Of a stretch of DNA of 64,000 bases, positions 1 through 64,000 are shown piece after piece (positions within the stretch are counted from its first letter, which is position 1; every line of letters starts with the position of its first letter). Under the pieces are notes generated by a model. That model was not told where the DNA came from. It saw only the letters and a program-made list of their open reading frames with translations, and did not search any database. The stretch is from Balanoglossus misakiensis. Taxonomy: Eukaryota; Animalia; Hemichordata. Both the position numbers and the translations under genes were made by a program. The stretch covers positions 9,269,337 through 9,333,336 of the forward strand of contig CM082586.2 in NCBI GenBank assembly GCA_040954595.2, read 5' to 3'.

Positions 1-866
1 AGCCTGGAATTAGATATGCAGAAATAATAATGTGTGAAAAGTAGGTCAAAGGTCATGTGAAAAATCGCCAAAAATTTGTAACATATTGTAGTCATATGAC
101 GAATGATATCCATTAAAAGAATTTGTATGCTATCAATTTTTATACTAGAAAAAGGAATTTTAATTTTTCACTGCTTTTTACAAAATCCAATATGGCCGCC
201 ATAATCTTCGACCAATCACAATGCTCTTTGCAAACTTGATAGACATCAGTGTAGTGACCATACTCCCCGAATCTTGCGACTCAGTCATCGCCCGTTCTGG
301 AGAAGAAGATTTTTGGAGTTTAACTATGGTTTTTCGAAAATCCAATATGGCCGCCATAATCTTCGACCAATCACAATGATCTTCGCAAACTTGATAGACA
401 TCAGTTAGGTGACCACATACCCCAAACCTTGTGTCTCGCTTATCACCGGTTCTGGAGAAGAAGATTTTTGAAATTTAAGCTAGATTTCAGAAAATAAATT
501 GTAGCAAAAAAACTGCAACATTGACAGCAAAATTTCCAATTACAAAAATGATGGGTAGAAGGTAGTCTACTGGCATGCCAAATTTGAAGTCGATCTGACT
601 TGTAGTTTCTGAGATCTGAGATTTGATTTTTTTCAGAAAATCCAATATGGCCGCCAGGTCACGTGACTAATTAAGTATTCACAAGTCACTGCACATCTAC
701 TCATTGACCTTGACCACTGTAGCAAGTTTGAGAAGTGTACCTGCAGCGGTGTCTGAGATCTAGAGCGACAAAGAAATGACACAAGAATAAAGAAAGAAAG
801 AAAGCCGGAAAGAAAAATTCCAACGAAACCAATAGGGCCCAAGCGCTTGCGTGCGCTTGGGCCCTA
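1..866 (+). mobile_element. Right part of a family-A non-autonomous Helentron with intact right terminus
   Basis: 155-bp subrepeats, (GAAA)n tail and hairpin tagggcccaagcgc-ttgcgt-gcgcttgggcccta at 833-866. Confidence 0.85.
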
Positions 867-867
867 A

Positions 868-3800
868 ATATAGCTGCAAGCAGCGATGACGGGCCCAAGC
901 TTAAGCCGAAGGTCAAAGGTCATAAGAGGTCACCCGAAATTTGGGCAAGAAATTTTGACCCCCATACTGGTCCGTGTCCCACAAGAACAAAATCTCTAGC
1001 CCTATTGGTTCGCCTACAATTAGGTATGCGCATAATTAATGAGATAAAGTGTAAGGCTCCATCAGGAGTTCCATCCCTCCAAATGCCAAGGCTGTATCTG
1101 CTGTGGATGCCGAGATATGGTAAAGTAGGTCAAAGGTCACCGGAGGTCACCCAAAATTTGGGCAAAAAATTTTGACCCCATACTGGTCCATGGTCAGCAT
1201 AAATCAAACCTCTAGCCCTATTGCTTAGCCTGGAATTAGGTATGCACATAATTAATGAGATAAGCAGGTGTCACAGGTGACCCCAATTTTGGCTTTTCAA
1301 TTTTAGTCCCAACCCTCCAAACGCCAAGTCTGTACCTGCTCTGGATGCGGAGATATAGGAAAGTAGGTCAAAGGTCACCTGAGGTCACCCAAAATTTGGG
1401 CAAGAAATTTTGACCCTATACTGGTCCATGTCCCACAAGAACGAAACCTCTAGCCCTCTTAGTTAGCCCAGAATTAGGTATGCACATAATTAATGAGTTA
1501 AGCAGGTGTTACAGGTGAGCCTAAAATTGTGCCTTTTATTTTGGTGCCATTATGCTCACCGACCAATAGACAGTCACTGTACAGGACTATTGCACAGACC
1601 AGAATTCCACAATAAGACATGGACATAGCTTATCCATAGAGGTATAAGTAAAGGTATTATTTAATAAAAAAATTAATATAAAAAAATCGGTCGATTTTTC
1701 ATATTATTTTTTTTTCGCTTAAAATTATTGACAAATGCTAGGCTAGCTGCATACCAAAGTTGAAGAAGATTGGCCTGACAGATTTTGAGATATGTATGCA
1801 TATTTATCCAAAATAATATGTGGTCATGGCTTTACTATGGAAAGTATAGGCCCATGGCTTGGTAAAAAATATGAAAAATAATACTTAAAAATCTTCTTCT
1901 CAAAATTGGAATGGCCAATGGCCTTGACATTTGGCATGTAGAACCCTGGCCACATGGTCCGCAAAAGTTGCTAAAAGAATTTTGATATCTCCATTCATAT
2001 GCAAATTAGGTCGATTTGAAAACTTTGCCCATATATGGTCATCAGGTCACGTGACTAATTTAACATTCACAAGGGTACTGCACTAGCTCTCATTGGCCTG
2101 CACCATTGTGCCAAATGTGAGATTTGTAGGTTCAGCCGTTTTCAAGATCTAGCTGGACAAAAAAATGACACAAGAAGAAGAAGAAGAAGAAGTAGAAGAA
2201 ATATAGCTGCAAGCAGCAATGGCGGGCCCAAGCCAACATAGCACATAGCAACATAGCAATAAGCATATCTGCTCTGGATGCCAAGATATGGAAAAGAAGG
2301 TCAAAGGTCACCTGAGGTCATGCAAAATTTGGGCGAGAAATTTTGACCCTATACTGGTCCATGTTCATCAAAAACCAAACCTATAGCCCTATTGGTTAGC
2401 CTGTAATTAGGTATGCACATAATAAATGAGGTAGGCAGGTGTCACAGGTGACCCCCCAATTTGGCTTTTCAATTTTAGTCCCAACCCTCCAAACGCCAAG
2501 TCTGTACCTGCTCTCGATGCCAAGATATGGTAAAGTAGGTCAAAGGTCACCTGAGGTCATGCAAAATTTGGGCAATAAATTTTGACCCTATACTGGTCCA
2601 CGTTCAACTAAAACCAAACCTATAGCCCTATTGGTTAGCCTGGAATTAGGTATGCACATAATTAATGAGATATGCAGGTGTCACAGGTGACCCCTATTTT
2701 GGCTTTTCAACTTAACTCCCAACCCTCCAAAGGCCAAGTCTGTACCTGCTCTGGATGCCGAGATATAGGAAAGTAGGTCAAAGGTCACCTGAGGTCACCC
2801 CAAATTTTGGCAAGAAATTTTGACCCTATACTGGTCCATGTCCCACAAGAACGAAACCTCTAGCCCTCTTAGTAAGCCCATAATTAGGTATGCACATAAT
2901 TAATGAGATATGCAGGTGTCACAGGTGACCCCTATTTTGGCTTTTCAACTTAAGTCCCAACCCTCCTAACGCCAAGTCTGTACCTGCTGTGGATGCCAAG
3001 ATATAGGAAAGTAGGTCAAAGGTCACCTGAGGTCACCCCAAATTTTGGCAGGAATGTTTAACCCTATACTGGTCCATGTCCCACAAGAACGAAACCTCTA
3101 GCCCTCTTAGTTAGCCCAGAATTAGGTAAGCACATAATTAATGAGTTAAGCAGGTGTTAAAGGTGAGCCTAAAATTGTGCCTTTTATTTTGGTGCCATTG
3201 TGCTCACTGACCAATAGACAGTCAATGTACAGGACTATTGCACAGACCAGAATTCCACAACAAGACATGGACATAGAGGTATAAGTAAAGGTATAAATTT
3301 ATTTAAAAAATTAATATAAAAAAATGCGTCGATTTTTCATATTATTTTTTTTCGCTTAAAATTATTGACAAATGCTAGTCTAGCTGCACACCAAAGTTGG
3401 AGATAATTGGCCTAACAGATTTTGAGATATGTATGCATATTTATCCAAAATAATATGTGGTCATAGCTTTACTATGGAAAGTATAGGCCCATGGCTTGGT
3501 AAAAAAATATGAAAAATAATACTCAAAAATCTTCTTCTCAAAATTGGCATGGCCAATGGCCTTGACATTTGGCAAGTAGGACACTGACCACATGGTCCGC
3601 AAAAGTTGCTAACAGAATTTTGATATCACCATTCATATGCAAATAAGGCCGATTTGGAAATTTTGCCCATATATGGTCATCAGGTCACGTGACTAATTTA
3701 ACATTCACAAGGGTACTGCACTAGCTCTCATTCGCCTGCACCATTGTGCCAAGTTTGAAATTGTTAGGTTTAGCAGTTTTCCAGATCTACCTCGCCAAAG

Positions 3801-5004
3801 AAAACGACAGAAGAAGAAGAAAAAGAAGAAGAAGTAGAAGAATATAGCTGCAAGCAGCAATAGCGGGCCCAAGCCAACATAGCACATAGCACATAGCAAC
3901 ATAGCAATAAGCATATCTGCTCTGGATGCCAAGATATGGTAAAGTAGGTCAAAGGTCACCTGAGGTCATGCAAAATTTGGGCAAGAAATTTTGACCCTAT
4001 ACTGGTCCATGTTCAACAAAAACCAAACCTATAGCCCTATTGGTTAGCCTGGAATTAGGTATGCACATAATTAATGAGGTAGGCAGGTGTCACAGGTGAT
4101 CCCCAATTTTGGCTTTTCAATTTTAGTCCCAACCCTCCAAATGCCAAATCTATGCCTGCTCTGGATGCCGAGATATAGGAAAGTAGGTCAAAGGTCACCT
4201 GAGGTCACTCAAAATTTGGGCAAGAATTTTGACCCTATACTGGTCCATGTCCCACAAGAACGAATCCTCTAGCCCTCTTATTTAGCCCAGAATTAGGTAT
4301 GCACATAATTAATGAGTTAAGCAGGTGTTACAGGTGAGCCTAAAATTTTGCCTTTTATTTTGGTGCCATTGTGCTCACTGACCAATAGATAGTCACTGTA
4401 CAGGACTATTGCACAGACCAGAATTCCACAATAAGACATGGACATAGCTTAACCATAGAGGTATAAGTAAAGGTATAAATTTAATAAAAAAATTAATATA
4501 AAAAAATCGGTCGATTTTTCATATTATTTTTTTTCGCTTAAAATTATTGACAAATGCTAGGCTAGCTGCACACCAAAGTTGGAGATGATCGGCCTAACAG
4601 ATTTTGAGATATGTATGCATATTTATCCAAAATAATATGTGGCCATAGCTGTACTATGTAAAGTATAGGCCCATGACTTGGGCGAAAAATATGAAAAATA
4701 ATACTTAAAAATCTTCTTCTCAAAATTTGCATGGCCAATGTCCTTGACATTTAGCATGTAGGACACTGACCACATGGTCCGCAAAAGTTGCTAAAAGAAT
4801 TTTGATATCTCCATTCATATGCAAATAAGGTCGATTTGAAAATTTTGCCCATATATGGTCATCAGGTCACGTGACTAATTAAACATTCACAAGGGTACTG
4901 CACTAGCTCTCATTGGCCTGCACCATTGTGCCAAGTTTGAAATTGGTAGGTTTAGCAGTTTTCCAGATCTACCTCTCCAAAGAAACGACAGAAGAAGAAA
5001 AAGA
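868..5004 (+). mobile_element. Bodies of three family-B non-autonomous Helentrons (HINE-like); left ends at 868, 2201 and 3842
   Basis: Each starts atatagctgcaagcagc...gggcccaagc, has a variable number of ~238-bp cores and a shared unique right block, and ends in (GAA)n-gtagaagaa without a hairpin (hairpins displaced to 38793-38924). Confidence 0.88.
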
Positions 5005-8000
5005 ATTAAAGCTGCAAGCAGCATTGTCCGGGCCCAAGCTCTATTATCTGATCTGATTATTAGATATGCACATAATTAATGAGTAGAAACATAATGTTGT
5101 CTTTTATCGCATGAAATATCAAGGTTATATCTATGTTTGGTGCTGATATAGTGTTTAAAGTAGGTCAAAGGTCACCCAGGGGTCACCAAAAATTTGGGCA
5201 GAATATTTTGACCCATAGTGGTCCATGTCCAACAAAAACCAGACCTCTAGCCCTTTTGGTTAGCCCGGAATTAGGTATGCACATAAATAATGAGTTAAGC
5301 AGGTGTCACAGGTGACCCAAAACTTTGGCTTTTCATTATGGCCCCATACCTCCAAACGCCAAGGCTGTATCTGCTGTGGATGTCGAGATATGCAAAAGTA
5401 GGTCAAAGGTCACCCGAGGTCACCCAAAATTTGGGCAACAAATTTTGACCCAATACTGGTCCATGTCCAACAAAAACCAAACCTCTAGGTCTATTGGTTC
5501 ATCTGTAATTAGGTATGTGCATATTTAATGAGGTCAGCAGAGGTCAAAGGGGTCATGAAAAGTAGCGAAATTTTTTGATCACATACAAATCCACATACAT
5601 CAAAACCAAAATGATAGCCCTATAGGTTAGCCTGGAATTAGATATGCAGAAAAAACGATGTGTCAAAAGTAGGTCAAAGGTCATTGCCAAAATTACCAAA
5701 ATATTTGGGGTAGGTCCTGGCAGGGGTGATACCAATGTGCACAAAAATCAGAACTCTGGTACATTTAGAACACGTAGTATGAGCTATATATGCATATATG
5801 CAGGTTCTTTAAAAAGTAGGTCAAAGGTCATGTGAAAATTGCCAAAATATTTGCAACATATTCTAGTCATATGACGACTCATATCCATAAAAAGAATTTG
5901 TATGCTATCTATTTTTAGACTAGAAAAATGATTTCTTAATTTTCAATGGTTTTTACAAAATCCAATATGGCCGCCATAATCTTCGACCAATCACAACGGT
6001 CTTCGCAAACTTGATAGACATCAGTTAGGTGATGTCATACCCTAAATCCCATGACTCGGTTATTGCCGGTTCTGGAGAAGAAGATTTTTGAAGATTTTAC
6101 TGTACTTTTTTGAAAATCCAATATGGCGGCCAAAGTCACGTGACCGCTCAGGATTTTATTGTCAAACTTTGAAGGGCAGAGGACATGTGTACCATACACC
6201 AAATTTGAACTTGATTGGCCCTGTGGTTTTTGAGAAGAAGCCATTTAAAGATTATCAGAAAATCCAATATGGCCGCCAGGTCACGTGACTAATTAAATAT
6301 TCACAAGCCACTGCACATCTACTCATTGACCTTCACCACTGTAGCAAGTTTGAGAAGTGTACCTGTAGCCGTTTCAGAGATCTAGGAGAGCAAAGAATTG
6401 ACATAAGAATAAAGAAAGAATTAAAGCTGCAAGCAGCATTGTCCGGGCCCAAGCTCTATTATCTGATCAGATTATTAGATATGCACATCATTAATGAGTA
6501 GAACCATAATGCTGTGTTTTATCCCATGAAATATCAAGGTTATATCTATGTTTGGTGTTGATATAGTGTTAAGTAGGTCAAAGGTCACCCAGAGGTCACC
6601 CACAATTTGGGCAGAAAATTTTGACCCATAGTGGTCCATGTCCAACAAAAACCATACCTCCAAACGTCAAGGCTGTATCTGTTGTGGATGTCGATATATG
6701 CAAAAGTAGGTCAAAGGTCACCCGAGGTCACCCAACATTTGGGCAAAATATTTTGTCCCCATACTGGTCCATGTATAACAAAAACAAAACCTCTAGGTCT
6801 ATTAGTTCATCATCAATTAGGTATGCGCATATTTAATGAGGTCACCAGAGGTCATGAAAAGTAGCAAAATTTTTTTATCACATACAAATCCACATACATC
6901 AAAAACCAAACTTATAGCCCTATTGGTTAGCCTGGAATTAGATATGCAGAAAAATGATGCGTCAAAAGTAGGTCAAAGGTCATTGCCAAAATTACCAAAA
7001 TATTTATAGCTTATTCTTGTCATATGATGATTCATATCCATAAAAAGAATTTCTGTGCTATCAATTTTAAGGCTAGAAAAGGAATTTTTACTTTTTAATC
7101 GTTTTTCACAAAATCCAATATGGCCGCCATAATCTTCGACCAATCACATTCCCCTTCGCAAACTTGATAGACATCTGTTTAATGACCACACACACCAAAT
7201 CTTGTGACTCGGTTATCGCCCGTTCTTGAGAAGAAGATTTTTGAAATTTTACAATGGTTTTTAGAAAATCCAATATGGCCGCCATAATCTTCGACCAATC
7301 ACAATGATCTTCGCAAACTTGATAGACATCAGTTAGGTGACCACATACCCCAAACCGCGTGACTCAGTTATCACCGGTTCTGGAGAAGAAGATTTTTGAA
7401 AATTAAGCCAGATTTCAGAAAAAAAATTGTAGCAAAAAAACTGCAACATTTACAGCAAAATATCCAATTACAAAAATGATGGGTAGAAGGTAGACTACCT
7501 GCACACCAAATTTGAAGTCGATCTGACTTGTAGTTTCTGAGATCTGAGATTTGCATTTTTTCAGAAAATCCAATATGGCCGCCAGGTCACGTGACTAATT
7601 AAAAATTCAAGGGTTCAATGCACGACTACTCATTGACCTTGACCACTGTAGCAAGTTTCAGAAGTGTACCTGCAGCGGTGTCTGAGATCTAGAGCGACAA
7701 AGAATTGACAGAAGAATAAAGAAAGAAAGAAAGAAAGAAAGAATTAAAGCTGCAAGCAGCATTGTCCGGGCCCAAGCTCTATTATCTGATTTGATTATTA
7801 GATATGCACATAATTAATGAGTAGAAACATAATGCTGTGTTTTATCCCATGAAATATCAAGATTATATCTATGTTTAGTGCTGATATAGTGTTAAGTAGG
7901 TCAGAGGTCACCCAGAGGTCACCCACAGTTTTGGCAGAAAATTTTGACCCATAGTGGTCCATGTCCAACAAAAACCAGACCTCTAACCCTTTTGGTTAGC

Positions 8001-11000
8001 CCGGAATTAGGTATGCACATAAATAATGAGTTAAGCAGGTGTCACAGGTGACCAAAAACTTTGGCTTTTCATTATGGCCCCATACCTCCAAACGCCAAGG
8101 CTGTATCTGCTGTGGATGCTGAGATTTGCGAAAGTAGGTCAAAGGTTACCAGAGGTCACCCAAAATTTGGGTAAAAAATTTTGACCCCATACTTGTCCTG
8201 TCCAACAAAAACAAAACCTCTAGGTCTATTGGTTCATCTGTAATTAGGTATGCGCATATTTAATGAGGTCAGCAGAGGTCAAAGGGGTCATGAAAAGTAG
8301 CAAAATTTTTTGATCACATACAAATCCACATACATCAAAAACCAAACTTATAGCCCTATTGGTTAGCCTGGAATTAGATATGCAGAAAATTGATGCGTCA
8401 AAAGTAGGTCAAAGGTCATTGCCAAAATTACCAAAATATTTATAGCTTATTCTTGTTATATGATGATTCATATCCATAAAAAGAATTTCTGTGCTATCAA
8501 CTTTTAGGCTAGAAAGGGAATTTTTACTTTTTAATCGTTTTTCACAAAATCCAATATGGCCGCCATAATCTTCGACCAATCACATTCCTCTTCGCAAACT
8601 TGATAGACATCCGTTGAATGACCACACACACAAAATCTTGTGACTCGGTTATCGCCGGTTCTTGAGGAGAAGATTTTTGAAGTTTTACTATGGTTTTTCG
8701 AAAATCCAATATGGCCGCCATAATCTTCGACCAATCACAAGGATCTTCGCAAACTTGATAGACCTCAGTTTGGTGACCACATACCCCAAACCGCGTGACT
8801 CGGTTATCGCCGGTTCTGGAGAAGAAGATTTTTGAAATTTTGACCAGATTTCAGAAAAAAAATTGTAGCAAAAAAACTGCATCATTGACAGCAAAATATC
8901 CAATTACAAAAATGATGGGCAGGAGGTACACTACCAGCACACCAAATCTGAAGTAAATCTGACTTGTAGTTTCTGAGATCTGAGATTTGCATTTTTTCAG
9001 AAAATCCAATATGGCCGCCATGTCACGTGACTAATTAAAAATTCAAGAGTTCAATGCACGACTACCCATTGACCTTGACCACTGTAGCAAGTTTGAGAAG
9101 TGTACCTGCAGCGGTGTCTGAGATCTAGAGCGACAAAGAAATGACACAAGAATAAAGAAAGAAAGAAAGAAAAACCCCAACGAAACCAATAGGGCCCAAG
9201 CGCTGGTATGCGCTTGGGCCCTAAAAACCCCAACGAAACCAATAGGGCCCAAGCGCTGGTATGCGCTTGGGCCCTAAAGAAAAACCCCAACGAAACCAAT
9301 ACGGGCCCAAGCCTGGCTTGGCTTGGGCCCGTAAGAAGTAGAATTAAAGCTGCAAGCAGCATTGTCGGGCCCAAGCGCTGATCTTGAATTATATATGCAC
9401 AGTATGAATGAGAAAAAACAGAATTTTCTATCGTATGTATTATCTGATGACATAACAAGGATGTGTGTATTTTTGCTGCTGAAATAGGGTGAAGTAGGTC
9501 AAAGGTCACCAGAGGTCACGCAACATTTGGGCAAAAAATTTTGATCCCATACTGGTCCATGTCCAACAAAAAACAAAACTCTAGCTCTATTGGTTCGCCT
9601 GTAATTAGGTATGTGCATATTTAATGAGGTCAGCAGGTGTCACAGGTGACTCAAAAATGTGGCTTTACATTTTGGTCCCATCCTACCAAATGCCATGGCT
9701 GTATCTGCTCTGGATGCTGAGATATGCGAAAGTAGGTCAAAGGTCACCAGAGGTCACGGAACATTTGGGCAAAAATTTTTGATCTCATACTGGTCTGTGT
9801 CCAACAAAAACCAAACCTCTAGCTCTATTGGTTCGCCTGTAATTAGCTATGCACATAATTAATGAGGTCAGCAGAGGTCAAAGGGGTCATGAAAAGTAGC
9901 AAAATATTTTGATCACACACTAATCCACATTCATCAAAAACCAAACGTCTAGCCCTATAGGTTAGCCTGGAATTAGATATGCAAAAATACTAACGCGTGA
10001 TAAGTAGGTCAAAGGTCATGTGAAAAATCGCCAAAAAATTGTAACATATTTTAGTCACATGACGATTGATATCCATAAAAAGAATTTGTATGCTATCAAT
10101 TTTTAGACTAGAAAAAGGAATTTCAATTTTTCACTGCTTTTTACAAAATCCAATATGGCCGCCATAATCTTCGACCAATCACAATGCTCTTTGCAAACTT
10201 GATAGACATCAGTGTAGTGACCATACTCCCGGAATCTTGCGACTCAGTCATCGCCCGTTCTGGAGAAGAAGATTTTTGGAGTTTAACTATGGTTTTTCTA
10301 AAATCCAATATGGCCGCCATAATCTTCGACCAATCACAATGATCTTCGCAAACTTGATAGACATCAGTTAGGTGACCACATACCCCAAACCCCGTGTCTC
10401 GGTTATCACTGGTTCTGGAGAAGAAGATTTTTGAAATTTAAGCCAGATTTCAGAAAAAAAATTGTAGCAAAAAAACTGCAACATTGACAGCAAAATGTCC
10501 AATTACAAAAATGATGGGTAGAAGGTAGTCTACCTGCATGCCAAATTTGAAGTCGATCTGACTTGTAGTTTCTGAGATCTGAGATTTGAATTTTTTCAGA
10601 AAATCCAATATGGCCGCCAGGTCACGTGACTAATTAATTATTCACAAGTCACTGCACATCTACTCATTGACCTTGACCACTGTAGCAAGTTTGAGAAGTG
10701 TACCTGCAGTAGTTTCAGAGATCTCGTTGGCCGAAGAAATTGACACAAGAAAAAAGAAAGAAAGATTAAAGCTGCAAGCAGCATTGTCCGGGCCCAAGCT
10801 CTATTATCTGATCAGATTATTAGATATGCACATAATTAATGAGTAGAAACATAATGCTGTGTTTTATCCCATGAAATATCAAGGTTATATCTATGTTTGG
10901 TGCTGATATAATGTTAAGTAGGTCAAAGGTCCCCTGAGGTCACCCAAAATTTGGGCAGAAAAATTTGACCCATAGTGGTCCATGTCCAACAAAAACCAGA

Positions 11001-14000
11001 CCTCTAGCCCTTTTGGTTAGCCCGGAATTAGGTATGCACATAAATAATGAGTTAAGCAGGTGTCACAGGTGACCCAAAACTTTGGCTTTTAATTATGGCC
11101 CCATACCTCCAAACGCCAAGGCTGTATCTGCTGTGGATGTCGAGATATGCAAAAGTAGGTCAAAGGTCACCAGAGGTCACCCAACATTTGGGCAAATTTG
11201 TTTGACCCAATACTGGTCCATGTCCAACAGAAACCAAACCTCTAGGTCTATTGGTTCATCTGGAATTAGGTATGTGCATATTTAATGAGGTCAGCAGAGG
11301 TCACAGGTGACCCTAAACTGTGGCTTTTCATTATGGCCCCATATATCCAAATGCCAAGGCTGTACCTGCTTTGGATACCAAGATATGCAAAAGTAGGTCA
11401 AAGGTTATCCGTGGTCACCCAACATTTGGGTAAAATATTTTGACCCCGTACTGATCCATGTCCAAAAAAACCCAAACCTCCAGGTCTATTGGTTCATCAT
11501 GAATTAGGTATGCGCATATTTAATGCGGTCAGCAGAGGTCAAAGGGGTCATGAAAAGTAGCAAAATTGTTTGATCACATACAAATCCACATACATCAAAA
11601 ACCAAACTTGTAGCCCTATTGGTTAGCCTGGAATTAGATATGCAGAAAAATGATGTGTCAAAAGTAGGTCAAAGGTCTTTGCCAAAATTACCAAAATATT
11701 TATAGCTTATTCTTGTCATATGATGATTCATATCCATAAAAAGAATTTCTGTGCTATCAATTTTTAGGCTAGAAAGGGAATTTTTACTTTTTAATCGTTT
11801 TTCACAAAATCCAATATGGCCGCCATAATCTTCAACTAATCACATTCTTCTTCGCAAACTTGATAGACATCTGTTTAATGACCACACACACCAAATCTTG
11901 TGACTCGGTTATCGCCGGTTCTCGAGAAGAAGATTTTTGAAATTTTACTAGGGTTTTTCGAAAATCCAATATGGCCGCCATAATCTTCGACCAATCACAA
12001 TGATCTTCGCAAACTTGATAGACATCAGTTAGGTGACCACATACCCCAAACCCCGTGTCTCGGTTATCACCGGTTCTAGAGAAGAAGATTTTTGAAATTT
12101 AAGCCAGATTTCAGAAAAAAAATTGTAGCAAAAAAACTGCAACATTGACAGCATAATTTCCAATTACAAAAATGTTTGACAGAAGGTAGTCTACCTGCAC
12201 GCCAAATTTGAAGTCGATCTGACTTGTAGTTTCTGAGATCTGAGATTTGCATTTTTTCAGAAAATCCAAGATGGCCGCCAGGTCATGTGACTAATTAAAA
12301 ATTCATGGGTTCAATGCACGACTACTCATTGACCTTGACCACTGTAGCAAGTTTGAGAACTGTACCTGCAGTGGTGTCTGAGATCTAGAGCGACAAAGAA
12401 ATGACAGAAGAATATAGAAAGAAGAAAGAAAGAAAGACAGATTAAAGCTGCAAGCAGCATTGTCCGGGCCCAAGCTCTATTATCTGATCAGATTATTAGA
12501 TATGCACATAATTAATGAGTAGAAACATAATGCTGTGTTTTATCCCATAAAATATCAAGGTTATATCTATGTTTGGTGTTGATATAGTGTTAAGTAGGTC
12601 AAAGGTCACCCAGAGGTCACCCACAATTTGGGCAGAAAATTTTGATCCATAGTGGTCCATGTCCAACAAAAACCAGACCTCTAGCCCTTTTGGTTAGCCC
12701 GGAATTAGGTATGCACATAAATAATGAGTTAAGCAGGTGTCAAAGGTGACCCAAAACTTTGGCTTTTCATTATGGCCCCATACCTCCAAACGCCAAGGTT
12801 GTATCTGCTGTGGATGTCGAGATATGCAAAAGTAGGTCAAAGGTCACCCGAGGTCACCCAACATTTGGGCAAAATATTTTGACCCCATACTGGTCCATGT
12901 ATAACAAAAACAAAACCTCTAGGTCTATTGGTTCATCATTAATTAGGTATGCGCATATTTAATGAGGTCACCAGAGGTCAAAGGGGTCATGAAAAGTAGC
13001 AACATTTTTTGATCACATACAAATCCACATACATCAAAAACCAAACTTATAGCCCTATTGGTAAGCCTGGAATTAGATATGCAGAAAAATGATGCGTCAA
13101 AAGTAGGTCAAAGGTCATTGCCAAAATTACCAAAATATTTATAGCTTATTCTTGTCATATGATGATTCATATCCATAAAAAGAATTTCTGTGCTATCAAT
13201 TTTTAGGCTAGAAAAGGAATTTTTACTTTTTAATCGTTTTTCACAAAATCCAATATGGCCGCCATAATCTTCGACCAATCACATTCCCCTTCGCAAACTT
13301 GATAGACACCTGTTTAATGACCACACACACCAAATCTTGTGACTCGGTTATCGCCCGTTCTTGAGAAGAAGATTTTTGAAGTTTTACTATGGTTTTTCGA
13401 AAATCCAATATGGCCGCCATAATCTTCGACCAATCACAATGATCTTCGCAAACTTGATAGACATCAGTTAGGTGACCACATACCCCAAACCGCGTGACTC
13501 AGTTATCACCGGTTCTGGAGAAGAAGATTTTTGAAATTTAAGCCAGATTTCAGAAAAAAAATTGTAGCAAAAAAACTGCAACATTTACAGCAAAATATCC
13601 AATTACAAAAATGATGGGTAGAAGGTAGACTACCTGCACACCAAATTTGAAGTCGATCTGACTTGTAGTTTCTGAGATCTGAGATTTGCATTTTTTCAGA
13701 AAATCCAATATGGCCGCCAGGTCACGTGACTAATTAAAAATTCACATGTTCAATGCACGACTACTCATTGACCTTGACCACTGTAGCAAGTTTCAGAAGT
13801 GTACCTGCAGCGGTGTCTGAGATCTAGAGCGACAAAGAATTGACACAAGAATAAAGAAAGAAAGAAAGAAGAAAGAAAAACCCCAACGAAACCAATAGGG
13901 CCCAAGCGCTGGTATGCGCTTGGGCCCTAATTAAAGCTGCAAGCAGCATTGTCCGGGCCCAAGCTCTATTAACTGATCTGATTATTAGATATGCACGTAA

Positions 14001-17000
14001 TTAATGAGTAGAAACATAATGCTGTGTTTTATCCCATGAAATATCAAGATTATATCTATGTTTAGTGCTGATATAGTGTTAAGTAGGTCGAAGGTCACCC
14101 AGAGGTCACCCACAATTTGGGCAGAAAATTTTGACCCATAGTGGTCCATGTCCAACAAAAAACAGACCTCTACCCCTTTTGGTTAGCCCGGAATTAGGTA
14201 TGCATATAAATAATGAGTTAAGCAGGTGTCACAGGTGACCCAAAACTTTGGCTTTTCATTATGGCCCCATACCTCCAAACGCCAAGGCTGTATCTGCTGT
14301 GGATGCTGAGATTTGCGAAAGTACGTCAAAGGTCACCAGAGGTCACCCAACATTTGGGTAAAAAATTTTGACCCCATACTTGTCCTGTCCAACAAAAACA
14401 AAACCTCTAGGTCTATTGGTTCGCCTGTAATTAGCTATGCACATAATTAATTAGGTCAGCAGGGGTCAAAGGGGTCATGAAAAGTAGCAAAATATTTTGA
14501 TCACACACTAATCCACATACAACAAAGACCAAACTTATAGCCCTATTGGTTAGCCTGGAATTAGATATGCAGAAAAATGATGCGTCAAAAGTAGGTCAAA
14601 GGTCATTGCCAAAATTACCAAAATATTTAAAGCACATTGTAGTCATATGATGATTCATATCCATAAAAAGAATTTCTGTGCTATCAATTTTTAGGCTAGA
14701 AAGGGAATTTTTACTTTTTAATCGTTTTTCACAAAATCCAATATGGCCGCCATAATCTTCGACCAATCACAATGCTCTTTGCAAACTTGATAGACATCTG
14801 TTTAATGACCACACACACCAAATCTTGTGACTCGCTTATCGCCGGTTCTTGAGAAGAAGATTTTTGAAATTTTACTAGGGTTTTTCGAAAATCCAATATG
14901 GCCGACAAAATCTTCGACCAATCACAATGATCTTCGCAAACTTGATAGACATCAGTTAGGTGACCACATACACCAAACCCTGTGTCTCGGTTATCACCGG
15001 TTCTGGAGAAGAAGATTTTTGAAATTTAAGCCAGATTTCAGAAAAAAAATTGTAGCAAAAAACTGCAACTTTGTCAGCATAATTTCCAATTACAAAAATG
15101 ATGGACAGAGGGTAGTCTACCAGCATGCCAAATTTGAAGTCGATCTGACTTGTAGTTTCTGAGATCTGAGATTTGCATTTTTTCAGAAAATCCAAGATGG
15201 CCGCCAGGTCACGTGACTAATTAAAAATTCAAGGGTTCAATGCACGACTACTCATTGACCTTGACCACTGTAGCAAGTTTCAGAAGTGTACCTGCAGCGG
15301 TGTCTGAGATCTCGTGGGTCAAAGAATTGACACAAGAATAAAGAAAGAATTAAAGCTGCAAGCAGCATTGTCCGGGCCCAAGCTCTATTATCTGATCAGA
15401 TTATTAGATATGCACATAAGTAATGAGTAGAAACATAATGCTGTTTTATCCCATGAATTATCAAGGTTATATCTATGTTTGGTGCTGATATAGTGTTAAG
15501 TAGGTCAGAGGTCACCCAGAGGTCACCCACTGTTTGGGCAGAAAATTTTGACCCATAGTGGTCCATGTCCAACAAAAACCAGACCTCTAGCCCTTTTGGT
15601 TAGCCCGGAATTAGGTATGCACATAAATAATGAGTTAAGCAGGTGTCACAGGTGACCCAAAACTTTGGCTTTTCATTATGGCCCCATACCTCCAAACGCC
15701 AAGGCTGTATCTGCTGTGGATGTCGAGATATGCAAAAGTAGGTCAAAGGTCACCCGAGGTCACCCAACATTTGGGAAATTTTTTTGACCCAATACTGGTC
15801 AATGTCCAACAGAAACCAAGCCTCTAGGTCTATTGGTTCATCTGTAATTAGGTATGCACATATTTAATGAGGTCAGCAGAGGTCAAAGGGGTCATGAAAA
15901 GTACCAAAATTTTTTGATCACATACAAATCCACATACATCAAAAACCAAACTTATAGCCCTATTGGTTAGCCTGGAATTAGATATGCAGAAAATTGATGC
16001 GTCAAAAGTAGGTCAAAGGTCATTGCCAAAATTACCAAAATATTTATAGCTTATTCTTGTTATATGATGATTCATATCCATAAAAAGAATTTCTGTGCTA
16101 TCAATTTTTAGGCTAGAAAGGAAATTTTTACTTTTTAATCGTTTTTCACAAAATCCAATATGGCCGCCATAATCTTCGACCAATCACATTCCTCTTCGCA
16201 AACTTGATAGACATCTGTGGAATGACCACACACACAAAATCTTGTGACTCGGTTATCGCCGGTTCTCGAAAAGAAGATTTTTGAAATTTTACTAGGGTTT
16301 TTCGAAAATCCAATATGGCCGCCATAATCTTCGACCAATCACAATGATCTTCGCAAACTTGATAGACATCAGTTAGGTGACCAAATACCCCAAACCCCAT
16401 GTCTCGGTTATCACCGGTTCTGGAGAAGAAGATTTTTGAAATTTAAGCCAGATTTCAGAAAAAAAATTGTAGCAAAAAAACTGCAACATTGACAGCATAA
16501 TTTCCAATTACAAAAATATTTGACAGAAGGTAGTCTACCTGCACGCCAAATTTGAAGTCGATCTGACTTGTAGTTTCTGAGATCTGAGATTTGCATTTTT
16601 TCAGAAAATCCAAGATGGCCGCCAGGTCATGTGACTAATTAAAAATTCATGGGTTCAATGCACGACTACTCATTGACCTCGACCACTGTAGCAAGTTTGA
16701 GAACTGTACCTGCAGTGGTGTCTGAGATCTAGAGCGACAAAGAAATGACAGAAGAATAAAGAAAGAAAGAAAGAAAAACCCCAACGAAACCAATAGGGCC
16801 CAAGCGCTGGTATGCGCTTGGGCCCTAAAAAATTCCAACGAAACCAATAGGGCCCAAGCGCTGGTATGCGCTTGGGCCCTAATTAAAGCTGCAAGCAGCA
16901 TTGTCCGGGCCCAAGCTCTATTATCTGATCTGATTATTAGATATGCACATAATTAATGAATAGAAACACAATGCTGTGTTTTATCCCATGATATATCAAG

Positions 17001-20000
17001 GTTATATCTGTTTGGTGCTGATATAGTGTTAAGTAGGTCAAAGGTCACCCAGGGGTCACCCACAATTTTGGCAGAACATTTTGACCCATAGTGGTCCATG
17101 TCCAACAAAAGCCAGACCTCTTGCCCTTTTGGTTAGCCCGGAATTAGGTATGCACATAAATAATGAGTTAAGCAGGTGTCACAGGTGACCCAAAACTTTG
17201 GCTTTTAATTATGGCCCTATGTCTCCAAACACCAAGGCTGTATCTGCTGTGGATGTCGAGATGTGCAAAAGAAGGTCAAAGGTCACCCGAGGTCACCCAA
17301 CATTTGGGCAAAATATTTTGACCCCATACTTGTCCATGTCCAATAAAAACCAAACATCTAGCTCTATTGGTTCGCCCGTAATTAGATATGCACATAATTA
17401 ATGAGGGAAGCTGAGGTCAAAGAGGTCATGGAAAGTAGCAAAATATTTTGATCACACTCTAATCCACATGCATCAAAAACCAAACGTCTAGCCCTATTGG
17501 TTAGCCTGGAATTAGATATGCAGAAAAATGATGTGTCAAAAGTAGGTCAAAGGTCATTGCCAAAATTACCAAAATATTTATAGCTTATTCTTGTCATATG
17601 ATGATTCATATCCATAAAAAGAATTTCTGTGCTATCAATTTTTAGGCTAGAATGGGAATTTTTAATTTTTAATCGTTTTTCACAAAATCCAATATGGCTG
17701 CCATAATCTTCGACCAATCACATTCCGCTTCTCAAACTTGATAGACATCTGTTTAATGACCACACACACCAAATCTTGTGACTCAGTTATCGCCGGTTCT
17801 TGAGAAGAAGATTTTTGAAATTTTACTAGGGTTTTTCGAAAATCCAATATGGCCGCCATAATCTTCGACCAATCACAATGATCTTCGCAAACTTGATAGA
17901 CCTCAGTTTGGTGACCACATACCACAAACCACGTGACTCGGTTATCGCCGGTTCTGGAGAAGAAGATTTTTGAAATTTTGACCAGATTTCAGAAAAACAA
18001 CTGTAGCAAAAAAACTGCAACATTGACAGCAAAATATCCAATTACAAAAATGATGGGCAGAAGGTACACTACCAGCACACCAAATCTGAAGTGAATCTGA
18101 CTTGTAGTTTCTGAGATCTGAGATTTGCATTTTTTCAGAAAATCCAATATGGCCGCCATGTCACGTGACTAATTAAAAATTCAAGAGTTCAATGCACGAC
18201 TACCCATTGACCTTGACCACTGTAACAAGTTTGAGAAGTGTACCTGCAGCGGTGTCTGAGATCTAGAGCAACAAAGAAATGACACAAGAAAAAAGAAAGA
18301 AAGAAAGACAGAAAAACCCCAACGAAACCAATAGGGCCCAAGCGCTGGTATGCGCTTGGGCCCTAATTAAAGCTGCAAGCAGCATTGTCGGGCCCAAGCG
18401 CTGATCTTGAATTATATATGCACAGTGTGAATGAGAAGAAACAGAATTTTCTATCGGATGTATTATCTCATGACATAACAAGGATGTGTGTATTTTTGCT
18501 GCTGAAATAGGGTGAAGTAGGTCAAAGGTCACCTGAGTTCACCCAACATTTGGGTAATTTTTTTTTACCCATACTGGTCCATGTCCAACAAAAACCGAAA
18601 CTCTAGCTCTATTGGTTTGCGTGTAATTAGGTATGTGCATATTTAATGAGGTCAGCAGGTGTAACAGGTGACCCAAAAATGTGGCTTTACATTTTGGTCC
18701 CATCCTACCAAATGCCATGGCTGTATCTGCTCTGGATGCTGAGATATGCGAAAGTAGGTCAAAGGTCACCAGAGGTCACGCAACATTTGGGCAAAAAATT
18801 TTGATCCCATTCTGGTCCATGTCCAACAAAAACCAAACCTCTAGCTCTATTGGTTCGCCTGTAATTAGCTATGCACATAATTAATGAGGTCAGCAGAGGT
18901 CAAAGGGGTCATGAAAAGTAGCAAAATATTTTGATCACACACTAATCCACATTCATCAAAAACCAAACGTCTAGCCCTACAGGTTAGCCTGGAATTAGAT
19001 ATGCAGAAATAATAACGCGTGATAAGTAGGTCAAAGGTCATGTGAAAAATCGCCAAAAATTTGTAACATATTGTAGTCATATGACAAATGATATACATAA
19101 AAAGAATTTGTATGCTATCAATTTTTAGACTAGAAAAAGGAATTTCAAATTTTCACTGCTTTTTACAAAATCCAATATGGCCGCCATAATCTTCGACCAA
19201 TCACAATGCTCTTTGCAGACTTGATAGACATCAGTGTAGTGACCATACTCCTCGAATCTTGCGACTCAATCATAGCCCGTTCTGGAGAAGAAGATTTTTG
19301 CAGTTTAACTATGGTTTTTCGAAAATCCAATATGGCCGCCATAATCTTCGACCAATCACAATGATCTTCGCAAACTTGATAGACATCAGTTAGGTGACCA
19401 CATACCCCAAACCCCGTGTCTCAGTTATCACCGGTTCTGGAGAAGAAGATTTTTGAAATTTAAGCCAGATTTCAGAAAAAAAATTGTAGCAAAAAAACTG
19501 CAACATTGACAGCAAAATTTCCAATTACAAAAATGATAGGTAGAAGGTAGTCTACCTGCATGCCAAATTTGAAGTCGATCTGACTTGTAGTTTCTGAGAT
19601 CTGAGATTTGCATTTTTTCAGAAAATCCAATATGGCCGCCAGGTCACGTGACTAATTAAGTATTCACAAGTCACTGCACATCTACTCATAGACCTTGACC
19701 ACTGTAGCAAGTTTGAGCAGTGTACCTGCAGTAGTTTCAGAGATTTAGTTGGCCGAAGAATTGACACAAGAAAAAAGAAAGAAAGAAAGATTAAAGCTGC
19801 AAGCAGCATTGTCCGGGCCCAAGCTCCATTATCTGATCAGATTATTAGATATGCACATCATTAATGAGTAGAACCATAATGCTGTGTTTTATCCCATGAA
19901 ATATCAAGGTTATATCTATGTTTGGTGTTGATATAGTGTTAAGTAGGTCAAAGGTCACCAAGAGGTCACCCACAATTTGGGCAGAAAATTTTGACCCATA

Positions 20001-22808
20001 GTGGTCCATGTCCAACAAAAACCAGACCTCTAGCCCTTTTGGTTAGCTCGGAATTAGGTATGCACATAAATAATGAGTTATGCAGGCGTCACAGGTGACC
20101 CAAAACTTTGGCTTTTCATTATGGCCCCATACCTCCAAACGTCAAGGCTGTATCTGTTGTGGATGTCGATATATGCAAAAGTAGGTCAAAGGTCACCCGA
20201 GGTCACCCAACATTTGGGCAAAATATTTTGTCCCCATACTGGTCCATGTATAACAAAAACAAAACCTCTAGGTCTATTAGTTCATCATCAATTAGGTATG
20301 CGCATATTTAATGAGGTCACCAGAGGTCATGAAAAGTATCAAAAATTTTTTATCACATACAAATCCACATACATCAAAAACCAAACTTATAGCCCTATTG
20401 GTTAGCCTGGAATTAGATATGCAGAAAAATGATGCGTCAAAAGTAGGTCAAAGGTCATTGCCAAAATTACCAAAATATTTATAGCTTATTCTTGTCATAT
20501 GATGATTCATATCCATAAAAAGAATTTCTGTGCTATCAATTTTAAGGCTAGAAAAGAAATTTTTACTTTTTAATCGTTTTTCACAAAATCCAATATGGCC
20601 GCCATAATCTTCGACCAATCACATTCCCCTTCGCAAACTTGATAGACATCTGTTTAATGACCACACACACCAAATCTTGTGACTCGGTTATCGCCCGTTC
20701 TTGAGAAGAAGATTTTTGAAATTTTACAATGGTTTTTAGAAAATCCAATATGGCCGCCATAATCTTCGACCAATCACAATGATCTTCGCAAACTTGATAG
20801 ACATCAGTTAGGTGACCACATACCCCAAACCGCGTGACTCAGTTATCACCGGTTCTGGAGAAGAAGATTTTTGAAATTTAAGCCAGATTTCAGAAAAAAA
20901 ATTGTAGCAAAAAAACTGCAACATTTACAGCAAAATATCCAATTACAAAAATGATGGGTAGAAGGTAGACTACCTGCACACCAAATTTGAAGTCGATCTG
21001 ACTTGTAGTTTCTGAGATCTGAGATTTGCATTTTTTCAGAAAATCCAATATGGCCGCCAGGTCACGTGACTAATTAAAAATTCAAGGGTTCAATGCACGA
21101 CTACTCATTGACCTTGACCACTGTAGCAAGTTTCAGAAGTGTACCTGCAGCGGTGTCTGAGATCTAGAGCGACAAAGAATTGACACAAGAATAAAGAAAG
21201 AAAGAAAGAAGAAAGAATTAAAGCTGCAAGCAGCATTGTCCGGGCCCAAGCTCTATTATCTGATCAGATTATTAGATATGCACATAATTAATGAGTAGAA
21301 ACATAATGCTGTGTTTTATCCCATGAAATATCAAGGTTATATCTATGTTTGGTGTTGATATAGTGTTAAGTAGGTCAAAGGTCACCCAGAGGTCACCCAC
21401 AATTTGGGCAGAAAATTTTGATCCATAGTGGTCCATGTCCAACAAAAACCAGACCTCTAGCCCTTTTGGTTAGCCCGGAATTAGGTATGCACATAAATAA
21501 TGAGTTAAGCAGGTGTCAAAGGTGACCCAAAACTTTGGCTTTTCATTATGGCCCCATACCTCCAAACGCCAAGGTTGTATCTGCTGTGGATGTCGAGATA
21601 TGCAAAAGTAGGTCAAAGGTCACCCGAGGTCACCCAACATTTGGGCAAAATATTTTGACCCCATACTGGTCCATGTATAACAAAAACAAAACCTCTAGGT
21701 CTATTGGTTCATCATTAATTAGGTATGCGCATATTTAATGAGGTCACCAGAGGTCAAAGGGGTCATGAAAAGTAGCAACATTTTTTGATCACATACAAAT
21801 CCACATACATCAAAAACCAAACTTATAGCCCTATTGGTAAGCCTGGAATTAGATATGCAGAAAAATGATGCGTCAAAAGTAGGTCAAAGGTCATTGCCAA
21901 AATTACCAAAATATTTATAGCTTATTCTTGTCATATGATGATTCATATCCATAAAAAGAATTTCTGTGCTATCAATTTTTAGGCTAGAAAAGGAATTTTT
22001 ACTTTTTAAACCTTTTTCACAAAATCCAATATGGCCGCCATAATCTTCGACCAATCACATTCCCCTTCGCAAACTTGATAGACACCTGTTTAATGACCAC
22101 ACACACCAAATCTTGTGACTCGGTTATCGCCCGTTCTTGAGAAGAAGATTTTTGAAGTTTTACTATGGTTTTTCGAAAATCCAATATGGCCGCCATAATC
22201 TTCGACCAATCACAATGATCTTCGCAAACTTGATAGACATCAGTTAGGTGACCACATACCCCAAACCGCGTGACTCAGTTATCACCGGTTCTGGAGAAGA
22301 AGATTTTTGAAATTTAAGCCAGATTTCAGAAAAAAAATTGTAGCAAAAAAACTGCAACATTTACAGCAAAATATCCAATTACAAAAATGATGGGTAGAAG
22401 GTAGACTACCTACACACCAAATTTGAAGTCGATCTGACTTGTAGTTTCTGAGATCTGAGATTTGCATTTTTTCAGAAAATCCAATATGGCCGCCAGGTCA
22501 CGTGACTAATTAAAAATTCACAGGTTCAATGCACGACTACTCATTGACCTTGACCACTGTAGCAAGTTTCAGAAGTGTACCTGCAGCGGTGTCTGAGATC
22601 TAGAGCGACAAAGAATTGACACAAGAATAAAGAAAGAAAGAAGAAAGAAAAACCACAACGAAACCAATAGGGCCCAAGCGCTGGTATGCGCTTGGGCCCT
22701 AAAAACCCCAACGAAAACAATAGGGCCCAAGCGCTGGCTTGCGCTTGGGCCCTAAAAAACCCCAACGAAACCAATAGGGCCCAAGCGCTTGCGTGCGCTT
22801 GGGCCCTA
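5005..22808 (+). mobile_element. Cluster of 12 family-A non-autonomous Helentrons (~1.3-1.7 kb each)
   Basis: Left ends attaaagctgcaagcagcattgtc(c)gggcccaagc at 5005, 6420, 7743, 9343, 10765, 12441, 13930, 15349, 16882, 18366, 19790 and 21217. Right hairpins at 9190, 9243, 9300, 13896, 16794, 16848, 18332, 22668, 22721 and 22775. Confidence 0.9.
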
Positions 22809-22811
22809 AGA

Positions 22812-24219
22812 ATATAGCTGCAAGCAGCAATAGCGGGCCCAAGCCATCATAGCACATAGCACATAGCAACATAGCAATAAGCATATCTGCTCTGGATGCC
22901 AAGATAAGGAAAAGTAGGTCAAAGGTCACCTGAGGTCATGCAAAATTTGGGCAAGAAATTTTGACCCTATACTGGTGAATGTTCAACAAAAACCAAACCT
23001 ATAGCCCTATTGGTTAGCCTGGAATTAGGTATGCACATAATTAATGAGATATGCAGGTGTCACAGGTGACCCCCATTTTGGCTTTTCAATTTTAGTCCCA
23101 ACCCTCCAAACGCCAAGTCTGTACCTGCTCTGGATGCCGAGATATAGGAAAGTAGGTCAAAGGTCACCTGAGGTCACCCAAAATTTGGGCAAGAAAATTT
23201 GGACCTATACTGGACCATGTTCAACAAAAAACAAAGCTATAGCCATATTGGTTATCCTGGAATTAGGTATGCACATAATTAATGAGGTAGGCAGGTGTCA
23301 CAGGTGACCGCCAATTTTGGCTTTTCAATTTTAGTCCCAACCCTCCAAACGCCACGTCTGTACCTGCTCTGCATGCCGAGATATGGGAAAGTAGGTCAAA
23401 GGTCACCTGAGGTCACCCAAAATTTGGGCAAGAAATTTTGACCCCATACTGGTCCATTTCCCTCAAGAACGAAACCTCTAGCCCTCTTAGTTAGCCCAGA
23501 ATTAGGGATGCACATAATTAATGAGTTAAGCAGGTGTTACAGGTGGGCCTAAAATTGTGCCTTCTATTTTGGTGCCATTGTGCTCACTGACCACAAGACA
23601 GTCACTGTACAGGACAATTGCACAGACCAGAATTCCACAATAAGACATGGACATAACTTAACCATAGAGGTATAATTAAAGGTATAAATTTCATAAAAAA
23701 ATTAATATAAAAAAATCGGGCGATTTTTCATACTATTGTTTTTTGCTTAAAATTATTGACAAATGCTAGGCTAGCTGCACACCAAAGTTGGAGATGTTTG
23801 GCCAAACAGATTTTGAGATATGTATGCATATTTATCCAAAATAATATGTGGTCTTAGCTTTACTATGGAAAGTATAGGCCCATGGCTTGGTCAAAAAATA
23901 TGAAAAATAATACTTAAAAATCTTCTTCTCAAAATTGGCATGGCCAATGGCCTTGACATTTGGCATGTAGAACTCTGGCCATATGGCCCACAAAGTATGT
24001 TAACAGAATTTCGATATGTCAATGCATATGCAAATTAGGCCAATTTGAAAATTTTGCCCATATATGGTCATCAGGTCACGTGACTTATTAAACATTCACA
24101 AGGGTACTGCACCAGCTCTCATTGGCCTGCACCATTGTGCCAACTTTGAAATTTGTAGGTTCAGCCATTTTCCAGATCTAGCTGACAAAAAAAACGACAG
24201 AAGAAGAAGAAGTAGAAGA
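22812..24219 (+). mobile_element. Body of a fourth family-B non-autonomous Helentron, host of the autonomous element
   Basis: atatagctgcaagcagcaatagcgggcccaagcc start; same structure as the units at 2201 and 3842; interrupted at gaagtagaaga by the left end at 24220. Confidence 0.88.
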
Positions 24220-24516
24220 ATATAGCTGCCAAGCAGCAATGGCGGGCCCAAGCCAAAATAGCGCATAGCAACAAACCTTAGTTCAACATCAAAGCAATAT
24301 TTTGGTCGATTTTGTGTAATGCGTTGATATACCTTGTACTATTGAAAACTTTGTGCAGGAAGAGGCTGTTTGACCTCTGTGCACTTGAATCCGAAGCTGT
24401 TCTACAGAGCTTTCAGGTTGACGGATCCGAAAACGAATGTGATTACGGAAACACGTCTACAGTAGGGGTCAGCTGATTTACTGGTGAGTGTAATTTGCTA
24501 ACATGTCGAAGTTTTG

Positions 24517-25212
24517 AAAGTGGTAGTAATCGCCTTATCGGTGATTTTAACGAGTGGAAACCTGGGTGGTGACAATCGTGTAGTTGTAGTTTATCTAGCG
24601 GTAGTGTGATTTTGATGATATGAGAGCCGATATCAGTTGAATTTGAGTTATATTTTCACTCGTACAGAGGCAAGTCCAATACAATATGGCGGCGACCGTG
24701 TGTTTTGCAGAGTAGCGTACGCAATAATTTATGCTGACATGTCTCAGTTGTAAAAGTGGTGTAAATGTTAATCATTTTGTCGGTGATTTGGATGAGTGGA
24801 AAGCTGGATGGTGACGGTTGTGTAGTTGTAGTTGATCCGGCGGTAGTGAGATTTTTCATGATATAGGAGGCGATGTCAGTGTCATTAGGGTTTTATGTCG
24901 ACACGTACAGAGGTAAGTCCAATACAATATGGCGGCGACCATGTGTTTTGCAGAGTTGCTTACGCAATAATTTATGCTGACATGTCTGAGTCGTAAAAGT
25001 GGTGTAAATGTTAATCACTTTATCGGTGATTTGGATGAGTGGAAAGCTGGATGGTGGCGGTTGTGTAGTTGTAGTACCGGCGGTAGTGAGATTTTGATGA
25101 TGCGAGAGGCGATGTCAGTTTCATTAGGGTTTAATTTTCACCCATAAACAGGTTAAGTGCAATTCAATATGGCGGCGACCATGTATTTCGCAGAGTAGCC
25201 TACGCAATAATT
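24517..25212 (+). repeat. ~242-bp tandem repeat x3 in the first putative intron, each unit carrying caatATGGCGGCgacc
   Basis: Units begin at ~24517, ~24752 and ~24996; YY1-like motif at 24682, 24925 and 25165. Confidence 0.85.
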
Positions 25213-25839
25213 GAATTAATAATTCGATGTGGACAAGGACACTGTTCTGTATGAGTTATTTTGAATGATGTATGTGTATTTTTATACTGACATGTTTGTG
25301 ACTTACATACACATGCTTGCACATTTTTCTGTTGTGGTTTATCTGAGGAAAACAGTGAATAAGTTGTAATATTTTTGTCTATTCTGTTAACAGATTACGC
25401 TGAACAGATATATCTCAGTCTCAAGGTGAGTGTTTGATATTGTTTTTGACCATGACCTGAAGGGATTAAGGGTGTGATTTTGAGCTGTTTTCTGGAATAT
25501 TGTGTGATATTAAAAGTTGTTTGACACTTTAAAAATGCTGGAAATACTGGTGAAATGATGTGCCATGATTGGTGTTTATTTGAAGGTGTATTGTTATTTA
25601 AATGAGGGAGGCATTCCTGTGTTCATCAATTTTATTTGATTCATTTCAGTCATTGTGACAAACATTTGGATTTGAATGTGTAGAGATGGTTGATTGAAGT
25701 AATACAATTGTGGTTTTGACTGTTGTGGGAGGATATTAATCTGTTGAGGGCTGGCTGTGAAAGTGGCATGTGTTATGTTTGTTCACTGACAGTTTTGTTG
25801 ATTAATAATCGTATTTGTAGCTATGTATAATATTGTTGA

Positions 25840-26186
25840 AGGGACAAAGTCTGTCTCTCGCTGGCTTTTTTCCGTTAATTATATTTGATACAAGACATTG
25901 TTTGTGTTATTTTACATGCGAGTATAAAGAGATTCAACATTCGACCACACACAAATTCCATCCGACTTGTAGACACGGGAGTGAAAAACTCACCAAAATG
26001 AATATTCAGTGTTTAGCATTTATTCATTTTGGCGAGATTTTGACTCTCATATCCTACAAACGGGGTGGAAGTTGTGTGTGGTCGAACGTTGATTCACTAT
26101 TTAGCCACATGTAGAATAACATAAACAGTGTCTTGTATCAAACATAATTGATGGAAAAAGGGCAGCGTGAGAGAGACTTTGTCCCT
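25840..26186. mobile_element. Foldback MITE, Kolobok/T2-like (AGGG...CCCT ends, TTAA-type TSD)
   Basis: ttga|AGGGACAAAGTC...GACTTTGTCCCT|ttaa. The halves are imperfect reverse complements over ~165 bp (e.g. tttgatacaagaca/tgtcttgtatcaaa; ttcgaccacacacaa/ttgtgtgtggtcgaa; ccaaaatgaata/tattcattttgg). Confidence 0.8.
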
Positions 26187-26808
26187 TTAACATACATGGA
26201 AATTTGAAGGGCATTTTCAACTAAATCTGAAAAGCTTTGTTGTGTAAGTTTCACACTTTGTGGGGATTTTGTGTATGTTTTGTTGAATCACTGTATCATG
26301 TACATTTTTTTCTAATAAGGTTATTTGGTTTGTTTTCCAGTTTTTGGTGACACAACATATTTGACGGTAAGTGTTGTAGATATAGCAGATGATTTCAAGT
26401 GCGTTGTAGTTTGTAGAGGTGTGGTCAACATAGCTGGTCGAGAGCTTGTGTACTGTATGTATGGTTGTGTACCAGGATTGATCATATCCTGAGATATGGA
26501 TGGAATTAAAAATGTTGTGTAGCAGCTGTAATGATGCCTGAGTTAAGGTGTAGTTTGATGTACACGAACAGTACAGAAATGTGGTGAGCATAGCTGCTAT
26601 TCAAGATGTATATTTCACCTTTGTACCAGTATTATTGATCCTATTTGTGGACAGGCCTGTATAATTTCAATGGCATGGTGGGAAAAACATGAGGACAAGT
26701 AACGCAGACACTAAAATGGGGAAGGCACTGCAAAATGTGGATAGTTTGATCAGCAATGAGTTGTTAACTTCTGTTTGGTGATGGTAATCATGTTGAAATA
26801 TTTTTCAG

Positions 26809-29800
26809 ATGCCTCGTAAGAAGTACTGGAAGAAGAGTGATGTGCAGAAGAAGCGGTTGGGTTTGGGTCGTGTCCCACCAACCAGTGGAATTATCACTCA
26901 GGGCCAATCTGTCCTGTTTGACCAAAATGACACTGTTACAGTGGAAAATGTATCTGGAAATTATGTCCCTCGGGACCTTATGAACTTGGATAATAAATCT
27001 GGAAATGATGTCCTTCGGGACGCTAAGAACTTGCAAAATAACTCTTATGGTGTCCTTCGGGATCATGATAACTTGCAAAATAACTCTTATGGTGTCCTTC
27101 GGGATCTAGATGACTTGCGAAATGAATCTGATGGTGTCCTTTGGGATCTAAATGACTGGCAAAATAAATCTGATAATGCTGTTATTCAGGGTCATGGTGA
27201 ACATGTTGGAGATTTTGAGGACGTAAGTAACACTATGGCACGTGATGTTGCACATGATGAAGGTGATCAAAGAGGAATTACTGTTGAGCATGAAGTTGAG
27301 GAGACTTATGTGATGGGAGAAGTCGATAATGTGAACATAGCAAGAGTTACAGAAACAGAGTGTGTTGGAAATGATTCACAAGATTTACATAATGTTGGTA
27401 CCGAAACCAGTGAATATTTATTTTGTCCAATTACGTCTGTGATACAGCATGAGTTATGTGAGAAACTTCACTTACATAATGAAACTACTACTGAGTGTGT
27501 AAATGGAATTGAGGGTGCGGAAGCTGGTGAACCCTGTAAAATAAAGTCAATTGTTGGTGATGGTAACTGTTTGTTTCGGGCGTTGTCATATGCTGTAAGT
27601 GGAAGTGAGAGAAATCACAGAGTGATGCGAAAAGCCATTGTTAATCACTTGAGAGTCAATGAGAATGCATATTTAGATTTCATAAAGTCAATGGGATATA
27701 CATCAGTTGCAGACTACATTGAAAAGTCTAGAATGGATTGCCTTAACATTTGGGGTTCTGAAGTTGAAATCTTCGCAGGAGCAAACTTGTTGAATACTGA
27801 CATATATGTCCATACCATTGGCAGATGGTGGAAACATCCTTGCACTCAATTTAATGAGAGGAATTGCAGTCGAGGTGATGGTATCTATATTTATCATCTG
27901 AATCAAAATCATTTTGATGTCGTTGAGTGTGTCAAAACACCTAACTTGGAAAGCTGTCACTGCACACATACTGATTGTGATGTACAAGTGTCTAGTGTAA
28001 ATGTGACTGACAACTGCAAATCTGTTACAAGTAGTGAGATATCTTCTTCACAAAGGAAGTGTCCAAATAAGACAGGAATTGTGAATGCCAATTTGAATGC
28101 ACTGGGGATTGAAACTGGAGTTAAGAGAAAAAGGCCGATGAGTACACGGCTGAGGAAGAAACTGAGAAGAGTGAAATATCAACAGAAAGAAAGTATGGAA
28201 ACTGCACCTAGTGCAAATGTTAAAACAAAGAGCAGTAGGGCTGATAGACAGCGTGTGTTGTATCATAGTAATTGTGAAATCAGAGAGCAACTGAAATTGA
28301 AAAGGAAAAGAAGGTACCATGAAGATATATCATACAAAGAGGTTAAGAAACAGAAATTTTCACAGAAGTACCAGCATGACGCATTGTTTCGTGAGGCAAA
28401 GAAGGTGAAATCATCAGAGAAGTACCGGCATGACACATTGTTTCGTGAGGCGAAGAAGGTGAAATTGTCAGAGAAGTACCGGCATGACACATTGTTTCGT
28501 GAGGCGAAGAAGGTGAAATTGTCAGAGAAGTACCGGCATGACACATTATTTCGTGAGGCGAAGAAGGTGAAATTGTCAGAGAAGTACCGGCATGACACAT
28601 TGTTTCGTGAGGCAAAGAAGATGAAATTGTCAGAGAAGTACCGGCATGACACATTGTTTCGTGAGGGAAAGAAGATGAAATTGTCAGAGAAGTACCGTAA
28701 CAATGCAGAATTTCGTGCTCGAACGAAATCTAAATTAATGGAGGTATATCAGCAAAATCCTTTGGTGAGAGGGATTCAGCAGAGGAAATGTTTACAAAGG
28801 TACAAACAGAACCGAAGTTATAGACAGGCTGTATTGGAAAGAAGTGAAAGTAAAAGAGAACAGAAGAAAATTAATGAAAGAAATTTGGACTATGTTGTTG
28901 CTGCTTTCAGAAATCAGGTATCAAATGGTCCTGACTGTGTGTGTTCTGTTTGCCACAGGCGACTTTTCAGAAAGCAAGTAATTCTTTGCAGAAGGGATAA
29001 GTATGCGAGTAAAATTGCATCATGTGATATTGCTGAGAATTGTATTACAGAAGATTATGTACATAGATGTAGTGTCTTATGTCCTGTTGAGTGCCCACTT
29101 GAAAATAGTGCAGCTAGTAAGATGTGGATTTGTTACACATGTGACACTAAACTGTTGCGTGGAAAGATGCCAGTTCAAGCTGTTGCAAACAATATGCATG
29201 TAAACCCAATTCCCCATGAATTGGAATGCCTGAATTCTCTAGAGCAACATCTGATTGCATTGCATATTCCTTTCATGAAAATGATGGCGCTACCAAAAGG
29301 TGGACAAAATGGTGTTCATGGACCTGTTGTATGTGTCCCATCTAATATAGAGAAAGCTACAAGTATTTTGCCACGAGGTGAATTGGATGATCAGATGATA
29401 AAGGTGAAATTGAAGCGAAAATTGACTTACAAGGGTTGTTATCAGTATCAGTTTGTAACCAAAAGCCACATTCAGAATGCATTGGATTACTTACAGAGAA
29501 ATAACAAGTGGTATAGTGATGTGAAATTCAATGTGGATTGGGAAAATAGTCTGGAAAAAACAAAAGATGAACCTTCAGATGTCAAAGATATTGATGATGA
29601 TGTGTCATCAGAAACAGAAGATGAAACTGACACTGGGAAAGATACCAATGGAATATTCATGGACACATGTTTTCAGCCAGTCAATATAGGTCAGGATATC
29701 CTTGATTATCACTTTGATGATATAATGTCTGTTGCTCCTGCAGAGGGTAATGTACCTGTTAGTGTTTTGATGGAGAAATTCAATGAAGCCAAGTGCTTTC

Positions 29801-32800
29801 CAGTGTTATTTCCAACCGGGTCACCAACATTTCATGATGAAAGAGAGGTTAACATAACTATCAATCGATACTTGCAAAGTCGTTTGTTGAATGCAAGCAA
29901 CAGGTTTGCACAAAATACAGACTACATATTTTATTCACAGTATCTGTCGGAAATTGATCAGGTGGTATCCAATGTATCTATTGCGTTGAGAAAAGGAACT
30001 GCACATGCTTGTGGCAAAAAAGTTACATCTGATGTTTTGACTGACAGAGAATCTTTGCAAAACATTTTGAAGTGTGATGAAGGTTACAAGTTTTTGAAAC
30101 CTATCAGAGGGACACCCCCTTACTGGCAAGCTACACAGAAAGATTTGTTTGCAATGATCAGACAGCTAGGTATTCCAACATGGTTCTGTTCATTTTCTTC
30201 TGCGGATTTGCGATGGAAAGAACTGATTGAGACATTACTCCGTGGCGAAGGTGATACACGTAATGCAGAGGATCTTGATTGGTCTGAGAAATGTGGTATT
30301 TTGAAGCGTAACGCAGTAACAGCTGCAAGAATGTTTGATCATCGGTTTCAATGTTTTCTGAAAGATGTCATTATGTCACCAGCCAATCCTATTGGCAAAA
30401 TCAAAGATTACTTTTATCGAGTAGAATTCCAACAACGTGGTTCACCCCACACTCACTGCTTATTTTGGGTTGAAAATGCACCCAGAGTAGACAAGGATTC
30501 TGATGATGAAGTGGTTGATTTTGTAGACACATATGTTACGTGTGAAATGCCATCATCTGACAATGATGAAGAATTACATGACATTGTTAAGTCAGTTCAG
30601 AAACACAGCACACGTCATTCAAAATCTTGCAAGAAGAAAAATACTAAGTGTAGATTTAATTTTCCACGGCCACCATCAAAAGAGACATTTGTATGTCGCC
30701 CTGTTGACAGCGTAGTGGAAAAAGTACCAGAAGATCTAGAAAAGGCAGAGAGTCGTGAAGCATTTGAAATTGCCGTTTCAGAGCTGAGTGTTTCACCAGT
30801 GGAGCAAAAGATGGCTACAACACTTCTAGAGAAAGTTTGGGTGGCAATGAATGACAAGGAGAAAGAGTATGATACCATAGATGACTTATTTGAGGAAGTT
30901 GGTATATCTCAGGAAGCATATGAGAGGGCACATTCAATCGTTTCAAAAAAGACAAGTATAGTTATGAAACGTCAGCCTAATGATGTGTGGGTAAACCAAT
31001 ACAATGCTTGTCTTCTGCGTTGCTGGAATGCAAATATGGATATCCAGTTTGTTGTTGATGCATATGCATGTGTTGTGTATATTGTATCATACATTTCGAA
31101 GGCAGAAAGAGAAATGGGTTTACTTCTGGAACATGCTCAGAAAGAAGCTAATAAAGAAGGAAATATGGATGCTAAATCTGCATTGCAACAGTTGGGCGGT
31201 GTTTATTTGCACAACAGAGAAGTAAGTGCTCAGGAGGCTGTATATAGAGTGTGTGGCTTGAAACTGAAGCAATCATCTCGAAAAGTCCAGTTTATTCCTA
31301 CTGGAGAGAATCCTATCAAAATGAGTTTACCATTTGCTGCAATAAAGAACAAAATGAAGGGAAATGAGGTCGATGAGGAAAGCATCTGGATGAATAGTGT
31401 TGTTGACAGATACAAGAACAGACCATATGGAGAAGAATTTAATACCATGTGTCTTGCTACATTTTGCTCAGAATACAGAATAGTTTCAAAATCAGAAGTT
31501 GTGAATGTCAACGATGAGAAACGTCAGAGTCCTGTAGTACAGTTAAACAATGGTACTGGCTATATGCAAAAGAGATCTCGAACTGAACCCGCTGTCATCA
31601 GATATGCAAGATTCTCAGTGACAAAATATCCAGAGAAGTATTACCGCAGTATGTTAGAACTCTTTCTACCACACCGGGTTGATGCACAACTGAAACCTAG
31701 TGGTTTTGAATCCTACGAGGATTTCTATCGTGTTGGTGCTGTGAAATGTGGATCTGAATCTGTAGAAAAAGTGAAGGACATAGTGGAAAGAAACAAAGCA
31801 TTGTTTGAAAAAGAGGCTGATGCTGTTGATATGGCTGAAGAATTCCTTGGTGGGAATAATGAACCACTGGAAGATGCATGGGCACAAATCTGTCCAGAAA
31901 ATGAATTAGACAGATTGGAATGTATTGAGGAAGGCAAAAAATGCAACGACCATGGTGATGGAGATGAAACAGATGATATTCCAGAGTTGGTGGCAAAAGC
32001 GCAAGGTGATTGCAGTGTGGAGATCTCTACTTCAATAGCAAGAGCTGAAATTGCAGCAATGTGCAGATCATTGAACAAAAAACAAGCTGAAGTATTTTAT
32101 AGTGTGAGACAGTGGTGTTTGGATAAAAGCAATGGAAAGAATCCAGGGCCTTTTCATTTATTTGTGAGTGGTGGTGCTGGCACTGGGAAAAGCCATTTAA
32201 TAAAAACATTATATCATGAAGCCAAACGAATCTTATCTCGTGTATTGCCAAACCCAGATGAAATCTCTGTAATGCTCACAGCTCCAACAGGTGTAGCTGC
32301 ATTTAATATACAAGGAGAAACACTACATCATGCATTTTCAATAGCAGTTGACTCAAAGCTGCCGTATCAGCCACTGCATGAGGAAAAGATAAACAGTCTG
32401 CGTTCAAAACTTGGAAATCTTGAAATTTTAATAATAGATGAAATTTCTATGGTTGATAAGAAGTTATTGCACTACGTTCATGGAAGATTAAGACAACTCA
32501 AACAACGCTCAAGTCAGTCACCATTTGGAAATGTAAGTGTCATTGCTGTTGGTGATTTTTACCAACTTCCACCTGTGAAAGGAAGTCCACTATGCATAGA
32601 CAATGATGTAATTAGTTTATGGAGTGATAATTTCAAGATTGTTGAGCTTACTGAAATAATGAGACAGAAGGATAGTGGATTTGCAGAAGCACTGAATCAC
32701 ATAAGACTTCACAAGAAGGGAGAGGCACTGAAAGCAAATGACTTGGAAATGTTTCAGAAATGTGTCACAGGTGAATCCTCTGAGGCAATTCACATTTTTG

Positions 32801-34149
32801 GTACAAATGCAGAAGTAAATAAATGCAATGTTACAATGCTTCATTCATTATGTTCTGATCCTGTATGTATTGAAGCAGAAGATTTCATCAAAAATGCTAC
32901 AACTGGGAAATTAGAAAGAAAGGAAGGTCATCATACAAAAGTCTACAGAACAATGTTGCCTAAAAGTGTAACTCTAGCCATTGGTGCACGAGTTCAATTG
33001 ACACAAAATATAGATGTTTCTGATGGGCTGGTGAATGGTGTATTTGGAACGGTATGCCATATTGAAGTGAAGGAAAATGGGACTTTCCCAATGGCTGTTT
33101 ATGTGGTGTTTGATAATGTAAGTGTTGGGCAAAAGTTGCGCAGGAAAACACCTAATGTAGTTCAGTTACCAGAAAGGAGCACACGTATTGAACCTCAGGA
33201 ATTGTCTGTTGCAATTAATGGTGGTATAAGGAGACAGTTTCCTCTGAAACTAGCATGGGCATGTACTGTGCATAAGGTACAAGGATTGACAGTTGATAAA
33301 GCTGTTGTTAGTTTAAAGAAGATGTTTGCACCTGGGCAGGCATATGTTGCATTGAGCCGAGTAAGATCATTAGAAGGTCTCGTCATTGATGAACTGAAAA
33401 CATCATCTATTTATTGCAATCCAAAGATACAGGCTGCTTTGGCAGAAATGCCACAGTTTCTTGATACATGTGCAACAAAGTTGGAAACAAGTAATGCTTG
33501 CACTTTCATACTGCATAATATTGAGGGTGTTGAAAACCACATTGAGGATATTTGCAGTGGTACTGAATACTTGGAGTCAGATTTCATTTGTTTGACCGAA
33601 ACATGGTTATCAGAGACAACAATAGCATCTGATGTAGAAGTTAGTGGTTTTGTATTTTGTCACAAACCCCGAAGTTTATCTTATAATCAATTGAATAACA
33701 ACACTGCGACTTTGCAATCACAACATAGGGGTGGTGTTGGAGTGTACTGTAATATATCTAGAACTGTAGAAATTTTACATTTGCCTGTTTGTAACCTGGA
33801 ATATATGGCATTTTATGACAAAGACATTAATGTGTCAATAGCAGTAGTTTATAGACCACCATCATACAAAGCAGAGACATTCAGGAAGAACTTGCTTCTT
33901 TTAGTGAGTGAAATGGGTAAACGCCATGGTGGGATAGTGATCATGGGTGATTTCAATGAGAACATATTCACATCGGCATCTCTTGTGGATTTAATGCAAT
34001 GCTGTGGTTTTAAGCAGTGTGTTAATACAGCAACCACAGAAGCAGGTACACTGATTGACCATGTGTATGTGAAAGGCATACAAAATGTTACAGTAGAGAT
34101 TGTACCCAAATACTTCAGTTTTCATGAAGCCATACGTATTCAGATTTGA
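26809..34149 (+). CDS. Helentron (Helitron2/HLE2) RepHel transposase polyprotein: OTU cysteine protease - Zn finger - HUH/Y2 Rep - Pif1-like SF1B helicase - APE-type endonuclease
   Basis: Uninterrupted 2446-aa ORF. OTU: IVGDGNCLFRALS...WGSEVEI...NHFDVV. Cys-rich: CSVCHRRLF...WICYTCD. Rep: GIPTWFCSFSSAD, YRVEFQQRGSPHTHCLFW (HUH, with the Ser typical of Helentrons), YIVSYISK (Y2). Helicase: GGAGTGKS, TAPTGVAA, LIIDEISMV, GDFYQLPPV, LTEIMRQKD, RQFPLKLAWACTVHKVQGLT, YVALSRV. APE: LHNIEG, CLTETWL, VYRPP, MGDFNE, LIDHVY, FSFH. Confidence 0.97.
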   Translation: MPRKKYWKKSDVQKKRLGLGRVPPTSGIITQGQSVLFDQNDTVTVENVSGNYVPRDLMNLDNKSGNDVLRDAKNLQNNSYGVLRDHDNLQNNSYGVLRDLDDLRNESDGVLWDLNDWQNKSDNAVIQGHGEHVGDFEDVSNTMARDVAHDEGDQRGITVEHEVEETYVMGEVDNVNIARVTETECVGNDSQDLHNVGTETSEYLFCPITSVIQHELCEKLHLHNETTTECVNGIEGAEAGEPCKIKSIVGDGNCLFRALSYAVSGSERNHRVMRKAIVNHLRVNENAYLDFIKSMGYTSVADYIEKSRMDCLNIWGSEVEIFAGANLLNTDIYVHTIGRWWKHPCTQFNERNCSRGDGIYIYHLNQNHFDVVECVKTPNLESCHCTHTDCDVQVSSVNVTDNCKSVTSSEISSSQRKCPNKTGIVNANLNALGIETGVKRKRPMSTRLRKKLRRVKYQQKESMETAPSANVKTKSSRADRQRVLYHSNCEIREQLKLKRKRRYHEDISYKEVKKQKFSQKYQHDALFREAKKVKSSEKYRHDTLFREAKKVKLSEKYRHDTLFREAKKVKLSEKYRHDTLFREAKKVKLSEKYRHDTLFREAKKMKLSEKYRHDTLFREGKKMKLSEKYRNNAEFRARTKSKLMEVYQQNPLVRGIQQRKCLQRYKQNRSYRQAVLERSESKREQKKINERNLDYVVAAFRNQVSNGPDCVCSVCHRRLFRKQVILCRRDKYASKIASCDIAENCITEDYVHRCSVLCPVECPLENSAASKMWICYTCDTKLLRGKMPVQAVANNMHVNPIPHELECLNSLEQHLIALHIPFMKMMALPKGGQNGVHGPVVCVPSNIEKATSILPRGELDDQMIKVKLKRKLTYKGCYQYQFVTKSHIQNALDYLQRNNKWYSDVKFNVDWENSLEKTKDEPSDVKDIDDDVSSETEDETDTGKDTNGIFMDTCFQPVNIGQDILDYHFDDIMSVAPAEGNVPVSVLMEKFNEAKCFPVLFPTGSPTFHDEREVNITINRYLQSRLLNASNRFAQNTDYIFYSQYLSEIDQVVSNVSIALRKGTAHACGKKVTSDVLTDRESLQNILKCDEGYKFLKPIRGTPPYWQATQKDLFAMIRQLGIPTWFCSFSSADLRWKELIETLLRGEGDTRNAEDLDWSEKCGILKRNAVTAARMFDHRFQCFLKDVIMSPANPIGKIKDYFYRVEFQQRGSPHTHCLFWVENAPRVDKDSDDEVVDFVDTYVTCEMPSSDNDEELHDIVKSVQKHSTRHSKSCKKKNTKCRFNFPRPPSKETFVCRPVDSVVEKVPEDLEKAESREAFEIAVSELSVSPVEQKMATTLLEKVWVAMNDKEKEYDTIDDLFEEVGISQEAYERAHSIVSKKTSIVMKRQPNDVWVNQYNACLLRCWNANMDIQFVVDAYACVVYIVSYISKAEREMGLLLEHAQKEANKEGNMDAKSALQQLGGVYLHNREVSAQEAVYRVCGLKLKQSSRKVQFIPTGENPIKMSLPFAAIKNKMKGNEVDEESIWMNSVVDRYKNRPYGEEFNTMCLATFCSEYRIVSKSEVVNVNDEKRQSPVVQLNNGTGYMQKRSRTEPAVIRYARFSVTKYPEKYYRSMLELFLPHRVDAQLKPSGFESYEDFYRVGAVKCGSESVEKVKDIVERNKALFEKEADAVDMAEEFLGGNNEPLEDAWAQICPENELDRLECIEEGKKCNDHGDGDETDDIPELVAKAQGDCSVEISTSIARAEIAAMCRSLNKKQAEVFYSVRQWCLDKSNGKNPGPFHLFVSGGAGTGKSHLIKTLYHEAKRILSRVLPNPDEISVMLTAPTGVAAFNIQGETLHHAFSIAVDSKLPYQPLHEEKINSLRSKLGNLEILIIDEISMVDKKLLHYVHGRLRQLKQRSSQSPFGNVSVIAVGDFYQLPPVKGSPLCIDNDVISLWSDNFKIVELTEIMRQKDSGFAEALNHIRLHKKGEALKANDLEMFQKCVTGESSEAIHIFGTNAEVNKCNVTMLHSLCSDPVCIEAEDFIKNATTGKLERKEGHHTKVYRTMLPKSVTLAIGARVQLTQNIDVSDGLVNGVFGTVCHIEVKENGTFPMAVYVVFDNVSVGQKLRRKTPNVVQLPERSTRIEPQELSVAINGGIRRQFPLKLAWACTVHKVQGLTVDKAVVSLKKMFAPGQAYVALSRVRSLEGLVIDELKTSSIYCNPKIQAALAEMPQFLDTCATKLETSNACTFILHNIEGVENHIEDICSGTEYLESDFICLTETWLSETTIASDVEVSGFVFCHKPRSLSYNQLNNNTATLQSQHRGGVGVYCNISRTVEILHLPVCNLEYMAFYDKDINVSIAVVYRPPSYKAETFRKNLLLLVSEMGKRHGGIVIMGDFNENIFTSASLVDLMQCCGFKQCVNTATTEAGTLIDHVYVKGIQNVTVEIVPKYFSFHEAIRIQI
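26950..27175 (+). repeat. Coding minisatellite, 42 bp / 14 aa (NNSYGVLRDxDNLQ-like) x ~5
   Basis: Repeated tgtccttcggga...acttgcaaaataa; protein reads GNDVLRDAKNLQNNSYGVLRDHDNLQNNSYGVLRDLDDLRNESDGVLWD. Confidence 0.85.
27538..27921 (+). other. OTU-like cysteine protease (deubiquitinase-family) domain of RepHel
   Basis: GDGNCLFRA catalytic Asp/Cys motif, WG-x-x-x-EI motif and catalytic His in NHFD are all present. Confidence 0.9.
28363..28698 (+). repeat. Coding minisatellite, 54 bp / 18 aa (EKYRHDTLFREAKKVKLS) x ~6.2
   Basis: Near-perfect in-frame repeats starting at 28363, 28417, 28471, 28525, 28579, 28633 and 28687. Confidence 0.95.
30103..31260 (+). other. HUH (Y2) Rep nickase domain
   Basis: Motif 1 ~30169-30207 (GIPTWFCSFSSAD), motif 2 30415-30468 (YRVEFQQRGSPHTHCLFW), motif 3 31078-31101 (YIVSYISK), followed by REVSAQEA. 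Confidence 0.93.
32071..33420 (+). other. Pif1-family 5'-3' DNA helicase domain
   Basis: Walker A GGAGTGKS at 32170-32193, Walker B IIDEISM, motifs III-VI ending with YVALSRV at 33343-33363. Confidence 0.95.
33505..34146 (+). other. C-terminal apurinic/apyrimidinic (EEP/APE) endonuclease domain
   Basis: HNIEG, LTETWL, GGVGVY, VYRPP, GDFN, IDHVY motifs; the terminal motif reads SFH instead of canonical SDH. Confidence 0.88.
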
Positions 34150-34283
34150 ACATTCACACTAAACTGAGACAAACACTGATATACACTGAAGTAATTTTCA
34201 AGAATGCAAACCCGTCCTGATTATTACGATTTTGTGGTGTTGCCATTGTGACGGGGCCACATTTTTTTGTTTGAATTCTCTAT

Positions 34284-34435
34284 CTGATTAATACCACCTG
34301 TCAAGATATGCTCCATGTTTACCATTGTCAGGTGTTTGTTGTTGTTTACGCTGTTCCTATGTCAGCAGTAAACAAAAACAAAAAGACCTGACAATGGTGA
34401 AGACAGTATTAGCCTCTACAGGTGATATTAATCAG
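34284..34435. repeat. ~150-bp imperfect inverted repeat (hairpin) just 3' of the RepHel stop codon
   Basis: ctgattaataccacctgt pairs with acaggtgatattaatcag; accattgtcaggtgtttgttgttgtttac pairs with gtaaacaaaaacaaaaagacctgacaatggt. Confidence 0.85.
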
Positions 34436-34492
34436 TGTGTTTGTGTGTGTAAGAGGGGAGGACGTCATGAGTGTATAGAGCTTGCAAGTTAA

Positions 34493-34925
34493 AGGGAAAA
34501 GTCACTGTTTTATGATCATTTCTTTATATTGTTTGATATGAACAGAAGTCTCAGTTGTGTGAGTCCTTATAAGAAACTGAAATACTTATAAAGTGTGGAA
34601 AACACCTACTCTACTTGCAGATTGACATGTTAAAATATTCAGTTGAACATTTTCTGGTACAGATGATAACCTGAGCAATCATGCTCTTTGTTGTAGACCC
34701 TACCGGTACACTAATTTGTTTTGTGATCTCTATGAGGACTTCTTTTTACGCCAAGGAAAACAGTGTTTTATATTACGTAGATGTCACACATAAGATAATC
34801 TGTGACCCTAGAACAAGGGTGTAATTTTCGACCACAGTTGGATGGGCATTTCACAGAATTTGTGTGTTTATATTAGAATTCCATGCGTACTTGACTAGAC
34901 TATTAAAAACAGCAACTTTGTCCCT
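34493..34925. mobile_element. Second Kolobok/T2-like MITE remnant flanked by TTAA
   Basis: TTAA|aggga-aaagtcactgtttt ... aaaacagcaactttgtccct|TTAA; same terminal motif as the element at 25840-26186. Confidence 0.6.
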
Positions 34926-35884
34926 TTAAAGAAACGGTTTCTGTAACTTTGTACATTGCTTGTATTATGTATTTTTTATTTGACTTCAAAATGTTCATTT
35001 ACGTTGAGAACACACCCTATGCAGAAGTTACAGTTGCTTACTGTTTTAGGAGTACAGGATAGAGCTCATGTCACTTGTTCTCTCTTTGTCTCCACATACT
35101 TGTAAGTGATTGCCATTGGTAATTTTGAGTGAGATGTTTTAGATGGTGTCCTCACAATCTGATTTTAATGATTATATGAATTCAAATGTATATATGTACA
35201 AAAATGTATATGGCGAAACTATATATAATAGAAGAGATAATTTTTTTTGAAGTGTATATATTGTTGTATTTGAAGTGTTTATGAGACAATGTATTTAAGT
35301 AGAAATGGAATATGTTAGAGCTTGTGTGAATTACTTCAATTGTTAACTGTGATGTGCAATGTGCCATAAATAATGTAAAAGTGTGTTATGCACACATATA
35401 ACAAGCTGAGGAGTCTATGGTGAAAGAACTATATCGCAATCAATATCTGGGATGGATTATAAAGTATGCATATGTGTGAAAAGAGTGTTCCATCATACTT
35501 TAACCATATTCATTGCTATATGACAAAGTCTGTACATCCTATATTTATATGGATCCATTTCTTTTGTAACTGCTCATGTTTGTCAGTCCATGCTGATAAT
35601 GTGTAGCAGACACTTTTAACTTGCCCACCATCCAACAATAACAGCCACTTTGTGTGGAGCTAGTTCACAGACATACCTGAACCACATTGGTTGACACTTT
35701 AAATGTCAATACACTATATCATACAAAAAGATGCAGTTGATTTTTTATGGAAAGTAATATATTGGCGAGAAGTATCACTTCTCTTGTTGCATATAGTAAA
35801 GTTGGACCTGTGAACAGAGACCTGAGGCTGAAGGGGTTAACCATTTCTGTGTATTGCCTTGGCACAATGACATTTTACCACAAG

Positions 35885-36393
35885 CATACATAGACATATG
35901 AATTAGTTTCAAAGTGTGATGCAATAATTAGGTCACCATGACCATTTGCAACAATACGACGATGTTGATGGTGTTGTGAGGTACAAGTAGGCATAATGGC
36001 CAGTCATGTTTTAAATTTCACAGGAAAACGATAAATTGTACCATATATGTATGTGGAAACATCATAGTCCAGTGGTTAGAGCATCGGGCTCATGATCAAA
36101 GAATCATGCATGGGTTCGAGCCGTGGCATGGCTGGGTGAAAAATTGGTACCTTGGTAGGACATACATTGTATGTGTATGTTTAGCTCTGCGTTGCTGATA
36201 TAACGGCTGCACAAATGAGCTGCTGTTTCCTCCCCAGGGAGCTGAATGGAATATTTAGGTCAAATGACCTAGGTCCAATAACCATGGGGATAATGTATAC
36301 AGCGTTTACCTGTGCCATATAAGAAATAAATATGTCCTATATAAGGTCATGGTGACCTAATTATTGCATCATACTAATTCATGTCTACGTATG
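35885..36393. repeat. ~55-bp inverted repeat pair (35885-35943 / 36345-36393) bracketing the SINE remnant
   Basis: gatgcaataattaggtcaccatgacc is exactly complementary to ggtcatggtgacctaattattgcatc; flanking catacatagaca..tgaattagt also pairs. Confidence 0.75.
36055..36333 (+). mobile_element. Degenerate tRNA-derived SINE remnant
   Basis: A-box-like tagtccagtgg (36065), followed by ttagagca; anticodon-arm-like gggctcatgatc; B-box-like ggttcgagcc (36113); body with ctccccagggag; A/T-rich tail tataagaaataaatat. Confidence 0.6.
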
Positions 36394-37189
36394 TTGTATC
36401 ATGTGCTGTATAATAAATAAATATGTGCCTTATAAGAAATAAATATTAATATTAATTAATGTGAAATTACTATGTAATTGGACTGGTTTGATGATAATAC
36501 TCATTATAAATTCTTTTTCATTTTTATGATAGCTATGTATTTTGCTTGTTTTTGTACAGATATTTTATTTGTATTCATGTGTATTGATCGATTTACTAAG
36601 TTTTCCCAGACTTTGTAATTACTCTTTTCACCCCACTCAATCAATGATGGTTAATGATCATTGTGTAACACAGCTAATTCATTAAGAAAAGAATAACATG
36701 AATACAAAACTTTAATGGAAGAGAAAAAAACTATTATAGCCACATATATTGATTCCCATTGATATCCTCATGGAGAACTTGAGTTTTGTTTACTTTTACT
36801 TATCGTGTTGTTATTCACTGCTATAGTAAAGTTTGATTACTTCTACATCCTTAGCTGTTTGATTGTTAATCCTCACTCATTCGATTGTTGCTGAATATTC
36901 AATAAAGAAATCTAAACTTGTCTGAAATGTGTTTGGTCATGATTGTTAAGGTCATTGTAATTATTTTCAAATACAAAAAATTGACTACAAATTTAGTAAG
37001 AATTTTTGTGTGCAAATTCCCCAATAAATGTATGGGTATTAAACACCCTCCTCCACCAATACATAAACCACAGCAAACATCTGACATTATTATTCTACCA
37101 ATCAAATGCTAAATTTTGTAATATCTATGATGTACTTGAGAAAGGCAGCTGATGAGTCATCAAAATTCTTTTGCAAACGTTTTCATAAA

Positions 37190-38105
37190 CCAGATTGGTC
37201 CATGTGCAACCAAGACCACACTTCTCTAGTACTATTGGTTAGCCTGGAATTAGATATGTGCATAACTACTGAGGTCAGGTGTAAGACTCCATCAGTGTCC
37301 AATCACTCCAAATGCAAAGGCTGTATCAGGGCTGGATGCAGAGATATGGGCAAGTATGTCAAAGGTCACCTAAGGTCACCCGAAATTTGGACAAGACATT
37401 TTGAACCCATACTAGTCCATGTTCAACAAGAACAAAACATATAGCCCTATTGGTTCGCCTGGAATTAGGTATGCACATAATTAATGAGATATGCAGGTGT
37501 CACAGGTGACCCCCAATTTTGGCTTTTCAATTTTTGTCCCAAGCCTCCAAACGCCAAGGCTGTACCTGATCTGGATGCTGAGATATAGGAAAGTATGTCA
37601 AAGGTCACCTGAGGTCACCCAAAATTTAGGCGCGAAATTTTGACCCTATACTGGTCCATGTTCACCAGAAACCAAACCTCTAGCACTATTGGTTAGCCTT
37701 GAATTAGGTATGCACATAATTAATGAGATATGCAGGTGTCACAGGTGACCCCAAATTTTGGCTTTTCAATTTTAGTCCCAACCCTCCTAACGCCAAGTCA
37801 GTACCTGCTCTGGATGCAATGATATGGTAAAGTAGGTCAAAGGTCACCTGAGGTCATGCAAAATTTGGGCAAGAAATTTTGACCCTATACTGGTCCATGT
37901 TCATCAGAAACCAAACCTCTAGCACTATTGGTTAGCCTTGAATTAGGTATGCACATAATTAATGAGATATGCAGGTGTCACAGGTGACCCCATTTTGGCT
38001 TTTCAATTTAAGTCCCAATCCTCCAAACACCAAGTCTGTACCTGCTCTGGATGCAAAGATATGGTAAAGTAGGTCCAAGATCACCTGAGGTCATGCAAAA
38101 TTTGG
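37190..38105 (+). repeat. ~238-bp core tandem repeat (x~4) in the right arm of the autonomous element
   Basis: Repeated gtcaaaggtcacctgaggtcac...ggaattaggtatgcacataattaatgag...gtgtcacaggtgaccc; same core as in the non-autonomous elements. Confidence 0.9.
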
Positions 38106-38691
38106 TATACATTTAATGTTAAGGTATAAATTTAATTTTAAAAAATTCATATAAAAAAATCGGTCGATTTTTCATATTATTTTTTTTTCGCTTAAAACGC
38201 TTGACAAATGCTAGGCTAGCTGCACACCAAATTTGGAGTTGATCGGCCCAACAGATTTTGAGATATGTTGTATATGTCTCCAAAATAATAGGTGGTCATA
38301 GCTTAGCTATAGAAAGTATAGGCCCAGGGCTGGGTGAAAAAATATGAAAAATAATACTTACAAATCTTCTTCTCAAAATTGGCATGGCCAATGGCCTTGA
38401 CATTTGGCATGTAGGACACTGACCACATGGTCCGCAAAAGTTGCTAAAAGAATTTTGATATCTCCATTCATATGCAAATAAGGCCGATTTGAAAATTTTG
38501 CCCATATATGGTCATCAGGTCATGTGACTAATTAAACATTCACAAGGGTACTGCACTAGCTCTCATTGACCTGCACCATTGTGCCAAGTTTGAAATTGGT
38601 AGGTTTAGCAGTTTTCCAGATGTAGCTCACCAAAAAAACGACAGAAGAAGAAGAAGAAGAAGAAGAAAAAGAAAAACTCCAGTAAAAACAA

Positions 38692-38924
38692 TAGGGCCCA
38701 AGCCTGCTGGGCTTGGGCCCTAAAAAAAGCCAGTAATACCAATAGGGCCCAAGCCTGCTTGGCTTGGGCCCTAAAAAAGCCAGTAATACCAATAGGGCCC
38801 AAGCCTGCTGGGCTTGGGCCCTAAAAAAAGCCAGTAATACCAATAGGGCCCAAGCCTGCTGGGCTTGGGCCCTAAAAACCCCAGTAATACCAATAGGGCC
38901 CAAGCCTGCTGGGCTTGGGCCCTA
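38692..38924. repeat. Stack of five family-B right-terminal hairpins
   Basis: tagggcccaagcctgct(g/t)ggcttgggcccta at 38692, 38743, 38793, 38844 and 38894, separated by aaaa(g/c)ccagtaataccaa. Confidence 0.95.
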
Positions 38925-38930
38925 ATAATA

Positions 38931-41900
38931 ATTAAAGCTGCAAGCAGCATTGTCCGGGCCCAAGCTCTATTATCTGATCAGATTATTAGATATGCACATA
39001 ATTAATGAGTAGAAACATAATGCTGTGTTTTATCCCATGAAATATCAAGGTTATATCTATGTTTGGTGTTGATATAGTGTTAAGTAGGTCAAAGGTCACC
39101 CAGAGGTCACCCACAATTTGGGCAGAAAATTTTGATCCATAGTGGTCCATGTCCAACAAAAACCAGACCTCTAGCCCTTTTGGTTAGCCCGGAATTAGGT
39201 ATGCACATAAATAATGAGTTAAGCAGGTGTCAAAGGTGACCCAAAACTTTGGCTTTTCATTATGGCCCCATACCTCCAAACGCCAAGGTTGTATCTGCTG
39301 TGGATGTCGAGATATGCAAAAGTAGGTCAAAGGTCACCCGAGGTCACCCAACATTTGGGCAAAATATTTTGACCCCATACTGGTCCATGTATAACAAAAA
39401 CAAAACCTCTAGGTCTATTGGTTCATCATTAATTAGGTATGTGCATATTTAATGAGGTCACCAGAGGTCAAAGGGGTCATGAAAAGTAGCAACATTTTTT
39501 GATCACATACAAATCCACATACATCAAAAACCAAACTTATAGCCCTATTGGTAAGCCTGGAATTAGATATGCAGAAAAATGATGCGTCAAAAGTAGGTCA
39601 AAGGTCATTGCCAAAATTACCAAAATATTTATAGCTTATTCTTGTCATATGATGATTCATATCCATAAAAAGAATTTCTGTGCTATCAATTTTTAGGCTA
39701 GAAAAGGAATTTTTACTTTTTAATCGTTTTTCACAAAATCCAATATGGCCGCCATAATCTTCGACCAATCACATTCCCCTTCGCAAACTTGATAGACACC
39801 TGTTTAATGACCACACACACCAAATCTTGTGACTCGGTTATCGCCCGTTCTTGAGAAGAAGATTTTTGAAGTTTAACTATGGTTTTTCGAAAATCCAATA
39901 TGGCCGCCATAATCTTCGACCAATCACAATGATCTTCGCAAACTTGATAGACATCAGTTAGGTGACCACATACCCCAAACCGCGTGACTCAGTTATCACC
40001 GGTTCTGGAGAAGAAGATTTTTGAAATTTTGACCAGATTTCAGAAAAAAAATTGTAGCAAAAAAACTGCAACATTTACAGCAAAATATCCAATTACAAAA
40101 ATGATGGGTAGAAGGTAGACTACCTGCACACCAAATTTGAAGTCGATCTGACTTGTAGTTTCTGAGATCTGAGATTTGCATTTTTTCAGAAAATCCAATA
40201 TGGCCGCCAGGTCACGTGACTAATTAAAAATTCACAGAATCAATGCACGACTACTCATTGACCTTGACCACTGTAGCAAGTTTCAGAAGTGTACCTGCAG
40301 CGGTGTCTGAGATCTAGAGCGACAAAGAATTGACACAAGAATAAAGAAAGAAAGAAAGAAAGAAAGAAGAAAGAAAAACCCCAACGAAACCAATAGGGCC
40401 CAAGCGCTGGTATGCGCTTGGGCCCTAATAATTAAAGCTGCAAGCAGCGTTGGCGGGGCACAAGCGGTTCCCATGGTGACCAGCAAATACCACGGCTGTA
40501 TCTGCTGGGGATACAAAGATATGGGAAAGTAGGTCAAAGGTCACCTAAGGTCACCCTAAATTTGGGCAAAAAAATTGGACCCCATATAAGTCTAGGTCCA
40601 ACAAAAACAAGACCCCTAGCTCTATTGGTTCGCCTAGAATTAGGTATGCGCATAATTAATGTGGTCTTGTGTAAGACTCCATATGTGCTCCATCTGCCCC
40701 CTAAAAGCCAGGACTCTAACTGCTGTGGATGCTGAGATATGGGAAAGTAGATCAAAGGTCATCCAAGGTCACCCAAAATTTGGGCATAAAATTTTGACCC
40801 CAGAGTGGGCCATGTCCAACTAAAACCAGACCTCTAGCCCTATTGGTTAGCCTGGAATTAGATATGCAGAAAAATGATGTTTCAGAAATAGGTCAAGGGT
40901 CATTGCCAAAATTACCAAAATATTTGTGCCATGTCCTGGCTGCATTGGTACCCATGTCCACAAAATTCATGACTGTGGTGCTTTGACAAGAGGAGGTATG
41001 TTGAATATGCATATATAATTAGTTGTTTTAAAACTGGGTCAAAGGTCATGTGAAAATTGCCCCGAAAAATTGTGACAACTTCCGGTCATATGATGACTCA
41101 TATCCAAAAAAAGAATTTCCGTGCTGTCAATATTTTGGCTACAAAACGGAATTTTCATTTTTCAATGGTTTTCCGAAAATCCAACATGGCCGCCATAATG
41201 ATCGACCAATCACAGTGTGCTTCGCAAACTTGATAGACATAGGTTAGGTGACCACATATCCCAAATCCCGAGACTCGGTAACCGCTGGTTCTGGAGAAGA
41301 AGATTTTTAAAGTTTTAGGTAGTTTTTCAGAAAAACAATTGTAGCAAAAAAACTTTATGTATGACGTCATGATTTTAATGGGGTAAAATGATGGACATAA
41401 GGTAGGCTACCTGCACACCAAATTTGAACTCGATCGGCCCAATGGTTTTAGAGAAGGACTCATTTAACGATTTTCAGGAAATCCAATATGGCCGCCAGGT
41501 CACGTGACTAATTAAATATTCACGAGCCACTGCACGTCTACTCATTGGCCCCTACCACCCTACCAAGTTTCAGCCCCCTAGGTGCTGCGGTTTTCCAGAT
41601 CTACCTGGCCGAATTTCTCGGAAGAAGAAGAAGAATAATTAAAGCTGCAAGCAGCATTGTCCGGGCCCAAGCTCTATTATCTGATCAGATTATTAGATAT
41701 GCACATAATTAATGAGTAGAAACATAATGCTGTGTTTTATCCCACGAAATATCAAGGTTATATCTATGTTTGGTGTTGATATAGTGTTAAGTAGGTCAAA
41801 GGTCACCCAGAGGTCACCCACAATTTGGGCAGAAAATTTTGACCCATAGTGGTCCATGTCCAACAAAAACCAGACCTCTATCCCTTTTGGTTAGCCCAGA

Positions 41901-44900
41901 ATTAGGTATGCACATAAATAATGAGTTAAGCAGGTGTCACAGGTGACCCAAAACTTTGGCTTTTCATTATGGCCCCATACCTCCAAACGCCAGGGCTGTA
42001 TCTGCTGTGGATGTCGAGATATGCAAAAGTAGGTCAAAGGTCATCCGAGGTCACCCAACATTTGGGCAAAAAAATTTGACCCAATACTGGTTCATGTCCA
42101 ACAAAAACCAAACCTCTAGGTCTATTGGTTCATCTGTAATTAGGTATGCGCATATTTAATGAGGTCAGCAGAGGTCAAAGGGGTCATGAAAAGTAGCGAA
42201 ATTTTTTGATTGCATACAAATCCACATACATCAAAAACCAAACTTATAGCCCTATTAGTTAGCCTGGAATTAGATATGCAGAAAAATGATGTGTCAAAAG
42301 TAGGTCAAAGGTCATTGTCAAAATTACCAAAATATTTATAGCTTATTCTTGGCATATGATGATTCATATCCATAAAAAGAATTTCTGTGCTATCAATTTT
42401 TAGGCTAGAAAGGGAATTTTTACTTTTTAATCGTTTTTCACAAAATCCAATATGGCCGCCATAATCTTCGACCAATCACATTCACCTTCGCAAACTTGAT
42501 AGACATCTGTTTAATGACCACACACACCAAATCTTGTGACTCAGTTATCGCCGGTTCTTGAGAAGAAGATTTTTGAAATTTTACTAGGGTTTTTCGAAAA
42601 TCCAATATGGCCGCCATAATCTTCGACCAATCACAATGATCTTCGCAAACTTGATAGACCTCACTTAGGTGACCACATACCCCAAACCACGTGACTCGGT
42701 TATTGCCGGTTCTGGAGAAGAAGATTTTTGAAATTTTGACCAGATTTCAGAAAAAAAATTGTAGCAAAAAAACTGCAACATTGACAGCAAAATATCCAAT
42801 TACAAAAATGATGGGCAGAAGGTACACTACCAGCACACCAAATCTGAAGTAAATCTGACTTGTAGTTTCTGAGATCTGAGATTTGCATTTTTTCAGAAAA
42901 TCCAATATGGCCGCCATGTCACGTGACTAATTAAAAATTCAAGAGTTCAATGCACGACTACCCATTGACCTTGACCACTGTAGCAAGTTTGAGAAGTGTA
43001 CCTGCAGCGGTGTCTGAGATCTAGAGCGACAAAGAAATGACAGAAGAATAAAGAAAGAAGGAAAGACAGAAAAACCCCAACGAAACCAATAGGGCCCAAG
43101 CGCTGGTATGCGCTTGGGCCCTAATTAAAGCTGCAAGCAGCATTGTCCGGGCCCAAGCTCTATTATCTGATCTGATTATTAGATATGCACATAATTAATG
43201 AGTAGGAACATAATGCTGTGTTTTATCCCATGAAATATCAAGGTTATATCTATGTTTGGTGTTGATATAGTGTTAAGTAGGTCAAAGGTCACCCAGAGGT
43301 CACCCACAATTTGGGCAGAAAATTTTGACCCATAGTGGTCCATGTCCAACAAAATCCAGATCTCTAGCCCTTTTGGTTAGCCCGAAATTAGGTATGCACA
43401 TAAATAATGAGTTAAGCAGGTGTCACAGGTGACCCAAAACTTTGGCTTTTCATTATGGCCCCATACCTCCAAACGCCAAGGCTGTATCTGCTGTGGATGT
43501 CGAGATATGCAAAAGTAGGTCAAAGGTCATCCGAGGTCACCCAACATTTGGGCAAAAAAATTTGACCCAATACTGGTTCATGTCCAACAGAAACCAAACA
43601 TCTAGGTCTATTGGTTCATCTGTAATTAGGTATGCGCATATTTAATGAGGTCAGCAGAGGTCAAAGGGGTCATGATAAGTAGCGAAATTTTTTGATCACA
43701 TACAAATCCACATACATCAAAAACCAAAATCATAGCCCTATAGGTTAGCCTGGAATTAGATATGCAGAAAAAAATGATGTGTCAAAAGTAGGTCAAAGGT
43801 CATTGCCAAAATTACCAAAATATTTGGGGTAGGTCCTGGCAGGGATGATACCAATGTGCACAAAAATCAGAACTCTGGTACATTTAGAACACGCAGTATG
43901 AGCTATATATGCATATATGCAGGTTCTTAAAAAAGTAGGTCAAAGGTCATGTGAAAATTTCCAAAATATTTGCAACATATTCTAGTCATATCAAGACTCA
44001 TATCCATAAAAAGAATGTGTATGCTATCTATTTTTAGACTAGAAATATGATTTCTTAATTTTCGCTGGTTTTTACAAAATCCAATATGGCCGCCATAATC
44101 TTCGACCAATCACAACGCTCTTCGCAAACTTGATAGACATCAGTTAGGTGATGTCATACCCTAAATCCCATGACTCGGTTATTGCCGGTTCTGGAGAAGA
44201 AGATTTTTGAAGATTTTACTGTACTTTTTCGAAAATCCAATATGGCGGCCAAAGTCACGTGACCGCTCAGGATTTTATTGTCAAACTTTGAAGGGCAGAG
44301 GACATGTGTACCATACACCAAATTTGAACTTGATTGGCCCTGTGGTTTTTGAGAAGAAGCCATTTAAAGATTTTCAGAAAATCCAATATGGCCGCCAGGT
44401 CACGTGACTAATTAAATATTCACAAGCCACTGCACATCTACTCATTGACCTTGACCACTGTAGCAAGTTTGAGAAGTGTACCTGTAGCCATTTCAGAGAT
44501 CTAGGAGAGCAAAGATTGACATAAGAATAAAGAAAGAATTAAAGCTGCAAGCAGCATTGTCCGGGCCCAAGCTTTATTATCTGATCTGATTATTAGATAT
44601 GCACATAATTAATAAGTAGAAACATAATGCTGTGTTTTAGCAAATGAAATATCAAGGTTATATCTATGTTTGGTGCTGATATAGTGTTAAGTAGGTCAAA
44701 GGTCATCCAGAGGTCACCTCAATTTGGGCAGAAAATTTTGACCCATAGTGGTCCATGTCCATCAAAAACCAGACCTCTAGCCCTTTTGGTTAGCCCGGAA
44801 TTAGGTATGCACATAAATAATGCGTAAAGCAGGTGTCACAGGTGAGCCAAAACTTTGGCTTTTAATTATGGCCCCATACCTCCAAATGCCCAGACTGTAC

Positions 44901-47900
44901 CTGCTTTGGATGTCGAGATATGCAAAAATAGGTCAAAGGTCATCTGAGGTCACCCAAAATTTGGGCAGAAAATTTTGACCCAAAGTAGTCCATGTCCAAC
45001 AAAAACCAGACCTCTAGCCCTTTTGGTTAGCCCGGAATAAGGTATGCACATAAATAATGAGTTAAGCAGGTGTCACAGGTGACCCAAAACTTTGGCTTTT
45101 CATTATGGCCCCATATCTCCAAACGCCAAGGCTGTATCTGCTGTGGATGTCGAGATATGCAAAAATTAGGTCAAAGGTCACCCGAGGTCACCCAACATTT
45201 GGGCAAAATATTTTGACCCCATACTAATCCATGTCCAAAAAAACCAAACCTCTAGGTCTATTGGTTCATCTGTAATTAGGTATGCGCACATTTAATGAGG
45301 TCAGCAGAGGTCAAAGGGGTCATGAAAAGTAGCACAATTTTTTGATCACATACAAATCCACATACATGAAAAACCAAACTTATAGCCCTATTGGTTAGCC
45401 TGGAATTAGATATGCAGAAAAACGATGCGTCAAAAGTAGGTCAAAGGTCATTGCCAAAATTACCAAAATATTTATAGCTTATTCTTGTCATATGATGATT
45501 CATATCCATAAAAAGAATTTCTGTGCTATCAATTTTTAGGCTAGAAAGGGAATTTTTACTTTTTAATCGTTTTTCACAAAATCCAATATGGCCGCCATAA
45601 TCTACGACCAATCACATTCTTCTTCGCAAACTTGATAGACATCTATTTAATGACCACACACACCAAATCTTGTGACTCGGTTATCGCCGGTTCTTGAGAA
45701 GAAGATTTTTGAAGTTTTACTATGGTTTTTCGAAAATCCAATATGGCTGCCATAATCTTCGACCAATCACAATGATCTTCGCAAACTTGATAGACATCAG
45801 TTAGGTGACCACATACCCCAAACGGCGTGACTCGGTTATCGCCGGTTCTGGAGAAGAAGATTTTTGAAATTTTGACCAGATTTCAGAAAAACAACTGTAG
45901 CAAAAAAACTGCAACATTGACAGCAAAATATCCAATTACAAAAATGATGGGCATTAGGTATACTAGCTGCACACCAAATTTGAGGTCAATCTGACTTGTA
46001 GTTTCTGAGATCTGAGATTTGCATTTTTTCAGAAAATCCAATATGGCCGCCAGGTCACGTGACTAATTAAAAATTCATGGGTTCAATGCACGACTACTCA
46101 TTGACCTTGACCACTGTAGCAAGTTTGAAAACTGTACCTGCAGTGGTGTCTGAGATCTAGAGCGACAAAGAATTGACATAAGAATAAAGAAAGAAAGAAA
46201 GACTGAAAAATACCAACGAAACCAATAGGGCCCAAGCCTGGCTTGGCTTGGGCCCTAAAAATTCCAACGAAACCAATACGGGCCCAAGCCTGGCTTGGCT
46301 TGGGCCCGTAATAAAGAAGAAATATTCCAACAATACCAATAGGGGCACAAGCCCGATAGGCTTGTGCCCCTAATTAAAGCTGCAAGCAGCATTGTCCGGG
46401 CCCAAGCTCTATTATCTGATCTGATTATTAGATATGCACATAATTAATGAGTAGGAACATAATGCTGTGTTTTATCCCATGAAATATCAAGGTTATATCT
46501 ATGTTTGGTGTTGATATAGTGTTAAGTAGGTCAAAGGTCACCCAGAGGTCACCCACAATTTGGGCAGAAAATTTTGACCCATAGTGGTCCATGTCCAACA
46601 AAATCCAGATCTCTAGCCCTTTTGGTTAGCCCGAAATTAGGTATGCACATAAATAATGAGTTAAGCAGGTGTCACAGGTGACCCAAAACTTTGGCTTTTC
46701 ATTATGGCCCCATACCTCCAAACGCCAAGGCTGTATCTGCTGTGGATGTCGAGATATGCAAAAGTAGGTCAAAGGTCATCCGAGGTCACCCAACATTTGG
46801 GCAAAAAAATTTGACCCAATACTGGTTCATGTCCAACAGAAACCAAACATCTAGGTCTATTGGTTCATCTGTAATTAGGTATGCGCATATTTAATGAGGT
46901 CAGCAGAGGTCAAAGGGGTCATGATAAGTAGCGAAATTTTTTGATCACATACAAATCCACATACATCAAAAACCAAAATCATAGCCCTATAGGTTAGCCT
47001 GGAATTAGATATGCAGAAAAAAACGATGTGTCAAAAGTAGGTCAAAGGTCATTGCCAAAATTACCAAAATATTTGGGGTAGGTCCTGGCAGGGATGATAC
47101 CAATGTGCACAAAAATCAGAACTCTGGTACATTTAGAACACGTAGTATGAGCTATATATGCATATATGCAGGTTCTTAAAAAAGTAGGTCAAAGGTCATG
47201 TGAAAATTTCCAAAATATTTGCAACATATTCTAGTCATATCACGACTCATATCCATAAAAAGAATGTGTATGCTATCTATTTTTAGACTAGAAATATGAT
47301 TTCTTAATTTTCGCTGGTTTTTACAAAATCCAATATGGCCGCCATAATCTTCGACCAATCACAACGCTCTTCGCAAACTTGATAGACATCAGTTAGGTGA
47401 TGTCATACCCTAAATCCCATGACTCGGTTATTGCCGGTTCTGGAGAAGAAGATTTTTGAAGATTTTACTGTACTTTTTCGAAAATCCAATATGGCGGCCA
47501 AAGTCACGTGACCGCTCAGGATTTTATTGTCAAACTTTGAAGGGCAGAGGACATGTGTACCATACACCAAATTTGAACTTGATTGGCCCTGTGGTTTTTG
47601 AGAAGCCATTTAAAGATTTTCAGAAAATCCAATATGGCCGCCAGGTCACGTGACTAATTAAATATTCACAAGCCACTGCACATCTACTCATTGACCTTGA
47701 CCACTGTAGCAAGTTTGAGAAGTGTACCTGTAGCCGTTTCAGAGATCTAGGAGAGCAAAGATTGACATAAGAATAAAGAAAGAATTAAAGCTGAAAGCAG
47801 CATTGTCGGGCCCAAGCGCTGATCCGGTATTATATATGCACAGTATGAATGAGAAGAAACAGAATGCTCTATCAGGTGTTTTATCTCATGACATAACAAG

Positions 47901-50900
47901 GACGTATGTATTTTTCCTGCTGAAATAGAGTAAAGTAGGTCAAAGGTCACCTGAGGTCACCCAACATTTGGGCAACAAATTTTGATCCCATATTGGTTCA
48001 TGTCCAACAAAAACTAAAACTCTAGTTCTATTGGTTCGCCTGTAATTAGGTATGTGCATATTTAATGAGGTCAGCAGGTGTCACAGGTGACTCAAAAATG
48101 TGGCTTTACATTTTGGTCCCATCCTGCCAAATGCCAAGGCTGTATCTGCCCTGGATGCTGAGATATGCGAAAGTAGGTCAAAGGTCACCGGAGGTCACCC
48201 AATATTTGGGCAACAAATTTTGATCCCATATTGGTTCATGTCCAACAAAAACCAAACCTCTAGCTCTATTGGTTCGCCTGTAATTAGCTATGCACATAAT
48301 TAATGAGGTCAGCAGAGGTCAAAGGGGTCATGAAAGTAGCAAAATATTTTGATCACACACAAATCCACATGCATCAAAAACCAAATGTCTAGCCCTATAG
48401 GTTAGCCTGGAAATAGATATGCAGAAATAATAATGTCTGAAAAGTAGGTCAAAGGTCATGTGAAAAATCGACAAAAATTTGTAACATATTTTAGTCACAT
48501 AAAGATTGATATCCATCAAAAGAATTTGTATGCTATCAATTTTTAGACTAGAAAAAGGAATTTCAATTTTTCACTGCTTTTTACAAAATCCAATATGGCC
48601 GCCATAATCTTCGACCAATCACAATGTTCTTTGCAAACTTGATAGACATCAGTGTAGTGACCATACTCCCCGAATCTTGCGACTCAGTCATCGCCCGTTC
48701 TGGAGAAGAAGATTTTTGGAGTTTAACTATGGTTTTTCGAAAATCCAATATGGCCGCCATAATCTTCGACCAATCACAATGATCTTCGCAAACTTGATAG
48801 ACATCAGTGAGGTGACCACATACCCCAAACCCCGTGTCTCGGTTATCACCGGTTCTGGAGAAGAAGATTTTTGAAATTTAAGCCAGATTTCAGAAAAAAA
48901 ATTGTAGCAAAAAAACTGCAACACTGTAGCAAAATTTCCAATTACAAAAATGATGGGTAGAAGGTAGTCTACCTGCATGCCGAATTTGAAGTCGATCTGA
49001 CTTGTAGTTTCTGAGATCTGAGATTTGAATTTTTTCAGAAAATCCAATATGGCCGCCAGGTCACGTGACTAATTAAGTATTCACAAGTCACTGCACATCT
49101 ACTCATAGACCTTGACCACTGTAGCAAGTTTGAGCAGTGTACCTGCAGTAGTTTCAGAGATTTAGTTGGCCGAAGAATTGACACAAGAATAAATTAAAGC
49201 TGCGAGCAGCATTGTCGGGCCCAAGCGCTGATCTTGAATTATATATGCACAGTATGAATGAGAAGAAACAGAATTTTCCATCGGATGTATTATCTCATGA
49301 CATAACAAGGATGTGTGTATTTTTGCTGCTGAAATAGGGTGAAGTAGGTCAAAGGTCACCTAAGGTCACCCAACATTTGGGCAATTTTTTTTTACCCATA
49401 CTGGTCCATGTCCAACAAAAACCAAAACTCTAGCTCTTTTGGTTCGGATGTAATCAGGTATGTGCATATTTAATGAGGTCAGCAGGTGTCACAGGTGACC
49501 CAAAAATGTGGCTTTACATTCTGGTCCCATCCTACAAAATGCCATGGCTGTATCTGCTCTAGATGCTGAGATATGCGAAAGTAGGTCAAAGGTCACCAGA
49601 GGTCACCCAACATTTGGGCAAAAAATTTTGATCCCATACTGGTCCATGTCCAACAAAAACCAAACCTCTAGCTCTATTGGTTCGCCTGTAATTAGCTATG
49701 TACATAATTAATGAGGTCAGCAGAGGTCAAAGGGGTCATGAAAAGTAGCAAAATATTTTGATCACACACTAATCCACATGCATCAAAAACCAAAAGTCTA
49801 GCCCTATAGGTTAGCCTGGAATTAGATATGCAGAAATAATAACGCATGATAAGTAGGTCAAAGGTCATGTGAAAAATCGCCAAAAATTTGTAACATATTT
49901 TAGTCATATGATGATTGATATCCATGAAAAGAATTTGTATGCTGTCAATTTTTAGACTAGGAAAAGGAATTCCAATTTTTCACTGCTTTTTACAAAATCC
50001 AATATGGCCGCCATAATCTTCAACCAATCACAATGCTCTTTGCAAACTTGATAGACATCAGTGTTGTGACCATACTCCCCGAATCTTGCGACTCAGTTAT
50101 CGCCCGTTCTGGAGAAGAAGATTTTTGCAGTTTTACTATGGTTTTTCGAAAATCCAATATGGCCGCCATAATCTTCGACCAATCACAATGCTTCTTATCA
50201 AACTTGATAGACATCAGTTAGGTGACCACATACCCCAAACCGCGTCACTCGGTTATCACCGGTTCTGGAGAAGAAGATTTTTGAAATTTAAGCCAGATTT
50301 CAGAAAAAAAATTGTAGCAAAAAAACTGCAACATTTACAGCAAAATATCTAATTACAAAAATGATGGGTAGAAGGTAGACTACCTGCACACCAAATTTGA
50401 AGTCGATCTGACTTGTAGTTTCTGAGATCTGAGATTTGCATTTTTTCAGAAAATCCAATATGGCCGCCATGTCACGTGACTAATTAAAAATTCAAGAGTT
50501 CAATGCACGACTACCCATTGACCTTGACCACTGTAGCAAGTTTGAGAAGTGTACCTGCAGCGGTGTCTGAGATCTAGAGCGACAAAGAAATGACACAAGA
50601 ATAAAGAAAGAAAGAAAGAAAGACAGATTAAAGCTGCAAGCAGCATTGTCCGGGCCCAAGCTCTATTATCTGATCTGATATTAGATATGCACATAATTAA
50701 TGAGTAGAAACATAATGCTGTTTCATCCCATGAAATATCAAGGTTATATCTATGTTTGGTGCTGTTAAAGTAGGTCAAAGGTCACCCAGAGGTCACCCAA
50801 CATTTGGGCAGAAAATTTTGACCCATAGTGGTCCATGTCCAACAAAAACCAGACCTCTAGCCCTTTTGGTTAGCCTGGAATTAGGTATGCACATAAATAA

Positions 50901-52464
50901 TGCGTAAAGCAGGTGTCACAGGTGACCCAAAACTTTGGCTTTTCATTATGGCCCCATACCTCCAAATGCCAAGGCTGTACCTGCTTTGGATGCCGAGATA
51001 TGCAAAAGTACGTCAAAGGTCATCTGAGGTCATCCAAAATTTGGGCAGAAAATTTTGACCCATAGTGGTCCATGTCCAACAAAAACCAGACCTCTAGTCC
51101 TTTTGGTTAGCCCAGAATTAGGTATGCACATAAATAATGAGTTAAGCAGGTGTCACAGGTGACCCAAAACTTTGGCTTTTCATTATGGCCCCATACCTCC
51201 AAACGCCAGGGCTGTATCTGCTGTGGATGTCGAGATATGCAAAAGTAGGTCAAAGGTCATCCGAGGTCACCCAACATTTGGGCAAAAAAATTTGACCCAA
51301 TACTGGTTCATGTCCAACAAAAACCAAACCTCTAGGTCTATTGGTTCATCTGTAATTAGGTATGCGCATATTTAATGAGGTCAGCAGAGGTCAAAGGGGT
51401 CATGAAAAGTAGCGAAATTTTTTGATTGCATACAAATCCACATACATCAAAAACCAAACTTATAGCCCTATTAGTTAGCCTGGAATTAGATATGCAGAAA
51501 AATGATGTGTCAAAAGTAGGTCAAAGGTCATTGTCAAAATTACCAAAATATTTATAGCTTATTCTTGGCATATGATGATTCATATCCATAAAAAGAATTT
51601 CTGTGCTATCAATTTTTAGGCTAGAAAGGGAATTTTTACTTTTTAATCGTTTTTCACAAAATCCAATATGGCCGCCATAATCTTCGACCAATCACATTCA
51701 CCTTCGCAAACTTGATAGACATCTGTTTAATGACCACACACACCAAATCTTGTGACTCAGTTATCGCCGGTTCTTGAGAAGAAGATTTTTGAAATTTTAC
51801 TAGGGTTTTTCGAAAATCCAATATGGCCGCCATAATCTTCGACCAATCACAATGATCTTCGCAAACTTGATAGACCTCAGTTAGGTGACCACATACCCCA
51901 AACCACGTGACTCGGTTATTGCCGGTTCTGGAGAAGAAGATTTTTGAAATTTTGACCAGATTTCAGAAAAAAAATTGTAGCAAAAAAACTGCAACATTGA
52001 CAGCAAAATATCCAATTACAAAAATGATGGGCAGAAGGTACACTACCAGCACACCAAATCTGAAGTAAATCTGACTTGTAGTTTCTGAGATCTGAGATTT
52101 GCATTTTTTCAGAAAATCCAATATGGCCGCCATGTCACGTGACTAATTAAAAATTCAAGAGTTCAATGCACGACTACCCATTGACCTTGACCACTGTAGC
52201 AAGTTTGAGAAGTGTACCTGCAGCGGTGTCTGAGATCTAGAGCGACAAAGAAATGACAGAAGAATAAAGAAAGAAGGAAAGACAGAAAAACCCCAACGAA
52301 ACCAATAGGGCCCAAGCGCTGGTATGCGCTTGGGCCCTAAGAAAGAAAGCCGGAAAGAAAAATTCCAACGAAACCAATAGGGCCCAAGCGCTTGCTTGCG
52401 CTTGGGCCCTAAAAATTCCAACGAAACCAATACGGGCCCAAGCCTGGCTTGGCTTGGGCCCGTA
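38931..52464 (+). mobile_element. Cluster of 9 non-autonomous Helentrons (8 family A, 1 diverged family C)
   Basis: Left ends at 38931, 40431 (C), 41638, 43124, 44538, 46373, 47784, 49193 and 50627. Right hairpins at 40394, 43090, 46226, 46277, 46340 (C), 52306, 52378 and 52431. Confidence 0.9.
40431..46372 (+). mobile_element. Family-C non-autonomous Helentron (variant subTIR GGGGCACAAGC) carrying three nested family-A elements
   Basis: Left subTIR ggggcacaagc at 40455; diverged body to 41637; tail resumes at 46311; matching hairpin taggggcacaagcc-cgata-ggcttgtgccccta at 46340-46372. Confidence 0.85.
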
Positions 52465-52527
52465 ATAAAGAAAAATTCCAACAATAACAATGGGGGCACA
52501 AGCCGCCTGAGGGCGCTTGTGCCCCCA
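52306..52527. repeat. Stack of four different right-terminal hairpins
   Basis: Hairpins at 52306 (loop tggtat), 52378 (ttgctt), 52431 (tacggg...cccgta) and 52491 (tgggggcacaagc...gcttgtgccccca). Confidence 0.93.
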
Positions 52528-52630
52528 AATATGCTCAAAAACTTAAGAGAAAACAGTTGCTAGTGCTATCGGCCGGTAGTTACTGGCATCACTACAAAGC
52601 TTAGTTTTATCCTTAATAATTGGAACTAAA

Positions 52631-55600
52631 ATTAAAGCTGCAAGCAGCATTGTCCGGGCCCAAGCTCTATTATCTGATCTGATTATTAGATATGCATATA
52701 ATTAATGAGTAGAAACATAATGCAGTGTTTTATTCCATGAAATATCAAGGTTATATCTATGTTTGGTGTTGATATAGTGTTAAGTAGGTCAAAGGTCACC
52801 CAGAGGTCACCCATAATTTTGGCAGAAAATTTTGACCCATAGTCGTCCATGTCCAACAAAAACCAGACCTCTAGCCCTTTTGGTTAGCCCGGAATTAGGT
52901 ATGCACATAAATAATGAGTTAAGCAGGTGTCACAGGTGACCCAAAACTTTGGCTTTTCATTATGGCCCCATACCTCCAAACACCAAGGCTGTATCTGCTG
53001 TGGATGTCGAGATATGCAAAAGTAGGTCAAAGGTCACCCGAGGTCACCCAACATTTGGGTAAAATATTTTGACCCCATACTGGTCCATGTATAACAAAAA
53101 CAAAACCTCTAGGTCTATTGGTTCATCATTAATTAGGTAAGCGCATATTTAATGAGGTCACCAGAGGTCAAAGGGGTCATGAAAAGTAGCGAAATTTTTT
53201 GATTGCATACAAATCCACATACATCAAAAACCAAACTTATAGCCCTATTGGTTAGCCTGGAATTAGATATGCAGAAAAATGATCCGTCAAAAGTAGGTCA
53301 AAGGTCATTGCCAAAATTACCAAAATATTTATAGCTTATTCTTGGCATATGATGATTCATATCCATAAAAAGAATTTCTGTGCTATCAATTTTTAGGCTA
53401 GAAAGGGAATTTTTACTTTTTAATCGTTTTTCACAAAATCCAATATGGCCGCCATAATCTTCGACCAATCACATTCCCCTTCGCAAACTTGATAGACATC
53501 TGTTTAATGACCACACACACCAAATCTTGTGACTCAGTTATCGCCGGTTCTTGAGAAGAAGATTTTTGAAATTTTACTAGGGTTTTTCCAAAATCCAATA
53601 TGGCCGCCAAAATCTTCGACCAATCACAATGATCTTCGCAAACTTGATAGACCTCAGTTTGGTGACCACATACCCCAAACCGCGTGACTCGGTTATCGCC
53701 GGTTCTGGAGAAGAAGATTTTTGAAATTTTGACCAGATTTCAGAAAAACAACTGTAGCAAAAAAACTGCAACATTGACAGCATAATTTCCAATTACAAAA
53801 ATGTTTGCCAGAAGGTAGTCTACCTGCACGCCAAATTTGAAGTCGATCTGACTTGTAGTTTCTGAGATCTGAGATTTGCATTTTTGCAGAAAATCCAAGA
53901 TGGCCGCCAGGTCACGTGACTAATTAAAAATTCATGGGTTCAATGCACGACTACTCATTGACCTTGACCACTGTAGCAAGTTTGAGAACTGTACCTGCAG
54001 TGGTGTCTGAGATCTAGAGCGACAAAGAATTGACACAAGAATAAAGAAAGATTAAAGCTGCGAGCAGCATTGTCGGGCCCAAGCGCTGATCTCGAATTAT
54101 ATATGCACAGTATGAATGAGAAGAAACAGAATTTTCTATCGGGTGTATCTCATGACATAACAAGGACGTGTGTATTTTTGCTGCTGAAATAGGGTGAAGT
54201 ATGCCAAAGGTCACTTGAGGTCACCCAACATTTGGGCAACTTTTTTTGACCGATACTGGTCCATGTCCAACAGAAACCAAAACTCTAGCTCTATTGGTTC
54301 GCCTGTAATTAGGAATGTGCATATTTAATGAGGTCAGCAGGTGTCACAGGTGACCCAAAAATGTGGCTTTACATTTTGGTCCCATCCTGCCAAATGCCAT
54401 GGCTGTATCTGCTCTGGATGCTGAGATATGCGAAAGTAGGTCAAAGGTCACCAGAGGTCTTCCAAAATTTGGGCAAAAAATTTTGATCCCATACATGTCC
54501 ATGTCCAACAAAAACCAAACCTCTAGCTCTATTGGTTCGCCTGTAATTAGCTATGCACATAATTAATGAGGTCAGCAGAGGTCAAAGGGGTCATGAAAAG
54601 TAGCAAAATATTTTGATCACACACTAATCCACATGCATCAAAAACCAAACGTCTAGCCCTATAGGTTAGCCTTGAATTAGATATGCAGAAATAATAATGC
54701 ATGATAAGTAGGTCAAAGGTCATGTGAAAAATCGCCAAAAATTTGTAACATATTTTAGTCATATGACGAATGATATCCATGAAAAGAATTTGTATGCTAT
54801 CAATTTTTAGACTAGGAAAAGGAATTTCAATTTTTCACTGCTTTTTACGAAATCCAATATGGCCGCCATAATCTTCGACCAATCACAATGCTCGTTGCAA
54901 ACTTGATAGACATCAGTGTTGTGACCATACTCCCCGAATCTTGCGACTCAGTTATCGCCAGTTCTGGAGTAGAAGATTTTTGCAGTTTTACTATGGTTTT
55001 TCGAAAATCCAATATGGCCGCCATAATCTTCGACCAATCACAATGCTTCTTATCAAACTTGATAGACATCAGTTAGGTGACCACATACCCCAAACCGCGT
55101 CACTCGGTTATCACCGGTTCTGGAGAAGAAGATTTTTGAAATTTAAGCCAGATTTCAGAAAAAAAATTGTAGCAAAAAAACTGCAACATTTACAGCAAAA
55201 TATCCAATTACAAAAATGATGGATAGAAGGTAGACTACCTGCACACCAAATTTGAAGTCGATCTGACTTGTAGTTTCTGAGATCTGAGATTTGCATTTTT
55301 TCAGAAAATCCAATATGGCCGCCAGGTCACGTGACTAATTAAAAATTCAAGGGTTCAATGCACGACTACTCATTGACCTTGACCACTGTAGCAAGTTTGA
55401 AAACTGTACCTGCAGTGGTGTCTGAGATCTAGAGCGACAAAGAAGTGAACCAAGAATAAAGAAAGAAAGAAAGAAAGAATTAAAGCTGCAAGCAGCATTG
55501 TCGGGCCCAAGCGCTGATCTTGAATTATATATGCACAGTATGAATGAGAAGAAACAGAATTTTCTATCGTATGTATTATCTCATGACATAACAAGGATGT

Positions 55601-58600
55601 GTGTATTCTTGCTGCTGAAATAGGGTGAAGTAGGTCAAAGGTCACCTGAGGTCACCCAACATTTGGGCAATTTTTTTTTTACCCATACTGGTCCATGTCC
55701 AACAAAAAACAAAACTCTAGCTCTATTGGTTTGCCTGTAATTAGGTATGTGCATATTTAATGAGGTCAGCAGGTGTCACAGGTGACCCAAAAATGTGGCT
55801 TTACATTTTGGTCCCATCCTACCAAATGCCATGGCTGTATCTGCTCTGGATGATGAGATATGCAAAAGTAGGTCAACGGTCACCAGAGGTCACGCAACAT
55901 TTGGGCAAAAAATTTTGATCCCATACTGGTCCATGTCCAACAAAAACCCAACCTCTAGCTCTATTGGTTCGCCTGTAATTAGCTATGCGCATAATTAATG
56001 AGGTCAGCAGAGATCAAAGGGGTCATGAAAAGTAGCAAAATATTTTGATCACACACTAATCCACATTCATCAAAAACCAAACGTCTAGCCCTATAGGTTA
56101 GCCTGGAATTGGATATGCAGAAATAATAACGCGTGATAAGTAGGTCAAAGGTCATGTGAAAAATCGCCAAAAAATTGTAACATATTTTAGTCACATGACG
56201 ATTGATATCCATAAAAAGAATGTGTATGCTATCAATTTTTAGACTAGAAAAAAGAATTTCAATTTTTCACTGCTTTTTACAAAATCCAATATGGCCGCCA
56301 TAATCTTCGACCAATCACAATGCTCTTTGCAAACTTGATAGACATCAGTGTAGTGACGATACTCCCCGAATCTTGCGACTCAGTCATCGCCCGTTCTGGA
56401 GAAGGAAATTTTTGGAGTTTAACTATGGTTTTTCGAAAATCCAATATGGCCGCCATAATCTTCGACCAATCACAATGCTTCTTATCAAACTTGATAGACA
56501 TCAGTTAGGTGACCACATACCCCAAACCACGTGTCTCGGTTATCACCGGTTCTGGAGAAGAAGATTTTTGAAATTTAAGCCAGATTTCAGAAAAAAAATT
56601 GTAGCAAAAAAACTGCAACATTGACAGCAAAATTTCCAATTACAAAAATGATGGGTAGAAAGTAGTCTACCTGCATGCCAAATTTGAAGTCGATCTGACT
56701 TGTAGTTTCTGAGATCTAAGATTTGCATTTTTTCAGAAAATCCAATATGGCCGCCAGGTCACGTGACTAATTAAAAATTCAAGGGTTCAATGCACGACTA
56801 CTCATTGACCTTGACCACTGTAGCAAGTTTGAAAACTGTACCTGCAGTGGTGTCTGAGATCTAGAGCGACAAAGAAGTGAACCAAGAATAAAGAAAGAAA
56901 GAAAGAAAGAAAGAATTAAAGCTGCGAGCAGCATTGTCGGGCCCAAGCGCTGATCTTGAATTATATATGCACAGTATGAATGAGAAGAAACAGAATTTTC
57001 TATCGGATGTATTATATCATGACATAACAAGGATGTGTGTATTTTTGCTGCTGAAATAGGATGAAGTAGGTCAAAGGTCACCTGAGGTCACCTAAAATTT
57101 GGGCAAAATTTTTGACCCCATACGAGTCCATGTCCAACAAAAACCAAAACTCTAGCTCTATTGGTTCGCCTGTAATTAGGTATGTGCATATTTAATGAGG
57201 TCAGCAGGTGTCACAGGTGACCAAAAAATGTGGCTTTACATTATGGTCCCATCCTACCAAATGCCATGGCTGTATCTGCTCTTGATGCTGAGATATGCGA
57301 AAGTAGGTCAAAGGTCACCAGAGGTCACCCAACATTTGGGCAAAAATGTTTGATCCCATACTGGTCCATGTCCAACAAAAACCAAACCTCTAGCTCTATT
57401 GGTTCGCCTGTAATTAGCTATGCACATAATTAATGAGGTCAGCAGAGGTCAAAGGGGTCATGAAAAGTAGCAAAATATTTTGATCACACACTAATCCACA
57501 TTCATCAAAAACCAAACGTCTAGCCCTATAGGTTAGCCTGGAATTAGATATGCAGAAATAATAACGCGTGATAGGTAGGTCAAAGGTCATGTGAAAAATC
57601 GCCAAAAAATTGTAACATATTTTAGTCACATGACGATTGATATCCGTAAAAAGAATTTGTATGCTATCAATTTTTAGACTAGAAAAAGGATTTTCAATTT
57701 TTCGCTGCTTTTTACAAAATCCAATATGGCCGCCATAATCTTTGACCAATCACAATGCTCTTTGCAAACATGATAGACATCAGTGTAGTGACCATACTCC
57801 CCGAATCTTGCGACTCAGTCATCGCCCGTTCTGGAGAAGAAGATTTTTGGAGTTTAACTATGGTTTTTCGAAAATCCAATATGGCCGCCATAATCTTCGA
57901 CCAATCACAATGATCTTCGCAAACTTGATAGACATCAGTTAGGTGACCACATACCCCAAACCCCGTGTCTCGGTTATCGCCGGTTCTGGAGAAGAAGATT
58001 TTTGAAATTTAAGCCAGATTTCAGAAAAAAAATTGTAGCAAAAAAACTGCAACATTGACAGCAAAATTTCCAATTACAAAAATGATGGGTAGAAGGTAGT
58101 CTACCTGCACGCCAAATTTGAAGTCGATCTGACTTGTAGTTTCTGAGATCTGAGATTTGCATTTTTTCAGAAAATCCAAGATGGCCGCCAGGTCATGTGA
58201 CTAATTAAAAATTCAAGGGTTCAATGCACGACTACTCATTGACCTTGACCACTGTAGCAAGTTTCAGAAGTGTACCTGCAGTGGTCTCTGAGATCTAGAG
58301 CGACAAAGAATTGACACAAGAATAAAGAAAGAAAGAAGAAAGAAAGACAGAATTAAAGCTGCAAGCAGCATTGTCCGGGCCCAAGCTCTATTATCTGATC
58401 TGATTATTAGATATGCACATAATTAATGAGTAGAAACATAATGCTGTTTTACCCCATGAAATATCAAGGTTATATCCATGTTTGGTGTTGACATAGTGTT
58501 AAGTAGGTCAAAGGTCACCCAGATGTCACCCACAATTTGGGCAGAAAATTTTGACCCATAGTGGTCCATGTCCAACAAAAACCAGACCTCTAGCCCTTTT

Positions 58601-59770
58601 GGTTAGCCCGGAATTAGGTATGCACATAAATAATGAGTTAAGCAGGTGTCACAGGTGACCCAAAACTTTGGCTTTTCATTATGGCCCCATACCTCCAAAC
58701 GCCAAGGCTGTATCTGCTGTGGATGTCGAGATATGCAAAAGTAGGTCAAAGGTCACCCGAGGTCACCCAACATTTGGGCAAAATATTTTGACCCCATACT
58801 GGTCCATGTATAACAAAAACAAAACCTCTAGGTCTATTGGTTCATCATTAATTAGGTATGTGCATATTTAATGAGGTCAGCAGAGGTCAAAGGGGTCATG
58901 AAAAGTAGCAAAAATTTTTGATCGCATACAAATCCACATACATCAAAAACCAAACTTATACCCCTATTGGTTAGCCTGGAATTAGATATGCAGAAAAATG
59001 ATGCGTCAAAAGTAGGTCAAAGGTCATTGCCAAAATTACCAAAATATTTATAGCTTATTCTTGGCATATGATGATTCATATCCATAAAAAGAATTTCTGT
59101 GCTATCAATTTTTAGGCTAGAAAGGGAATTTTTACTTGTTAATCGTTTTTCACAAAATCCAATATGGCCGCCATAATCTTCGACCAATCACATTCACCTT
59201 CGCAAACTTGATAGACATCTGTTTAATGACCACACACACCAAATCTTGTGACTCAGTTATCGCTGGTTCTTGAGAAGAAGATTTTTGAAATTTTACTAGG
59301 GTTTTTCGAAAATCCAATATGGCCGCCATAATCTTCGACCAATCACAATGATCTTCGCAAACTTGATAGACCTCAGTTTGGTGACCACATACCCCAAACC
59401 GCGTGACACGGTTATCGCCGGTTCTGGAGAAGAAGATTTTTGAAATTTTGACCAGATTTCAGAAAAACAACTGTAGCAAAAAAACTGCAACATTGACAGC
59501 AAAATATCCAATTACAAAAATGATGGGCACAGGGTACACTACCAGCACACCAAATCTGAAGTAAATCTGACTTGTAGTTTCTGAGATCTGAGATTTGCAT
59601 TTTTTCAGAAAATCCAATATGGCCGCCATGTCACGTGACTAATTAAAAATTCAAGAGTTCAATGCACGACTACCCATTGACTTTGACCACTGTAGCAAGT
59701 TTGAGAAGTGTACCTGCAGCGGTGTCTGAGATCTAGAGCGACAAAGAATTGACATAAGAATAAAGAAAGA
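52631..59770 (+). mobile_element. Second nest: five family-A non-autonomous bodies without right hairpins
   Basis: Left ends at 52631, 54051, 55479, 56915 and 58352; each body is cut in its (GAAA)n tail by the next left end. Confidence 0.88.
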
Positions 59771-62700
59771 ATTAAAGCTGCAAGCAGCATTGTCCGGGCC
59801 CAAGCTCTATTATCTGATCTGCACATAGTTAATGAGTAGAAACATAATGCTGTGTTTTATCCCATGACATATCAAGGTTATATGTATGTTTGGTGCTGAT
59901 ATTGTGTTAAGTAGGTCAAAGGTCATCTGAGGTCACCCAAAATTTGGGCAGAAAATTTTGACCCATAGTGGTCCATGTCCAACAAAAGCAGACCTCTAGC
60001 CCTTTTGGTTAGCCCGGAATTAGGTATGCACATAAATAATGAGTTTAGCAGGTGTCATAGGTGACCCGAAACTTTGGCTTTTCATTATGGCCCCATACCT
60101 CCAAACGCCAAGGCTGTATCTGCTGTGGATGTCGAGATATGCACAAGTAGGTCAAAGGTCACCCGAGGTCACCCAACATTTGGGCAAAAAATTTTGACCC
60201 AATACTGGTCCATGTACAACAAAAACCAAACCTCTAGGTCTATTGATTCATCTGTAATTAAGTATGCACATATTTAATGAGGTCAGCAGAGGTCAAAGGG
60301 GTCATGAAAAGTAGCGAAATTTTTTGATCACATACAAATCCACATACATCAAAAACCAAAATGATAGCCCTATAGGTTAACCTGGAATTAGATATGCAGA
60401 AAAAAACGATGTGTCAAAAGTAGGTCAAAGGTCATTGCCAAAATTACCAAAATATTTGGGGTATGTCCTGGCAGGGGTGATACCAATGTGCACAAAAATC
60501 AGAACTCTGGTACATTTAGAACAGGTAGAATGAGCTATATATGCATCCCTATAGGTTAGCCTGGAAATAGATATACAGAAATAATAATGTGTGAAAAGTA
60601 GGTCAAAGGTCAGGTGAAAAATCCCCAAAAATTTGTAACATCATTTAGTCATATGACGATTGATATCCGTAAAAAGAATTTGCATGCTATCAATGTTTAG
60701 ACTAGAAAAAGGAATTTCAATTTTTTACTGCTTTTTACAAAATCCAATATGGCGGCCATATTTTTCGACCAATCACAATGCTCTTTGCAAACCTGACAGA
60801 CATCAGTGTAATGACCATACTCCCCGAATCTTGCGACTCAGTTATCGCCAGTTCTGGAGAAGATTGTTGGAGTTTTACTATGGTTTATCGAAAATCCAAT
60901 ATGGCCGCCATAATCTTCGACCAATCACAATGTTCTTGGCAAACTTAGTAAAAATTGGGGCAAAAAAACTGGAACATGGACAGCATAATATCCAATTACA
61001 AAAATGATGGGCAGAAGGTAGACTACAAAATATGATGATACACACTAATCCACATGCATCATTACACATGCAGTAGTTGAGGGCGAAATACAAAGTTAGA
61101 ATGTACACATTATGTGATTGGTTAATTAGTCACAAGTGATGTGTGGATTGGTTGTAAATAGTTGAAAATTTTCATCTGAATCAGTGAAAGTTTTGACAGA
61201 GGTATTTGTTTGGCTATAAACATATCTTTATTTAAGTGAACAGATCTGTATATTACATCCGTTAACTGTGAAGAGGATGTAGTATAGATATACCAATATA
61301 TTGAGCTGTATAAACGGAGTGTTAACCCAACACGTCTATGGGGTATGAATCTGAAAGCAACTTCATCCTACGCACTTGAATCCGAAAACGAATCTGACTC
61401 CAGCAGAGGCGTTGACCTGAATCCGGTGAGTAACACGTATACAATTACATGCAGTTTTTAAATGTGGTACGAAGGAGAGAATCGGTGGTTTGAACGTATA
61501 ATACTTGGTGATGTTGGTTATGAAGTTGTTGTTTAACCAATGGTAGTGTGATTTTGTTTGTTAGTGAGACGATGGCAGTTTTGTAAGATGTTTTGTATTT
61601 TCGTCTCGAGCGAATTCCAATATGGCGGCTATCGTAACGTGTCGAGATTGCTTACTGTATGTAAAGAATCCATGGTACCGTAAGCATGCATGTTTTGGCA
61701 AATGTTATATATGTTGAGATGGTGGAGTTTGCTGGATTAAATAGAACAATTAGAGGGTGGGTAAATCAGAGTTTCTAGTGCGTTCCATTCAAGTTGAAAT
61801 TACGAGATAAGCTTCTTTTTGCAGTCAATGTACAAATGATTATTTAGACTGGAAAGGGTTTAGGCAAGCGAATCTCGTGACCGGAAGTGTTGAATTCAGG
61901 CGATCGGTGTGTCATGCGTATGTTACGTACAAGCGTTGGTAAAGTATTTTTTCTGGGATGTGTATTTGTAAAAAAAAAAAATAAACTGTGCGGTATTTAT
62001 GGATTGGCTTTTCCAAATATGTAAATACTGCATTTATTTCTGTGAATATTGTATGTTTATGTGATCAAAAGCCCAGGGGTTATCATTGTAATTTTTATCA
62101 GTTAAATCGATTTGTTTTTTGATAATTGAAAGGAATTTTGCTTCAAATATTGAACAATCTGTGTGAGTACAAAACAGAAACATTGCTGGATTATTTGACG
62201 TTTTAGTTGTTTGTAAAAATGTGGGGACAAGCGGAGAATTGGCCAAATATTTTTGGTGACCACTGCCTTTAGTGTGTATGCTTTCTGGTGGTGACAGGTG
62301 TGCCAAAACGTAGACAATGGAATCTGGCAGGAGCATGAAAAGAACAGTTGACTTGTTAACATATTTTGATGCCATGAAAATATGTTGTGTTATCAATCTG
62401 TGGTAACCTGTATGTGCCATTTGTATGGAAACTGTGATCAAGACATGAATTTCTGAATATCACAAGCTTGGCAGTGAATTCATTGTTAATTGTTATCCTG
62501 TTTGTAGGCAATTGTATATTTTCATGTATTAGTTTAAATATAAATTTATAGTTAATTAGTTAATTAAACAGGTTTTTTATTTTCTTGACAGATTTTGGCT
62601 ATCAAAGAGTTTTCAAGGTGAGTGTTGGTGCACAACAGTGCATAGTATCATAGATTAACACACTCAGGTGTGCATTGTGTCAAATGTGAATTAGTCTTTT

Positions 62701-64000
62701 AAATCATTTGCGGAGGAATTGCTTAGTTCTACTATCAGTCACACTGTGGTTTAATATCAGATAGGATGATTGTCCACTTCCATGCAACGTCTGTAAACAT
62801 GTAAAAGCACTAGCCCATTTCTTTGAATTTGTTATTCAGGGGTGACGGAAGAAAAACATATTGTAATAGTTCTTAGAAATGGTGTTTATTGAATACATCA
62901 GAAAGGAAGGGACTTGTATGTGAAGAACAATCATTGTGCTATGTGGTGTTAAGATCATTGGATAGTGCCATTACTTACAACAGTGGCTTCAATAAAACAT
63001 TGGTATGATGTATGTTTCTTGATATCCCTGCCTTGTTATTGAACTTGTATATTAAATTACTAAGTGTAAATCAGGTCTAAAACAATCGTTTGTGATTTGT
63101 ATGAGTACATAATGAAAATGCCAGGATGTAAGGTCATACAGGGGTCAGGATTCAAGCCTTGTCAGGTTCTTCAGGAGGGAAATGCGGTGTCAGTGAATAC
63201 TGTGTGTGTATTTGTCCGTGTGTGTGTCTGTATGTATGAATGCATACATACATGAATGCTTGTCATTGTACTTGGACTTGATATTGCTGACTGGTGGAAA
63301 TGGTTTTGAAGTGAAATTTTATTCAGATTTGGCTGAGTACATTGCAACGTAAATGGGAAAATGTCGGGTCATTCAGGGTCAGGTCTGAAGCCTTATTTGG
63401 TTGTACACGGTGGATGTTGGGGTGTCCGTGTATTTGTTTATGTCTGTGCAAATGCATACATGTATGCCTATCGTACTTGGACTTGATATTGCTAACTGGT
63501 GGAAATGATTTTGAAGTGAAATTTTATTCAGATTTGGCTGAGTACATTGCAACATAAATGGGAAAATGTCGGGTCATTCAGGGTCAGGTCTGAAGCCTTA
63601 TTTGGTTGTACACGGTGGATGTTGGGGTCTCCGTGTATTTGTTTATGTCTGTGCAAATTCATACATGTATGCCTATCGTACTTGGACTTGATATTGCTAA
63701 CTGGTGGAAATGATTTTGAAGTGAAATTTTATTCAGATTTGGCTGAGTACATTGCAACGTAAATGGGAAAATGTCGGGTCATTCAGGGTCAGGTCTGAAG
63801 CCTTATTTGGTTGTACACGGTGGATGTTGGGGTGTCCGTGTATTTGTTTATGTCTGTGCAAATTCATACATGTATGCCTATCGTACTTGGACTTGATATT
63901 GCTAACTGGAAGTGAAATTTTATTCAAATTTGGCCGAGTACATTGCAACGTAAATGGGAAAATGTCGGGTCATTCAGGGTCAGGTCTGAAGCCTTATTTG
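59771..64000 (+). mobile_element. 5' part of a second long, putatively autonomous Helentron (family A ends), truncated by the window edge
   Basis: Family-A left end and cores to ~61025, then unique sequence with collinear similarity to 24380-25430 of the autonomous element (gcacttgaatccgaa, tccgaaaacgaat, ggtgagt, ggtagtgtgattttg, caatatggcggc, cag|att...tcaag|gtgagtgtt). Confidence 0.65.
63268..64000 (+). repeat. 205-bp tandem repeat, >=3.5 highly similar copies
   Basis: gtacttggacttgatattgct...gagtacattgcaacgtaaatgggaaaatgtcgggtcattcagggtcagg recurs with a 205-bp period (ORF track 63342/63547); the fourth copy has a short deletion. Confidence 0.95.

Follow-up and report, generated by a model that had tools for sequence, protein, structure and literature searches.

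An apparent 1.4-kb satellite in Balanoglossus misakiensis is a nest of rolling-circle transposons, nearly all beside another copy's end

How does an array that resembles a 1.4-kb tandem repeat come to have one kind of repeat end strewn along it and the other kind gathered in stacks? We analysed a window of 64,000 nt from Balanoglossus misakiensis (GCA_040954595.2, CM082586.2 9,269,337-9,333,336, forward strand), and all counts given here refer to this one selected window. Left ends (L) are defined by a short GCTGC-AA-GCAGC palindrome together with the motif GGGCCCAAGC, and R denotes the hairpin end. Motif scans find 32 L and 25 R in this sequence, which contains no N, all on one strand (L: 32/32 on the + strand). 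This agrees with a preliminary description that had reported L along the array, always in the same orientation, and R in stacks of 2-5: we find stacks of three (9192-9330), two (16796-16879), three (22670-22806), five (38694-38922), three (46228-46369) and four (52308-52524), plus five single R, with a stacked hairpin unit of 50-54 nt. The coordinates of its example are right within about 1-3 nt (L 5006, 6421 and 7744; hairpins starting at 9192, 9245 and 9303). As it also claimed, every L but one lies in a tail by a host hairpin or after a hairpin: 21 of the 32 directly follow the purine tail of a host body, 10 follow an R with 0-9 nt between, and one (52632) lies in unique DNA. The distance from L to hairpin, put at about 20-50 bp, narrows on measurement to 20-39 nt, most often 20-21 nt. 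Apart from their ends, the reconstructed HINEs (32.6 kb) are free of L and R motifs, as is the 14.3-kb interior of the coding element described below. The apparent satellite is a nest of more than 30 rolling-circle transposons, nearly all beside another copy's end (Table 1). Nest 1 reaches up to seven levels, outer E host included; the spacers between its top-level members read as pieces of one TAA-rich tail, and we infer that this one host encloses all of Nest 1.

Table 1. Features of the window (letters denote families, numbers the start of an L or hairpin; x > y, y nested in x).
Feature	Coordinates	Strand	Basis or remark
Nest 1, at least 52.5 kb of nested Helentron/HINE copies	1..52528	+	family-aware bracket parse
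E-type hairpin closing Nest 1	52494..52524		its L upstream of the window
B-family HINE cut by window edge, hairpin 835-864	1..867	+	tail intact
Three nested C-family HINEs, L 869, 2202, 3843	869..38925	+	hairpins 38896, 38846, 38795
Chain A' 5006 > A 6421 > A 7744	5006..9334	+	hairpins 9192, 9245, 9303
Block with three L (B 9344, A 10766, A 12442) and one hairpin, 13898	9344..13930	+	two L without R
Siblings A 13931 > A 15350; A 16883; B 18367 > A 19791 > A 21218	13931..22809	+	hairpin-to-L joints without spacer, in tail of C host 3843
C-family HINE hosting the coding element	22813..38774	+	host site 21 nt from own hairpin 38745
Apparently autonomous Helentron, 14.5 kb, C-family ends	24221..38723	+	intact tail
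2450-aa frame, open from stop to stop, with OTU, DUF6570, Helitron Rep, Pif1 helicase and AP endonuclease	26797..34149	+	
Five stacked C-type hairpin ends	38694..38925	+	units of about 50 nt
Intact A-family HINE	38932..40428	+	
E-family HINE, variant subTIR in L and in hairpin 46343	40432..46373	+	holds A 41639 and A' 43125 > A 44539
A' 46374 > B 47785 > B 49194 > A 50628	46374..52465	+	three hairpins 52308, 52380, 52434; one of B 47785 and B 49194 without R (for hairpin 52380, tail phase favours partner 47785, body-end subtype 49194)
Non-element DNA between the nests, 103 nt	52529..52631	.	
Nest 2, linear chain of six L (A 52632, B 54052, B 55480, B 56916, A 58353, A-like 59772)	52632..64000	+	no hairpin before window end

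One nested member corrects the earlier picture, since it is apparently a 14.5-kb coding Helentron. In its 2450-aa frame, PF14214, PF05970 and PF03372 lie in that order above curated cut-offs, placing the AP endonuclease C-terminal to the Rep-Pif1 helicase, and PF02338 (OTU) and PF20209 (DUF6570) are also above cut-off; DUF6570 and the endonuclease (EN) are reported to be almost exclusive to HLE2. Helentrons (HLE2) are distinguished by F/Y-x-R before Rep motif 2 and an S between its G and P (PMC4067079), and here motif 2 at residue 1205 reads GSPH and is preceded by FYR. The best relatives of the frame are animal proteins with the same domain order and 61-62% identity over residues 700-2200. 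On its domain content and open frame, the element is apparently a Helentron (HLE2) and a candidate autonomous copy. A tRNA-like stretch lies near 36060-36135, where ARAGORN made no call. Non-coding derivatives occur in the window alongside the coding element, itself nested: the C HINEs at 22813 and 3843 match it at 90-92% over the first 49 nt and at about 85% over 1.2-1.4 kb at the other end, and A and E ends match it only in part.

The ends are of Helitron2 type, for which asymmetric inverted repeats of 8-15 bp are expected, with the 5' repeat forming part of a hairpin only a few nt from the terminus. Here the inverted repeats share a 10-nt core, and the outer arm lies about 3 nt from the end as part of a hairpin that folds at -17 to -21 kcal/mol (DNA parameters). 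What the preliminary description called the right-end hairpin is, by Helitron2/HINE convention, the 5' end, on the - strand. The 3' inverted repeat, expected 20-30 nt from its end, lies at 22-24 nt in 32/32 L, with a short, weak palindrome (4-5 bp stem) between repeat and end. GAA/GAAA tails form the microsatellite by the 5' hairpin, and the central tandem repeats have 238- and 155-bp units. Searches with the L-end pattern gave no match in viral contigs, one chance match inside a bacterial-looking gene in metagenome contigs and one, taken as chance, in a genome record of Prevotella; when viral contigs were searched for RepHel, no relative emerged.

Using a family-matched parse, we found that five families close like brackets. 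Under strict last-in-first-out order 20 of the 24 testable R match, against 6/24 for first-in-first-out order, which is rejected; 23 pairs form if three L are allowed to lack an R. When permutation is restricted to the 16 L that are not innermost, p = 1e-5 and 8e-5; merging A and A', which removes the one circular label, gives p = 9.5e-5 and 1.4e-3. The C family has five L and five R, up to 38 kb apart. Each stacked end whose partner is in range can be matched to a body of its own, over five families and 52 kb. The nested parentheses of the preliminary description withstand parse and permutation (p 1e-5 to 1e-3) in their family-matched closure, but not for 3 of the 26 L upstream of 52.5 kb, which have no R; both composite movement and loss of stack units are candidates for these orphans. 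No family has surplus R, which rejects free 50-nt hairpin mini-units as the source of the stacks. Near-identical hosts (6421 and 19791, 10 mismatches; 43125 and 46374, 4 mismatches) hold different children at the same distance, and no host-child pair is duplicated in the window (best joint identity 95.6%).

These patterns bear on other ways in which the array might have arisen. Unequal crossing-over that amplified 1.4-kb bodies independently of 50-nt hairpin units would suit the spacing of bodies about 1.4 kb apart, four groups of copies at least 99% alike, the three L without R, and the neighbours' features borne by some stacked hairpins (22723, 22777, 46228, 16850). It sits badly with last-in-first-out closure, with C-type L and R matching in number over such distances, with an E-specific subTIR variant common to L 40432 and R 46343 across three nested copies, and with twins that have different neighbours; rather than homogeneous head-to-tail monomers most like those next to them, adjacent copies belong to different families. 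We consider such growth very improbable and largely refuted by the permutation tests, although hairpins that are missing or hybrid may still owe their state to it. Rolling-circle concatemers, or composite transposition of units with several ends, seem less probable again: five spacer-free hairpin-to-L joints resemble circle joints (cf. Helraiser circles) and blocks with several L and one R fit the FoHeli model, but the joint partners are only 74-94% alike, rejecting concatemers of one circle, and in 3/5 they come from different families, while R are not in excess with two window-edge R set aside and host-child pairs do not recur. An assembly artefact in this repeat-dense region, with the three missing hairpins as collapses, has a very low probability, since the 38-kb bracket match, restored tails, distinct copies, lack of N and 7.35-kb open frame are unlike misjoin products.

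The junctions indicate how the copies entered. The left flanks of the 32 L are GAA (15), TAA (8), AGA (5) and AAA (4). With two terminal A assigned to the element, excision leaves A runs of 5, 6, 5, 5, 5 and 5 in six A/A'/B hosts, compared with 5 in 10/10 intact tails, bearing out for these hosts the expectation that excision restores the tail; the C hosts give 6, 7 and 7, and the single C tail that is intact has 5. Sites with AGA flanks cannot have undergone an AA duplication, and these flanks together with the restored run lengths lead us to reject AA target duplication. As had been proposed, the excised host tails carry no target duplication, and L flanks and restored runs show insertion at TT or T(T/C). 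For this window, the data support nested insertion beside resident ends, locked in orientation and leaving no target duplication.

Within the tails, 9 of 11 single-child insertions fall in the last A-run, 20-21 nt from the hairpin inner arm, mapping a hotspot to the nucleotide at this locus. The P value is 3e-4 when A sites of the tail serve as background, 1.6e-9 when all A5/T5 runs of the host do, and 4e-8 when all GA4/T4C sites do. Right junctions lie 20-25 nt upstream of a subTIR motif in 18/25 cases and 20-39 nt in 24/25; further insertion sites are at 25, 32 and 39 nt, and E-type hosts are entered at 28-31 nt, the A5 run of the outer E host being unused. The 20-21 nt peak is close to the spacing between an L terminus and its own subTIR, which suggests end-guided targeting, although the two values are near but unequal (20-21 vs 22-24 nt).

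Helitron clusters are common, and random TT insertion with copies tolerated in a repeat-rich region might be thought sufficient; yet tolerance cannot discriminate tail from body, and same-strand tail sites make up only 6.7% of the AA/TT sites in hosts but hold 19/19 placeable insertions (siblings, which are not independent, included). This explanation, to which we give almost no credence, is refuted within the window. Plain liking for T-rich microsatellites is a serious rival because tail and hairpin always co-occur: the transposase would prefer T-runs in long pyrimidine/purine microsatellites carried by the elements themselves, the hairpin playing no part. HINEs prefer TT/T-rich sites, Helitron2 is reported to insert after TTTT, between TTTT and T/C, a simple repeat is the proposed target of Helitrons in Paramecium, no A-run of a tail is usually longer than its last, and the strand bias of the tract would fix orientation. 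The long purine tract of the HINE body is confined to the tail. However, both single-child hosts with a second A5-A6 run in the tail were entered at the hairpin-proximal run (2/2), eight purine runs of 12-16 nt in the coding interior are unused, though short, and the spacer-free joints fall at subTIR spacing. We regard a preference for T-runs as rather unlikely, though far from negligible. The preliminary description had tentatively attributed a bias towards resident ends to RepHel acting on hairpin or subTIR: the nesting beside ends stands, and the 20-21 nt peak favours a hairpin role. It falls short of proof, since the elements have no long purine tract other than the tail.

The array is a nest of Helentron/HINE copies, each in the A-rich tail by the hairpin of another copy or abutting another copy's end. 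As to its origin we lean, by a little, towards repeated separate insertions, with the transposase likely aimed by the resident short inverted repeat, probably because it mistakes a resident end for the site it normally cuts. The incoming 5' end, which bears the hairpin, on the - strand and held by RepHel, would pair with or recognise the complementary subTIR of the resident, and joining would follow 20-25 nt beyond it at a T-rich site, in the step that would ordinarily define the element's 3' end. Recognition of a true L end would produce the spacer-free joints, either partner of which may have arrived first, and recognition of the hairpin's inner arm would produce the tail insertions. Since each new copy brings a fresh target, such a nest can feed itself. 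Pairing between 5' and 3' ATIRs has been proposed to set the end point (Bao and Jurka, PMC3627910). Against a bare rule of motif plus spacing, reversed insertion would also be permitted at the five spacer-free joints, and reversed L number 0/32. Helraiser, a Helitron1, shows no clustering near donor sites, and the literature searched yielded no Helentron biochemistry.

Helentron target choice is known so far only as 'TT, T-rich'. A nucleotide-mapped hotspot, two rules with differing predictions, a candidate enzyme and natural substrates make the question testable. If end-guided targeting is true, stacked 5' ends in fungi would be explained, satellite-like blocks could arise without unequal exchange and might be mis-annotated as satellites, and each nest would record the order of family activity. 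A bolder generalisation, which we put forward tentatively and think doubtful, is that Helentrons choose targets by their own terminal repeat, the 5' end pairing with any resident subTIR and being joined about 20-25 nt on; Helitron2-type elements would then be DNA-guided and self-targeting, and would build islands that exceed 50 kb, are ordered and record their own growth, in animal genomes at large, at sites redirectable by changing the 10-nt motif. HUH enzymes integrate at mimics of their own site, as AAV Rep does at AAVS1 and a relaxase at nic, and as IS608 does by guide pairing. The proposed logic, a binding or pairing motif with fixed spacing to the cut, would be shared with these enzymes by analogy only.

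Compared with the published systems, as far as the available parts of the papers cited here describe them, the copies resemble Helentron/HINE/DINE-1 elements (Thomas, Vadnagara, Pritham 2014, PMC4067079) and the oyster Cg_HINE (PMC7492417) in having a subTIR near both ends, a 5' hairpin with microsatellite, a 3' short palindrome, central tandem repeats, a TT target without duplication, Rep-Hel-EN plus OTU, and non-coding derivatives that share the ends. The open reading frame has the reverse of the usual polarity, an arrangement that a minority of elements are reported to share. Those parts of the two papers report clustering and insertion into other repeats, whereas family-matched nests and a fixed site by the hairpin are found here. 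The preliminary description knew of no account of this architecture at such depth, but self-insertion with stacked 5' ends is already in print for FoHeli1, a Helitron2-type element of Fusarium whose first 31-85 nt are repeated to give up to five 5' ends, explained by inferred self-insertion near the 5' end (Chellapan 2016, PMC5148889; TR4 paper, PMC13342296). In FoHeli1 several 5' ends accompany one 3' end; here each partnered end has its own body and the site is mapped to the nucleotide. The available parts of a Xenopus paper (PMC12001565) do not show self-insertion. For telomere-associated Helitrons of Paramecium (PMC13085455), sequence-directed insertion into simple repeats with absolute orientation bias has likewise been proposed, but their target is the host telomeric repeat, not one carried by the element, and they form a separate clade. 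In maize, Helitrons insert close to one another (Yang and Bennetzen 2009, as cited in PMC12477314), and partial rolling-circle replication is held responsible for rolling-circle tandem arrays of plants that carry several 5' ends (Xiong 2016, cited in PMC12628747); these cases share the clustering of related elements but concern canonical Helitron1, whereas here neighbours are unlike and nested. What is new here is an insertion site 20-21 nt from the inner arm, near the element's own end spacing of 22-24 nt.

The elements at this locus are ordinary Helentron-type ones; the nest that they form is real and unusually legible. Motif scans of the window (64,000 nt with zero N, from which alone all counts derive and which was picked because it is striking) located 32 left ends (L, a short palindrome with a subTIR motif), all on the + strand, and 25 hairpin ends (R), of which five are single and the others form six stacks of 2-5. 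The subTIR motif, at a tolerance of two mismatches, occurs 85 times in the window, 82 times within an L or R; the remaining three are stray two-mismatch matches. Twenty-one of the 32 L directly follow the purine tail of a host body, that is, of a resident copy, ten follow an R (gaps of 0, 0, 0, 0, 0, 1, 3, 3, 6 and 9 nt), and one, at 52632, lies in unique DNA. The preliminary description was accurate on this layout, including the uniform L orientation, the stacks of 2-5 R and the single exceptional L. A second nest begins 103 nt past the end of the first, and the gap (52529-52631) is unique DNA.

The ends had also been read as nested brackets, and pairing by family bears this out. Bodies sort into five families (A, A', B, C and E), and hairpin types were assigned from loop and flank; for types A, B and C the anchor is a set of copies in which body and hairpin are continuous, for type E a subTIR variant common to L and R, and for A' the parse alone. 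Strict last-in-first-out pairing gives family agreement at 20 of 24 R, whereas first-in-first-out pairing gives 6 of 24. When L without R are allowed, there are 23 pairs, three orphan L and two R whose L lies beyond the window. Family shuffles among the 16 non-innermost L reach the 20/24 and 23-pair values in fractions of 1e-5 and 8e-5, or 9.5e-5 and 1.4e-3 once A and A' are treated as one family, and a stack of five C-type R is matched by five C-type L spanning 23 kb. The orphan L may stem from composite movement, a model set out for FoHeli in the available part of PMC5148889, or from loss of stack units.

Inner copies were removed in silico, with two terminal A assigned to the element. In six A/A'/B hosts the last A-run then measured 5, 6, 5, 5, 5 and 5, the length in intact tails being 5 (10/10); three C hosts gave 6, 7 and 7, compared with 5 in the sole intact C tail. 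The expected restoration of host tails on excision stands for A, A' and B. Five L are preceded by just one A, which excludes an AA duplication at those sites and agrees with the earlier claim of no TSD. No duplicated pair of host and child (a copy nested in the host's tail beside the hairpin) was found in the window, where the best joint identity is 95.6%, and twin hosts hold different children at the same distance from the hairpin; the insertion junctions therefore look independent. Within the copy groups 12442/21218/38932, 41639/50628, 6421/19791 and 43125/46374, members differ by 4-11 substitutions in about 1.5 kb, indicating recent activity, perhaps from local sources.

Features of the coding Helentron and of the A-like element at the end of the window
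Feature	Positions	Description
Coding element	24221-38723	14.5 kb; encloses the open frame; ends are those of short copies
Open frame	26797-34149	2450 aa; OTU, DUF6570, Helitron Rep, Pif1 and AP-endonuclease domains
In-frame tandem repeats	28353-28697; 26945-27174	54-bp unit x6.4 at 95%; 42-45-bp units
Region 5' of the open frame	24480-26810	splice-like donor and acceptor signals (by eye); 243-bp repeats
Inverted-repeat segments	25834-26192; 35913-36375; 34284-34435	arms of 139 nt at 83%, 31 nt at 97%, 18-20 nt at 90-94%
tRNA-like stretch	36060-36135	by eye; no tRNA called by ARAGORN
A-like element	59772-64000	similarity to HINE bodies fades near 61030-61060; beyond this, 3 kb of unique DNA with a G skew, containing 205-bp repeats and weakly similar (69% over about 100 nt) to the coding element's 5' region

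C copies match the coding element at both of its ends, and its frame carries a Helentron-type Rep signature. Among the best 120 of 1227 matches, the closest relatives over residues 700-2200 are hagfish, acorn worm and abalone proteins (61-62% identical), with those of fishes next, which points to an animal as the probable host; the first three are equally close, a patchy spread that raises the question of horizontal transfer. The signals 5' of the frame suggest non-coding first exons, the inverted-repeat segments look like MITEs of other kinds, and the tRNA-like stretch is perhaps a SINE remnant. The interior has been invaded by other elements and by no HINE (a short non-coding Helentron derivative). 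The A-like element is possibly a second long Helentron. C-family hosts hold four of the five C-family elements, the coding one included (869-3843, 22813, 24221), which may reflect family preference or an age effect.

Read on the - strand, the ends match the published HINE/Helitron2 plan, which in the available parts of PMC4067079 and PMC3627910 has an inverted repeat and hairpin with an adjoining microsatellite at the 5' end, and an inverted repeat 20-30 nt from the end on the 3' side. The hairpin end, called the right end in the preliminary description, is therefore the conventional 5' end. Relative to the element ends, the open frame has the minority, reversed orientation. All 19 insertions placeable in rebuilt hosts lie 20-39 nt from the inner arm of the hairpin, the subTIR nearer the tail (siblings that share a site are not independent events), although same-strand tail sites make up 6.7% of the AA/TT sites in hosts. 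Of the 11 hosts with a single child, nine were entered 20-21 nt away, in the last A-run, and two at 25 and 39 nt; for 9/11 the probability is P = 3e-4 relative to A sites in the tail and, over the host as a whole, 1.6e-9 relative to all A5/T5 runs and 4e-8 relative to all GA4/T4C sites. Insertion beside a resident hairpin in one orientation, as originally claimed, is supported within the window. In 32/32 copies the element's own L terminus lies 22-24 nt from a subTIR motif in the same orientation. Right junctions fall 20-25 nt upstream of a subTIR motif in 18 of 25 cases and within 39 nt in 24, the exception being that of the outermost host. Neither the bodies nor the coding element's 14.3-kb interior contains an L or R, and no reversed family fragments were found in the window.

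For the observed nesting, orientation, site and spacing of insertions, we lean, with some reserve, towards end-guided targeting. RepHel, the element's Rep-helicase protein, would hold the incoming 5' end, which would be joined to T-rich sequence at a set distance beyond a complementary subTIR. An analogy is offered by HUH enzymes, which integrate at sequences mimicking the enzyme's own site. Bao and Jurka suggested, in the available part of PMC3627910, that transposition has its end point fixed by pairing between the two inverted repeats; the same pairing performed on a resident copy would amount to integration, with either the true end of that copy or its hairpin's inner arm as the site. Against end-guided targeting, the spacings differ by 2-3 nt, E hosts were entered at 28-31 nt, and there are zero reversed insertions where a bare motif rule would permit one.

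The tail might instead act alone, as a landing pad that each element carries. This is a real rival, since the tail is the sole long purine tract of the body and a preference for T-runs is already known (available part of PMC3627910), although we consider it rather doubtful. Exchange, concatemers, misassembly and chance are improbable even taken jointly. With 74-94% similarity between the partners at spacer-free joints, concatemers of one circle are ruled out. Stacked hairpins at 16850, 22723, 22777 and 46228 carry loop or flank traits of the adjacent unit's family, which suggests conversion or exchange within stacks.

What makes the locus valuable is a hotspot resolved to the nucleotide, the match in spacing, and a candidate enzyme encoded within it. 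Full-text literature searches, with thin coverage of subscription papers and Repbase reports, turned up neither a deep, family-matched Helentron nest nor an insertion site fixed in relation to the subTIR; the available parts of PMC7492417, PMC4224331, PMC11417382, PMC12001565 and PMC8268682 describe no such nests, and scans of viral contigs, metagenome contigs and genome records gave no true relatives. As far as the accessible text of each source goes, Helraiser forms circles and lacks local hopping (PMC4778049), telomeric repeats are the proposed target of Paramecium Helitrons (PMC13085455), maize Helitrons are reported to insert close to one another (via the citing paper PMC12477314), and a review cites 'shuffled' oyster loci and plant arrays. 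In Fusarium FoHeli1, repeated 5' ends of 31-85 nt are ascribed to self-insertion in the accessible text of PMC5148889, with as many as five 5' ends per copy according to that of PMC13342296.
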